Shown: positions 1 through 64,000 of the stretch, piece by piece
Position numbering within the stretch: position 1 is the stretch's first letter
Layout: every line of letters starts with the position of its first letter
Made by a program: the position numbers and the translations under genes
Assembly (NCBI GenBank): GCA_965202585.1
Contig: OZ241827.1
Location: 22,444,001-22,508,000 of the forward strand
Source: Thalia democratica
Taxonomy: Eukaryota
Length of the DNA: 64,000 nucleotides
Direction of reading: 5' to 3'
The notes under the pieces: generated by a model
Databases searched by the model: none
Seen by the model: only the letters and a program-made list of their open reading frames with translations
Told to the model about the DNA's origin: nothing

Positions 1-601
1 AACTTTGTGTTTACGGTTATGATTAAGCAGCGCCACAAATAGAGAATTAAACAGAAACGTTTACAGATCTTAAAATGGATGAACTTGTTGATTAAGGAGC
101 AAGTATTTTTGTAAAACTCTTTTTTTTTCCTTAGGGAATGGAAAAATTTTCCTTACATACTAGAAATCTTTAGAATCAATACCTTTTGTTGGTTCACAAA
201 GCTGTAAATGTCTTAACTACTTACATCATCTAACTGTGTTTGATTATTTTACTAAGCGGATAAATATCAGATTTAAAAACTAAATGAAGTTTAAAAGTAT
301 AAAAGAAGCTTAAAAACAACTTTCGAGGTTCGCATCTCAACACTTTTCCTGTCAGCAACCTCCAGCTGATAAGCTGTGGTTTGTTAATTTGAAAAACATA
401 AAAAGTCCTTTAAAAAACGACAAACATCACGTTTGAAGTGTTGTGAAAACAAAATGCGTGACTAATCAACACGCAACGTTTCATGTTCGCTTTAAACAAC
501 TCAAGTGTTTCCCCGCCACACGCGTTTCGCTCGAACAAGAAGCGAGTATCAACGAAACGTGAAAGCTGATGCTCACTGAAGCTCATGTTTCATACCACAA
601 T

Positions 602-793
602 TCACAACTTAGCTGCCACATTTTCTCTGCCTTCCATTTCTCCGTTGTTGCATTTATTCTGCAATTTACACATTGACGAAAGCTGTTTGTCCATAAAGGG
701 CCTGTGGGAGAATTGAATTATGATTCCCACATGAGCTTCGGTTAGTAGGTGGTTTAAACAGCTCATTTCAGTGCCAAGATATCTCAATGTACG
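602..793 (-). other. Possible alternative terminal exon of the SAMD11-like gene (second SAM C-terminal half)
   Basis: Phase-0 acceptor (aatgcag|cgt) is compatible with the exon 12 donor. Open for 192 nt to TGA. RTLRYLGTEMSCLNHLLTEAHV resembles SAM-type VFREQGIDGETLPLLTEEHL. Confidence 0.3.
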
Positions 794-2325
794 CTGCATT
801 AATACACAGAGCACAGCTTGATTTTGTTCAAGTTAGTTATTGAAAAAGTAGTATGTTGCGCTTCTCTTAATGTTTTAGTGTTTAGCCGTTCGTTTTTTAA
901 TGTTTTGCTTAAAATTGTCTTACACACTTTAAAAAAATACTTTGTTGATACTTCATTCTTTGATTCTTTTTTTTTCTATCAAATTAACTTTGTAACTTTT
1001 ATTTATTTTAAGCTACTACTTGAAATCAAAAAAGATGCGTTTCAGTGAAACTTTATGATATAAAGTTCCGTTTGTTTTTCAACATTCAATATTAGTTTGA
1101 AAAACGGGTCAATTTTTTTCTAAATAATGCAGACAAGTAATATGAAACTTTTTTTTTTGCTTTTTGTTTAAAAAATTTAAAGGAAATTTGAAAAAAAAGA
1201 TTTCATAACTCTTTTAGAAACAGTAAGCTCAATAATATCTAATATTTTTTTTACTTTTTAGTTGTTTTGTAATAATTAGGTACAAGCAAAACTGATACTT
1301 AAATGATATATGTATTGATGTTTTACGATTTTCGAGGTTTATGTATGCTTTCAATAAGTATAGTTTAAGTTTAATAAGTAATAAATAAGTTTTTAGTTTA
1401 AGTGTTTTGTTTATCATTTCTACGATCTGTGTTTCGTTATTTTTAAGTTCTATTTATTAAAACTAAAAAATTATACTTTTTTTTGCACAATTTCAATTAT
1501 ACTCATAAGGTAAAAAGTTTTTTTTTCATAATATTTAGTGAATCTTTCGAAACATTACATTTAAATGATAATACAAATGCAAGCATCCTGTTTTATTCTG
1601 TTACCGATTTCGGTAAGTTGAACACAAACTTTGTTAAACAACAACAAAATATTTAAAACATTTCTAAAATGGCAGTTACATTTATATTTCTAAACTTAGT
1701 CAATCGAAAACTTTCGAAAACAAGAAGTTAAAGCTTTTAAAATACTGCTTATTAAAGACTTGTAAACTTATAAACGCATACTTATGCAAACTAAAAAAAA
1801 TCGAAGTTAAAAAACACAATAAAAACTAAACTTTACTACTAAAAAGTAAAATAACTAAATATTTAAAACTACTGTAAATATACTTTTTACTAAGCCTTAA
1901 ACAAAATTAGCACTGGTACAGAATACATCAACACAATTTTTAATTGGCTTTAAAAAGTTTAAACAGATATATTTACCAACGAAGTAATAATTAATAGTTT
2001 TGTTAAATTCTTTAAACTTTTATAATTATGTTAATTTTTAAATGGACAAACTAGTGAAAAAGTCACACAAAAAAGCAGCAGAACCGAAAACGAGATACAT
2101 GTACTTTAGTTTCTTAATAACTTGCAGAAATGAGCAGAAGTCACGAAAAAAGCTTAATTATTTGTTAAGAATTTTTTATAATTTTTAAAAATGCTAAACT
2201 AGTTTCAGCGCGTACAGAGCAGAGCAAAAAACTTGTACTATGAGCGAACAGTAGTTCAGTTTCAGTTTTAAGTAAGCTGCGTAAGCGAGTAGAGTGAAAA
2301 GTAAAAAGTGGTTCAGTTTCGGGTT

Positions 2326-5300
2326 TTACCCTGAATCGTTGAGAGGTGAGGAGGGCGAGTGGTGAGCTTCGAGGATGAAGAAGTACGACCCCAAGTGGCG
2401 GTGAACGGAGGAGATGAGGGTGTGGGCGTGACCCAGTTTCATTTGCAACCTGCTCAGGCACAGGTCCTCCCTGATGAAGGGGAGCGAGTGTCCGTTGATG
2501 CCGTTGTCGAGGAAGATCTGTTTTCGCAGTTACCATTGTAGAATTCAATATGGTTTTTTTTTGCATAAAAACTTTAAAGAAATGTTTAAAACCGACTTGC
2601 ACTAGTATTTTTTTAAAAGTTTTTATTTCAAGTTAACACCTTTTTTATTAAGTCACCAAGTTAAAATATAATTTAACATGCTGTTTGGAAGTGTCCAAGC
2701 AAAACAGTGTACTTAGAGTTATAAATTTTCAGCTCACTTGTTTGTACTGCCCCAAATTAATTTCGTCCAAATACTGACCGACTCTCTCACAACTCCACTT
2801 GCTCATTTCATCGGAACTTTTCAATATCGTTTCCATGGTAACTTTGTCGGCAGACATGAAGGATGTCCTGTTGTTGATCTCACCGAGTAGTGAAGCGTTT
2901 TTCGTCCTTGCATGAGACGCGGGTTCAGTTTTAAGCATTGTTTTATCGGTCAGAAGATTAGAGTTGTTGAAAGAAGCACCTTCTGAGGTCGAATTTCTGT
3001 GAAATAAAACAAGTTTAGTTTATATTAAACTATGGAATTTATATATAATCTTGAAATTTGTTATAGACTTACATGTTAACGAGTGAACGAGATATTCTTG
3101 GCTTTTTCGTTTCTTCCTTAAGTTCTCTGAAAACAAAATTAAATGGTTTCTTTTACTACTATCAGCTTTACAAAGCTTAGAAGACAATTTTTTAAGTTAT
3201 GTGAAAAAAAAGCGTTTTTGTTTGTTTAAAATGTGTCTACAGTAGTTTTTAACTGCATGCATTTTTGAGTTGTACAATAAAAAACTCACATAGGGACGCT
3301 TCTTGGTCTTTTGACGTTCTTATGTATTGACTTTATGACAACAGTATCATTTTTCTCACTTTTTTTGCTAAAAAATAAGTAAAAAACGTTAAACCTGAAA
3401 AGTATTACTTCATGTGCTTTAACAGCTACCAAGTTATTTTAAGAAAAAAGTTAAGTATATGTTTTCTTAGCTTTAAAGTTAAGTTTAAACTAAACGTGCT
3501 TTTAACTTATGTATGTTTTGTTTATTTGTTTATACTTTTTCACTGTTATAAAATATAAACACTTGTTTTTTATAAACATACTTTGCAGCTTCGAAAGGTG
3601 TTTTTGTTAAAAAAAGTAATTTAAGTTGAGTTTTTTTTATTAACACAAAACTGCTCACTTTTCCGCAAACCCAGCACGGCTTACAGCATCTTTTGAGTTA
3701 TTTTTCTGATTGAGTTCAACAGCGCTCCGCTCTTCTGGTTGGCTGACTTCCGCTTCCGCTTGATGCTTGCAACTTGTTTTAATATTTTCAAGCAAACTTG
3801 GCGCCAACTGTCCGAACGCAGCTGCCATGTTTTTCACGAAACTCGACTGGTCCAGCGTCAATCTTAAAATAAAAAACAAGTAAAGAAAATTGTAAATACA
3901 TGATGAAAATAATTAATGGTTAAATGCAGCACCTTTTTGCTAAGAAAAATAAGTCAAATATTTTTGTTTAAACTAGATATATACACAAACATTTGTAGGT
4001 GTATGCACAAATATCTTTTAAAGATTATAAAGTGTTTCTATCCAATAAGTTAAAATAATTACAAATTAGTCAGTAACAAAAATTAAAAGTTTAAACTTTT
4101 TACAAGTAAAAGCATCATATTACTGCAACGCCTTTGATAAATTAGAATTTATAACAGTAGATTTTTGTTAACAGTAGATTTTGTACAACATTTTTATCTA
4201 AAAGTTGTTTAAAAAAAAAACTATTTTTTATAATTAGCACGTAAATTATAGAATTAGTAAGCTAAGTCAATACTTTTTTCGGTCACAATTTAAATAAAAC
4301 TGATTGATTTCAAAATTATACATATTACAAATAGTCATTCTATTTTTGATTATTTTAAAAAGCTCAAATTTTACAAAGCATTAAAGGTGTAAAAACATTT
4401 TTAATTACAGCTTTTAGCAGCGCAGAATAAGTTAGCTTGAACAAAAACTTTAAAAAAGTTTTTGTGTAATAAACCTACTTTTCAAGTCAAGAGCTCGAAA
4501 GTGATAAATTTTAATAACTTTAAAAGTAAATCGACTATTTGTTGAATTTTAAAATAAATTATCTTAGCTCGTATGTTGACGGAAACATTTACTTTGAACG
4601 ATTTGTTACTGTTATTTTAAAGGGCAACTGAAAGCAACTTACACTAAATATAGTAAAAACAAATTACTTACTTTCCATAGTCGAAGTTGATTGAATTGTG
4701 GTGTGAATTTGGCAGAAAATCTAAAACAATCTTTACTTTAAAACTTTAAACTCGTTTTGTATTTTTTGTAAGTCAATTTTTTTCTAAATGTTTAACCAAG
4801 ATGTATGCAGGTTTTAAAACTTTTAATAACTTAATTTGTACGTTCAAATATTTATAGATATGCATTAGAAAAAACAAACCGTTTTCAATTTTTGATTTCT
4901 TGTTGACAGTAGAATGCATTTCGTTCCCTTCCTCATGCAACTGATTCTGCAAGAAAAAAAAGAGTTGAAATACGGTAAACAAACATTTCCAAACAGCTTT
5001 TTTCCAGTTTTAAATAGGTTACCAACCTGATTTTGTTCAACGTTGTGTGATCTTTTTCGGGGAGCTGCATCTTCGCTTGCTGCATGACTTTGAGCTTTTT
5101 TATCAGTCAAAGATGGAGAATTTTGTTGTGCTAATGGGGAAGCTCTAAACAATTTAAAAAATTTAGCAATTTTTTGAGCACAATAATTTGGTTGAAACGA
5201 GAATATTTGAATTTTGTAAGCTGGTTATTATTTTAGGATGCATGTATTGAATAGAAATCAATCAATAAAAAAAAACTTTTTTTTAGAAGGCAGGACGCAA

Positions 5301-8300
5301 GTGAAAGCGGAATTTCTCGTCGCTGATTCGTTGATTTCGGCTAGAAACGGCGAGTTGCCGGCGGGGAATCCCATCAGGGAAGGGCTGGGCGTCTGCAGGT
5401 TGCTTGGCAACGAAACCAACGATTGCCATGCGGTTACGTCATCGTGATCTTCCCGCTGATTGTTGATGGTGGAAGGGAAAATATGGCTGATTCTGTTTGG
5501 AACTTCATCTTCAGCAGAACTTGCCTGTTTGATATTTGACATAGAGAATTAAAAGACATCAAAAGTGTATGCAATATTCATTTAAGGTGGTTGAAAATCA
5601 GAATACCAAATAAAAAGAAATTTATTAAAATTCAAAATTATCAATTATTGGCTGATTATTTTTTTTAATTCAGCCTTTTCTAACTATTTGTACTTCAATT
5701 TAAAAATCTTTTGAAAATTAAACGGCTAAAAAGATTTAAAACATAAAACTTTTTGTATGCTATACTTAATGCTTAATTATACTTTCTATTCTTTACTTTT
5801 AGTATACCTGTAGAAAAAAAAAAACATAAAAGATTTAAACTTTCTTAAAAATACTTTTCAAGATGCACAACATTTGTACTAGTAACTACTTTATTTCGCC
5901 AGCTTGAGACACTTAATCATTATTGCTACAGTTGAATCGGCAGTTTTTAACGTCTCCTAGCACTTTAATGGTCAAAAAACAAATCTAACCACGTGCTGTT
6001 GAGCGAAGAAAGCGATGTTCTTCAGACACCATTCACACTCGCATTCGTTCTGGTGATGGATTATCACCGACTTTGACATGAGAGCTTTCAGGCTCTTCCC
6101 GTGATGTCTGATGCTCCTCTTCCAGTCCTTGGCAGTCTCCCTCCCGCTTATCGCTTGAAACTCGTTCGGGTGCATCCAGCTCTGCTTGCCCCCGAGCTCG
6201 TACAAGATCGATTTGCCTGTAGAGTTTAATTGGTTGAGTTCAAAATTAAGTGTTGAGTGCTATTTGGAGCTGCTTGTTTTTCTCTTCCACCTTGTTTTAA
6301 AGCATTTTGAAATTTGAGAGGAAAAAAAATTACTTTGTTAAAGCGTTTAAGTCTAACGCGAAAAAACAGAAAACAAAAAAGCACAGCCATTAAACTCCGC
6401 ACTGCTTGTCTTACGCCAAAAGCTAATGCAATTTACGGATAGACACGGCATTCGGCGCAAAAACCAACTTAAGCATGATGGGAAAACTTTCTTAAAAAAT
6501 CACAAACGGCCGGTTCCGATGGAATTTTTCGTTCTAGTCAAACAAACGAAAAAAAGCGAGGCGAAGCATAAGGAGCAGTGTGCGTTGCGAGAAGGTAATT
6601 AAATTGCAACGAAAACTTTTGAGCGGTTGTGCGCGCTTTTGATTTGAAGTCTGCTTTGCAGCCTTTTCAACTGTGAGCCGTTCACGCCGATTGCTTTCGT
6701 ATTGTCGGTTGAGCCTCGTTTTATGCGAAAATTTTTAAACCTTTTTTTAAGTGCTGTTTTTCACGCTTACTTTCAAGCTGACTTTTTTATCAAACATTGA
6801 TTTTAGTTACCCTACTGACTTAAATTTTGTTTTTCTAAAAAAACTTCTGTTCAAGGTTTTGAAAAGCAAACATAATAACAATTAAAAAAAATCCATGAGG
6901 TACAGTATAAAAAAATTAACAACTAACAACAAAGCTTTATTTCATTTTAATTTGATTATAGGACTTTAAATTTAATCTTAATTGGATCTTGTTTTATGTA
7001 CATTTTGAATAACTACAAGGTGTTCACTACTATATATGTAATCTTATTTACTATCATTTTTATGTACTTAACAAATAACTTAAAACAATAAATAACAAAT
7101 AAAGTTTAACATTCTTTTTAATCGAAATGTAACTTGCCGAACCAAAAAGTATAACTCACTGAAATGTCGCAAAAATTATTGAAATTGAATAAAAAAGAAG
7201 AACATATTTAACGCTTATCAGTATTTTCCAGAGTACACCGCATATTTATGCAAAAAATATAATGACAAAAATATCTTTATTCGATTCAGTGTTGTTATAA
7301 TGTAAACCATTTAACACACTTGTCTCTTAACTTTAGATAATATTTGACATAAAGGACTTTATTTTAACTGTTCAGCTTCTAACTTAGTACGTATTCAAAA
7401 TAACACTAACAAGTACATAACAACATAAACTTCCACACCTTTGCTACCCTGGCTGAGTCTTGCGATGTAGAGGAGGGCGTTGTTGTCGCCGCAGGTCACC
7501 TCCAAAAACTCCTCCCCTCCTTCGTCCCTCTTCACTTCCACCTCCGAGCTGCTCATGCTACCTTTCGGCAGGTTCACCGTCCACCTGCAGCCCTCCGTTG
7601 CCACGTGGTGGTGGCTGGTCGCCCCTGACAACCGGTTTTGCAGCCTCATTTTGCTCACTGAACTTTCCACCAAATCTGCGAATGTTTTTAAACCTTTTTT
7701 TTCAATTAATATTTTTTACTATTTTTCTGTTTTCACAAATAAACATACGTTTTATGTTTTTATCAATAACTTTAATTTGTATTTAGTCAGTTTTACCTTT
7801 TAGTACAATATTTTTTTATTTTTGTCTCTGTAAAACAAGCTTATGTTTTGTTTAACTTCAAGTTCTACTTTAACAAGCTTTGTAGCCTGTTTTAAATTAC
7901 AGCTCTATGGCCAGACTTATTAGTAAAATTAGAAAATGATTAGCTTGAAAGCGTCAAAACTTGAGTAAGCGGCTCAAAGTAGTTTCAGGCAATGTATGTT
8001 TTAAATGTTCACCGACGACAGTTGCCTTTCAGTTTTAATTAGCTTTCGGTTAAAATAAAAAAAAAACAAAAAGTGAAAAGGCAAAACACTCGCAGGTTGC
8101 AATTTAAAAGGAAGCTCGAACGGAAAGGAAGCTCGTAAATCGATAAGTTAGACCAAGGTTACCATTAGTAACGCGAAGAAAAAGCCGAAAAGATGAGCTG
8201 CAATGACGTGACGGGATTAAGAGCGGCGATAAAAAGAAGCAACGATGGCAGCAGATAACCTCGAGTGTGACGTAGAAGGAAGCGAATATCCGTGACCAGT

Positions 8301-11300
8301 TTTCAGTGTTTGTTTTTCGCGCTGCTGCTTGTACAAACGAAATCGAATGTTTGCGGTGTCAACGCGCGAGCGGCCAGCAAACATCGACGGCGCTTCGTGC
8401 TGCGAAAAAAGAAGAGAACGCCGCTCGACGCTCCGTGCCAATTGAAAAGCTTTCACCCGCCGCTCGCACGCCAAACAACGCTCGCTGTGACGTCATAATG
8501 ACCTCTGTGTCAAAAGTACTTGCTCTCGTCACACAACAGGCTTTCCAGCTTTCTTCGGTACAAAGCGCCGCTCGACAGCTGAGGATCGGCAAATTGAACG
8601 AGGCGAGATGGACGTGGCTCTTATTCATTATTTATCGCCCGCCGCGCCACATTTTTATTTGCTTCCTTCGCTGCGGCCGTTTGAAACTCTCTTTCTCTCT
8701 CTGTTGAGACGTGTGAGGCGAAGCAGCCGATGCGAGAATAATTGCGGCCGAAATTTGCTGAATGATTGAACGGCAGATAAGAAGCCAACTGAGCTCGCCG
8801 CGCTGCTCAGAACTTTCAGCCGATTTGAGAGGCGTGTTGCGTGATTTAACGCCTTTCAAAGACACAGCGCGAGACAGGCGGACTTCCAGTTTTTTAAAGT
8901 TGCGCCAGGTACAGCTTAATTAGAAGCGAAAGGCTGAAGTGAAGCGTTTTGAAAAATCTTTTAAAATTAAAAGTATTGGATTTTTTTCATGCAGGATTTT
9001 TGCCTTCCTGCAAATTTTTCTGTCATTCATTTTTCGTCGTTAGCCTTTTTTTCTTTGATATATAAAAAATTGAAATACAGCAAAGTCTTGTTAGACATAC
9101 AAGAACTTTGTGTTCAAATCAATAAAATTGATCAAGCCTTGCGCGTTTTTGTTAAAAATCAAGGCAAACGAAAAATTGAACAAAACAAACAAACAAGAAC
9201 GGCGCATCCATAATCCTTAAAAACACACAGAAAGTCATCAGTATGCTGGCAGTAAGCTCGTCTGCATTGACCTGTGCGCGAGCAGCTTTTTGTTTGAAAA
9301 CCGCAAAACAACAAAGCAACAAGAAGCCTGCTCGCTGTTTCTCGTCTGGAATAATTAATCACCTTCTGAGCTGTGCACGTCAGCGTTGCGCGGCAGAGCG
9401 CTGAAGATTGATTGGAACAAGGGGGAAGGTCAACGCCAGCCCGCGGTGTCAGGCCTTGGCACAAAAGTTACTGAAATCAGCTTTTTTTAGCAATCAGATC
9501 TGCTTTGAGCCGGCAGCACCTAAGTACGCGTACGGCCGATCGGTTGAATTTAAATTTGGTGAAAATTCAATTTGCTTGTTTAAACGCGCCTGACCAACTT
9601 TTGCGAGCGCTTGTTGAATGCAGCTTACAATTAGCTTAGTTGTTAAATTTTATTTTTACAGCTAGGCGCTTGATAACGATTGTTCAGTCGTTAATGTTAC
9701 AAATAAATTCAAACCTGGTAAAATAAAAACTTAATTTATCTTTATAAAACTTTTATAATTTTTATAGATTTACAAGTTGTTTCAGATTTTGTTTTTCAAC
9801 TACCGTCTGTTAATATTTTTTCAGTTTATTTTAAAAAATAAAGGTGTATAAATTAAAATAATCTATCAGGGTGCACGACTACTCAAATTCAGACAATTCA
9901 AATTTAGAGTTATTTTTTAAAGGGCCACAACTAAATAAGTAATATACATTTGAAAAAAGTTAAAAATGCGTTTGTAGCTCTAGTTAACACATATAATCTT
10001 TTTTTTTCTTTAAAAGTAAAGAAAAAATATTTTGCTTATATGGCTAATAAAAGTTTTAAAACATAGCTATTTTTAGTAACTTTCAAATTAGTTTTTTAAT
10101 AAATGTTAAAAAAAAAAAAAAAAAAGTTTTGTAGGTACTAGTTAGACCTACATACTATTTTTTTTCAAATACATATTATTTTATGAGTTTTAGCCTTCTA
10201 ACATTTTTTTACGAGTTTTAATTGTTATGAACTAACGAATTTTTTTCCTTTAATCAAAAAAAAAAAGGTTAGATTTTTAAATTAAGTTTTTCTTCCTATG
10301 CACAAGAAACTATTTTTAACACAAACTAACTTTTGTTGTTAGGAGTAACAACTCTTTTCCCGTTGCTACTAGTAACAACCGGGGGCTGCTGACTTTCGAC
10401 AACGGAAGTCGTGGATGACAGCTCTGGTGATGACGTCATAGCGGAAGTTGATCTCTGTTGCGTGGAAACCAGCTGATGATGATTGAGCTGGTTGTTGCTG
10501 TGTGAGAAAATGAGAAACTTGAATAAAAAACTAAAACAATGATAGTGTTAGATTTTATAATAAGTTTTTATAAAATTGCAAGCTCTTTATTTTAAAATAA
10601 AGAAATGTTTGAAAAACAGTTTACTTTTCTTTTTTTTTATTAGATAAAGAATCAGCTGGAATTCTTCCAAGTAAAAATTAGTTTTTTATTTAAAAGCTAT
10701 ATAGTTATTTGTCTTAGCTAGAAAAGATTGCTCAATTTGGTGTAATGTAAAGAGTTTACTTAAATCTTTATATAAAATCAAAAAAAAAACATTTACTTTA
10801 ACTTTAATTTTAGTGGCTCAAAATTTTACCGTAAAAATGTTGTGTTGTCAAATATTGGCATTATTGGAAATGGCAGAATACTTTCTTGTTTTTTGTTCAT
10901 GTTCATCAGATTTAAAACTTGTAACCTGAAAGTGTTAATTTTCAACCAACAATAAATTTAAACACAATGTGAAAATTAGTTTATTTTAAAATTTGACATT
11001 AATCGGCTCGTTGAAAATTTAGAAAATGACAAAAATTGAAAGTTTTAAGTTTTAAAGGATTTTTCGCCAGCAAAATATTAAAATATACTAAGCTACTTCA
11101 ATAGAAAAAAGAACTGAATAAAAGGAAAATTATTGACATAAAACTGAATAGATAAACTATGCAATAGATTTTTTTTTACAAATATCGGTGGTACAATTTT
11201 ACCGTTTAATCGTTGTTACAACTCAACAAGCCAGCAGTTGCTATAGCAACCAGCCACACACGCGGCAATAAAAACACATCCGACGAGCCCACCACGTCGC

Positions 11301-12299
11301 CATGTAAACAAGCTCCTTAGCAACGGTTGCCAAGCCGAGCTGCGAACCTTGAAACCGATACGCTTGTGGTCTCTCGCATGGCAACCAAGGTGGCACGGTT
11401 ACTTGGCAACCGGATCGTCCCGCTTTCAGTATTACCGCTTTTTCATTTATAAACCTTTGGCGAAAATCACCGACGTCTGCGAAGGCGGCTTCAAGCTTCC
11501 TTCAGACGCGGTAAAGTGAAACATATGTCTAAAGTTTCAACTTTTTTCTCGAGAAAAAGCTCTTTTGATGGGAAAAGTTTTCGAGATTTTGTTTTAAAGC
11601 AAGATTTACTTTAAAAGGGATGATTTGATTGAACTTGTACTATTTTTCAGTTGATAACTTTATTATCTCTTTTTTTATTTAAATTAAAGTAATAACATTT
11701 TTGCCAGATCAAATTATTAGTTTTAACTAATTTATGAAAATTTTAAAACTTTTTGAGCTAAGTATAAACACCTAAAGTAAACTTTATGTCTGTTATTTTT
11801 TTTTACTTGTAATACTAGAGCACAAGTCTACAGGAAGATCTAATGCACAACATAGCTAAACATCTCAACTTATTTTGAAACAAACACCTATTTATTAAAA
11901 AAAGTAAAATTCTTCGAACTTTTAAAGCATTCCAAAAAATATTTTTCATAAACATTTTCAACAGTTAAAAAAAAAATACTTTCTATTTTACTTGAACATT
12001 CAACAACTTTATCTAAATACTCACCAGTTAACCTGATTTGGGTCTCCGAATTGTAGCGGGCCAAACCCAGAAAAATCATCTCCTTTTTGCTGCTTAGCCC
12101 CATTCATCCCAACAAAATTAGAGGGAATTTGCGGAAATTCCCCAGGAAAAGGGTTACCAGGCAACATAGCTGCCGGGTTATTAAGCATCCACATACTGGC
12201 AAGGTCGGGTTGGGAAAAAAAATCCCCGAACTCGGCACCTGATTGGCTTAATATTTTTGATAAATCTGGAGAAATACCCGGAGCTGCTGAAGAACCCAT
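2326..12299 (-). CDS. SAMD11: SAND + SAM domain transcriptional regulator, SAMD11/SAMD7-like; 13 coding exons, about 724 aa
   Basis: Exons 12299-12025, 10497-10331, 7675-7439, 6216-5990, 5524-5277, 5144-5027, 4946-4880, 4720-4672, 3862-3659, 3367-3290, 3126-3073, 2996-2738, 2517-2326. All junctions are GT/AG and phase-compatible (2175 nt). SAND: LEVTCGDNNALLYIARLSQGSKGKSI...HPNEFQAISGRETAKDWKRSIRHHGKSLKALMSK...CECEWC, matching the recalled SAMD11 long-isoform SAND. SAM: KWSCERVGQYLDEINLGQYKQ|IFLDNGINGHSLPFIREDLCLSRLQMKLGHAHTLISSVHRHLGSYFF. Confidence 0.88.
11237..11410. promoter_or_regulatory. RFX X-box cluster in SAMD11-like intron 1
   Basis: Perfect palindrome GTTGCTATAGCAAC (11237-11250), GTTACTTGGCAAC (11398-11410) and further GGCAAC/AGCAAC half-sites within a GC-rich island. 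Confidence 0.6.
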
Positions 12300-12894
12300 T
12301 ATTTAGTTTTCTTTATTTAAATTTAGAGTTATAATTTATTATTGAACACCTGAAATACACGTCGTTACTAATATATTGTAAACTTGAATTTTGTTTGTAT
12401 TTTAACTCTTATGTTTTATAGTTTTAACATAAATAAGAAAATCTGTTTAATATCTAGTTTTTATTAAGCAATTTTGTTTAACGAGTTTATGCAATGTTCA
12501 ATATAAGTACTAATGATTAACTATGATATAAGTATTCTTTTATCATGAAATAAAAGTATTTTTAAAACAATTAGGTTTTGAATGTTAATAAACAATTCAT
12601 TACAAATAGTATATAGTTAAATATTAATTTAACGTTAGTTTAAAAATGTGTTAAAAATTATTTTTAAACTATCAAGTTTTAATATATAATTTTTTTTACA
12701 TCTCTTGTTAAAATATTTTAAACTGCTATTACTAACAAACTACTTAAAAAGTCTATCAATTTCATGAAAATAGCTTTATACTTAAAACTTAGCACATTTA
12801 TGCAACTTTCAAAAACAATTTCAAACCGTCGCGTTAACCTCAGTTAAAAAAAGTTTTCTTGAACAGTTCAACTCAACAGGCTTGGGACTATCAT

Positions 12895-13014
12895 GCTCCT
12901 AAGCAACGCTTTACCATGGCAACCGATTTCGACCGTGGCGACGACCGGGGAGAAGGCAACGAGGAAGACAGATTGCAATCAGCCTCGTTGCCTGGCAACT
13001 GGTTGCCATGAAGC
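12895..13014. promoter_or_regulatory. Second RFX X-box cluster 5' of the first SAMD11-like coding exon
   Basis: TTTACCATGGCAAC (12910-12923), GTTGCCTGGCAAC (12987-12999), GTTGCCATG (13002-13010). Confidence 0.55.
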
Positions 13015-15020
13015 GGCGATAATTAATTTACTTTCTGTCGCGGTGACGGACCTCGGCGGAAAGCGAAAACGGGCTCAACCGTGTTTAGCAGAAGCGCGCT
13101 GTGTAAACACCGAAAGCTGAGCGCCGCGTTGTGCGAAAAACCGCAGCCCTCTTCATGTTTGTTTGCGAAAGGAACCGCAACCGACAGCACACCGAGCGAC
13201 AATCACCGCCCCTCACTGCTTTCAACAGCATTTTTCTTCTTTTAAACAGAAAACCAGCGACGGCCTCTAACGAGCTGGCAATTAGCGAGTTGAAGAAATT
13301 AGCGTTGTGTGTGGTGGCTGGCTGTGAAAGCGACTTTGCCGATCGCGTGCCTTGAGGTTGGCAGATAAGGAGGCGAGGTCGGCGACAGATTGATTTTCTG
13401 AACAGGCGACAGTTTTCGGCATACCGTTTGTCTGTCTCGATTTTTTTTTTGTCGCCTTCATGATAATTTTCGCCGACACGCTGGTTTTTCATTAAAAGAT
13501 AGCGCTGACGGATGCTGCGTGTATGGAAAGTGAATGGAAAGCTTTCCACAAGCTTGTATGAGGTTTTTTGGGCTAGATAACTCTACAATATACTTCAAAA
13601 AATATCAAGTTTTTTAAAAGTGTTTTATTCCAAATATCATTATTGAGAACGAAAGTAATTAAAAGTCAACCAAAATTACAAATTTCTTACTATACAAGCC
13701 TTTGAAATCTATTCTTAGCGCAATTGAGAAACCAAGCTATCAAAAAAGTGCGGATGGCTTCTGCCAGAACTCAAAACGCCCATCAGGGATTTTGACTGCG
13801 TGAAAGAAACCAACCTCCAAATGCAAAACAAGATCACTAAGTTCCTCGCTGCCAGCAAAACGAGCCTTCTGAAAGCCTCGCCGCTAGTTCGGCGCCTTTA
13901 ATTAGCGGCATGTGAGGAGCTGACTTTGCTTGGAAGCCAACTGAACGTATATAAAAAGAAGGCTCGAGTTCAAAATAAAGTCGATGCCCGTCATTCGCGC
14001 ACACACGAGAGGCCCTTGCCTAATTTCGCTGCCTTCTTATCGCTGAGATTATCCCCCCTTTCGCGTTTCGTTCACTCGCAAGCTGTCTTGTCACTTGAAA
14101 CAGGAAAAGGCAGCTAGCTGCTGAGATAACGAGTTTCGCTGTGTGTGTGACGGCGCTTCAAAAAAGGGGGGCAGGTTTTGAAGGGTCGCTCCTCTAATGA
14201 AATCTCGCTGGTGGCTGTTGTGTAAGATAAGCTTTTTGTCGTTGAGGTTTGAAGAGGCCGCAGTTCAACAGCCCATTGAAAACTTTTCACGGTGTTGCTT
14301 AAAACGGTGGAATTTTCTTACTTTTTACAGTAAATTTTCCTGTATATTATTCTTTATTTCGTATATTCGTTCGCTGTTAGCTAGAATTTTTAAGTGTATA
14401 TTTGAAGTTAGTATTATTTTATATTGAAGTACTTATTAAAAATTTAAAATGGTTGTTTGTTGATGAACATGATTGCCTTACTAAAGTCATAGATAACAAC
14501 ATCGTATTTAGTTGTTAGTTCGGACTTTTAGATTAAAACTCATTAAATTTTTTTTTTTTTAATAACCAGCACTAATATAAAATAAATGTATGCAAAGATG
14601 TTGATTAAGTTTGTTATTACCTAAATGAAAGTTTTTCAATTCTATCATAAAAACTACTTGCAACTTTAAGATCAGTTATTTATGAGTATAGTGTTATTAG
14701 TTTGTACATTAAAAAAAAACTACTAAATGAATTTATATTGTGAACAGTGTGGCTAGTATTTATTGAACGAGTACATCGAACATCAACAATTTAGTGTGGG
14801 TTTTAGTAGGGTTTCGTATTGACTATTTCAAACCCTATAATTAAACTTAGTAAAAACTTAATCTATTGCTTTCAAACTTGTGTTCATGCAATTGTTTTAA
14901 TAAACAGTTGACAATTTACCTTACAAATCTAAACGTAAACTTCTAAACGACAGCAAATGCTTTGAAACATAAAACTAAAACACTATGAACTAAAACTTAT
15001 CAAACCAGCAAACGGCTCAC

Positions 15021-15513
15021 CAACCGCCAACGAAAACAGAATCTCGATTCTCGAAACTTCGACGAGCTTCCAAAGCTGCCTCCTCGCTTTGCTTCTGCTG
15101 CACAACGAAAGCGCTTCTGCTCGTCGACGGCCGCCGAACGCACTTCTTTCCGCCGCTCGGCTCTCTCCGCGTCGTCGCCGCGCGCGTTAGCAAATTTTTA
15201 ATCGCCGCCGCTGCTGCTCGAAAGCGAAAAGAGAGAGAGGCGCGGAGGCGAAGCATCGATCAGATCACACACGACCCTCAAAGCGCGCCGCCACCCCCAC
15301 GCATCGCCCGTGTGACCGAAAAGCGACTGCCGCGCAACGAGGGGTCGTAATCGTGGGGGGGGGGGGGGACACAGGAAGCAATAACCTCGCAGTGTGTGCT
15401 GCGCGGGGAGAAATTTTCTTTTATCGTTGACTTTTGTTAGCTTTTTGTGCTTCGGCCGACGTCGCGTTTGCAATAAGTGGTTTTTCTCGGTGAGTTGTTT
15501 TGGAAAGTGAAGG
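15021..15513. promoter_or_regulatory. GC/CpG-rich candidate promoter and non-coding first exon(s)
   Basis: CpG-rich island with a minus-strand donor TTG|GTGAGC at 15020 and plus-strand donors CG|GTGAGT (15490) and AAG|GTAAGT (15513). A matching minus-strand acceptor TTTCAG| lies at 12349, upstream of the SAMD11-like ATG. Confidence 0.4.
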
Positions 15514-16415
15514 TAAGTCTGCGGTAGTGTTTAGTTTTGAAGCCTTAAAACTTTTTAAGTTAGTTCGTCAATTCGAAAAAAAAATTTTTAAACTCATTTA
15601 AGGTTTTTCTTTAGTTTTTTTTTAGTTTATGTTTGTAAAATTTTGTATAAGTTTTAAAAATCTAATCCAGTCGTCGAAAAAAACTGAAAAAAATGCAAAC
15701 GAACTAAAAAGCGCTGTGGCTAAAGTTTCACCGTTCGGCCATCTGCTTTTGTGACGTCACAACACACGGCCCGAGCTCTAATTCTTTTCGGTGGAAAACA
15801 ACAACCGGTCGCGCGCTCGTGGAAAACATCGCGCATAAATCAAACTAAAGCCTCGCTGGGATTTGGCGTTCTGATTTCGAGCGGGAAACATTTCCCGGGG
15901 GACGGGTAAACCGCTAACCTGCGGCATATTCAGTTACATGATGATACGCTACCTTTTATTAGCGCTTCAAAGATAGCATGCTGAATATAATTTCGAACAC
16001 AAAATTTGGTGCTAATTAAACCGCGAGATCGTTCGGTTTCGCGCGCAGTCGGTAAACTGAACGAAATCGCGTGTGAAACTGAGTAGGACGTAATGGAGAG
16101 AGTAGCGGTGTAAGAAGGACTTTGAGAAAATCGAATTACGATTCCCTCACGGCCGCTCTGGTTAGCTTACTGGTTTTAAGTGCGCTTCTGTGCCAAGATA
16201 TTTCAGTTTTGATATTATGTTAGCAGCACACTGCAGTATTCTTGAAGCGGCTTGAAGTTGTTTAAATGAGCTTTTGCGCTACTGCGGGTTTTTATGTGTT
16301 TACTACTTTGCCACGAATTGTTTTACCAGCGAACTTTTTGCAAGTACATACTTTGATCACTAACTCATAAGTTGTGTTATATAGGTTAGAAATAAGCTTT
16401 TTTTTTTGTTTAAAC

Positions 16416-16786
16416 CGGTAATTTTCAAAATGTGCCATATGCCTACAAAAGGGCTAAAGGAGGGGGTCATGAGCACTAACTTAAACTAGAAATTCTAAAG
16501 TTGATAATGAAGATCAAGCGAAACGTCTTAAGCGTATTTAAGGGTAGTTTAGAAACTTAAACTAGATGTTATAAAATGTTTTAGAAACTCAGGAAGTCAT
16601 AAGCAGGGAGAATTGCGATCCCATAATTTAAATGTTACACTAAATATTCTAGAGTTAATGATGAAGACCATAAAAAAGGTCTCAGGCGTTTATAGTGGTA
16701 GTATTTTGAGAAATTTAGTCGAAGGGAGCTATAGATTTTTTATTTCTTTAACGAAGGCCTTCTGAAAAAAAGTTTGGGAAACTCTG
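16416..16786. mobile_element. Non-autonomous hAT (Charlie/Buster-like) MITE
   Basis: Right end AAAAAGTTTGGGAAACTCTG, left end CGGTAATTTTCAAAATGTG. The 8-bp flanks GTTTAAAC and GTATAAAC match at 7/8. Confidence 0.55.
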
Positions 16787-17097
16787 GTATAAACTAAGAA
16801 ATATCTTAGGTTGGAAATTTTGCGTCTACTTTAGTAATAAAAATCATGACGACTTACATCCAAACCAAAAATTAGTTTTTACTTTATTAAAACGTATAAA
16901 ACGCACAAAGTTTTATAAATTATAACTATAATCTAAACTAGTTAGTGTTATAACTAACGTTATAAAACACATACAAAATGTTACAACAACTTATAAGTAG
17001 AAATAAAACAAAAGTATATGCGATTAAGTTGACGACCAGAGAGTACTGTTAAATGTTTGATTAACTCCTGATAACTTTACACTAAATCAAACATTTG

Positions 17098-17595
17098 CTA
17101 ACAAGTTGAGCATGCATCCTCGCAGTGCTTTTTGCATTCACTTTTCGAAACTGCTAACTGTGCGAACTCGATTATGGCAAACGAGTTCTTTTCTTGCGCG
17201 TCGTAATAAACGCTCAGTCCGTTTATTACGCCAAAACGGGCGTACAAATTCATTAAATCTTCAGCGATTAAATTCCAACAGTCAAAACGGTCCAAGTCAA
17301 CTTTAATGTGCAGGTTGTCGGGACGGAGTTCACGGCTTTCGACTTTGTTAAAATTACCAGCTGCAGCGTCAGTCAGCTCTGCTTGAAAGCGTTCTCCCTC
17401 GACGTCGACGAAAGCGACCCGGCTGGCGACCAGCGGGTCCTCAAACTCGACCATCGCGTCGCCTTCAAATCCCAGTTCGTCGTTGAAGTAGTGCAGCTCG
17501 ACGCTCCTCACCGTGCCGTGATACTTGACACTCTCCAGGATCGATTTGGGGCGGAGGAAGGGGGACAGTCCGTTAATGGTGACAGTGGTTTGCAT
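17098..17595 (-). CDS. Intronless protein with two divergent RRM-like domains (165 aa)
   Basis: TVTINGL...EGDAMVEFED is RNP2/RNP1-like. The second module is DLMNLYARFGVI...SFAIIEF. GC-rich coding sequence with an acceptor TTTTTTTCAG| 9 nt before the ATG. Confidence 0.7.
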   Translation of the reverse strand: MQTTVTINGLSPFLRPKSILESVKYHGTVRSVELHYFNDELGFEGDAMVEFEDPLVASRVAFVDVEGERFQAELTDAAAGNFNKVESRELRPDNLHIKVDLDRFDCWNLIAEDLMNLYARFGVINGLSVYYDAQEKNSFAIIEFAQLAVSKSECKKHCEDACSTC

Positions 17596-18798
17596 TGTGA
17601 TTGGCTGAAAAAAAAATAATGTAAATTTTTTGTATACAGGCTTGTTGTAAGATGCTTTAACAAAAATGTACTTTTACTTGTTTATTCAAGTAAGTTTATA
17701 TAGTAATAGTTTGAGGAGTTTTGTAACTTTTAAACTTTTAATGATTAAATAGTTTTGTATGTGTTTAATAAGGCTAACATATTTTGACAAAACAACAAAC
17801 ATACATGCTTAATTGCTGAGATTTTGTTTAAATATATCTATTTTAGCTTAAATACTTCTTCAATAATTAATATGCTTCGAAATTAAAACATAAAACTTTT
17901 AAAGTGATTGATTTAACATTGAAGCTCTAATCAAACAAAACTTGAGGTAAACAACTTAAACGAGTGATTATTAATTTGTGTCAATAGATACAAATATTCG
18001 AAAAATGATTGTTTTCTATACATAGTTGTGCATGAAAGTATCAAATTCTAATCTAATTAAAACGCTTTGCAACTAATTTCAGTATGTTAAAAGCATAAAT
18101 TTGATTACAAAGTGAGATATAACTAATCAAAAAGCAAAACAACCGGCATAACAAGGTTAAAAGTGTACATTTTTTAAGAAAAGAATGAACTTTTTATATG
18201 TGATTAATACAATACTTGCATATACTAAAAAAGTAGTGTTATTCAAACTTGTACAAAACAATCTTAAAGATATAAATTGTTAAAATTGTTTTTATACATT
18301 GACTTTTTTCGTTTTAAAACTTATTAAATACCATACAATATATTGTCTTAAAGAGCCAGTAGTTTCAGAAAAGTATTAAACATATAATAAGCTGTTTATA
18401 AAGTAAAGGTTTAGTACGTTCAAGATTAAGCTTTAGTTTTACTTTTTTTTGTTTAGAGAACTGCCGTATATTTCTAGCATTTTACAAAACAACTTTTATC
18501 TTCCGTAAAACTGTAAAATTCTTGTAGTTTAGTTAGAAATTAAAGATATATTATCTGCTTCACTTAGCCAAGTAAATTCGCTACGTTTCAAGATTTTATT
18601 TAAATTTAAGTAACTCTAGGTGATAATAAATTTATTGTATTTTAGTTAGTTTATGTAATAAAATATAAATAAGCAGATTAATTATTAAAAGTTTGAGTTA
18701 GTACTCTTTTTAAAAATTTATATAAAAGATTTAAAAGATCTAATATAATGTCAAAGTTTTAATATGTAGATAAATAGATTTTTACATATAGTGTACAC

Positions 18799-18996
18799 CA
18801 GGGTTTCCTAAACTTTTTAAAAAAAACCCTTTTAAAGAAATTTAAAAAATTACAGCCCTCTGCAACAAGATTTCTCAAAAACTACCATTAAAACTACCTT
18901 AAATCTTTTATATTGCTCTTCGTCATAAACTCCAGAATACCTACTGTAAGTTTCAAAGTATGACGTCATGCCCCCCTCTTTGGACCATAAATCCTG
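18799..18996. mobile_element. hAT MITE, 198 bp
   Basis: Termini CAGGGTTT...AAATCCTG, flanked by a perfect 8-bp TSD GTGTACAC (18791-18798 and 18997-19004). Confidence 0.75.
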
Positions 18997-19032
18997 GTGT
19001 ACACTGTAATCGCATTTAACTTATTTAATTTA

Positions 19033-19243
19033 TCAACGGGTACTGAAAGCCCTGACTGCATCGCTCTGGTCCAAGTCCGTCCTCCACTTTTTCCGGTCGC
19101 AACCGTGGCAACAGACGCACATCAACACGGTTACTATGGTAACAAAGAAAACTGCCAAGGTCAGAAACATGCTGGCGCGCTTGTTGCAAAAATTTGCGGC
19201 GCACTGGCGAGAGCAAATATTTTTTCCGCTTGAAGTCGCACTT
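19033..19243 (-). pseudogene. Truncated paralog of the Shisa-like gene at 46234-46839
   Basis: Translates as SATSSGKNICSRQCAANFC-NKRASMFLTLAVFFVTIVTVLMCVCCHGCDRKKWRTDLDQSDAVRAFSTR*. It has an in-frame deletion of about 69 nt, an early stop and a decayed 5' part with no signal peptide. Confidence 0.8.
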
Positions 19244-20612
19244 CTGTAAAAGACTAACCGGCAAAAGCTGCGGTTGGTAAGTTAAAAACTTGCGGCATAA
19301 ATTTGATTTAGATGAAAAGTTTTCCAGCAGTTATAAAATTAATTTTACAGAAGTTTTGACAAAAATTTAGCTAAGAACTTATGCCATCAACCATAGCTAA
19401 CAAAAAAAAATATTAAATTTTAAGGATATGATTGAGATTTTATTTAAGACTTAAACTCACTACTATACAATTGCGAGTTCACAAACCGACGTAATCTTAA
19501 ATACTGAGTTGTATAAAAGTCAAAGTAAGTTCTCTTTTTATTTTTATTTTAAAGAAGTTTGAGTTAGTACTCTTTTTATAACCTCATATAAAAATTTTTA
19601 AAGTTCTAATATTATGTCAAAGTTATAATGCTTTTATGAGAATAAATAAAAACATATATTATATGAGACTATATAATATATTTAGTGTTAATTACATATA
19701 AAACTCCTAGACAACGTTTGAAAGTTTAAAAAAACCTGCGTAATTTAATGGCCTTCAAGTTCTCAAACACTTTATTTGGGTATACAGCAAACATTAAATA
19801 TAAAACTAACTAAAGTTAAAGTATATAGTATAAAGAAAATCTTAAAAAAACTTAACTTTAGCTTATAGCTTTTTTTCTACATAAAATTTGTTTTTTTATT
19901 TAGTTAGATTTAATATATTTTTACTCTGACACAAAAAACAAGTTAATGTTTATACAAATTAGGTTGTTCGAAAGTTTAAATGAAAAACACAACAGTATAG
20001 AAAAATATTTGTTAAAACTTTAAACAATTACTTTTTTTTCACTATATCATTTAATTTGTTTTTAGAATACTCCTAAAAATTATAAATTTGTTAATAAATT
20101 CTACTGCATTTTTACAGTTAAGAACAAGTAATTTATAAAAGTGTTTGGAGAATTAACGCTCAAAAATATTTAAGTTTAATCAGAGGAAGTGCTTTTTTTA
20201 TAGGTAACATATTAAACTTAAAGTTCGTAAAAGTTTATTGAAAAATACATTTTGTGAGAAAAACTTGTAAAAATTAAGTTTAATTTTAAACGATACACTA
20301 CGCTTTCTGGTATAAAATGATCAAACGTGTTTTCTTTTTATGTAAGTAATAACACGATCAAATAACCATGCAAACTTTAAAATTCAGCCCTGCCGCAATT
20401 TTGATTTAAAACTTATAATGCTTTAAAAAAATTGTACAAACATGGTAGTTGTCATTTAAAACTACCCAATAGCAGAGATTGAGATTATGGTGCATCAAAA
20501 TTAATGTTTCACAATCTATCAACAACTTAATGTTTAACAAATTAAAAAAAAGAAAAACAATTTTTCTACGCTAAAAATATTTGAAAACTACAAGCGACTT
20601 CCGCTTATTTGA

Positions 20613-23600
20613 CTATTTTTTTTTTACAACAACGTTTTTGTTTTGAGCCTCTTTACTTTTTTGACGCATTCCAACGTTCAGTTTTTGTTTACGTATCAGT
20701 GTCAAACTTTTAGCTTGCTTTTTGGCACACGTCATCCATCCTATTAGAACCCTGTTTGATCCATTTATATGAGTATTGTTCTGATAATCAAATATTTTCG
20801 ACAAGTAGTAGTTCATATAATTAAAATCAAAAAGGTCTCTATTATAAACAGTGAATATTGTTTTTACTTAATTTTACTGTGTATTTGATGCTACAAAGGT
20901 AAATACAGTTGAAATAACTGTACATTTTATATTTATAAATTTAGTTACACGTCAAATAAATCTTTAAAAAAGCAACTAAAGTTTAAATATACACACAAAA
21001 TGTTACTTATCAAAATTTTATTGCGGTTATATTGGTATCAGTTTTTAAAACTTAAAACAGTAATTAATTTCACTAAAAGAGTTTTCACTTAAGTTCTTCA
21101 AAAAAATCATAGAATATCTTACCTATCGAATTTTGAGTAAATGATAGGGTTTATAGCACTTTGTATTGGTATGAGTACAATTAGTGTGAGATTATGAGCT
21201 AAATCGTGTAATGCTTCGCTGGAATTTGTTCTTGTCAACACAAAGAATATATAGACTGGAATCCAGCACAGTTTGTCGACCAGTGTTATTATCAAAATTC
21301 GTAGCCTTGATAAAAATAAAGTTAGTTAATGTTAGCCTTAAAAGTCTTCTTTTTATACTATACTATTTTAACGTAAACTTTTATCAAAACAAAAGTAAGT
21401 TTTAGTTAAACAAACATTAACGAAGAACAAATTAAACTTTTAATTTTTATCGCAATAATGAAATAAAGTGTATTTATGCACTTCAACGCATTAACTCATT
21501 TTTATTTTCACAAACTTAACCCTTTGTTTACTTAGCATTTAGAGCAACTTTTGTTTTTATCTTGATAATTTAAAGCACTAAACATTTGTAGATAAAAAGT
21601 AAAAAAACATATAGTAAGACAAAGGCACCTACTTAGTTTTGAGAAATTTAACAAAAAAAAAAATTTAATACTTATAAAGCTTGCATGCGAAAGAAAGATA
21701 ATATCAAAAGAAAATAAATCATCCAATTTAAATATAGGTTTATCATATTGAGAATAGATTTAAAAAAAAACAATAAAATTTTAAAAACTGTTAGAAATAG
21801 AGTGCATACCTCAAAGCATTTGCTCGTTTTTCTTGCATTTCGTTTAAACTTCTATTTTCATTCAATAAACGGCTACTTTTAGACCTTCGGTAAATTGAAA
21901 AGTAGCAAAAGATGATGACAGTCATCACAATGAGATTGTAGGTCAACGTGATTGTAGAAAAGTACATGTTGGGTGCTTCTTGCGCGTACAAATCAGGAAA
22001 ACAAACGCTTGTTGCTCCATAGTAGCCTATAATGTTCTTTATTTCCAACTGCCTTTGAGGAAAACGGTTTGAAGATTGACTTGTTTCAAAAAAGAAGTCA
22101 TTAAGATCTGCTCTAGACATATTGCCATAGTTTTTGATTGAGTTTAAAGCGAATTCAATTGTCTTTGATTTGTAATCTTTAATAACACTTTTATTGGCCA
22201 CTCTGTTTGAAAAGAATCTTGTCTTTTTTATAACATAATCTTCTGCAAAAACGTCTTTTAAAGCTATCGGCACAATGGCAAAACAAATGGACAAGAACCA
22301 CATGAAAAATATGAAAGCGTAACACATTGGCAAGCTCAACTTGTTAACGTTGAAAGGATTTAGCGAAGTGTAAGTCCTGTACAAGGTCAGCAGCAGAATG
22401 AAGTTTAGAGAGGCCTGTGACGAAACAGTCACCAGAATTCCGGCCCAAGTACAACCGTAACTCGCCCGCCATTCGGGATTTTTCTCACAAAAATTTTCAG
22501 AGTACTCTGTTGACTTGAAGGCGACTATCATGAGGGCGATTCCCATCGCAAAATCTGCAACAGCCAAGTTTGTCACCAGCAGTCTGTTGAAGTAGGTGAC
22601 AGTGTGTTTGTGACTCGCACTGCTTTTCGAAGACTTGCGCAGGTAGTTTGCTATCACGCAAAAATTGCAGAAAATTGTTAAAAAACCGTTGATGTAAATG
22701 AGAATTTTCAAAAACGTGTACTTTATCAGTTCTCTAGAGTCAGAAAAGGCAGTAATTTCGCACTCATCCTTTCCGTTATTACATTGAATAGTTCCGTCGA
22801 ACTTCGATAAATTTTCCAATGTTTTATTCTTGCTGCAAACTACTATATCTTCATCGTTCTTGCAACCAAGCTCGTCTTTGTTATTTGAACAATCACGTAT
22901 GCCATTACACCTTTTCTCAGCACTCAAGCTAGTTTTATCTGGATTACTAAGATCAGTAGAACTCTCGAAAAAATTATACATAAAATTAACCTTATCTAGG
23001 TCATCACAGTAAAACCTCCAAGGGCAGTGCTCTTCTAGTTCATCAAAGTTTTCATTGCACAAATTTAAACCGTCGCACATATAGTCTTCTCGTGGTAATA
23101 AATCCGTGATATTAAGGTGGTACAAACCTTCGCACGTGCTGTTGAAACTTTTTCCATAGCACATTGACAACTGGTTTTGATAAATCGATGAGTTTCTCAG
23201 TCGCAATTCGTGCAAACAGTCGTAGTAGCATTCGTCGTCTTTGTAAAAGCAGTCGATAACACCGTCGCAAAGCTGCTCTTTTTTAATTTTTACAAGGGTG
23301 TTGTACTCATAAATGTCTGGTTTGGTCAAACAACTGTTAATTGTTTTTATTTTTAAGCAATTATAAAACTTTAAAATAGCGAAACTTTATTAAATGCTTA
23401 TTAAACTTTAAAACAATTATGTATATAAAATAAAAATATTAAAAGAATAAACAAAAGCTTGTGTTTTTTTATAAATAGTCCGATCATTTATCTACTCTTG
23501 TTTTGATGTTGTTAATCAGCTCTAGTAGAAAATTGGAACTCACGTATATTGCTGATTTGTTCTACAGAATTTTTCATCAAACTCCGAATCTACAACCTGG

Positions 23601-26600
23601 TTGCAGAACAATGAAAGATCCAATTTATCCCTCATCTCACAAACTTTATTTATCTCAGCCGTATTACTGTCACACAAACACTCGTCTGAAAGATCCGGGC
23701 AGTCAAACAACCCGTCGCAATTAAACTTGGGGTTTATAATCGTTTTGTTGTCAAGGCAACGCGAACACATGAATTTGCCCTTTGAATCGTAACATACATC
23801 GGAGCGGTCGGCACAAACAGATATGTTGTTAAGCAAGTAGAACATCGGTACTAAGACTTGGATATTGGTACTAATATGATACTTTTCATTGACTGCACAT
23901 CTAAAACCAAAAATCTGTCTCGTGTGATAGTCAGAAGAATCGTTGCAATATGAAGCAAGACCTTGGTAAAATGTAAAAGTCCAGGGTATGTACATCGATG
24001 GTTCGTCAATCAGGCACTTGTACAAAGTTGGCGTCTTGCATACATTTTCTCCTACTTCGTCGCTTGCATCCAAGCAATGCTGGATTCCATCGCATAAGTA
24101 GCTCGATGGTAAACACCTCGACCCATTGTCACAAGAAAATTCTTTACAGTCGGCGATAATTAACGACCTGTAATTGGATAAGGATGAAAACTAATGATAT
24201 ACATTTTTACTAAAGATCTTTAAATACATCATAGTTTATATTTTCAAGCAATTGAAATGAGATATAGTACTTTGTTTTTCGAGGATTTAAATTAATAATT
24301 AAAAGATTTTAAAGTAAACACATCTAAAAAATAACTTAGAATGCGGCAAAGTGTTTATTTCTCTTTAAATAGGTATAATAAGATATACAAGTTTCTATGT
24401 TGAACAACAAGTAAAAACAGTTAAAATTTCTTACCTGTTTTCATCGTTACCTGAGGAGCAATCTTGCAAGTTATTATTGACCCACGAAATGGGTATGCAC
24501 CTTTCAAATACGTCATTTTTACAATTGAATTCTCCTATTTTACACTCGAAACCTATTTTACTCTCATCCGCTCCTGAGGAACAGTCAGGAAATCCATCAT
24601 TAACTCGATACCTGTGCAAGCATCTACCTGAAGGACAAGCGAACTCAGAAGAAAAGCAAAAGGGCAAAGGAGATTTCTCATCACTAAAATCTGAGCAATC
24701 TAGTTGGTTATCAAGAACCCATTCTCTGGGAATGCACCTTTTGGTGTCGTCTTTACATTCGAACTCTGTTGCTATATCGCATGTTATTTTAGGAATTTTC
24801 TGTATTTTGTTGTATTTGTCACTTATGTTTATTATAATTAAAGTTAAGCTGAAAAGTAGGTGACAAAAAATTTAAATCAAGCGTTTTATAAAACTTAAAA
24901 TTCGAAAAAATTATATTTTTTTGACAGAAAAAGTTTAAACTGTAAATATAATCTTATTGTGTAAGATATTTTTAAATTAATTATCACAAAAATATTTACA
25001 TTATAATTTGTTTAAAACATATGGTTCGGAGTGACTTTTGTACGGTATAGGTTTAGCACGGTTTTAAACTTAGTTTCAGCCAGCCCTTACCCTGAACCTA
25101 ACGATAACTTTAACCCTAACGCTAACCCTGACCCTTAATCAACTCAGACCCTAACCCTGAATAAACACAACTCTATTCTCTGGGAATGCACCTTTTGATG
25201 TCGTCTTTACATTCGAACTCTGTTGCGTTATCGCAGATTATTTTTGGAAGTTCCTGTGTTTTCGGAAATGCTGTTGTGTTACATTTTCATCTTTCAAAGT
25301 TAAAAGTAGGCTGAAAATTTAGACTAAAAAGCTTTTACTATAAAACGTATAATATAAACGAGTTTGTTTAGTAATACTAAGCTCATTTTAAAAGGGTATT
25401 TTTGAAAGAATCAATGAAATGAGAAATAATTACTTTTTATTTGTTTACACTATACAGCTTTAATAAAATAAACTTTTAGTTGATAATGAAAAGTAATTAA
25501 TTTTTATTAAAGATATTTTGTTATTTGCAGTTTTTATCGCATGAGTAGTCTTTATCAGCTCTTATTTTAATTTAAAAATAAACTTTTGCAAACCTCATTC
25601 AAAAATATTAACCAGTTTTAATATTTATGTAGTTTAAGTTAGTATTTATAAAAACGAATGCTACAAACTTGTATATGGAAATTTTTTACATAAATTTCGA
25701 CTTAAGTTGAAAACTACATTCAAAGTTGTTTTTGATGTTGTATGAAAATTTTATGTAATTAACATTATTATTTAAGCAATTGAGCTTTTAAACCTATAGA
25801 TATATTTTAGATGACAATATATATAGTATAATGTTAGAATTAAATTATCAAAAAAGTAACAAAACACTTAAGGTCATTTAAAAAATATTTACCAAAGACT
25901 TATAATCATCAATTTAGCTAACCCCATTGAGTCCACATTTAATAATTTCATTATATTTACCAACATAGTTTCTAGGATAACAATGATTTACTCCATCTTT
26001 TTTGCATGAAACTTCTTTACTTTCGTCACATTTCAAATATCTTTCGTGTACACAATACTTTGTCATATTATACTTTGATGAAAACATTTTTGACAAACCA
26101 AAGTCATTTCTAATAAAAGTATATATTTTTTACTTTTAAGCTGAGTTTTACTGTTATCAAATTTCTAAATTGTTTTTAAACTTTTTTTTTTTTGTGTCTA
26201 TTTAATGATAGCTTACTATCTTTTAAGCGTTAGTTTCTTTATAAAACGGTTTATAATTACTTCTTAATATTTGTTATCTAAAATAATATTATATCTGTTG
26301 ACTCAACTGCTTTGTTAACTAATCAACAAAGTCGGTTAAAAAAGCATTTTTGTTAGCTAAAACTGTCTACTTAGAATTAACCTTTTAAAAATTGTTTAGA
26401 CTTTTTAGACTTTCAAACAAACTTAACGCCTTTTATAATAAATAAAATGTAAGTAAAACTTAACATGTACTCATCCACCAAACAAGGAAGATCAAAGTCA
26501 CTCGGTTTCAAACCAGAAATTCCACATCTTTTTGCGTTTGCTGAGGCAAATGACCTCGTAACACAAATTTCTACAGTGATATTTTGAACTTCTATTCTAC

Positions 26601-26989
26601 AAACCTGAAGTCCATCTTCTGCTCTGCATGGTAAATCTTTGGTGTGTCTTCGAACTTCAACTAGTATGTTCACTGAACAAATAATCTATTTATTTCTAGT
26701 TCTTAAATTCATTAGTTTTATTTTTAGATAGCTTTTACAACCTTTATAATGTTATTAGTTTATTTTGTAGATTTTACAAGCTAATCTTCAAAGTGTAAAG
26801 ATTAACAGATTTTTTTACGACAAAACTATCGTTCAAGTAATTCAATTTCAAGTTAACAATAGTTAAATTTTTAGTAAAGTGTAACTTTGAAAAAAAATGC
26901 TAACCTTTGTTAATTTGACAATCTGATAAAGCCAAATAATTCAGTCCAAGCAACAAATAAAAAACTATTAATTTGCAATTGAGATACAT
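20613..26989 (-). CDS. LDLa-repeat class A GPCR without LRRs (relaxin-receptor/GRL101-related), copy 1; about 1100 aa
   Basis: Exons 26989-26905 (signal peptide MYLNCKLIVFYLLLGLNYLALSDC), 26672-26471, 26109-25923, 24799-24435 (acceptor uncertain), 24167-23544, 23333-21810, 21305-21123, 20751-20613. Multiple LDLa modules (C..DG..DC...DE). 7TM motifs LAVADF, LYRTY, LCWIP and NPIIY. Confidence 0.85.
25084..25160. repeat. Degenerate telomere-like CCCTAA repeat tract in GPCR1 intron 3
   Basis: cccttaccctgaacctaac...taaccctaacgctaaccctgaccct...ccctaaccctga. A similar motif occurs inside the element at 39674-39937. Confidence 0.55.
25173..25310 (-). pseudogene. Tandem duplicated, truncated copy of the start of GPCR1 exon 4 (LDLa)
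   Basis: PKIICDNATEFECKDDIKRCIPRE* with TGG changed to TAG. It is closer to copy 1 than to copy 2, and the homologous acceptor is mutated. Confidence 0.8.
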
Positions 26990-27889
26990 ACTTTCAATAT
27001 TTAGACTAGCTATGCACTTTTTCAGGCTTTTTCATTATAAACAACCTTCTGAATCACATATATACTAGCTTCAATTTACTTACATATAGTTTATAAAACG
27101 ATAAAAAAGCACTCAAAAAGTTCGGTCTAAGGACCTGGTGTACAAAGGAAATTTTCGGTTATCTAGTCGTACACCACATGCTTATAAATTTTTTACGTGC
27201 TATTACAGCTATTTTTTTATCACTTGTAACTAAAATGACAACTTAAAAATGGTATTTAGTATCACACAGATACTACTCCAACATATTCTATAAAAGTATA
27301 CAAGAAACACAAGCTTAACGTTTAATATAAATAATTACTTGTCGTATATATTTGCTCTATCATACGGTACTTCCGGTAATTGTGATGATTTTTTAATCGC
27401 TTCACGTGTTTACTACTTGAAAAGTGAGAACGTTTTATGACTAAGTTTGAAAACTTTACTGTTTTGTGTAAAATTCAAAGATCAAAATACTTACAAATTT
27501 AACGTTGTCTTGGAAATAATAATTACTTGATAAAATTGTTGTAACCTGCTCAAAATAAACTATTCCTATTCTTTTATAAACTATAGGTAGTTAGAACATA
27601 CTTTTTTGAAACTATTTTAAACTTTTTAGTTAAAGTTATATGGTTAAGAAAAGTTTAATGCTTACAAAATATTTTTAATCTTTTAAAGCTTCTTTTTATC
27701 AGAAACAGAAAGACTTACTGAAAAAAATCTTTTCAAGGAATATTTAAAAAATATTTTTAAATAGGCATAAATTTACTAACAAACATAACCAGAGAATAGT
27801 TATTAAATTTTCATTTGATAATAAAAAACTGAATTTGCTTCCACTACATAGTTGTGATCTAGCTAAAAATATACATCGAATTATAAGTA

Positions 27890-27922
27890 TCTGCTTGGCG
27901 GGCCGCAGTTTACCGACCCCAG
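27890..27922 (-). mobile_element. Isolated hAT/Charlie-like terminus
   Basis: Reverse complement CTGGGGTCGGTAAACTGCGGCCCGC resembles the termini at 30656 and 44525. The partner end was not found. Confidence 0.4.
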
Positions 27923-29444
27923 TTCTAAAGTTTAAGTTAATAGATTTTAAGTTCATACTAATAGAAAATGTACAAATTGAAATAAGCAATTTTTATAATG
28001 TATTTAGTTTTCCTTGTTAATATTAGATAAAACGTGTTTTTACTCATTTATCTCTTAAAAGTTTGTCTTAGTAGTTGACAAGAAAAATTTTACATATTTA
28101 TCGAAACTACATTAAAAGTAATAGTACTAGTTATAAAAGTTTACATATTTTTAAAAATGTAAATTTATGTACTCAAAATGATTTATGTTTGATGGTAGTG
28201 GTAAAAAGAATATACATATTTAAGATCTAAAATAATTTCTATTATTTGTTTTTATAATTAGTTTTATAACAATACAGTTCTACTACAAAAGTTTGTTTGA
28301 ATGAACTATATACGGCAGTTAATTTAAAGTATTTAAACTATTATAAACTTGTTCAAAGATTAAAATAAAATAAAATGGAAAATTAAAAAAAACAGGACAA
28401 TTTTTCTTTCAATTTTTTTAAAACAATTGAATTTTCACTGTTTTTTTTTATCTTTTAAAGTAAATGATCATGAAAAACATTTTGGTTTTCGTTTCACACA
28501 ACCCTCGATTACTTTCGTCATCGTCAAGCTTGTGTCCCCGTAGCTTAGCTGCTCCTCAAAATCTGATGAACTCAGGTTATGTCCTTTATTTTAGCTGAAA
28601 AAGTTGTCTTTCATCTAAAATTTCTTTACCCCAACTTATTTTGACCCACACGCTTCAGTTATACCACCATGCGGAGCATTTTTTTGTTATACTTTATGAT
28701 GATACACTAGTTGAATATTATGACGCCACATATTTTGATTTCAATTTTTTTACAAGTTGGTGCTCTAAGTAATGTTGTCAGTTTTTCTAATTAAAAATTA
28801 GTTTAATTATACAAACATGGTTAAATAAGTAGAACAGTTTTTGTCAGTAATTAAATTGTACCACAAAACAACAATGCTTGTAAAAATTTTACTCATACTT
28901 GAATTTCCAACAAAAAGTTGCAAGCAAAGACTAAAACAGACCCATAGTGACGTTGGATAAGCAATATGTAATTCAATGACGTCATGAAGTAATTTAAGCG
29001 AATGATAAATTACAACTAATAGTAGATTATAAGAGTCGTCGCAACCAAAGTACGAATACTGTCAGTTAACTCAGTTAAATTTTTATACGTTGTAGATAAA
29101 ACGCTTAAAATAAACTCATCACATAATGAACTAATAGCTCTGTATTTGCAATGTTAGCAAATAAATACCAGAGATGAATTTTTAACATAATTGCCACTTA
29201 CACAAGTTTTATGTAGTATTCCACTTGGGTTTTACTTCTATATAAACTATATTTTTTATAAAATGTATTAAAGAAAACAGTTTTAGGTGTATTTTTTTCT
29301 GTACATTATTTCGTATTTTAAAGTTATTTTACAAATTCTAAGCTAACCAAGATAATTTTTTCCACTAATTAGTACTTCATTAGTGAAACCTAAATATTGA
29401 TCAAAGGCTCAATTGTAGTTTTGTTAATTAAGTATTTGAACTTT

Positions 29445-29560
29445 TTGCCTTATTTCCATGTACCTTTATGGAGTCTGCCCCATAAGTACGCATTTTAATT
29501 GAGTTTCCCTTGTATAGTTACGTATTATTGTTGGATCTCCTCGATGAGTACGTATTGTTT
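29445..29560. repeat. Degenerate tandem repeat with a period of about 30-32 bp
   Basis: TAAGTACGCATT (29483), TAGTTACGTATT (29515), TGAGTACGTATT (29545). Confidence 0.35.
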
Positions 29561-30655
29561 TCGTACTTTATCGAAGTTTTTCAATTTTGAAGTTACTCTA
29601 AAGTCTTACTCAACGCTTATTTCCAAATAAAATCACAAATACTGCTTAAAGTTATATTTATGTCGTCATAGAAAATCTAAAAATCATGTTATAGTAAAAC
29701 TTTTTTACACAAAGCATAATAAATGAACTAAAATAAAAATGTACAATAATTAAAAAATCAAAACATTCTGTAATGTTTATCACCATCTGTTTGTATTTTA
29801 TAAATTTATATTCATTTATTCACAAATTGTCCTTAAACTAGCAGTTCTACAAAAATATTACTTTTTGCTGTTGGAAATATTTCTTGTAGCTTATTTAAGT
29901 CATATATAGTGTTGAAAGTTCAAGAAATTAGTTAATGAGTAACGCTTTAATTAAAACTTTATTCACATTCCTTTTAACAAGGTTTTTGTCAATAACTTAT
30001 TTTTAGTTTTAAACACAATTTTGTCATATTTAGTATATTTAAACTACTTTTTTACTATTTATATTTACGCGCTATATGAAAATAGTTTAAGTTCTAAGTA
30101 TTTAAAATTTCCTAATGAAGTTTTGAATAAGATCGTAACATACTTTTATTTCATTATTTAGTAAATCAGTCATGTAAAATTACAAAAGCTTTTTTGTTAA
30201 ACGCTAAAAAAAAACTAAATAGATTTAAAACTATAAAAAAAAAAACTAAATGTATTTTCTAACAATGTTTAGAATATTTTTAAACTTTTAATAATATAAT
30301 AATTAACAACAATCAAATAAACTTTACTTTAATTTCATTAAAAGTAATTTATGTATAAACAGTTTTTAAGTACAAATAATACAGTAGTGACCATTAAAAA
30401 AATCTATTACCTTTTGTACTGATAACTATTTTTTCTTGTTATCAATTTTAACTTAGTTTTTAATATGTAGACTACTTTTTATTAATAAGCTTAAACACAT
30501 AAGTGTATAAAACTTTAGAAGCTTTTTTGCATCAGCTTACTATACTAAAAGTTTAAATAGAGAACTATTCAAAAAGTTACTTTGTTCATTATTTTGTTTC
30601 GTTTTTTTTTCGTAATTTATCATGACAGCTGTAACTACAATTTTACGGTTTAGGC

Positions 30656-31424
30656 CAGGGGTGGGCAATGTACGGCCCGCAGAGTAAAACTGTCCGGCCT
30701 CCGACCGTTTTTTAAACTTCAAAGGGATCCGGCCCGAAAAATAAAAATGACCGGTCTGCGAAAGAAATTACAGGTCCGCAAAGGGTCAATATTACAAAAA
30801 AGAAAAAAATTGTATAACATTTTTACAAAACAAAACTTTAAGAAGTTGACTTGTAAAACATACTAAAAATTACTTTATAAATTAATGTGTACTAATAAGC
30901 CATTTTATCCTAATGTTTTTGTTGTTCTAACTTAGTTGGAATGTCTTTTTGTCAAATTACAACGAGCAAAGTGTTTTTCAAGTAAGATGTTTTATATACT
31001 TTCTTATGTTAATTACAAAGTCAATTTTATTTATAGACATTTATATATTTTTAGGTAAAAAAAAACATAAGTCTCAAACTCTACTCCTTGCAACGATAAA
31101 CGTTTTCTAGGGAGTTATTTAAACATCTTACATGTCTCAATCTACTTCTTAAATTTTCAGACTTGAGCAAGTTTTATGAATATGAAGAATTCAAAAAAGT
31201 AATCAACTATACCCATAAAATTAGGTTCCGGTTCAATCCGAAACTTTTATTTAAATTAGGATCCGACTGGATCTCGACTTATAGTTAGTATACAGTCGGA
31301 TTCGGATCTAAAAAGTCATTATTCGGCTGGATCCGGTAAATCAATAATTCTAAATGCTCTGGCCCGCAAAGGACTAATTTTTTCCGGATCCGACCCGTTG
31401 TTTGAAAAACGTTGCCCACCACTA
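30656..31424. mobile_element. Non-autonomous hAT element, 769 bp
   Basis: TIRs CAGGGGTGGGCAAT and (reverse complement) TAGTGGTGGGCAAC. Perfect 8-bp TSD GTTTAGGC (30648-30655 and 31425-31432). Subterminal GGATCCG/CGGCC repeats. Confidence 0.85.
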
Positions 31425-32798
31425 GTTTAGGCGAACGACTCAAAAATGAATAAAAACCTATGCAAAATACATTTTATTAATGTTCAGATTTTTTTATACC
31501 AATAATTTAATAAACTTTTTTTAATTTTTGAGTAATTACTTGTATTTAGTTTTAGATATATACAATTGAAAACAGCATTAAGTACGTGCAGTACAAAAAA
31601 AAAACGATAAACTATACACAAAAGACTGACTATTGTTTTAAAACTAAACATAAAATTACAGTCTTGAAAACATCTTGTTGAATTTAAAATTTACAACTAC
31701 TGTCATTAGCTACTTTTTACTTAAATAAACAATTTCATCATAATTTTAGTCACATAGATACACTTTTTAATAATTGATTATTGCTGGATGAAAAGTTAAA
31801 AAAATATCGTTTGATTTTTATTATTTTAGACATTATTGAAATTTTACAAGTAGTTTTAGCTACTAAAATATTAAAGTACTACTTTAATACACAGCAGAAA
31901 AAAAAAATAATGTCATAAATTGTTGTTTCCCTTTATTTTTGCGTTTCATATTTCAAGTATTTACAACTCGAAAATTATTATTTTATTGTCGTAAGCACTA
32001 AATAATTTACTTAAACTTTATATTTTTTAATATTAAAGATAGATAAAACTTTTTCGTTAAACCTTAGACAGCTATATAAAATATTATGAGCTTTTAGCAA
32101 TTACAATAGGTTTAAACTAATTTCTATTATAAGGGAGGCAGTAGGTTGCCCTTACTAACACCATCGATTTCGGTACAGAACTTCTTATAATGCTACTATG
32201 CCCAGTTGTTGGTGTTAGTATGGGCTACACACTAAGTCCTACAAAAGCTAGTTTGTTAAAGAGGTCATTAAAAACCAACAATTTTTCTAAGCTTACAAAC
32301 TAGTTTGAGTTATAAAAGCTCCTTAAAACAATAAAGTAGGTAAAAAGCTGCTAAACGACAAAAAAAAAGTCTAATACACTTTCAATAAAAAAAGTAAAAA
32401 ACCAAATATAATATTGTATAGCAATTTAAAAAACTGCATAAATTGATATTTAATTAAATTAATAATATAGTGAAATTAGAACTAACAAAAAAAAAGTGTT
32501 CAAAAACACTATATAGTAGATGGTTTATCACACAAACAAATTTTATTAGTTATATTTACCTGTTAAAATGATATAAAAATTAAACAAATTTATAATCTAA
32601 AAACTATTTTGCTGTTGATTAAAGAAAATAATTAAATATCATCATCAACATAACTAAAAACTAATTGCAATCTTTATAGTTGAGATTTCAGACTGAAAAT
32701 GAAAACACTTAATCAATACTCGTATTAATACTTTTGGTTAACAATCTACTTTCTAACTAAAACAAAAATTCAAAACTTTGCAATACGACATTTCACAC

Positions 32799-35587
32799 TC
32801 AACAAGCAGTCGGTACCTGACACAGGACCATGTTCAAGTAATCACACCCGAAATCGTACAGGTGGTTGTTGCCCCACACCCTCGCGCAATTCTCATTCCC
32901 GTACCTGTTGTCGGGCTCGGTTGGGTACCAATCGAAAAGCAGGTCTTCGGCAGGCTTCCCGCTCAAATACGTCCAGTTACCAGTGTGGACACCTTTGGTA
33001 GCGTTGTTGCTAGGGTTGACCACCCCAACCCAAAACGGTTCGCTTGAGTTTTGCCTGGTTTTTCTCACCTCAGCCAATATTTTACTGAAAATTGACAATA
33101 CTGATATTTTATGTATATGAAAAAAGAACAAACGATTTAATACAAAAGGATAATTTTTTTTTTTATTCCCTCGAGTAAAACTTTTTTTATATAACGTGTA
33201 TCGAAAAATTTTTATGACGTTTTAAATTAGTTTTAAATTATTAATATTATCATCAATTTAATAAAACTTAACTGTCATACCTGTGGTATTCCTTTCCTAT
33301 GCTTCCAAGAACACTAGAAACAATAGAACCACTAATTTTACTGCAGTATTTTTTTGATTCTTCAAAGCTATGTGTTGTTGTACTCATAACAAATCGTAAG
33401 CATTCTACAAATTTGCATTGTTTTTTAAATCAGTTCTATATAAACACAATTATAAAAGTAACTTAACGTTTTTAAGGTAAAAAGTAAGCTTTTTTTTCTT
33501 TAAACATTTTGTTTTTAAATTGTTAATGTTAATAAGTATACCGGTTAAATGAATATACTATTTTAAAATTAGTTTACTTATTTTTATCCAAACAATTGAA
33601 TGTCTTTTGTGTGAAGTGAAAAAAAAACTTTGTATTATTCTAAGCAATATAATCTTTTTTTTTATGCTTTATAAAACTAAAAGAAGTTAAGTAGAAAACA
33701 CAAGCATGTTAGTTTAACTTAAATATCAGTTTTGTAGTAAGTTTTTATAACACTTTATTATATTCTAGAAATTATTTAAAATCTTATTGCATTAATTAAA
33801 AAAAGCAACAAGCAAATGAAATGCAAAAATAATCTTAAAAACAAGCTTTAGAGTGAAAAATAGGGTATGTTAACATAAAACAAAATTACAGAAAAAAAAT
33901 GTCTTAAGCGTATTGGTAAAACATTTACGTAAATGAAGCATTACAAATACTGAAAACGCATTAAAGCTGCCTTATTTTTATTTAGACTACTTGCGGATGT
34001 TAAAATTGTTAAATTTAGTACACCACTTGGAATCGATTTTAATTTATAAAGATCGTCTGAGATGTTTAGTTTTAATTTGCTTCTAACACACTTAGGTAAA
34101 ACAAAATGATGTACATAAAATAATGAAGCAAGCTTCATTTTTAAATCAAAATACCAATTCTATTTCTTAATTTTCTATAATTTTCAAAAAACTTTTAACA
34201 CATTTGCAACTATAACTTTGAGAAAAAGTTAACCAGAACCAATTTTATTTCTATAAAATATAGTCCCAACATATTTTAAAGAAGTCCATAAATATTAAAT
34301 CTTATATTTAAACTTTAAAAATCAAAGTTTATTAATTTAAAAACTCACTTTTAACACAATTTAGGTTTTAAAAATTTAGAAAACAAATGTATACATTTCT
34401 AGCGAATTTACTTAAGAAATTTTAAAGATGTATTAACAACTAAATCAAAAGTGAATATATGTTTTAAACAATAACTTCTAAAAGTACCAATATACTAAAC
34501 TGCGTTGTTAGTTTTTTAACGATAAACAAAACAGCTCACTTTTAACACACTTGGGGGCCATCAACTTCCACATTGAACCTCCCACCCCATCCTCTATGCA
34601 GGTGTTAATCTTCACGCACGAATCTTCTATCCGGTGGAATTTAGTGCAGGAGTATTCGCACTTGCTGTTCAGTTTGCTACCATCTGTACATTTAAACCAT
34701 CCGTTTGTTATTTTTGGGGGCTTTGGGCAGTCTGGAGTAAATAAGTACACGTGAAGTTAAAAACTGTTGTAGTTATATATTGTGTTAATTTTCTAAAGCT
34801 TTACTTACGAGGGTTTTAGGAACAAGTGGTAATATAATTGCAACTAAAAATTTAAAAATTTGAACGTTTGATTTTTAATTTATAATTGTTGTAAATTTTG
34901 GAATTTTTTGACAACATGAAATTAAAAAAAAAAAACTTTAAAAAACATTTTTTTTGTTCAAGTTCAGTTAGTTGTTTCAAAGTTTATTTGCTTTATTTTC
35001 AAAATTAATACATACTGACCCCCGTAAACTTTGAGTAGTGGGGAAAAAAAGAGTTCTAAAATAAAGATTAAAATTTCTGTTCGAGTATTAAATCTTTCTT
35101 AATAAAAACTCTCATTTTTATTAGGGGATTAGGACAATATAAGCTTAAATCATAATTTCAGATTAGTTTTATCTAAAAGTTTTTGTTGTACAAAATGTAT
35201 ATTTTAATTATAGTTTTTGTAAATAAAAAAGAAACTTAATTTAATTCAGAATTGTTTTTATTGCTATATGCTCTATAAATTGTAAAGTAAAATAAAAAAC
35301 TTTCTTTATAATTTATACTTTTTAAGTTATTTATCTTTTTAATTACAATAACAGATTGTTATATATCTTTGCTTTATTTTACGATCTAATTAAATATAAT
35401 TAGATTTATTATCACAGAAGGTTTTGACTTTGAAAAATTATAAATAAAAGTATTAAAAAATATTTTAGTTTTTGTTTAGTTAATTTATACGGAATTTTTT
35501 AAAACTTTTAAAACATTTTAATATACCTGTAATAGTTTCAGTTAAAACAAAAAGACTGTGAATAATAAACAAGATATATTTTTTCAT
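32799..35587 (-). CDS. Secreted sushi (CCP) + C-type lectin domain protein, about 220 aa
   Basis: Phase-consistent exons 35587-35527 (signal MKKYILFIIHSLFVLTETIT), 34731-34540 (sushi CPKPPKITNG...CEYSC...WKLMAPKC), 33404-33281 and 33084-32799 (CTLD: FWVGV...W...EPDNRYGNENC...LYDFGC...LC). Confidence 0.85.
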
Positions 35588-38500
35588 TTAACTAATTGAC
35601 TCTGAAGAACACAAGATAAAATGGAATAATTACTCCTCTAAACTATTTGAAAATATTTTTGATTCTGTAAATTTTTAGTAAGAAAGTTTTTTAATTGTTG
35701 TTAATTTAGTTTTGTCTTTAGTAAATATATTCAAAGTTTAAAGTAAATACTTAACATTTAATTATGAACTTAAAAATGCTTATATTTATTATAACTTACT
35801 GCATAAAATACTATGTTTTAAAAACTTATAATGTTTAGAAGACTGAAATCAAAAATCTATCTTTCAAGAATTTCAAAAACTCATAAATTTTATAACATAG
35901 CCAAACAAAACATTTACTTATAAAATAACTACTGTTAAGTTATAATAAAGCACTTGATCAAAATAATACAGAAAAACAGAATGTTGTATCAAACACGAGA
36001 TTTATCATCACTTCCGTGTTAAATTAAAGTTGAATGTTTTAAACTGTTGTATTTTGCTGTTAAAGTAAATAATATGAAAATTGTTTTTTTTTTAAGAGTT
36101 TACCTTCTCTGTGAGCTGTTTTGTTCACTTAACTACACTTTAAAATTACTGTTTTTTAAAGTTTCATTAAACTTAACAAGTTTTATTTCAAAAAAAAAAA
36201 ATTTTAAATTCATTCTATTTTTGCTCTAAATATTGAAGTGATTATAACCATGTAAGGAATTGTTCTGTGTGGTTGTGTGGCAAAACAGTCTAAACTTAAT
36301 CAAGAAGTATTGACTAACATTTTTGTTTTATTCCACTTATACAGTATAAGTTTTCAGGGTATGACAGTAAAAATAAAAATAAGTAAAAATTTGGCCTTTA
36401 CACAGTTTTTAATTGTAGGAAAAGTTTAAAAACAATGCAGTGTAAAAATCAACAGGTTGGCTACTGGTTTTTTAGAAATTTTTCAGGTTTTAAAGTATAC
36501 TTTTGCAACTTAACAAATTTTTTGATAATTTTTGAGATAGACCAGATTAAAGTTGGGAGTTCACTAGGCTTCTATGGAAGTTGCAAACAAAAAAGGCAAC
36601 TTTTACAAAATTATATTTTCCCATTTTTTAGCAAACTTCAATCAATATTTTAGTTCAAAATAAGAACCTATTTAAATCATTTATCAAAGAAGTTTTCATT
36701 AAAAAAAAAACACTTTTAAAAACATTCATAACGAAAGTTTTTTTTAAACCAAACACGTATTAGTATATTACAGAGAGTTATTTACACACAAACTAGACTG
36801 ATATATACAAGAAAATTAAATTGAAGCTCCGTTTAAAATATTATTTTACTTTAAACTGGTTTACTATTTTTGCAGGTTTGAGAACAAAACTTGCATCAAA
36901 GACTAAAACTTTCAGCGTTAAAACTTTTGCATTTACAAAATTATTGAAAGTTAAAATGACAACACTAAGCTGTTTATGTAACAAAATAAGTGTTTGACTA
37001 AACAAAAATATGGTTATGTTTGGTTTTTGGTCAGTTCAAAATGTGTTAAATAATTTAATTATTTCTACAACTGTATTTTCAAAAACACATTCGGAGGTTG
37101 AACCTACTTTCAATAAAACATTTACGTCTTATTTTTTGGATTACGTAAATTTTAAATTCAAAATGTTAACATGACTGTTTGGTGGCAGTTAGAGTTTTTG
37201 AAAATTTTAAGCGCTTCTTTTCTTTCAATCGCCCGTGTATTGAAAAAACATTTGTGATAAATAAAAACTTAAATCAAGGTTTTGCTTAAGCAGGCGTTGA
37301 TTCAAGTTTGAGATCATCGTTATTATTAAAATTATCAATAAACTCGAATCTACTATTTCTTTGCTGCTAATCAATTAGGTTTATGTTTAACTAAAAACAT
37401 TACTTTGTCCTTTTTAATGCTTAGTTATTGCTTTCCATTGAAAATATTCGTACCGTTTTTGAGATGAATTTAAATAAGTAAAACTTTGTAAAAAAAAATC
37501 TTAGTTTGCTTGAACGACGTGAACTTGTAGACAATGCGTTTGTTGTTTTAGTGCGCTTTTAGTGCTCCGGACCAGTTAAAGTGCCCAGTTTTTATTATGG
37601 TTTTTTATAAAAATAAGTATGTAATACAACTTATTTGTAAGTGACAATATTAAGATGCTCTTCATATAATAGATTGTTTAACTCTTCTGCGTCCTTTAAT
37701 AGATTATAAAAACAATCTGCCCGAATTAAGAAATAGCAGGATGTAAAACTAAAAATCGACGCTGTAAAGTTTTGCGTAAACACAATAAACGAAATATTTT
37801 TTAAAACCGATTATGAAAAACCGATACTGAAAGTTTTTTCAAATGCATGAAGTCTGAAATTATACGGTTTTGTATTTGTTCGTAACTTAAAGTTGTTGAA
37901 TCTAATATATACTAAAAATAGTCATAAAAAAACTAGTTTTAGGTGATAAATGTCGTTTTAAGATAGAAGACTTTGATTTAATACATAAAGCAAACAGTTT
38001 TGCTTTTACCTTTTAAAATTAAAAAACATAAAATAATCTGAGCAATTAAATAAATAGCTAATTTAAAATAACTATAGATCTTAACCTTATTGTAAATAAA
38101 TTATTATAAAACCTCCTAAAGGTGTCAATAATATGGTTTAAATTTTAAGTGTAATTATAACATTAGTTTTATAACGAATGAAGTAGTATAAAGTTTTAGA
38201 TTCAGAATATTTATTGAAACTGGAAAGCTTCATTTAAGCAAAAAAATTTTTAAATTATTGTTTCCAACTAAAGTGTTCCTACGGTAAATAAATAACTTAC
38301 AAACTCATACAAAATTTGTGATTTTTTTTAGCTTATGTTATGTTTTTATTAAAGGAATAAATATTTATCTTAATGCTAAATTAAACTTTAATTCTCTATA
38401 CAGTAGTACTTATTGTTATAAAAGCAATTAACTTTTTTTTAGGTATACATTTATAGAAATTAGAAAAATAGTACTAATTTTGTTAATAGATCCTAAGAAT

Positions 38501-38725
38501 TCGCTTTACAGTCAATACTTTGACGTTTATTTGAATTCTCAAGGTAGAAAGTTTACGTCCCTAAAAGGGAAATACATAAAAAAAATTGTAATTTATTCTT
38601 CAATAAATTCACTAAAATTTTATACTAGTTGATAACAATTTTGTTTTAGAATTGTTTGTGTAACACAAAACAAAAAAAGCCTTGAAAGAAATATTTCTAC
38701 ATGAAAGTAATTCAAAACCATTTGA

Positions 38726-39469
38726 TCAAATATTATGTTTCAAGTTTTTGAAGCCTTTCTCAGAAAAAGACAATTTTTGCTTCATGTCACTAATCATGCT
38801 TTCCATTGAACGTATCGAGTCGTAGATTTTCCTCCTTTGATACTCCTGCAAACGCATCTTCCCATCCTCACAACTTTCTTCCGGTTGATTGCGCGTAGGC
38901 ACGACTTCACCCGAACTGCTCTTGTTCTTTTCCCTACTTTCTCTATCCTTCCTCAAACCCTTCCTTGTCAGAGTTCTGAAGGGTGGGTCTATAGGAGGTG
39001 AGAAGGTCGGGTTAACTGCGCCGGCCAGCTTTCCGACATTACTGAATACCTTCTTCGGACTCTGAGCTGACGGGCCGACTCTTCTCTGTTCCAAATGACG
39101 GCTTCGGGACGGACTACTCGACCCTTGCCAGTCGTCGAAGAGAAGCGTATTGGCAGACGGGTCTTTGTCGTACAACTCAAGCAGGTTCTCCTCCCAATTT
39201 CTCATGTTCCCCGGCCTCCTCCGGGGGTCCTTCCAGGCGGCGGGCAGCGAATGAAAATCGAATACGGTCGCGAACGGTTGCAAGGAGTGGGGTACGTGGG
39301 GGTTCTGAGCGGGCAAGTGGAAGTAGTCGTCGAAGAGGTCGGCGATTTCAGGATTTTCGTCGAAAGTATCTAGCAGGACGAGCTGCCAGTCAAACAAGTA
39401 GCTTCTCGGTGGCCTTTTGGCCGGGTCCATCCATTCGCGAGGAAGATGCAGATTCACCCTGTATGCCAT
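38726..39469 (-). CDS. Intronless orphan protein with a 2x ~45-aa Trp/Asp-rich repeat and a C-terminal coiled coil (247 aa)
   Basis: Long GC-rich ORF in an AT-rich background. First ATG at 39469, acceptor TTAACAG| 28 nt upstream, clear internal repeat. Confidence 0.75.
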   Translation of the reverse strand: MAYRVNLHLPREWMDPAKRPPRSYLFDWQLVLLDTFDENPEIADLFDDYFHLPAQNPHVPHSLQPFATVFDFHSLPAAWKDPRRRPGNMRNWEENLLELYDKDPSANTLLFDDWQGSSSPSRSRHLEQRRVGPSAQSPKKVFSNVGKLAGAVNPTFSPPIDPPFRTLTRKGLRKDRESREKNKSSSGEVVPTRNQPEESCEDGKMRLQEYQRRKIYDSIRSMESMISDMKQKLSFSEKGFKNLKHNI

Positions 39470-39673
39470 GTTTTTTAAATACACAAGTTTTTTTAAACTG
39501 TTAAGAAAAAAGATTTGTAGGTACAAATAAAATTATAAATTGAAAATAGTTTAGTAGTTTTTACAAAAAAATAAATTTAACATGCTAAATATATTTCTGT
39601 TCAAGTGTTGTATACAAAACATTCTTTTTACTTCATACGAATAGCTTTAAGTGATGTGAGATGTATTAAAACG

Positions 39674-39937
39674 GGTATACTGACAATTCCCACCCGCGAT
39701 CATTTTCCCCCCAATTAAACCCTACCTGCACATAATTCCAAGTCATTTTTTTTTTTACTTTTCTTTATTTATTCCTTTAATTTTTAATGTTTTTGTTATT
39801 TTTCTAAGTATTATTTATCTATTTTTTGCTGTCACTGTTACCCCTAACCCTCAACCTTGGTCGGTAAGCGGTTCTCTGATTTGACCGGGTGGGGTTTGAT
39901 CAGGAGGATAAAATCGCGCGTGGAAATGAGCGGCTCC
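39674..39937. mobile_element. MITE with a 10-bp TSD (Mutator/MULE-like)
   Basis: TATTAAAACG on both sides (39664-39673 and 39938-39947). GG...CC ends with imperfect TIRs (CAATTCCCACCCGCGAT vs CATTTCCACGCGCGAT). Internal CCCTAACCCT. Confidence 0.65.
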
Positions 39938-40759
39938 TATTAAAACGTATAAAAAAAAGTAAACTAAACAAACGTTCTTAAGTTAGATCAGTGATCTATA
40001 GGATAATTAAAAATGACGTAATCATAAGAGTCTAAAATAAATCTACTAATGAAATTGACAAGAGACGTTAATTTTCCAACTTTTTCTAAATAATTCTACA
40101 CAGTATAGAATAAAGCAACAAAAAAACTATTTCGTACGTTTAAGCTTATACTAATTGAAATAAAAGTAATTTGTATATTTTGGAACAAATAATAATTTAC
40201 TAAAATAATATCAACTTGTTTTATAGCAGTTAAAGTTAAAGAAAGCGATTTATTGACTATGACTACTGAAAGAAAGTTAATTTCTATAAATAACTAATAC
40301 ATACATTATCATTTATTTTTCCTTATCTAACACATATACAAATACAACTTTTGTTAATGTAAGAGTCGATTGCTACCCGTAGTATTTTAGTAAGGGGTGG
40401 GGTAAACTTATAAATGTCAAAAATGTCCCCAAAATCAAACTATTATATTTAGTTATTTTAGGAGAATACTTTATATTACAATTATGATAATTTTTTTATA
40501 GATCACGTTGCATACATTTTGAAAAAAATCCAAAATTTTATACTATATTTTTGATTTCTAATTTCTTTTATCTAATGTGTATTCAAAACTTAAAACTAGC
40601 TATGGGTTTTACAGTTTGGTTTCTTTCTATTTAACATATGTTTTTATTTTTTATTTTTAACAACAAAATAATTTTTGGCTATGCTAAAATAAATTTTGGC
40701 TAAGAACTACATTAAAACTAAATTAAAAAGATTAACAAGTGACTTGCAACTCTTTAAGA

Positions 40760-41965
40760 GAAGAATGCCTGAGTGACCAAAAAATAGCCTGAGTTGGCCT
40801 TATTTTATGAAAGAAATTGAAAAGATAATAATTATAAGTCAAAAACTGAAGCCAAGTTAAAACTAATCAAGCTTAAATATTTATATGTACCGAGTTATAA
40901 AAAAAAGAACTTAATAATCTACAATTCATAAATAAAATATCCAAAAACTAGTCTGATATTTAGGAAAAAAATGAAACTAGCCTGAGTTTTGCAAAAATAA
41001 AAATCTAAACATGCCTGATTCAGTTTGAGCTTTTTTATTATTACCAACCAGCCTGAGTTACGGGGTTTGCCTTGGTCTTAGATTTTCAAGATTTTTAATT
41101 TTTTAAAGCTACCCCGAGTAGCTTGAGTGTGGCAACACTTAGTTTCACAAGGTATACTAAATATTAAAAAAAAATAGTTTATAAACATAATGAAAAAACT
41201 TAATCAATATACAATAGGTTTAGCAAAACAATGAGTGTTTTAATAACTAGTTTTTTTCTGATTTTATTCAAAATGAGTTTACAATTTAGTACAAAAAGAA
41301 TGTTTATTAACAGGGTACCACTTTTTTAAACAAAAACCCATTCTGAATGACCAAAAAGTAGACTGAGTTATATTAAGTTGCCCTGAGTCTGCTTGAGCTT
41401 TTTCAAAATTGAACAAATTTAGTATTAATTTAGCTTAAGTACGTAAAAAAACTAAAATAACAATAAAATGATTTAATAAAAATATAGATTAAGTTTTAAA
41501 AGTAGTCTGATTATAAAAAACAAATATAAAAGCTAGCCTGTGTTTTGCAAAAAAATTCAAATTACCCTGAGTTTTTGAAAAGGTTTGAAATAGTCTTACG
41601 AGTTACCTTGAGTAGACTGATGGTGTGAAAACCCTGAGTTTTTATACTAAATGCCTAAATATAAACATATTTGAAGTATAAATCAATATACTTATACATA
41701 AATTATAATATTGTATTAGTTCTAGAGTTTTTTATTATTATTTTACAAACTAAATTAGATTAAAATAATGCTTACAAGCATGCTCACAAGCTTGAATATA
41801 AAAAAAAAACATCATAAAACATAAAAACTAAATACTTAACTGGAATAATTACACTAGTTTAAAATAGAAAAATATTTTTTTTCAAGTCATAAAAATGAGT
41901 CTGAACTTTTCAAAAATGTTAAACTATTTTGAATTACTTGAGTAGCCTGGGTATGTCAAGTTCTG
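40760..41965. repeat. Array of degenerate DNA-transposon-like units rich in (G/C)CCTGAGT
   Basis: Recurrent CCTGAGT. About three similar right ends: GAGTAGCTTGAGTGTGGCAACAC (~41138), GAGTAGACTGATGGTGTGAAAACCCTG (41636) and GAGTAGCCTGGGTATGTCAAG (~41960). Confidence 0.45.
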
Positions 41966-42431
41966 TTAAAGTTAAAAGTTTATTTAATCAAAGTTTATTA
42001 CAGTTTAAATTTATTTTTATTTAACATGAGTATATATCTTTTGTCCTGTCCTAGACAATGACGTTTAACTGTATCCAAATAGTGCATGACTTGATAATCA
42101 AAAGGTTCCTTCTCACACCAGGTCTTTGGACCGGTCTTTTGAGCGCTTTTACATAAAGAAAAAAACAAAAAAAATTACTTTGCTATTCCTCAGTAAAAAT
42201 ATACTTTGTTTTTATTTTAAACTTTACACTTCAATGCAACTCAATAGAACAAATCATATAGGTTACATTATTAGTTGTCTTGTAATATAATATACATATT
42301 AAATTGCACTTTTAAATCCGTTGTATAATCGTGGTTGATAATATGTGTAGCTCGCGTTCATTCAAGCGTTCAAGAGAATAAAAGAGAAATAAGAATGCGC
42401 GGCGTGAGAATAAAACTGAAATAATTTCTTG

Positions 42432-42516
42432 TGACTCACATTTGCATCAGCACATCATAAGTCGCGTGAATATGAAATGAGCCAATGAGAACGCAATGCG
42501 TGAAAGTTGAACCAAT
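42432..42516. promoter_or_regulatory. Compact regulatory module: AP-1 + octamer + two CCAAT boxes
   Basis: TGACTCA 42432-42438, ATTTGCAT 42440-42447, CCAAT 42482 and 42512 (30-bp spacing). Confidence 0.4.
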
Positions 42517-44250
42517 CAAACATGGGTGTAAGTTTATCCCTAGATTAGATAGCGCGTATAGAACAAGCGACAGTTTTATTGCAGTAAAAAACTGCAAATA
42601 CGACACCTCTACCATCCTTGTGAAACTATGATTTTTTGTTAAAAATTTAGTTATAAAAATTAATTATTTAATATAAAAGTTTTATATTAACAATTACATT
42701 AGCTTCATAAACTTCTTAATTGTATTTTTCAATTATTTGTTGTTAATTTCTTAATATGAAGTATTTTGTTTACACAAGTTAAACCTTTTAACAATCTTCT
42801 TAAATTTGAATGAAACTAACTGTAGTATGTGCTTACTTATGTACGACACAGGCCTGATATATAGCTGACAATAAAGTTTTAATATTAAATACACGCTCCT
42901 AAGTTCATTCTTCAAAATTTCGTTAATCAATCTAAAAGGTTTATTTAATTTTTACTAAACTTATGCTGTTGTTTAAACTGAAATCGAACCTGTGAATAGA
43001 ACGATGTGTGTTACAAGTAATAAATGCAAACAGAAAACAACGATAAAAACTAACACATAAAAACAATCATAATACAACAAAGCTTTAGCTAAAAAATGAC
43101 AACGAATCTAATTCCACTGCTTAACAGCCTAAGTTAAAACATACAACATCGTTACGCAAGTAACGAGTTTAGTCACTACAAATAATGTTCTACAAATTAC
43201 GATTTTAATGATACCTAAAGCTTTCATCAAAATTTTAGAATAAATGACTCGCGGAGTCTGCTTTATATAATCCAATTTTTAACTACTCTACAATTTAAAT
43301 TAACAAAATTTGGAGTTATATAAACTTATCTTCTTCAAGCAACTAAGTGTAGTTGAACTTTATTTTATACTTTTCACATTGTATACTTTGAAGTGAAATT
43401 AACTTTCTAATTCAAAAACAATACATAAACTTCATTTATTACTCATAGCATTTTTATTTGAAAACTTTAAGAAACTTAGTAAAAGGTTTAATTTTGAAAA
43501 TAGTGACTTTTTAAAGTTTAATATATTATGAAATAATAATTGAACCATAACTTTAAATCGTTCTCAGCTCACAGCTAATTGTGCACAAACGAATGTTTAA
43601 GTTTTCTTAATACTCTAATTTTATAAATTCAACATTCATTATACAAAAATTTCGCAAAAAATGCACACTTTCTTTTAGTAAGTGTTGTATTTTCCGTAAG
43701 TAATGAAAACTTTTTTCAGGTGTAGCTCAGCCTCTATGTAACTTGTTAAGAGCTGCCCCTGGTGTGTTATATACTTACACTTCATTTTTAAATTCAACAA
43801 AGTTTTTTTCAGTATATATGAACTAAGTAGGTCAGCTTGTTTATTGTTGCATTCATTTTAAACTGATCTCAATTACTTTACTACATATTTCAAATAGAAA
43901 ACCTTACTCAGTTATTAAGTTTTAAAAAACAAAAGTAAAAGTTTAAAAACTTTAATGTCCGTTGGGCTTAATTTTATTAGTGTAAAATATAAAGAAGTAT
44001 AATTTTAAGTAGTTTTTAAGCCGCCAGACTAGTGTTTAACGTTATTTGTACATTTACTTCGGAGAGCTTTAAACTATATGTTTAACACATTTTTTTACAA
44101 AACTTATAAAAAAGTTAAGTTAAAAGAGAAAGTAGTAATTTAAACACTAACAAAAACTGTATTAATTACTTATCTGAGGATAAAAACAGAATAAAATCTC
44201 AAAAGAAAAATTAATAAAGTAAAACAGGTTTTTATTTTATTTACTAAGTA

Positions 44251-44525
44251 CATGGGTCAGCAGTTTTTTATAAGTGTTGAGCAAAGTTGCTTGCGGGCCG
44301 CAATTAACTAAAATAATTGTCTTAATGATTAAAAAACACTATTATAAATCGAAAAAAAGAAAAAAAATGAAGAAAGTAGCAATTAATAACTATTAAGTTA
44401 AAAGTCTAATTGTAGTTTTTTATCACAACAATTTTTTTTAATTGTTTTGAAAAGTATGATTTTAGCTAAAAAGTTTATCGCCAGCCGTATATTTTTGCTC
44501 TGAGGGCCACAGCTTTCCAACCCTG
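44251..44525. mobile_element. Degraded hAT/Charlie-like MITE
   Basis: CATGGGTCAGCAG...GCGGGCCGCA...GAGGGCCACAGCTTTCCAACCCTG. No intact TSD. Confidence 0.4.
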
Positions 44526-44735
44526 GGTTAGAAAAGGAAGAAGTTAGAAAAATTAGAAAAAGTAGTTTTTAGTGATAGAAAACTTTATTATGCTCAAAAG
44601 ATTTGAATATATTTTTAATGTGATACATAACAAAACCAAACTAAAAAGCTTATCTTATACTACTATATGTTTCCGATTATTTTTACAAAAACAAAAAAAG
44701 AATTTCAAAAGCGAAAATTTATTTTTCGAATCATT

Positions 44736-45684
44736 TCAAACGTGTTTTATCTGTGGAACAGTTTCTTTTTGTCCGCAAACGATGCCGAACATGGCATTCT
44801 TCCAGTTTTTCAGTTTCACGCTTCCAAACGCGTCTTTTATTTTCCGTCTCATCACGGTTGGCGTTTTGAAGGCAATATTTTTCACTTGCTCAACAGTGGA
44901 CGTGTTCTTCTTCTTTTTTTCTGAATAGTAATTAGATGCTTGTTGTTGTTATTTTTTGACAGTTTGTGGTTTTAGTTGCAAAGCTTAGATATTAAAGGAG
45001 ATTTTTGAATGTTTACATTACTACATATTTTTACATAAACCTTTTAAAAAAACAATGTTAAAGTCTAAAAAACGTTATTAATAATTTAAAGATCACACTT
45101 TGTTTCTTTGTATAAAAACAATGTTGTTTTTGTGAAAACTAATAATTATAAACGCTTTATAATTGAAATTAAATGTAGTATTTCAGTTTGAAAGTAATAA
45201 AATATGTCCAAATTAATTAGGATTTCATTACATTCTGTGAATAAACAAAAGTCCATATCTAAAAAAAAAACTTTTCTCGTTCAGTTTTTAGTAGGTTTTT
45301 TAGTGATAGCGTTGTATTCAAATTTTCTAAATAAAATCTCGAGTTGAACCTTGTACTGACCGTAAAAGTGTAAAATAAATTCAGCTCTAACACGCCACCT
45401 ATGGATAATATTTCTTTTTAATGTATTGCGCGTTCAGCGATGTTTTGAGAAATAATCACTACTTATAAGTTCATACCGTTGATCAATTTATCTTTGGTGT
45501 GCTTAAGCTCCGCCGCCTGCCACTTCAACTGGTCTTTTAAACTTTCGTTTTCCTTCTTAGTTTGTTCCAATTCCTTCCACAGCATTCCAACGCCTTTCGA
45601 GTCGATGCTTTCCGCTACCTTTTGCATTTTTTGCTCAGTCTCGAAAGACTCCGACTGCTCCACTAAGATGAACGTTTCCGCCAT
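44736..45684 (-). CDS. Two-exon orphan, coiled-coil N-terminus and basic C-terminus (130 aa)
   Basis: Exon 45684-45477 (LWKELEQTKKENESLKDQLKWQAAELK), donor G|GTATGA, acceptor TATTCAG|. Exon 44920-44736 is in phase (EKKKKNTST...IKHV*). Confidence 0.6.
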
Positions 45685-46233
45685 CGTTATTTAAAAAATC
45701 AAACACAAAACAAAAACAAGACAAAACAGACAAAACTTCACAGTTATTGTGGCTTCAAATAAATACGTTTAATCTTTAAAAAATTTTAAACTGTAGTCAT
45801 GGTAACTACCAGATTTTTTGTTCGCTTTGAGCTTTATGTACTTCAATATTTTAAATTAGTATTTATCAAAAAATTAAATTTATCTTAATTAAGGAAATTG
45901 ATAGTATGAATTTAACTATTGGTTGCTATGATCACAATCTAATTATTTATACAACTTTATTGTTTTTTATTGCGAATCTCAACCAATATCTTCTCTAGAT
46001 GCTTAATATAAATTAGTTCTATTGTAAACTGCAAAGTTAAAGCTAATCTAATGCAAGCTTTAAATAAAAGTTAAAATTCAATATACAAGATGACAACTAA
46101 TGTTAACTCATTGAAAGAGAAATCAAAAAACTTGATTTTAGCGAACCTACGTAACAATAAAAACAAGATACTAACAAAATTTTAGAAATTAAATTTATAT
46201 TTGTATATTTTGAAAATATACAAAAAAAGCACG

Positions 46234-46839
46234 ATGAAATTTCTACTCATTCTCGCGTTTCTCCTTCTTGCTTTACTTCCTGCCTCGATTGCCGACCAGT
46301 GCCGCGTCAACTCCACCAAAGTCGACTGCGCCGATTTCAACTTTCCCGGCGGAGGCTGCTGCGGAAAGTCGTTCTGCTGCGAGTCGGTGTTCGGGAGAAT
46401 TGCGAGAAATGCGACTTCAAGCGGACAAAGTATTTGCTCTCGCCAGTGCGACGAAAATTTCTGCTGTCCGCTTTTCACTTGCTGCCAGCCGAACCTCCAA
46501 GTTGGCAACTCCTCGCAAACTTCCGTGGTCTACTACAAGCGCGCCACCATGTTTCTGACCCTGGCAGTTTCCTTCGTTACCATGGCAACCGTGTTGATGT
46601 GCGTCTGTTGTCACGGTTGCGACCGAAACAGGTGGAGGACGGACTTGGACCAGAGCGAGGCAGTCAGGGCTTTCAGGTCGCGGTACCCGACGGTTGTCAG
46701 GGACACGAGGGCGGTGGTTTACGTTGTCAGGGAGCCGAGAGTGGCCGTTGTCAAGAACATTGTCAGAAACGCGGGAGATTTTCCTCCGAATTACAATGAA
46801 GCGGCTTCTGACTACAACAAGTACCCGATAAGAAAATAA
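46234..46839 (+). CDS. Shisa-like (WBP1/VOPP1/TMEM92-type) single-pass membrane protein with two 6-Cys modules and a PPxY motif (201 aa)
   Basis: Signal peptide MKFLLILAFLLLALLPASIA. C..C..CC..CC occurs twice. TM FLTLAVSFVTMATVLM is followed by CVCCHGC. The C-terminus contains PPNY. Intronless and GC-rich. Confidence 0.8.
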   Translation: MKFLLILAFLLLALLPASIADQCRVNSTKVDCADFNFPGGGCCGKSFCCESVFGRIARNATSSGQSICSRQCDENFCCPLFTCCQPNLQVGNSSQTSVVYYKRATMFLTLAVSFVTMATVLMCVCCHGCDRNRWRTDLDQSEAVRAFRSRYPTVVRDTRAVVYVVREPRVAVVKNIVRNAGDFPPNYNEAASDYNKYPIRK

Positions 46840-48960
46840 ATAAATGAAATGCAATAATGTTATCTTGTTTTTCGTTCATAAGACAAATAAAGACTCAAAA
46901 GTTACAATTCAAAGTTACGCTAAACGAAATTGATTAAGAAACCTTTTTTAAATAGTGACTTATGTTTGATTTTTTTACTTAAAACTAGAACCAAAACCAA
47001 ACTATTCAAACACTACGACTTTTAGTAAAATATAAAAGTGTTAAAAATACTTAAATCAAATTTTAAATGTGCTTTGTACCTATAAGAGAAAGTAGAGCAA
47101 AGTTAGTTGTTTGTAAAAAAAATTAAAAACATGTTATGAAAAAATCATGACACGGTTTTTAAAACTATAAACTGATTTAAAACTAACATCGTATTTTACA
47201 ATTATTAGTTGCACTTTATTTTTTATTATATTTTTAATCACTTCTACATTTATTGTATTTTTTTGTATTTATTTTTAATAAACTTATAATATAGACTAGT
47301 GTAGGTACATAAATTACTTTTACTATATTAAAAAAACATGTAGATTAATGCTTTGAATTTTATAATGTTTGACATCACTAATGCATTAGATTAATGATCT
47401 ACATAATTGTTTTATAAATTTTATATGCTATCTAGCCATATTTATTACATTAATTAAATAGATTGAAATTAAGATACCTTCAAATCTTAAAAAATACAAA
47501 TCTAGATGGGTAATATTTTCAAAAGTACCAGTAAAGTAAAGACATTTTTTTCTCATTTTGCTTTGAACTTGAACATTTGCGTTTTACAAATTAAATTATT
47601 TTATTCAAAGTTTCGTAAAAGACGTTTTTCGTTTGTTCAATATTTGGATATAACTATTTTATAAACAACCTCGTTTAGTTTTTACAGTGAAGTTTGTGTA
47701 TAATCTCTAAAGCTTTTATAATCAGTAAAAAGGTTCTAAAGTTATCTTGATAATAAATAGAATATAATTAATAGAAACAATTAGTTTAAGATATGTTTTT
47801 TATGTAAATTTTACTAATTAAACAAATATAAAAACGATATAATAATACTAAGAAGATACTAAAGAAACTAAAAAAGGTTTGTACTAAGTGTTATTATCAA
47901 AAGTCTATTGTGACTCATAATAGTAAAAAAGCAACAATATAATTGTTTACTAAAAATATATAAAACAAACAATTATAAACTTTTAATGACTGCTTAGATG
48001 TTTTTTTAGTTTGTTTATAAAAAACTTATTTTTTCTTATCAAGGGTAAAAGATTGTTTGTTTTTTTTAAATGAAATATGCTACAACTTCATTTTTCACAT
48101 TAAAAATACTTTTTTATTTTAGGCACCATTTAGAACATAAAACTAAATTTTAAAAAAATTGCGGTTTTGTGTATAGTTTTATGTTGTAATTACAAATGTT
48201 AAACAAATTTGGTTGCTTTCAGTTCCTATGAAAATACCTTAGAAGTTAAATTTCTTTTTTTTTAACACTTCGGTCATTTCACAATAAAAACCTTCGTTAC
48301 TTTAATTTAATTAAGTTAAAGAGGTTTAAAGTGTTCTAACGTGAAAATTTTAAAACGAATTTCACTAACTAAAGTGTGTATGAGAAATTTTTAAGTTTAG
48401 TATTACTGTTTAACTTCTAAAACACAAGGATCTTCTGAAGTTTTTCGTCAAATATGTCAAAATATTTTTGGTTAACTTCATTGATAAGCCGTTTAAATTA
48501 ATCGCGAAAACAAAAAAAAATTGTTTTATTTTATTATACCACTGGAGTAAGTAAGCAAAAGTTCGTGAGCATTAAAAACTTAAAAGAAACTTACTTTAAA
48601 CGCACACTCAAAAGAAACTCGGTCTTTTCTTGTTCACCACAAATGCGACAAAACACAGTTTTACTCACAAAAAACGCTGAAGCTTTCGTGTTTTGAATAA
48701 CGTGAACGGTGTGACAACGTCACCATACAGCATTTCCTGAAGTTTTCTATAAGTAGAATATTTGATGATTCAACGTGTGCGAAGTACAAGTAGCTTTTTT
48801 GTGATATACGTTACTTAAATGCACGATGAAATTGTTTGATAGACAGCTATTTTGTTGATATTCTAGTTTTTTTACATAGTTGTTTTACATTAACATTTTT
48901 AAGTTTTAAGCAGAAAAATGTAAAGTGTGTTTTGTTTTCATTACAGAAAGTTCTTTTATA

Positions 48961-51900
48961 ATGTGCAAATGGAACACAGTACATGGTCTTAGTAACAAAC
49001 GTCATTATTGCAAGTCAATAAATGCTCATTTGTTGTTCGGATTATTCCATTTGTTGGCTTTATCTTATTGCCAGTTAAACAAAGGTTAGCTCGCAATATC
49101 AAAATAAAACATTGTGATTATGTATATTAACTTTTAGTAAAGTTATGCAGAATTAACTAAAGCTTTTTTGTCTTTGTAGCAACTATTGTTTTAAGCTTAA
49201 GCTGGGTAAATAAATGAAATAGATTAGTTTATATTATATTTGTACAGTGAACATACTAATCGAAGTTCGAAGACACACCAGAGACTTGCCATGCAGAGCA
49301 GAAGATGGACTTCAGGTTTGTAGAACAAAAATTGAAAATATCACTGTAGAATTTTGTGTTACGAGGTCATTTGCCTCAGCAAACGCTAAAAGATGTGGAA
49401 TTTCTGGTTTGAAACCGAGTGACTTTGATCTTCCGTGTTTAGTGTAAGAATACTTTTATGTACTAAACTTAAATTGTGTTTCTACTTATTTCAAAAAGAA
49501 ATGAAATTTATGTAACTTGTTTCTAAATAAAACTTGATGAACGTTTAAAATGAGTAAGTTAAGCTAGCAGTATTAAGTTACCATAAACGTTTAGCAAAGT
49601 CATGTTACAATCGAGATGCTCTCAAAGTTTACCGCCACAAAATATTTGTTGAAAGTATTTTATTCAAAAGTTTAATAACCTTCTTCATTTTAAGTAGCTG
49701 AAAGTTATTATAAGTTTTATGGGCTTTCTGTATTAATCCTTCAAAATCTGTTAACACGGCGGTTTTTTTTTATATAATAGAATGCTTGTTTTTTTTTTTA
49801 TTCAATAATTCCTTGATATATTAAGACTTAGCAGATTTAGAAGCAACATATTAAAGAACTTGATTTATTTATTAGAGACGGAACTGGGTATTTTTCGTCA
49901 AAGTATAACATGACAAAGAACTGTGTACACGAAAGATACTTGAAATGCGACGAAAGTAAAGAAGTTTCTATTTTACAGGAAGGAATAAATCATTGTTATC
50001 CTAGAAACTATATTGGTAAATTTGATGACATTATTAAATGTGGACTCAATGGGGTTAGCTAAATTGATGATTATAAGTTTTTGATAAATATTTTTAAACT
50101 ACCTAGAATGATTTGTTACTTTTTGATAATTTAATTCTAACAATAAGCTGTATATATTATCATCAAAAATGTAACTATAGTTTTAAATGCTCAATTGCTA
50201 AAATAATATTGTTAATTACATAAAACTATCATACAACATTAAAAACAACTTTAATCTTAAGGCTAAAGTTTAAGTGAAAGTCTTTTTAAACTTGTTGTGC
50301 TTTTCTTTAGAAAGAATTTAAACCTTTTTTCTCGTTAAATTTGGTTAAAGTTTGTAGCTTAATATTACGAAAGCTCATTTTTAATGTTTAACGAAGCATT
50401 ATAATTATTAAAAGTATAACCAAAAGGCTGAAAACCATTGCAAAAACAAAATTATTCAAAAAAGCAGTGAAAAAGGAGAACTGCTTCTAACTGTAAACTA
50501 AAATTTGATAAAGATATATTTTAAAATCCATGTAAAGTAAACATATTTAAGTATGTACCTATAAGTTTTTATGATTTGATAAGTTTATAAAAAAATTATA
50601 AAAAACGTAGGATTACTAATTAAACTTGCTTTAAAACCTTAGTGTTTTCAAACCTGTAAGCTTTTTAGAAAACGTTTAAGCTTGTATTTACTACAAACTT
50701 TTCAGTGTAAACATGAAAATGAAACGGAGAAGATTTTAATACCAAAAATAACCTGCAATGTAACAACAGAGTTTGAGTGCAAAAACGACACCAAAAGATG
50801 CATTCCAAGAGAATGGGTTCTTGACAACCAAATAGATTGCTCAGATTTCAGTGATGAGAAATTTCCTTTGCCCTTTTGTCTTTCTTCTGAGTTCGCTTGT
50901 CCTTCAGGTAGGTGCTTGCACAGATATCGAGTTAATGATGGGTTTCCTGACTGTTCCTCAGGAGAAGATGAAAGTAGGATGGGTTTCGAGTGTGACGCAG
51001 GAGAGTTCAGCTGTAAAAATGACGTATTTGAAAGGTGCATCCCCATTTCGTGGGTCAATAATAACTTGCAAGATTGCTCCTCAGGTAAAGATGAAAACAG
51101 GTAAGAAATTTTAATTGTTTTTACTTGTAGTTCAACATAGAAACTTGTATATCTTATTATACCTATATAAAAAGAAATAAACACTCTGCCGCATTTTAAG
51201 TTTTTTTTTACAAAAATTAATACTAAATTTCTATAAATTTAGTAAACTTAGTTAAGTACTTTAACTACCAAACAAAAATAAGTACCATTTTAAGTTCGTA
51301 CTATAGTAATATCTAATTAGGTCGATAGTTATCACCAAATGTAAAGAATTTTCTTGTGACAATGGGTCGAGGTGTTTACCATCGAGCTACTTATGTGACG
51401 GAATCCAGCATTGCTTGGATGCAAGCGACGAAATAGGATTAAATGTGTGCAAGACGCCAACTTTGTACAAGTGCCTGATTGACGAACCTCCACTCTATAT
51501 TCCGTGGGCATTTACCTTTTGGAACCATTTCCTTAATTACTGCGACGATTATTCTGACATTAACACAATCCAGATGTTTGGTTTTAGATGCGCGGTCAGA
51601 AAAAAGTATCATCTTAGTACCAACGTCCAAGTCTTTGTACCGATGTTCTACTTGCTTAACAACATATCTGTTTGTGCTGACAACTCCGATGTATGTTACG
51701 ATTCCCATGGTAACTTCGTGTGTTCGCGTTGCCTTGACAACAAAACGATTATAAACCCCAAGTTTAATTGCGACGGGTTGTTTGACTGCCCGGATCTTTC
51801 AGACGAGTGTTTGTGTGACAGTAAAACGGCTGAAATGAGCAAAGTTTGTAAGATGAGAGATAAATTGGATCTTTCAACGTTCTGCAACCAGGTTGTAGAT

Positions 51901-54900
51901 TCGGAGTTTGATGAGAAATTCTGTAGAATAAATCAGCATTATACGTGAGTTTCAATGTAACTATCTACTAAAGATGTTTAACAATATCAAAATTAACTAA
52001 GTTTATACAAATTATTTGTATACATTTTTCAACACATACACGTGTTTTTGGCTTGATGCTGTTTGTCTAAGCCCTAAGGCTTCCCCAGAATAATCAGAAT
52101 TGTTTATATAAATAACACAACAATATAATTTAACTTTAATAATAGATTTAAACAGTACTATTTCTTTATTAAGCTAACACATGTTTCTGTGTGTAAACTT
52201 GTTAACTCACGAAACATGAGTTAGCTTAATAAAAAAAGAGTACTGTTTAATTTTGCTAACTTAACCCACTGAACTTGTTTCGCTAGCATCTCTATTAGCA
52301 AACAAATAAATTTAAAGCTTTGAATAGTTAATTTGTTTTAGAACAAATTTATAAACACCAAACATTCTAAACAAAATAAAGTTACTAATTTTTTCACGTA
52401 TAAGTTTCTATAACACATTTCAAAACCAAAACAATTAACAGTTGTTTGACCAAACCGGACAATAATGAGTACAATACCCTTGTAAAAATTAAAAAAGAGC
52501 AGCTTTGCGACGGTGTTATCGACTGCTTCTACAAAGACGACGAATGCTACTACGACTGTTTGCACGAATTGCGGCTGAGAAACTCATCGATTTATCAAAA
52601 CCAGTTTTCAATGTGCTATGGAAAAAGTTTCAACTACACGTGCGAAGTTGACAGGGAATATACGAGAGATTTACCGAACGGGTCAAATATAACGGACTTT
52701 AAAGAAGATTTTATGTGCGACGGGTCACTATTGTGCAAAGGAAAATTGGATGAACTAGAAGAGCACTGCCCGTGGAGATTTTACTGTGAAGACACGGAAA
52801 AGATTAATTCAAGATCACAAAAACAAAACTTTCTTAAATATATTATAAATCCGCAGGCTAAAACACCAATTATTAGTTCAGATAAAATTAGCTTGAGTGC
52901 TGGGAAAAGGTGCGATGGCTCACAAGATTGCTTCAATAACAAAGATGAGCTTAATTGCGAGAACGATGAAGATATAGTAGTTTGCAGCAAAAATAAAACA
53001 TTGGAAAACTTATCGAAATTCGACGGAACTAGAGAATGCGATAACGGAAAGGATGAGTGCGAAATTACTGCCTTTTCAGACTCTAGAGAACTGATAAAGT
53101 ACACGTTTCTGAAAGTTCTCATTTACATTAACGGTTTTTTAACAATTTTCTGCAACTTTTGCGTAATATCAAACTACCTGCGTAAATCTTCGAAAAGCAG
53201 TGCGAGTCACAAACACACTGTCACCTACTTCAATAGACTGCTGGTGACAAACTTGGCTGTTGCCGATTTTGCGATGGGAATCGCCCTCATGATAGTCGCC
53301 TTCAAGTCAACAGAGTACTCTAGAATTTTTTGCGAGAAAAATCCCGAATGGCGGGCGAGTTACGGTTGTACTTGGGTCGGAATTCTGGTGACTGTTTCGT
53401 CACAGGCCTCTTTAAACTTTATTCTGCTGCTGACCTTGTACAGGACTTACACTTCGCTAAATCCTTTCAACGTTAACAAGTTGAGCTTGCCAATGTGTTA
53501 CGCTTTCATATTTTTCATGTGGTTCTTGTCCATTTGTTTTGCCATTGTGCCCATAGCTTTTAAAGACGTTTTTGCAGAAGATTATGTTATAATAAAAACA
53601 AGATTCTTTTCAAACAGAATGGTCAACAAAAGTGTTATTGAAGACTACAAATCAAAGACAATTGAGTTTGCTTTAAACTCAATCAAAAACTATGGCAATA
53701 TGTCTAGAGCAGATATTAATGACTTCTTTTTTGAAACGAACCAATCTTCAAACCGTTTTCCTCAAAGGCAGTTGGAAATAAAGAACATTTTAGGCTACTA
53801 TGGAGCAACAAGCGTTTGTTTTCCTGATTTGTACGCTCAAGAGGCACCCAACATGTATTTTTCTACAATCACGTTGACCTACAATCTCATTGTAATGACT
53901 GTCATCATCTTTTGCTACTTTGTAATTTACCGAAGGTCTAAAAGCGAAAAACCGACGGAGTTTCAGGAAAAAGAAGAAAAGGCTTTGAGGTGGGTTTGAT
54001 GTTTTTAATATTTAATTTTTACTTAGCAGCATTCTTTTTATTGAAGATAAGTTTTATAAGTCTTCACCGCTTTTATCAATAAGGCAATGATTCAAATAGG
54101 TCGTGACATCAACCTTTTTACTTAAAACATAGGGATATTGTTTTTTAAACAACTTGTCATAAAGTCAAATACGTCTAAATTGTATTATAATGTTAATAAT
54201 ATTTTAAATTTCTAATTTTTTTACTGTGAAAGTCAAATATAAGCTTATAACCTGTTTTCAGTCGGCTTTAAGCATATTTAAGCAATCATCGTAAAATATT
54301 ATACTAATATTTTTCTACTAATATGTTTTATAGTAATCAATATTATATAACATTTGATTTCTAATTTACTAACTGATTTATGCATTGCAGTTTTTTGCAC
54401 AAAAGTTTAATACTGGTTACTACAAGGTTTAGCACGTTTTTGTAAAATAGTAAGTAGTTAAGCTTTTTACAGTGTTTTATGACTATTTATACTTGGGATT
54501 GTTTTTTTTTTTTTTTAATAAAATATTTTTTAAAACTTTTTAAACTACTAGTCTGTTCAAATTTGTACTATCGCATAAAATTTATTAACTATTTGTTTTT
54601 GCCTTATATTATGAACTAATTAAAACTTTATACAAGGTTTTTTTTACATTTATATTCTACGACCAAAAATAAGACTTAGTGTTCAAAAGAAAAATCTAAC
54701 CAATTTTTTTAGCAACAGTCTTACTTGTAAGTTTAAAAAAACTTATTCTTTTCAGATTGCGAATTTTTATAATAACATTAGTAGACAAGTTGTGTTGGAT
54801 TCCTGTTTTTATATTGTTTTTCCTTGTAAGAACAAATTCCAGCGAAGCATTGCACGACTTTGCTCACAACCTCACACTAATTGTACTCATACCAATACAA

Positions 54901-56095
54901 AGTGCTATCAATCCCATTGTTTATTCAAGATTCGATAGGTAAAAATTTACATGCATACAGAATATAACTTAAGTAAAGGGTACTAGTTTAATTGAAACTA
55001 TTTGAAAAAAAAAACTTTTAACTTTTGAAAACAGTTTTAAACATTGCTGCAATTCTTACAATGACTGTGTTTTACATTAACAAATATCGTTTATGATAGT
55101 AAACTGTATCTATTTTCAGTGTAAAATATTTCTAAACGATTTATACATGCTCAAAAAATGTATTTTTCAAGACTTGAAATTTTATTTTATTATGATTGTA
55201 CTTTATTCAAAAGTTAATAATTGTTTTTTTAATTACAACATAAGTAAACAGATTTGTTATTGTATTTATGTTTAGTATAAAACCTACAGATAAATAAACT
55301 ATTAAGATATTTAAACTATTTTTCCATACATAAAGGTATTAGACTAAACTTAATTGCTCTTATCTTTAATTCGAAATGTATTATTATAATCTGTATTTTT
55401 TTAATATTTAGCATAAACTTATTTTTCTTAAAATGTTTTTGTCAAGCTACATAAAAGTAGTTTAGATGTAAAACTATGATAAGTAATGGTGTTTAGTGTA
55501 TTTATCTTTAGAAATTTAAAAATGATTGTTTATCATTAAACATATAAGCATAAAAACTGCAGTTAAAATATATAAGTTATTTTTAAATAAAGTACAGCAG
55601 CAATTGTTGTAAAATTAAAAAACCCAAAATCATGTAACAAAAAAGCATGATTATTGCTAAAACGTGGTTTATTAAGCTAAATTTAAATTATTATACTTTT
55701 TGGAATTTTTTTAGACCTTAATACATATTTTTGCATTACTTACATTTGTTCTATTTTCTTTTTTATTTACCAAAAAAAAAAACATTAATATAATCACTTA
55801 ATAACTATAATTAAAATCTTAAAAGCTTTTAGATAAAAAAAAATTAAGTGTCGTACCATTTTATATCTAAAAAGCACTTAGACTTGAAATTTTTCGACAA
55901 AAACAAAATTGTTAGACATTTAAACAAATTCGCAGGTTTTTGATAGAATGGATGACGTGCGCCAAACAGCAAGCCCGAAATTTGTCGCTGAAACGTAGAG
56001 AGAAATTGAATGTTGAGAAGCGTCGCATAGATGAAAAAACTCAGTATAAAGCCAACATTATATCGCAAACAGAAATCAGCGAAAGCGGCCTGTAG
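48961..56095 (+). CDS. LDLa-repeat class A GPCR without LRRs, copy 2; about 1135 aa
   Basis: Exons 48961-49084, 49248-49443, 49876-50053, 50706-51100, 51321-51944, 52442-53989, 54756-54938, 55936-56095. All are phase-consistent (3408 nt). Same architecture as copy 1, with NPIVY in TM7. Confidence 0.88.
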
Positions 56096-58587
56096 TTTTT
56101 AAAATGTTTACCTCCTCGCGAAAGTCTGATAACTTCTTAAAACTTTGAACGTTGTTAACTGTAAAAGATATTAAAACTTTAGTTTTACTCCAGCTTATTT
56201 TTAAACTGTGCAACTTTGTTTGTCTTTTTTGAAAACAATCATACTTTTACACAAATGTATAAGTTTATATAATTTTTTGTTAAGCCGACTATGATTTAAT
56301 GCTATTGTTTTTAGACTTTATTTTAAAGTTTTTTCTCGTAATTACTTGTCTTCTTGTGTTAAAATAAAAAAATGTTTTTCACATAAAACTTTAATGAGTA
56401 AATTCTAATTAAAACTTCATTATTGAATACATATATAACTAAAGTTTTAAATTATGCTAATTATTAAAGTCGTTTACCTTAAACTTTTATATATTAAATC
56501 TGTTTTGTATAAAACGTTTTTCCACAAAGTTCATAAAAACTTTTAGCTTATCAATTTAAAAAAATACACATGATTAAAACTAATCGTTTTACTGCTTGTT
56601 ATGCAAATAATCCTTTTTAATATATATTTTAAGTTTTTAATACATTTTTGTTTATTTTGAAATTCAAAACATACTAATACTTTGAAAGTATTTTACAGTA
56701 AATTCTAGTTGAACACGGCTAAACTGTTACGTAATGAAGAAATTTAGTAATAAATTTTAATAAATAGACTACAAAAAACAATTAATTGAGTTGTTAAAAA
56801 AGTTCCTTTGTGTTTTTCTTTCTACTATGTTTGTACATAACAACTAACTAAATGAAGTGTTCCTTTTTAATTGGAACGCTTAATTATGTATTAAAGTTAT
56901 TTTGCAAAATATTTGTAACTTACACACCACATAAACAAACCGTAGTTAAGTAAAACTAACTTAAAATTAAATTTAAAACAAGTTTTTTGATTTTAGATTA
57001 TGAAATTGTTAAATTATTTTAAAATAATGTTTTTCAAGAAATTTAGGAAAAAAATAAAAAAGCCTTGAGGTAAAATTTATATTTATTGTTTATGTATAAA
57101 AGTAGTGAAATTGTTATGCAGTTTTATCTTCTTTACTTTAAAAAAAAGATAACTACTTTCCATAACTGTAAAGTTTAAGTTTTAGTAACAAATAATCTAC
57201 TTTTAGATTACACTTCAAGCATAGCGCTATTGGTTATTTTCTAAGATAACTTAAAGCAACTTTTATAACGTGATTATATAGTAAATGTATTTTATTTTTT
57301 GAGATTTGATGAAAACAAGATACCTTGACTTAAAAACTGCTTATTTATGTTTTTTTATATACAAATACTCAAACGCAGCGATTTTTATTTCATATTCAAA
57401 CTTACAGTCACGCATTATTGTTTTGTACTAAAATTTAATATACATTAATTATTTTAATTATGAATAAAAATATTAATTATATTTAAAATATCAAGTTAAA
57501 AGTAACTTTTCACTTTAAACAATTAGCCTCATGACATTGTTTTTGTTTAAGTTTTGATTTTTTAGGCAGTGTATCCAACAAATTTAACTTTTATCTTTAT
57601 TTTTAGTATTGGGTCAGTTATTAAAACTTTACTTTAATCTTCACTAATTTTTTTTTATAATGCTACTGTTTTGTCAAAGGTTGTTAATTAAATTTTTATT
57701 GTTTAGAAAGCGTTTTGTTAAAGCTGAGTTCCTTAAAGACGTTAAGAATCCGATTATTATTTTGGAGTTTTTAACTATAAAGTTTTAACTATAGGATTTT
57801 TTAATGCGGATACTTTATTAAGCTAAGGTGCAAATGATAAACTAGATCTATTTGTAAACTTACCAACCTAAAAAAATAAATAAACTCTACTAGCTTACTT
57901 TTATGCATACGTTTAAATATAAAAGTTTTTAATACAAAAATTTAATCATCCTATAGTTTTAAAACAAGTTTAAAATTATTGAAATAAAAGTTTATATCTA
58001 AAATTTATTATCGACACTTTCACAGTTTTCAAACGTGTATAAAAATAGTTCTTTATTTAGTTTTTTGTTTTTTAATTTAAGATCTAATGCCTATTGTTTT
58101 AATTTTAGTTTTTAGTTAACATTTAAATTAGATGTCCTATTTTTCCTCCAATCTAATGCCTAGACTTAGTAGTCACTTTCCGAGAGGTTTATCAAGACTT
58201 GTCGGTCAAATTTGTACAAAACATAAATTAATAGGTTACTCGGTAATAATTCAAAACTATGCGATAATTACAAAGAAACGCGAAAATGTCAATAAATTTA
58301 CTTTAAAACTAACAACTACAAAATTTTAAAGATTTTAAAGGCTTTAAGACAAAATTTTTAAAGTCATTATGCAAAAATAAGGTTATTAGATTTGTTATAT
58401 TTGAATAAAAGTTTAGTAACAAACGAAGTTATAGTTTAAGGCAAGCAAATGCAAAAACTTTCCACTATTTTTTGCAAATAAATTGTGCAAATTGTAAGAT
58501 AATAATCTTAAACAAGCTATACTATACGTATCTTTAAATATTAAAATTTTGCTTAAAACACCTATATGTTTAGATTTTAAATAAACA

Positions 58588-59595
58588 ATGAACAACCCAA
58601 AAGAGCTGAAAACCTTACCATTTCCCTACTTCAGCAAGTGGAAAGACAAAAGCTCCAAAAACACCGCTTTCACGGTCGAGTGGCTGCGGCCGTACCAAAT
58701 ATGCAAAAATCCCCTGTTCTACTCAAAACACGGCCCGAGCCGCAACGACGTCATACAGGGCTTCATCGGCGACTGCTGGGTCGTCGGGCCCATCTCGAAC
58801 CTGGCGTCCAATCACGAAATGCTGAACAAGGTCGTACCTTGCGGGCAGGGCTTCGAAAGGGGCAAGTACGACGGAACCTTTCACTTCAGGTTCCACTCCT
58901 TGACCGGTTGGAAGGACGTCTACATAGACGACATCCTGCCCACAATCAACAGGAAACTGATGTTCGCCCACTCGAAGCGGCACGACGTCTTCTGGGCGCC
59001 GCTGCTCGAGAAGGCCTACGTCAAGTTCGTCGGCTGCTACGAGAACGTTAACAGGGGCGGCGTGTCGTCGGTGACCAACTACCACTTCACCGGCCTGCAC
59101 TCTCGGAGCTTGAGCCTGAGAAAAACTTTGTGGCTGAAGCCCGACCCGTTCAGAGTGCTGCAAGTCCTCGAGCTGAGCTTCGAGTCCAAGTCGTTGCTGT
59201 CGTGCTCCCCCAAGCGCAAGCACAGAGCCGTGGGGAACGTTTTGTTCCAGCACGACCACGTGTACAACGTGACGGGGCTGAAGTTGCGCAGGAGCGACCC
59301 GCTCAAATCCAAAGTGAGGGTCAAGTCCCTGCAGGGGAACATCACCCGGCTCGAGAAGCAGCCGGTCGTGAAAAGCAACAGCAAAGGGGTGTGTAAAGTG
59401 AAACGTGGCAACAGAGCGACGTACTTGGACTGCCAAAAAGGCGATGAGTTTTACATTTCTTTCAAGTGTTTCGTGGATCTGATGGACTCGGTGAAGATAT
59501 GCGGAAATGAGGGCAAGGGAGTGTCGTTCTGCGACAAGTACCTGAACTATGGCCTGATCGCCATTCAAAACATTTTCATCAGAACTTACCTTTGA
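58588..59595 (+). CDS. Intronless calpain-like protein, catalytic (CysPc) domain only (335 aa)
   Basis: WLRP..I...P, QGFIGDCW (catalytic Cys), YIDDILPT, FWAPLLEKAYVK, DHVYNV (catalytic His), EFYISF. The canonical RNPWG reads KSLQG. Confidence 0.85.
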   Translation: MNNPKELKTLPFPYFSKWKDKSSKNTAFTVEWLRPYQICKNPLFYSKHGPSRNDVIQGFIGDCWVVGPISNLASNHEMLNKVVPCGQGFERGKYDGTFHFRFHSLTGWKDVYIDDILPTINRKLMFAHSKRHDVFWAPLLEKAYVKFVGCYENVNRGGVSSVTNYHFTGLHSRSLSLRKTLWLKPDPFRVLQVLELSFESKSLLSCSPKRKHRAVGNVLFQHDHVYNVTGLKLRRSDPLKSKVRVKSLQGNITRLEKQPVVKSNSKGVCKVKRGNRATYLDCQKGDEFYISFKCFVDLMDSVKICGNEGKGVSFCDKYLNYGLIAIQNIFIRTYL

Positions 59596-62500
59596 TACAC
59601 TACCTCTCAATTTTGATTTGTTTCCATTAAAACGATTAAAGAACTTGCTTCGTTTTTTAATATTTTACAACTTGTAATTTCAAAGTTTGATAAGTATTTT
59701 TTAGTGGCTTGCTATCACAAAATTTACAAAGTAAAGTTAGAGTATTAGTAATTTTTTTTAGTCAATTCTAGTATTTAAAATGTACTTATGATATACCAAC
59801 TAATATACTAAATTTATATGCATTAAACTTGTGATGTCAAACATAAAATATCAGTTTAATTAACCTTTAAAACATAAATGTATACAGTAAAACTTTGAAA
59901 GAAAATTTACCTTAAAAAACAAAACTATTTATCTACGAAAAATAAAATTACTTGCTTTATTTTATTTAAACTACTGTAACTTATTTAGAGAACTTTTTAA
60001 TGAGACAACTTAATATCAATTATTTAACATAAGTAAGGCAAAAAACAGCTTAGGTTTTTTATAATCAGCAAAGTTTAAAATAGTATTTACTAATTAAGTT
60101 TTTAAATTTTATGAATTGAAATATTTAGTGTCTTATCTATGCAAGATAATCATAATGTGATTATCGTTTTCAATGCGCTTTATTAAAACATATATTTAAG
60201 TTATTTTGTATTATAGTATTTTCGTTGTTTTAAACTAGTTTTAGGTTAGATCAATTTGTGTAAGTTTAATACTAAGAGCTTTAAAAAATTTTATATTTCA
60301 TATGTTTACATTACAATATTGTTTACATACAAACTTGTATTTTTTGCGCACTCATTTATACATTTTTTTGTAGTTTTAACCTTTATAAAAATAACTTAAA
60401 CATTTATGCTAGATTGTCTTGATTAAAGAGCACTTGAACTTATACTTAAAATTTTTTTTTATAGATTTTTAAGTTCAGATTTTCTTTTTTTATATCATTT
60501 TCAAACAACTTATGCTACAACAACTAGTTTTTTCAAGTTTCATATAAAATTCTAAGTTGATAATCACTCAAAACCTTTTCTTTTAAAAATCACAGCTTAA
60601 ACTGCCAATTTTTTTAAAACTTAATAGTTTTTAATAAATATGTGCTTTTGTTTTCTAACTTATTAGCAGTTTCGAACTTTAAAGTGTTTATTGCGTTAAC
60701 ATAATAATCATGAGCACTAACTTTTTTGTTGCAATAGCCGTAAACTGTAGTTTAAACTGAACAATTATTTATAAATTATATGCCAGTGCAGCAAGTTTAA
60801 ATAATTGTTAGTTTAAAATTTATGCGCACAAAACAGCTTAAAATAAAATTTAAAAAAACAACATTTCGACAACTTGTCTTACCAAACTAAGTTTGAAACA
60901 TACCCAAATCATTTATACATTTAGTTATTTAGATAATACTAAAATGAAAAAGACATCATACAAATAGCTTGTCTAGCTTACACTAAACTAAACTAACAAT
61001 AGCTTTCACTACAATTTTTTAGTTACACTAATCCGAACATTGAAACAAAAGTATATTTGCTTCTCTACCCGAATTTAGAACATAAGTTGTTATAGAAATA
61101 AAATATGATTATTGAGCAGTTTATGAAGTAGTAGTTTAATTAGTTTTATCTTAACATACTTTTTCCGTATTGTATTCCTTTGATTGTATTTTTACGACAC
61201 TTGTTTTACAAAGAAAAACTTAAAGGTCATAAATATTTTCTAGTAAATATTAAGATATAATTTTGTAAACTCTATTAATAGAAGAAATGCTCTTCGAACA
61301 AATTTTAACTTTAAAAAATAGCATTTAAAAAAAGTAAGATCGAACTTACATACCGACGCTTTGCATTTATCAACGATTTTTTGTAAATGAACATAAAAAT
61401 ACAAACTTTAAGCTTTTTATTTTAATTTTTTAAACTACTATAAAAAGCCAATTTGTTATAGAGACTTAATATAAAATAGATAGAAATATGAAAATATAAA
61501 ACTATTTTTCAACAAATATTTTGGTCAGTGTTTAGCAAAACTTATACATTCTTTTTACATAAATGTCAAATCTTTTATTATCTTAGCTCGTACTTTTAAA
61601 TTTAGCGCATAAAATTTATCAAGTAAGTCTGCAAAACAGGTGAGACTCAGCAAAAAATATATACTGTAAAAAACTTACAAAAACACTTAAGTGCTAGAAA
61701 ACATACTAACGTGTTAAATGAAGTTTAATTAAACATATACATTTGTTTATTCAAACATTGGTATAAGGAAAAAGAGACATTAGCTGTTGAATTGATTACT
61801 AAGTATTTATCTTTTTTCGAATTTGCAGTATTCTAAGCCTAAATGTATTGAATTAAAACAAATAGCAGAAAATAAAGGTTATAAAATATAAGTTAAAAAA
61901 ACATGTCACTTTTAAGAGCTTTATTATTTTATAGGAATGGTTACGAGGTAAATCAAATAATAATAGATACACTTTTGATTATTAAATGGATAAACTTAAG
62001 CAATATTTCATTTTGTTTTTAAAAAAGAACTATAATTCTAGTAGTTTCAAGTTTAAATAAAACTATAGTACTACAATCATATTGTTGTACTATGTAGTTG
62101 TTATGTTTAGTAAGAAACTTCATTTTAGTTTATTATATTTTTATTTTTTGGCCTAGTTTTCATTCTGATACTTTTAAAAAGACATTTTTTAAACCTTACC
62201 ATAACTTTTGATCAATCATTAAATTTATTCATCTATTTTAATATGGTCATATAGTCAGTAATCAAAAATTACAGTCTATTCATTTAAGTTATTTCAAATT
62301 AAAACTTATTATGATGTTCAGCACTTGAAAATCATTACTACAAATTGGCTATGTTGATGATTGTGTAATAAAATTATATATGTAAAACTTATAAATTCAA
62401 AAACTTTTAATCATTTACTTCATAATTTAAAAAGTTGCAGAATTGGTACTTTAAAGCATAATGTAATTAAAGTTTTTGTGTTAAGGCATGATTTTTAGTA

Positions 62501-63066
62501 TTTGTTTTCAGTAAAGTTTAGTAGTGAGCAAGCACTGTTTAAGTTTTCTTTGTATGATTAAAAACTTATACAGTTTTTTGTTTTTCATTTTTTAAACTTT
62601 CATGTAGTTAGATTCAGCATAGTTTCTAAATGATTAATGTTTATTAAATCAATTAAACAGTTCAATTTAGCTAAAATGAAACTTAAACTTGATCTACTTA
62701 AACAGAAGAACTTAAAATCTATGTTTTTTTTTTTAAATATTAAATTTATTAGAAAACCTGCTAAAGTTAACTCTTTTTGGTTTCTATAATTTAAAGGTTA
62801 TTTTACCAAATGACAATAGCTTAAAACAATCTAAACTCTGTCTATGTTTAACAAGTAATTTGAATTTATTTACGAAGCAACACTAGTGAATTTTAAATTC
62901 TGGTACATTAAAACTTTAAGGCTAATTATATATATTAATAAAGATTATAGTATATAAAGAACCATCACTAACTAAGCAAAGTTTTTAGATAGAAATAAAT
63001 AATATTTTAACAAGACTTTAAAGCTTTTAATTTTATTTTAATAAATTTCAGTTGTAAAATTTTATC

Positions 63067-64000
63067 ATGAGCATTTCTCTCGGTCATTTACTAGGTGAAG
63101 ACAACCAAAAGCTGCCAGATGCTTCTAGGGCCGCTTCGGGTGACTTAATCGCGGGTCCCTCACCCGTCAACCGCACTTACCTCCCGCCATACAAAGTGCA
63201 CGTCAGCTACATCCCGACCAAGCCTCAGCTTTACGAGGTGGAGAAGTTCTTCAAACCTGCCGAAGTCGTGAGCAGCACTTTCACCAAGGTCAAGAAGAGG
63301 TTCTACGGCGTTGTCGAGCTCAAAACGCTCAGGGATTTCCGGCTGGCTCTGGCCCGCAACGGGTCGACTTTTTGCGGTAGGAAGGTGAACGTTCAGGTGT
63401 CCAAAGACACTGTTGTAAAGTTGCTGGAGCCTGAGTCCAGCAGGCCTGCTTGTCCGAGTACAGTTGTTAGAAAGGGACCGTTTGTGTCTAAACAGACCGA
63501 TGGTGAAGGAGACTGTTCCGAAAAATGCAATAAAGCTGTTTCTGATCCTCCGAAGCTTTCATGGGCTGACGAGGTACCACCGCAAGAAGATGGCAGTTGT
63601 TTTGATGCAACTGAGGATAAAGTTCACGCCAGCCCTCGACGCTTCAACTTCATAAGCGCCAAGCTCTTTTCTCCTGACGACCTCGCGAAAGTTTCCAACA
63701 GGCCGCCTTTCCGCGCCTTCGTCGGCAACATCGCCTACTGGGTGGACGAGCAGATGCTGGCCAAGTTCTTCAAACCCGCCGTCGTGACAAACATCACTTT
63801 CATGTTCAAGAACGACAAGCCAAAGGACTGCGCCACGGTCGAGTTCGAGTACGTCGAGGACTACGTGGTGGCGCTGAAGAAGAACGGGAGGAGGTTCGAG
63901 AAGAAGGCAATGAGGGTGGAGGTCGCCGGCAGGTCGAACAGCAACCAGGTCCGGAACCCCTTCGCCACGTACGGCAGCGACGGAAACTGGAGGAAAAAAC
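63067..64000 (+). CDS. EIF4B: Intronless eIF4B-like protein with two RRMs, 3'-partial (runs off the window)
   Basis: Open frame from ATG 63067 to the window end, missed by the ORF track because it has no stop. MSISLGHLLGED, LSWADEV, NRPPFRAFVGNIAY...VEF...ALKKNG...MRVEVA and SDGNWRKK match recalled eIF4B motifs (TISLTDFLAED, SWADE, PPYTAFLGNLPY, TDTDWR). Confidence 0.7.
   Translation, partial: MSISLGHLLGEDNQKLPDASRAASGDLIAGPSPVNRTYLPPYKVHVSYIPTKPQLYEVEKFFKPAEVVSSTFTKVKKRFYGVVELKTLRDFRLALARNGSTFCGRKVNVQVSKDTVVKLLEPESSRPACPSTVVRKGPFVSKQTDGEGDCSEKCNKAVSDPPKLSWADEVPPQEDGSCFDATEDKVHASPRRFNFISAKLFSPDDLAKVSNRPPFRAFVGNIAYWVDEQMLAKFFKPAVVTNITFMFKNDKPKDCATVEFEYVEDYVVALKKNGRRFEKKAMRVEVAGRSNSNQVRNPFATYGSDGNWRKK

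Follow-up and report, generated by a model that had tools for sequence, protein, structure and literature searches.

An inverted LDLa-receptor gene pair in Thalia democratica and a permuted relic of its small neighbour

In a stretch of Thalia democratica DNA of 64,000 nucleotides (the window), a receptor gene is present twice in opposite orientations, and sequence from a small gene lies beside each copy in a different order. How did this order arise, and does it mean that the two genes belong together? A sequence-only reading had described a GPCR and a Shisa-like gene duplicated as an inverted pair, and had suggested a receptor/adaptor module. Our analysis argues for a lineage-specific local duplication and not a two-gene module, generated probably by one replication-type rearrangement or a circularly permuted copy; we give this reading a probability of roughly 0.55.

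The receptor pair

Comparison of the window with itself confirmed the inverted duplication of the LDLa-GPCR: blocks in 20663-26683 match blocks in 49237-56024 with 82-95% identity, and weak colinear extensions take the arms to 20408/56277 and 27104/48890. The two copies of this LDLa and 7TM receptor gene are arranged head to head, with about 22 kb between them. Eight putative exons, every one open, were found in each copy; their joins are GT-AG sites predicted from the sequence, and the exon A donor and exon C acceptor are not the same in the two copies.

20408-27104, minus strand: receptor copy 1 (LDLa and 7TM GPCR), one arm of the inverted duplication
26903-26989, minus strand: copy 1, putative signal-peptide exon
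~26476-26673, ~25917-26080, ~24434-24780 and ~23543-24180, minus strand: copy 1, putative exons between the signal-peptide exon and the large exon
21794-23329, minus strand: copy 1, putative large exon (TM1-5)
21122-21304, minus strand: copy 1, putative TM6-7 exon
20616-20750, minus strand: copy 1, putative tail exon with the stop
48890-56277, plus strand: receptor copy 2 (LDLa and 7TM GPCR), the other arm
48961-49086, plus strand: copy 2, putative signal-peptide exon
49246-49441 and 49897-50053, plus strand: copy 2, putative exons two and three
50708-51101, plus strand: copy 2, putative exon with three LDLa modules
51320-51945, plus strand: copy 2, putative exon five
52446-53996, plus strand: copy 2, putative large exon (LDLa remnants and TM1-5)
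54757-54939, plus strand: copy 2, putative TM6-7 exon
55937-56092, plus strand: copy 2, putative tail exon, stop at 56095

An assembly artefact could be ruled out, since differences of 6-18% and many indels separate the copies. Three public runs have DNA contigs that cover 46.1-52.1 kb.

Pfam searches of both arms matched Ldl_recept_a in three stretches (E 1.5e-22) and 7tm_1 (E 2.2e-10, with the TM6-7 exon matching separately at E 2.7e-5), that is, LDL-receptor class A modules and 7tm_1 occur in one gene, as in LDLa rhodopsin-type GPCRs. The NPxxY motif is present as NPIVY/NPIIY, and the solved structures nearest to the TM region are those of LHCGR, TSHR and FSHR. By these features each copy would be a multi-exon gene of about 7 kb for an LDLa-repeat, glycoprotein-hormone-receptor-like 7TM protein. 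Identity to any named protein is at most 28%; relatives in other tunicates share the Pfam pair, one of them a Clavelina lepadiformis protein with 28% identity. A metagenome contig from ENA carries an ortholog with 69% identity. Expansion of the family in this 801-Mb genome is strong, with at least 66 matches; the next paralog is only 32% identical.

Over 977 codons the two copies differ with dN 0.087 and NG86 dS 0.27, and at 33 of 272 four-fold sites (0.121), without significant heterogeneity along the gene (p 0.21). The large exon has 86% amino-acid identity. Values of pN are 0-0.04 in the TM windows and 0.16-0.29 in those of the ectodomain; the TM core is strongly constrained and the ectodomain fast-evolving, and both copies look functional. 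Retained intron blocks between the arms diverge by 0.06-0.14 and retained non-coding blocks are 86-94% identical. Most intron sequence, however, cannot be aligned despite a neutral divergence of about 0.12, so that the age estimate of the duplication is not fully secure. The outgroup sequence P0002 is at the same distance from both copies (dS ~1.0 each); the duplication would thus postdate the split from the nearest relative in marine metagenomes and be lineage-specific.

The small gene and its relic

46234-46839, plus strand: small 'Shisa/WBP1-like' gene, intact, intronless, 201 amino acids
19010-19245, minus strand: dead relic of the small gene, 236 bases, corresponding to 46405-46854
19244-19249, minus strand: hexamer TTACAG, 5' edge of the relic
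18799-18996, minus strand: MITE of 198 nt with terminal inverted repeats CAGG...CCTG
18678-18763, plus strand: direct repeat D2b, 83-87% identical to its partner D2a (19544-19629)

The small gene shares its strand with receptor copy 2 and is found 2.1 kb upstream of it. By inspection, residues 1-20 of its product are a signal peptide (MKFLLILAFLLLALLPASIA), and a TM segment at about 104-122 is accompanied by a juxtamembrane CVCCHGC and by PPNY at 184-187; all four features are invariant in the ortholog P0001, which is 63% identical. Between signal peptide and TM lie two cysteine clusters, C-x8-C-x9-CCG-x3-CC (C23, C32, CC42-43, CC48-49) and C-x3-C-x4-CC-x4-CC (C68, C72, CC77-78, CC83-84). A polyadenylated RNA contig from a marine metatranscriptome spans 46233-46854 and ends in 17 A, placing the poly(A) site at about 46854. 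Since dN/dS to the ortholog is 0.28 and a polyadenylated transcript exists, the small gene is a real gene, alive and expressed. It is intronless here and on metagenomic DNA contigs of the relative.

Its label fared less well. Pfam-A hmmscan of the protein returned no family at E <= 0.1, and widening the limit to E <= 10 brought a single unrelated noise match across the protein, its ectodomain and the ortholog; the Shisa_N, WBP-1, CYYR1 and VOPP1 models did not match. Searched with a profile, a set of 1.84 billion proteins yielded one close ortholog and a fragment, and no distant homologue. In a language-model feature search the WBP-1, CYYR1, VOPP1 and Shisa clusters were among the nearest, all with scores below 0.9, and an AlphaFold2 model made from a 2-sequence alignment had a mean pLDDT of 38 and a pTM of 0.23, too low a quality for comparing the fold of the Cys-rich domain. 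The earlier term 'Shisa-like' is apt for the architecture, but homology searches did not bear it out, and the gene is, as far as sequence can tell, an orphan.

The fragment at 19043-19245 (minus) is 90-92% identical in nucleotides to the ORF at 46234-46839 (plus), and another 36 nt match the 3' end of that ORF. Codons 1-57 are missing. An in-frame net deletion of 69 nt corresponds to 46465-46534, and a 145-nt deletion, edged by GT..AG, to 46677-46821; the latter shifts the frame, which runs to ...RAFSTR and then two stops. A second copy of the small gene does exist, as had been noted, but, as its truncation, deletions and stops show, it is a dead relic and not a gene. The 70-nt skip specific to the fragment recurs in DNA contigs from X2 and X3, two of the three public runs. 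Relic and parent differ at 18 of 198 nt (0.091), with dS 0.13 (synonymous differences 5/41.7, or 0.12) and dN 0.088; their ratio of 0.67 is the value that one constrained and one neutral branch would give.

At its 3' end the homology stops at 19010, which is within 3 nt the equivalent of the parent's poly(A) site at 46854. No A tract follows, and no homology past the relic into 46.86-48.8 kb was seen. Upstream, the similarity is faint and not significant (98 of 1000 shuffles reach the same level), and the 1.16 kb between receptor arm and relic has no match in the source region. The copying left visible traces of only about 450 nt from the 3' part of the small gene. No junction sequence proves that receptor copy and relic came from one event.

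The hexamer TTACAG is found at the 5' end of the relic, where its last two bases, AG, are also accounted for by homology to the parent, and again at 19004-19009, directly after the 3' end. The pair could have arisen as a target-site duplication, from microhomology or by chance (about 1 in 100 by our own estimate). Neither the hexamers nor the stop of the homology at the poly(A) site would be expected from a DNA-level model of copying. The MITE, one of 1966 candidates found genome-wide at first look, is flanked by a perfect 8-bp target duplication, GTGTACAC, and inserted 6-13 nt past the 3' end of the relic, to which it is secondary. D2a and D2b, a local and not a dispersed repeat, enclose the relic, the MITE and a 298-nt unique stretch. 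Decay after copying thus comprised 5' truncation, two deletions, a frameshift and the adjacent MITE insertion.

Origin of the permuted order

The permuted order itself was upheld: the fragment lies past the receptor 3' end in arm 1, the small gene before the receptor 5' end in arm 2. The statement that neither gene has a third copy in the window also held and extends to the genome, where the next receptor paralog is the distant one given above and the small gene, relic apart, has no further copy or relative and is single-copy. A plain inverted copy predicts a fragment to the right of 27.1 kb; neither that place nor the sequence right of 56.3 kb holds one, and the two genes are not colinear in the arms.

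Two origins had been proposed for this order. For a tandem array followed by inversion, enumeration of the cases by hand showed that no single inversion of S-G-S'-G (S, small gene; G, receptor) gives S'(-) G(-) ... S(+) G(+); extra units and losses would be needed, and the spacer holds no receptor relic. As to a circular intermediate, a circularly permuted copy could, in formal terms, give the order, but a simple circle is unsupported, since it predicts homology past the fragment into 46.86-48.8 kb.

Divergence is similar in both pairs, 0.12 at receptor four-fold sites and 0.09 for the relic, a comparison of low power with 198 relic sites; the same age for receptor copy and relic is not rejected by these sequences. 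Similar neutral divergence agrees with a single local rearrangement and also with two in close succession. The reading that we prefer is a single rearrangement at the DNA level, of replication type and with switches of template, or else a circularly permuted copy equivalent to it. Copying of the receptor block would have been followed by a jump back of about 10 kb into the small gene, and both pieces would have been deposited inverted. One local event would be expected to place the relic as it is found: 27 kb from its source, 1.2 kb downstream of copy 1 and inverted like it. Such locality and orientation are improbable for an insertion drawn from the whole genome.

The nearest alternative, two separate local DNA-level events close in time, seems unlikely to us. 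An inverted duplication of the receptor gene alone would have come first; at about that time a staggered break 1.2 kb past the 3' end of copy 1 would have taken up some 450 nt from the 3' part of the small gene in inverted orientation. Sharp relic edges with upstream similarity in the shuffle range, a 6-nt direct repeat at both ends, a 1.16-kb spacer without homology to either source flank and a divergence towards the lower bound of the receptor values are in agreement with this course. It requires, however, a chance landing beside the paralog of the source's neighbour in the same orientation (about 1 in 40 for a local insertion, by our own estimate), makes the equal ages an additional coincidence and leaves the boundary at the poly(A) site unexplained. 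That boundary is what an RNA origin would account for, the relic being a 5'-truncated retrocopy or break-captured cDNA of the small-gene mRNA, independent of the receptor duplication: the last matching base is 46854, where the mRNA contig turns to A, the TTACAG hexamers resemble a target-site duplication, the relic is 5'-truncated and its 145-nt gap is delimited by GT..AG. Yet uniform insertion would land within 30 kb of the parent in 801 Mb only about once in 10,000, the relic has no poly(A) tract, and intron loss is uninformative for an intronless parent. Moreover, with weak GT..AG sites and a 2-nt AG microhomology between its edges the gap fits an ordinary deletion, and these coincidences were spotted after the fact; we regard this origin as rather improbable. 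Local writing of the relic from the mRNA into a break 27 kb away, by cDNA capture or an RNA-templated patch, would explain the poly(A)-site end, the hexamers, the 5' truncation and the closeness to the source, and the patch may have belonged to the same repair or replication accident as the inverted receptor copy; we hold this to be a long shot.

The least probable reading is that receptor and small protein form a selected receptor/adaptor module, duplicated as such. In its favour, PPNY is kept in the ortholog, the intact small gene is close to receptor copy 2 in the same orientation, and WBP1L, a protein of the same architecture, recruits NEDD4-family ligases and lowers the surface level of CXCR4, a GPCR (PMC6991692). 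On the other hand, the idea does not pass the check that the sequence-only reading had itself named, linkage elsewhere: the linkage is 'repeated' only through this single duplication, whose second small-gene copy is dead, and the at least 66 receptor-family matches include none with linkage to a small-gene relative. The sole RNA contig holds the small gene and no receptor 5' exons, a weak argument because contigs show presence and not absence. That two genes are neighbours in one genome does not show that their products interact.

The locus is thus mostly a case of routine local duplication, decay and transposon insertion in a fast-evolving tunicate genome, and the apparent 'repeated linkage' would be the product of one event that left a dead scrap. 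It offers a young, still-intact pair from the LDLa-GPCR family, which is strongly expanded in this pelagic tunicate, and an expressed, conserved, lineage-restricted single-pass protein with PPxY-adaptor architecture that sequence models miss. It also provides a concrete case of a local gene-fragment copy whose end coincides exactly with the poly(A) site of the parent; were the relic a discrete insertion, this would bear on RNA-templated repair in animals.

Comparison with known systems

Several LDLa modules ahead of 7tm_1 liken the receptor to the glycoprotein-hormone/relaxin receptor clade, although Pfam detected no leucine-rich repeats in the exons scanned. The nearest known receptors are the LDLa-containing rhodopsin-type ones of that clade, LGR type C and Lymnaea GRL101-like.

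The small protein shares with Shisa, WBP1, VOPP1 and CYYR1 a signal peptide, a Cys-rich domain with CCG...CC, one TM, cysteines at the cytoplasmic TM end and [LP]PxY in the tail, and in the Shisa family the N-terminal cysteines follow C*C*CC*C*CC*C (PMC10531659). It differs from Shisa in having C*C*CC*CC and a second cluster instead of that exact pattern, and from all four in a tail that is not proline-rich. The first six cysteines fit this C*C*CC*CC, a shorter pattern of WBP1/VOPP1-type 'Shisa-like' proteins.

Like a processed retropseudogene, the relic is 5'-truncated, ends at a poly(A) site and has short flanking direct repeats, but it lacks a poly(A) tract and lies 27 kb from its parent instead of being dispersed. 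Replicative template switching with templated insertions is described for inverted duplications (PMC4352052, PMC11293582, PMC3907307). In contrast to FoSTeS/MMBIR events, the one here is an old, fixed germline event known from one genome, its decayed junctions leave the switch points unreadable, and the triplicated segment is absent. The DUP-TRP/INV-DUP products of FoSTeS/MMBIR likewise combine an inverted copy near its source with a short extra segment, copied from nearby, that keeps the sense of the copy but not its order, joined with at most a few bases of microhomology.

The inverted receptor pair

Self-comparison of the window (G000:C2:22444001-22508000, on contig OZ241827.1 of an assembly of 801 Mb) revealed hardly anything besides one inverted set of matches: the blocks 20663-26683 and 49237-56024 matched each other at 82-95% identity, and more sensitive searches extended these arms weakly to 20408/56277 on the outer side and to 27104/48890 on the inner side. 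A separate pair, 19043-19245 and 46405-46676, matched at 90-92% identity.

Both arms contain a multi-exon gene for LDL-receptor class A modules and a rhodopsin-type seven-transmembrane (TM) domain (Pfam Ldl_recept_a, E 1.5e-22; 7tm_1, E 2.2e-10 and 2.7e-5); the nearest solved structures to the TM region are LHCGR, TSHR and FSHR. Eight putative exons were traced in each copy through conserved open frames and GT-AG sites. The terminal ones are:

26903-26989 (copy 1, minus strand) and 48961-49086 (copy 2, plus strand): signal-peptide exon, open frame with GT-AG sites
20616-20750 (copy 1, minus strand) and 55937-56092 (copy 2, plus strand): tail exon with the stop codon, open frame

No internal stop was found in any exon of either copy; the second-exon donor and the LDLa-exon acceptor differ in position between the two. 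Across the 977 codons aligned, dN was 0.087 and the Nei-Gojobori dS 0.27, with pN of 0-0.04 in the TM core and 0.16-0.29 in parts of the ectodomain. Four-fold degenerate sites differed at 33 of 272 positions (0.121). The spread of pS along the gene (0.04-0.46 in windows) and the non-alignable introns had raised the possibility of an old duplication masked by gene conversion; the four-fold sites gave this no support, as their heterogeneity along the gene was not significant (chi-square p 0.21) and the longest identical run had P 0.17.

The non-coding blocks adjoining exons that can still be aligned are 86-94% identical. Most intron sequence is non-alignable between the arms, though four-fold sites and retained blocks give only about 12% divergence; our guess is that fast indel and transposon turnover lies behind this. 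Two blocks following exons were kept, 50054-50252 with 25722-25916 (88% identity) and 51102-51210 with 24325-24433 (94%), within introns that are otherwise non-alignable. Candidate explanations are a role in splicing or regulation, an alternative exon that escaped recognition, and short tracts of conversion.

The receptor ortholog P0002 (locus L033, 69% identity), from a marine metagenome contig of the nearest relative, is equidistant from both copies at a dS of about 1.0; the receptor duplication is therefore younger than the split from that lineage. Among named proteins, the receptor's best relative belongs to the ascidian Clavelina; the closest ones of all lie on Tara and other marine metagenome contigs, in keeping with a pelagic tunicate. 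The family has at least 66 matches in the genome, including a tandem array on contig 9, and since the next paralog is only 32% identical, the window holds an isolated young pair.

The array (G000:C9:7.69-8.03 Mb, loci L006-L013) comprises at least nine paralogs at intervals of about 30-35 kb. Each has an unbroken reading frame of about 1030-1040 aa and is 30-31% identical to the receptor of the window. In contrast to the pair in the window, these paralogs seem to lack introns in the part that matched. Elsewhere in the window, 58588-59595 (plus strand) is an uninterrupted ORF of 335 aa with a near end-to-end match to the calpain catalytic domain (Pfam Peptidase_C2, E 2.2e-53); its GC content is unusually high and there are long open frames in other frames too.

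The small gene and its relic

Besides the receptor pair, the window holds a short gene and its partial copy:

46234-46839 (plus strand): small gene, uninterrupted ORF of 201 aa
19245 down to 19010 (minus strand): relic, aligned with 46405-46854 of the small gene

By inspection, a signal peptide and three N-glycosylation sequons were recognised in the small protein; its ectodomain is rich in Cys (C-x8-C-x9-CCG-x3-CC, then C-x3-C-x4-CC-x4-CC), a single TM segment is followed by CVCCHGC, and PPNY stands in the tail. Four marine metagenome contigs carry a 207-aa ortholog with 63% identity (P0001), its ORF unbroken; dN/dS between the two was 0.28. The relative's contigs, at 0.8-2.1 kb, are too short to show neighbours. 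A marine metatranscriptome contig of 636 nt matches 46233-46854 at about 98% identity and then switches to 17 A; the poly(A) site is therefore at about 46854, 3' of AATAAA signals adjoining the stop codon. The ortholog, the constraint and the polyadenylated transcript contig identify the small gene as a real gene.

No Pfam match was obtained for the protein even at E 10, and among 1.84 billion representative proteins a profile search returned only the ortholog and a 64-aa fragment; as judged from its sequence, it is an orphan. WBP-1, CYYR1, VOPP1 and Shisa clusters were among the nearest in a protein-language-model search, with all scores below 0.9 and thus leads only, and the structure model (pLDDT 38) was too poor for fold-based classification. 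Compared with published Shisa-family features (PMC10531659), 'Shisa-like' is a fair description of the architecture, not a demonstrated family membership.

Just beyond the gene, the contig depth summed over three DNA runs climbs from about 100 to 8,000-12,000 at 46904-47104, with loose contig ends at 46953, 46971 and 47110. This places a very high-copy repeat about 100 nt 3' of the poly(A) site.

The relic lacks the first 57 codons and has two deletions, one of net 69 nt, in frame (46465-46534), and one of 145 nt (46677-46821), which shifts the frame so that it reads ...RAFSTR and then two stops. It differs from the small gene at 18 of 198 aligned bases, 13 of these changes being non-synonymous, with a dS of 0.13 and a dN/dS of 0.67, as would be expected with one branch under constraint and the other free. 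The truncation, the deletions, the frameshift with its stops and the dN/dS show that the relic is dead. Its 5' edge is sharp: the best colinear trace further 5', 19287-19249 against 46335-46373, was not significant. DNA contigs of two public runs contain the fragment-specific 70-nt skip, and the relic thus exists in the raw data. Single-sequence and profile searches found no further copy of the small gene in the genome.

The relic lies inside an 82-codon open frame (19036-19281, minus strand), whose first Met would give a predicted 46-aa peptide with a TM segment and a short tail. In the intact gene, the 145 nt absent from the relic start with GT and end with AG; the single RNA contig is unspliced across them. 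If 46677-46821 were ever spliced, the PPNY tail would be lost entirely and the product would terminate with ...RAFSTR.

Two kinds of repeat lie near the relic:

18799-18996 (also 16622-16796; piece at 57003-57050): MITE, 198 nt, terminal inverted repeats CAGG(A/G)TTT...AAACCCTG
18678-18763 and 19544-19629: direct repeat, 86 nt, 83-87% identity between copies

The MITE looks hAT-like. It belongs to a family with about 2000 first-look candidates genome-wide at 77-84% identity, other copies being about 60 nt longer at the 5' side. It lies 6-13 nt beyond the 3' end of the relic. Since it comes with a perfect 8-bp target duplication of its own, GTGTACAC, and leaves the relic outside, carriage by this transposon was rejected. 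The direct repeat brackets the relic, the MITE and a 298-nt stretch preceding the relic that has no match elsewhere in the genome; carriage through this repeat was also rejected, because the repeat is local only. Its sole other genomic match (L027, G000:C6:63889520-63889581; 61 nt, 87%) is on contig 6, with a decayed receptor paralog about 3 kb away.

Linkage of receptor and small gene

The sequence-only reading had taken the repeated linkage of the two genes as a sign of a receptor/adaptor module. This part of its interpretation was not supported: the linkage was doubled solely through one duplication, the second small-gene copy was not retained, and other receptor paralogs have no small-gene relative nearby, the genome containing none. 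The single transcript contig recovered spans the small gene but not the first exons of the receptor, which is weak evidence, contigs showing presence only. There is a real precedent for such a pairing in WBP1L, a PPxY adaptor with the architecture of the small protein that binds NEDD4-family ligases and lowers surface CXCR4 (PMC6991692); the present data add no evidence for one here.

Origin of the permuted order

The permuted gene order described from the sequence was confirmed: in the direction of transcription, the receptor precedes the fragment in arm 1, and the small gene precedes the receptor in arm 2. At the colinear positions, right of 27.1 kb and right of 56.3 kb, neither tblastn nor sensitive blastn detected a trace of the small gene. 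An assembly artefact or haplotype duplicate was ruled out, since the arms differ by 6-18% with many indels and both forms occur in independent DNA contigs. Very different divergence of the two gene pairs had been named as a sign of independent duplications; neutral divergence was similar, 0.12 for the receptor and 0.09, over few sites, for the relic.

We favour a single DNA-level event for the receptor copy and the relic, because in a genome of 801 Mb the relic and its source are only 27 kb apart, the receptor arm ends 1.2 kb from the relic, and the relic shares inverted sense and age with the receptor copy; two separate local events are the nearest rival. A local, probably single permuting rearrangement, as first proposed, is viable. 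Two routes to it had been suggested. A tandem array followed by one inversion does not account for the order: by hand enumeration, with S and S' for the small gene and its copy and G for the receptor, no S-G-S'-G case gives S'(-) G(-) ... S(+) G(+). That route would need at least three receptor units and a loss, and the 22-kb spacer between the arms contains no receptor relic. A circular intermediate would be a ring made from the segment 46405 to about 56300, opened again between small gene and receptor and inserted inverted; such a permuted copy reproduces the observed order in one step, but predicts fragment homology onward into 46.86-48.8 kb, which was not observed. A replicative event with template switches, in which the receptor block would be copied before a jump of about 10 kb back into the small gene, would not need the fragment to run on into 46.86-48.8 kb.

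Other details are those to be expected if a copy of the small gene had been made from RNA and inserted as a discrete piece. The last homologous base of the relic is the polyadenylation base of the parent mRNA, TTACAG stands directly before the relic (19249-19244, the AG common to the parent) and directly after it (19009-19004), and the 145-nt gap can be placed with a GT start and an AG end. However, the relic has no A tract, the splice-like sites of the gap are weak and the gap has 2-nt microhomology, these marks were spotted post hoc, and uniform insertion would place a retrocopy so near its parent only about once in 10,000 times. Jointly, we consider the RNA-derived readings improbable. The ttttacAG just 5' of the relic also suggested the reverse, with the relic as the old intron-containing parent and the 46-kb gene as its retrogene. 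This was ruled out: the relative has the intronless gene at dS 0.74 while relic and gene differ by only about 0.1, no upstream exon was found, and no A tract follows 46854 in the genome. Under the favoured DNA-level event, the end of the relic at the poly(A) site and the flanking hexamers are a coincidence without explanation.

Inverted duplications that contain templated pieces out of order are documented products of template switching (PMC4352052, PMC11293582, PMC3907307). Apart from the small coincidence at the ends of the relic, the locus is an ordinary case of local duplication.

Follow-up and report, generated by a model that had tools for sequence, protein, structure and literature searches.

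eIF4B, as it has been described, contains one structured domain (a single RRM) and acts through its disordered regions (bioRxiv 10.1101/2024.06.21.600094; PMC9598784). The DRYG region provides self-association and eIF3a binding, the ARM binds RNA, and the N-terminus binds PABP (PMC9598784; bioRxiv 10.1101/2024.06.21.600094). In the literature searched, we found no description of an eIF4B with several RRMs. Here we describe such a protein, encoded at the edge of a 64,000-nucleotide stretch of Thalia democratica DNA (the whole stretch that was analysed, referred to below as the window). It is the product of a real gene, and it is an eIF4B variant. Very probably it is a functional, lineage-restricted paralog in which the RRM has been amplified to five copies and the DRYG region has gone, and its role would be that of a specialised or competing regulator.

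The gene lies on the forward strand, as do all of its features, and is cut by the window edge at 64000. The part of its coding sequence inside the window (63067–64000) supplies codons 1–311 of 716. The whole ORF occupies L002:67–2217, which is G000:C2:22507067–22509217; adding 63000 to an L002 position gives the window-equivalent coordinate, and the ORF thus ends at 65217. It runs intact for 1217 nt past the window, and RRM-C, -D and -E are encoded there. An in-frame TAA just upstream, at 63055–63057, marks the ATG at 63067 as the true start. The stop codon is TGA (L002:2215–2217), and the block that holds a downstream AATAAA (L002:2346–2351) is conserved with a second species. The ORF forms an island of 53–58% GC between flanks of ~21% GC, and its coding part has no intron, either in the genome or in five metagenomic contigs. 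Directly before the ATG come a splice-acceptor-like TTTCAG and a 15-nt leader (63046–63066; AG at 63050–63051). The AG, 16 nt upstream of the ATG, is kept in all three species examined, whose 5' consensus reads T-rich tract, CAG, (C)TT[GA]TAAA(A)TTTT[AG]T[CG], ATG; farther upstream the sequences are unalignable. This conserved acceptor implies that the 5' end undergoes some splicing, with the TTTCAG serving as a trans-splice site for a spliced leader or else as the 3' boundary of an intron in the 5'UTR. Genome searches indicate that the gene is single-copy. The ORF is intact in contigs from a second individual, and two DNA-like contig sets (X1 and X3) cover the gene plus its flanks.

The encoded protein has five RRMs (A–E) set between end motifs of eIF4B type (Pfam RRM_1, five stretches, E 4e-32). 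An AF2 model shows five beta-alpha-beta-beta-alpha-beta domains with disordered linkers between them. The N-terminal box, SISLGHLLGED (aa 2–12; 63070–63102; ISLGHLLGED is aa 3–12), is comparable to the MSLGDFV, TLGLSEFL and MSLGAFLED of canonical eIF4Bs, and to the KKMDLGEFL of the eIF4B encoded in the same genome. RRM-A follows (aa 36–116; 63172–63414), then SWADE (aa 165–169; 63559–63573), a motif found also in P0002, in P0003 and in an exon of the animal's own canonical gene (MSWADESEV), and then RRM-B (aa 205–292; 63679–63942), with the lead RPPFRAF. Beyond the window lie RRM-C (aa 325–412; L002:1039–1302), RRM-D (aa 425–512; L002:1339–1602), RRM-E (aa 525–612; L002:1639–1902) and a tail (aa 613–716; L002:1903–2214) with a predicted helix at aa 649–679 and a C-box, NKFAVLPGEE, at aa 704–713. 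The succession of N-box and SWADE is that of canonical eIF4Bs (P0002, P0003, P0133 and the animal's own exon). The spacing between the two is 152 aa here vs about 22 in the canonical proteins, because RRM-A has been inserted. SWADE has degenerated to SWCEL in the third species. The C-terminal [NS][KR]F[AS]xL acidic end reads NRFSMLPVDE in the second species and is absent from the third; the motif occurs in 5 of 25 eIF4B-type matches vs 1 of 127 others.

The protein departs from eIF4B as usually drawn in having five RRMs rather than one and in having no DRYG-rich region: the highest D/R/Y/G fraction in any 60 aa is 0.35, compared with 0.45–0.65 in four canonical proteins. Nor was an LQPRT/FGGAKPVD box (LxLxPRT, ARM-proximal) detected in it, the element with which, along with the helix behind it, the arginine-rich RNA-binding region of eIF4B begins; FG.AKP had no match. 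The segment SLRQRP...NFGAYKAEKEREK of the tail was considered as a remnant of this ARM box and dropped (hhalign E 0.19, probability 0.3%); together with the predicted helix it is a colinear look-alike, and only suggestive. A sequence-only reading of the window had proposed an eIF4B-like protein with an extra RRM between its N-terminal motifs. All of the strings that it quoted are present, in the order given, in the translation of 63067–63999, and the extra domain is where it was said to be. The two RRMs that it counted are real, but there are five in all, and the loss of DRYG comes in addition.

The same genome encodes a canonical, one-RRM eIF4B. This gene lies on the minus strand at G000:C7, about 46.148–46.154 Mb, and is divided into at least six exons; it has a phase-0 intron inside the RRM, a DRYG exon, two FG.AKP boxes, and 22 residues between N-box and SWADE. 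The five-RRM gene is on C2; since the canonical eIF4B, with its introns, has a place of its own on a different chromosome, the five-RRM gene is a paralog, as had been supposed. Genome searches with the whole protein, with RRM-C and with canonical eIF4B yielded no further paralogs beyond the C7 gene; their other matches were unrelated RRM genes (CstF-64-like, RBM19-like and eIF3g-like, and the C6 family).

How the paralog came to be on C2 is less certain. Most likely, we infer, it descends from a processed copy of eIF4B whose RRM was later duplicated internally. An intron-free copy on C2 and an unlinked parent on C7 that has introns, including one within the RRM, form the pattern expected of a retrogene, the term used in the sequence-only reading. 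The hallmarks of retroposition are, however, limited to these two, a coding part without introns and a location on a different chromosome. Long single-exon ORFs are common here (e.g. the CstF-64-, eIF3g- and RBM19-like genes), and the intron-free state is not unusual for this genome. With so many single-exon housekeeping genes, retroposition is plausible but unproven. A run of A begins 45 nt past the AATAAA; we rejected it as a poly(A) relic that might prove retroposition, since it is uninformative within flanks of about 80% A+T, in an old gene, and ortholog contigs end sooner. The principal alternative, without retroposition, is ordinary duplication at the DNA level, after which every coding intron was lost. 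The intron-poor genes of this genome are consistent with such a history. So is the fact that neither a target-site duplication nor a poly(A) relic can be recognised, and so is the AG acceptor, whose conservation suggests a 5' intron or trans-splicing. Duplication of this kind must account, on the other hand, for a paralog on a different chromosome, and for five RRMs of which none has the phase-0 intron of the canonical RRM, a state that is simplest if RRM amplification took place in a copy that had no introns by then. We regard it as a serious contender, though somewhat unlikely; descent from a processed copy is the reading that we prefer.

RRM-A and RRM-B are both genuine RRMs. RRM-A reads LPPYKVHVSYIP..EKFFKPAEV..RFYGVVEL..ALARNG..VNVQVS (aa 39–112), with RNP1 R-F-Y-G-V-V-E-L and RNP2 V-H-V-S-Y-I. 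Taken alone it is weak in Pfam (RRM_1 E 3e-3; 17.7 bits, under the 20.7 cut-off), but its three-species profile matches the profile of RRM-B to -E (hhalign E 5e-17) and those of canonical eIF4B-type RRMs (hhalign E 5e-14). The AF2 model of RRM-A has the beta-alpha-beta-beta-alpha-beta fold (pLDDT 82.5), and its best match among solved structures is the human eIF4B RRM, 1wi8. RRM-B, RPPFRAFVGNIAY..AKFFKPAVV..KDCATVEF..ALKKNG..MRVEVA (aa 212–287), is recognised by RRM_1 at E 1e-8, and its top match among PDB sequences is again eIF4B 1wi8 (1e-6). Its RNP1, K-D-C-A-T-V-E-F, has lost both aromatic positions in all three species, a loss already seen in the sequence-only reading. Aromatics are gone from RNP1 position 5 in four of the five RRMs and from position 3 in four of the five, and the loss is conserved across species. 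RRM_1 values for the other domains are 9e-12 (RRM-C), 6e-6 (RRM-D) and 3.5e-3 (RRM-E). In a PDB sequence search RRM-C matches eIF4H 2dng (1.6e-11) and eIF4B 2j76 (about 1e-11). In the most distant ortholog, RRM-D is half deleted.

In the tree, the RRMs of the three species, 14 in all, fall inside an eIF4B-type clade beside the RRM of the eIF4B from the same genome, and this clade is separated from 30 of 35 other sampled RRMs with an SH-aLRT of 92. At every RRM position the orthologs group in a clade of their own, and the five-fold array must therefore have existed before the three species split. The data do not reject a common origin for the 14 domains (p-AU 0.6), and RRM-A groups with RRM-B, with weak support (80). 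Internal duplication had been argued from the string KFFKPA.V, which RRM-A and RRM-B share. The string is absent from orthologous RRM-A, which has EKLFGPCEV and KNFFDSCSI in its place; as proof of duplication we rejected it, and on its own it is weak evidence. The profiles and the tree carry the case instead, and they support an origin of the RRMs by internal duplication.

These results bear also on the suggestion that the protein is a generic multi-RRM protein of the nucleolin, RBM or GRSF1 type, with eIF4B-like motifs acquired by convergence. Nucleolin and other multi-RRM proteins do score well against single RRMs, and RRM-A alone has no significant match among PDB sequences. All five RRMs, however, fall inside the eIF4B-type clade and have the PP[FY]-x-[AV]-[FYH] lead that is typical of eIF4B/4H RRMs; the best match of the RRM-A model is an eIF4B RRM; and three eIF4B-specific linear motifs—N-box, SWADE and C-box—are present in the correct order, colinear with canonical eIF4B. 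In a word-index search the non-orthologous matches were canonical eIF4Bs only. We therefore consider convergence very improbable, and descent from eIF4B, which these motifs had suggested from the outset, well founded for RRM-A as for the others.

Marine metagenomes contain orthologs, likewise intact and intron-free, from two further species (70% and 46% identity). That they are contaminating copies of one sequence is excluded by a protein divergence of 30–54%. When 1.84 billion representatives were searched exhaustively with HMMER, the five-RRM architecture turned up in just two further clusters, both of them unnamed marine-metagenome proteins; the next match (2e-29) was a generic multi-RRM protein. 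The word-index search found one ortholog cluster only, and a scan of JGI metagenomes found no relative of the five-RRM protein.

The frame is intact in six sequences from the three species, and synonymous sites are saturated toward the third. Overall dN/dS is 0.50, with dN lower than dS (Fisher p 2e-8); by domain it is 0.29 in RRM-A, 0.30 in RRM-B and 0.90 in RRM-D. A ratio of 0.5, or of 0.9 as in RRM-D, denotes weak constraint. Coding GC has been maintained at 52–55%, vs 21% in the flanks. In neutral simulations at the observed synonymous distance, none of 1000 replicates kept the frame, and 11–19 stops arose. By these measures, the five-RRM gene is evidently held open by selection while evolving fast. 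The same measures weigh on the notion that the locus is a dead, processed eIF4B pseudogene, or an open frame due to chance, with no function. An intron-free coding part, on a chromosome other than that of its intron-bearing parent, and a high dN/dS are what a pseudogene might display. Moreover, a search of sequencing runs found no RNA run containing the stretch; X6 and X7, which come from the same samples and are of unknown type, gave only short, spurious matches that left it uncovered. Against this stand the 716-codon frame, open in all six sequences when neutral drift never leaves it so, the excess of dS over dN, the low ratios of RRM-A and RRM-B, the preserved coding GC, and the conserved acceptor and poly(A) signal. 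We give a functionless locus almost no credence. Equally hard to credit is that this is the lineage's ordinary eIF4B, whether as its sole orthologue or as a form general in tunicates, for although N-box, SWADE, eIF4B-type RRMs and C-box are all carried, a canonical one-RRM gene with DRYG and FG.AKP boxes is present on C7, and the protein and JGI searches confine the five-RRM form to this and the two metagenomic species.

The domain content of the paralog, with its eIF4B-type RRM amplified to five tandem copies and one of these upstream of SWADE, suggests what it may do. It could be an eIF4B-like adaptor, multivalent within a single chain, that works on mRNPs or on initiation complexes. RRMs mostly stripped of the stacking aromatics of RNP1 might bind RNA weakly or in a non-canonical manner, or might bind protein. 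The retained terminal boxes would keep the paralog docked to the partners of eIF4B, a factor that stimulates the eIF4A helicase and binds PABP, eIF3a and 18S rRNA. Without DRYG, neither self-association nor canonical binding to eIF3a would be expected, and the absence of this region makes a specialised or competing regulator more likely than a second general eIF4B. With its five RRMs the paralog might also be multivalent in cis, where canonical eIF4B becomes so in trans through DRYG self-association. In its fullest form this last idea holds that five weak RRMs are a covalent substitute for DRYG oligomerisation, in a stage- or germline-specific translation regulator that would occupy the partners of eIF4B by means of its terminal boxes yet assemble a different, non-condensing mRNP; we offer it as a speculation, and an unlikely one. 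If it were true, the gene would be a natural experiment in which the multivalency of eIF4B is separated from its low-complexity region. Set against the animal's own canonical eIF4B, the paralog could reveal which activities of the factor depend on the low-complexity region and which require only multivalent RRMs. The gene also illustrates cleanly how a domain can be amplified once the gene for a core translation factor has been duplicated. The wider import is limited, since the family is narrow and tandem eIF4B-type RRMs have independent origins in other proteins.

Several known systems invite comparison. Retrogene paralogs that are expressed in the germline and encode RNA-binding or translation proteins (e.g. 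RBMXL2; PMC6345566) are likewise intron-free and derive from an intron-bearing parent, on another chromosome, that encodes a housekeeping RNA-binding protein; like them, the paralog evolves faster than expected for a core factor. They offer no counterpart to its domain amplification, and for the five-RRM gene retroposition itself is unproven. Tandem eIF4B-type RRMs with a PPF lead occur in a protein of Dreissena polymorpha, 'eukaryotic translation initiation factor 4B-like' (XP_052212595; P0015), and in the unnamed P0046, P0021, P0058 and P0028; there are two copies, except in P0046, which has four and starts NWADDE. Names of the Dreissena kind are automatic annotations only, and no description was found in the literature searched. 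RRMs of the Dreissena and P0046 type cluster together, apart from A–E, and are thus independent amplifications; none of these five proteins has five RRMs, or an RRM before SWADE. eIF4H is a short protein (about 250 aa) with one RRM and without N-box, SWADE or C-box; it has the RRM subtype in common with the paralog, and the DRYG region is absent from both. Closest of all is canonical metazoan eIF4B (human EIF4B and the animal's own C7 copy), which has the same N-box, SWADE, RRM with a PP[FY]TA[FY] lead, and C-end, in the same order, and whose RRMs are mutual nearest relatives of the paralog's in the tree. The canonical protein has one RRM and the paralog five, one of them before SWADE; the paralog differs further in having RNP1 motifs mostly stripped of aromatics, no DRYG, no recognisable LQPRT/FGGAKPVD box, an intron-free coding part and a dN/dS of 0.5. 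Where canonical eIF4B relies on one folded domain and its disordered regions, the paralog has taken the opposite route in at least three species: DRYG has been removed, the folded RRM has been multiplied five-fold, and both terminal docking motifs have been kept.

The eIF4B-like gene begins at an ATG at window position 63067 (forward strand); an in-frame TAA just upstream, at 63055–63057, marks this ATG as the true start. All of the motifs quoted in the sequence-only reading are present, in the same order, in the translation of 63067–63999. The window edge cuts the gene; in the continuation, taken from the same chromosome (C2, where the window occupies 22444001–22508000; locus L002), the frame stays open to a TGA at L002:2215–2217 (window-equivalent 65215–65217), giving 716 uninterrupted codons. 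The frame also stays open in five ortholog contigs. The gene region is an island of 53–58% GC in surroundings of ~21%. Pfam identifies five RRM_1 stretches in the protein (single-domain E-values: A, 3e-3; B, 1e-8; C, 9e-12; D, 6e-6; E, 3.5e-3), so that the eIF4B-like architecture with extra RRM stands, while the count rises from two to five. In protein order, the N-box (SISLGHLLGED) comes first, followed by RRM-A (aa 36–116), a linker of ~90 aa that holds SWADE (aa 165–169), RRM-B (aa 205–292), RRM-C (aa 325–412), RRM-D (aa 425–512), RRM-E (aa 525–612), and a 104-aa tail terminating in NKFAVLPGEEKLV. Each of RRM-B to RRM-E is led by VP/VS-x-x-PP[FY]-x-A-[FYH], and RRM-A by LPPYKVH. An AlphaFold2 model, built from five orthologous sequences, has five beta-alpha-beta-beta-alpha-beta domains (pLDDT 60–86, best for RRM-A), disordered linkers and a single tail helix at 649–679.

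The same genome contains a canonical eIF4B with introns. Searched with the canonical eIF4B P0003, it returned the window gene and a multi-exon locus on chromosome C7 (~46.148–46.154 Mb, minus strand). Exons of this locus encode KKGKKMDLGEFL...MSWADESEV; the RRM, as LPAEPRSAR...VPDHGPFTAFIGNMHYETTEDTVAKFFGDLR and ILGIRLMENEHGKLKGYGYVEFETRGDLVEALKKNMQNMLNRALKIDVAESK on either side of a phase 0 GTGAGT...CAG intron; the DRYG region (GGYNNRGGGGFNRGNDRYGNRGEQ...); KRLVIQPRT; and, in two exons, FG.AKP[IV]DT. The window gene is a paralog of canonical eIF4B. The C7 protein has 22 residues between N-box and SWADE; the window gene, with RRM-A lying in that interval, has 152, just as the proposed insertion of an RRM between the N-terminal motifs implied.

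Several lines of evidence tie the five RRMs to eIF4B. Apart from one ortholog cluster, all matches in a word-index search were canonical eIF4Bs, namely P0002 and P0003. In each of these, the N-box and SWADE accompany a single RRM, a DRYG-rich middle, and LQPRT and FGGAKPVD boxes; P0003 alone of the two ends in NKFAFLQAED. The C-box occurs in 5 of 25 eIF4B-type matches versus 1 of 127 others. The top PDB sequence match for RRM-B is eIF4B, and RRM-C matches eIF4H and eIF4B about equally. In a tree of 97 RRMs (14 from the five-RRM family, 48 bearing the lead motif of eIF4B/4H, and a further 35 drawn from the search matches; 89 columns, as in all our RRM trees), all 14 family RRMs, RRM-A included, fall inside the eIF4B-type clade (SH-aLRT 92 versus the bulk of other RRMs), in a subclade with the canonical eIF4B RRM of the same genome. 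RRMs at each of the five positions group across species into a clade of their own, of three species except at D, which has two; the A and B clades join (80), as do C, D and E (83). In a more careful tree of 77 rows, support is 100/98 for the clade of RRM-A and 99/100 for that of RRM-B, and a single origin of all 14 is not rejected (constrained tree 5 log-likelihood units better; p-AU 0.6). These trees bear out the internal duplication proposed earlier: all five RRMs had already arisen from one of eIF4B type when the three species diverged.

RRM-A falls below the Pfam cut-off when taken alone and has no significant match in a PDB sequence search, and was therefore examined separately. Its three-species profile matches that of RRM-B to RRM-E (hhalign E 5e-17) and that of canonical eIF4B-type RRMs (E 5e-14). 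Modeled in isolation (pLDDT 82.5), its top match among solved structures is the human eIF4B RRM, 1wi8 (E 2e-5, TM 0.75), with other RRMs close behind. The RNP1 octamer, K-G-Y-G-Y-V-E-F in the canonical eIF4B of this genome, is R-F-Y-G-V-V-E-L in RRM-A, K-D-C-A-T-V-E-F in RRM-B (which lacks the aromatics, as first read), K-G-C-A-F-A-E-F in RRM-C, L-G-D-V-I-A-E-F in RRM-D and K-G-S-V-I-L-S-F in RRM-E. Orthologs show the same aromatic losses, which are thus long-standing and maintained, not a product of recent decay. The protein has no DRYG region (its D/R/Y/G fraction peaks at 0.35 per 60 aa, versus 0.45–0.65 in canonical proteins), and a search of the protein for the FG.AKP box found none. One tail stretch, tried as a remnant of the ARM-proximal box, was not significant (hhalign E 0.19). 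Judged by these comparisons, the protein is clearly eIF4B-derived, yet fails three defining family features: single RRM, DRYG and ARM-proximal box.

An exhaustive HMMER search, run over 1.84 billion representatives, yielded two clusters of orthologs: P0001 (722 aa, 70% identity; species 2) and P0010 (619 aa, 46% identity; species 3, from a Tara Oceans metagenome). After these, the best match (2e-29) is to a multi-RRM protein of generic type. Other samples supplied the cluster members P0004, P0005 and P0159. The gene is uninterrupted in all five ortholog contigs, with AT-rich flanks. In species 3, an in-frame deletion has removed the C-terminal half of RRM-D, SWADE has become SWCEL, and the tail is shorter. 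By Nei–Gojobori pairwise counts, which are not codon-model fits, dS to species 2 is 0.37, dN 0.19 and omega 0.50 (Fisher p 2e-8). Omega is 0.29, 0.30, 0.42, 0.90 and 0.39 for RRM-A to RRM-E, 0.68 for the tail, and 0.45–0.67 for within-species pairs; synonymous sites are saturated toward species 3. Random mutation of the CDS to the observed synonymous distance gave a mean of 11–19 stops, and kept the frame open in 0 of 1000 replicates. The ORF is free of indels in DNA-like run X3, from a second individual or close relative (~1–2% different). There are at least 21 ORF differences from the reference (20 in X3, one in run X1 only); among the 21 listed, 7 are synonymous and 14 nonsynonymous, 8 of the latter in the tail. 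A T-rich tract, CAG, ~15 nt and the ATG are common to the three species upstream, where the remaining flank is unalignable, and the window species and species 2 share an AATAAA block 129 nt past the stop. A search of sequencing runs returned no RNA run holding the gene. Taken together, the open frames in orthologs, omega, the simulations and the conserved flanking signals show that the gene codes for protein and that selection on it is purifying, though relaxed, with RNA-processing signals conserved.

How the copy lost its introns admits two answers of roughly even odds: retroposition, as first proposed, or duplication with later loss of introns. Three points favor retroposition: the coding part carries no introns, against at least five in the C7 parent; the two genes lie on different chromosomes; and the parental RRM-splitting intron is in none of the five RRM copies. 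The simplest explanation of the last is that RRM amplification took place in a copy that was intron-free by then. Other points speak against retroposition or are neutral. Intron-poor genes are not unusual here: CstF-64-like (500 aa; L034:3094–4596, C8 ~47.573 Mb), RBM19-like (at least 689 aa; L018 minus strand, C8 ~52.333 Mb) and eIF3g-like (341 aa; L031 minus strand, C7 ~39.347 Mb) genes are long single-exon ORFs, and intron-poor housekeeping genes thus seem common. Same-strand neighbors upstream also look single-exon, namely a 336-aa calpain-like frame at 58581–59620 (+) and a 205-aa, secreted-looking, Cys-rich frame at 46221–46840 (+). Any poly(A) relic is untrustworthy in flanks of 80% A+T, and an AG acceptor is conserved upstream of the ATG, so the transcript's 5' end is probably spliced or trans-spliced.

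Other loci were noted in passing. A second RBM19-like copy (L020, C5 ~37.327 Mb), in which a stop separates frames of 314 aa and 294 aa, is an intron-containing paralog or else a pseudogene. C6 carries, at 7.28–9.66 Mb (L021, L022, L024–L028, L030), at least nine matches to a family of ORFs ~300 aa long that combine an RRM-like region with a Q/N-rich tail, and that resemble a lineage-specific expansion of RRM genes. A GC-rich island at window 17101–17620 (−) holds a 173-aa open frame with an RRM-like stretch (GDAMVEFEDPLVASRVAF). A very high-copy repeat lies ~2.4 kb past the window end (L003:4817–5148; C2:22510383–22510714), with summed contig depth of ~1.4e5–2.1e5 versus ~50–93 for single-copy sequence in two DNA runs.

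In canonical eIF4B, the N-terminus binds PABP, the RRM binds 18S rRNA, DRYG mediates self-association and eIF3a binding, and the arginine-rich region provides the main RNA affinity (PMC9598784; bioRxiv 10.1101/2024.06.21.600094). The paralog keeps the termini and multiplies the RRM, without DRYG or a recognizable ARM-proximal box, and most of its RRMs lack the RNA-stacking aromatics. The best reading is a single-chain multivalent adaptor that would still dock at eIF4B docking sites, but would be incapable of canonical self-association or eIF3a binding. This points to a regulator, specialized or competing, that would act on translation or mRNP assembly, and less to a second general eIF4B. By analogy, its fast evolution and its pattern, a paralog of a housekeeping gene, would fit germline-restricted genes.

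The published description of human eIF4B gives it a single structured RRM, and our full-text paper searches found no description of a multi-RRM eIF4B. Tandem eIF4B-type RRMs do occur beyond this lineage. The Dreissena polymorpha ‘eIF4B-like’ protein XP_052212595 has two, compared with five here. In P0019 (XP_052212212), from the same species and annotated ‘zinc finger CCCH-type antiviral protein 1-like’, two are fused with CCCH zinc-finger and WWE-like sequence; the eIF4B RRM has been reused here in an unrelated way. P0021, P0058 and P0028 have two each. P0046 (Logan SRR11430617; L037:277–2307; 676 aa) starts with NWADDE, followed by four; these form their own clade in the RRM tree, so that P0046 is an independent multi-RRM eIF4B derivative. 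Since the repeats cluster within each protein, the amplifications in Dreissena, P0046, P0021, P0058 and P0028 are independent events.
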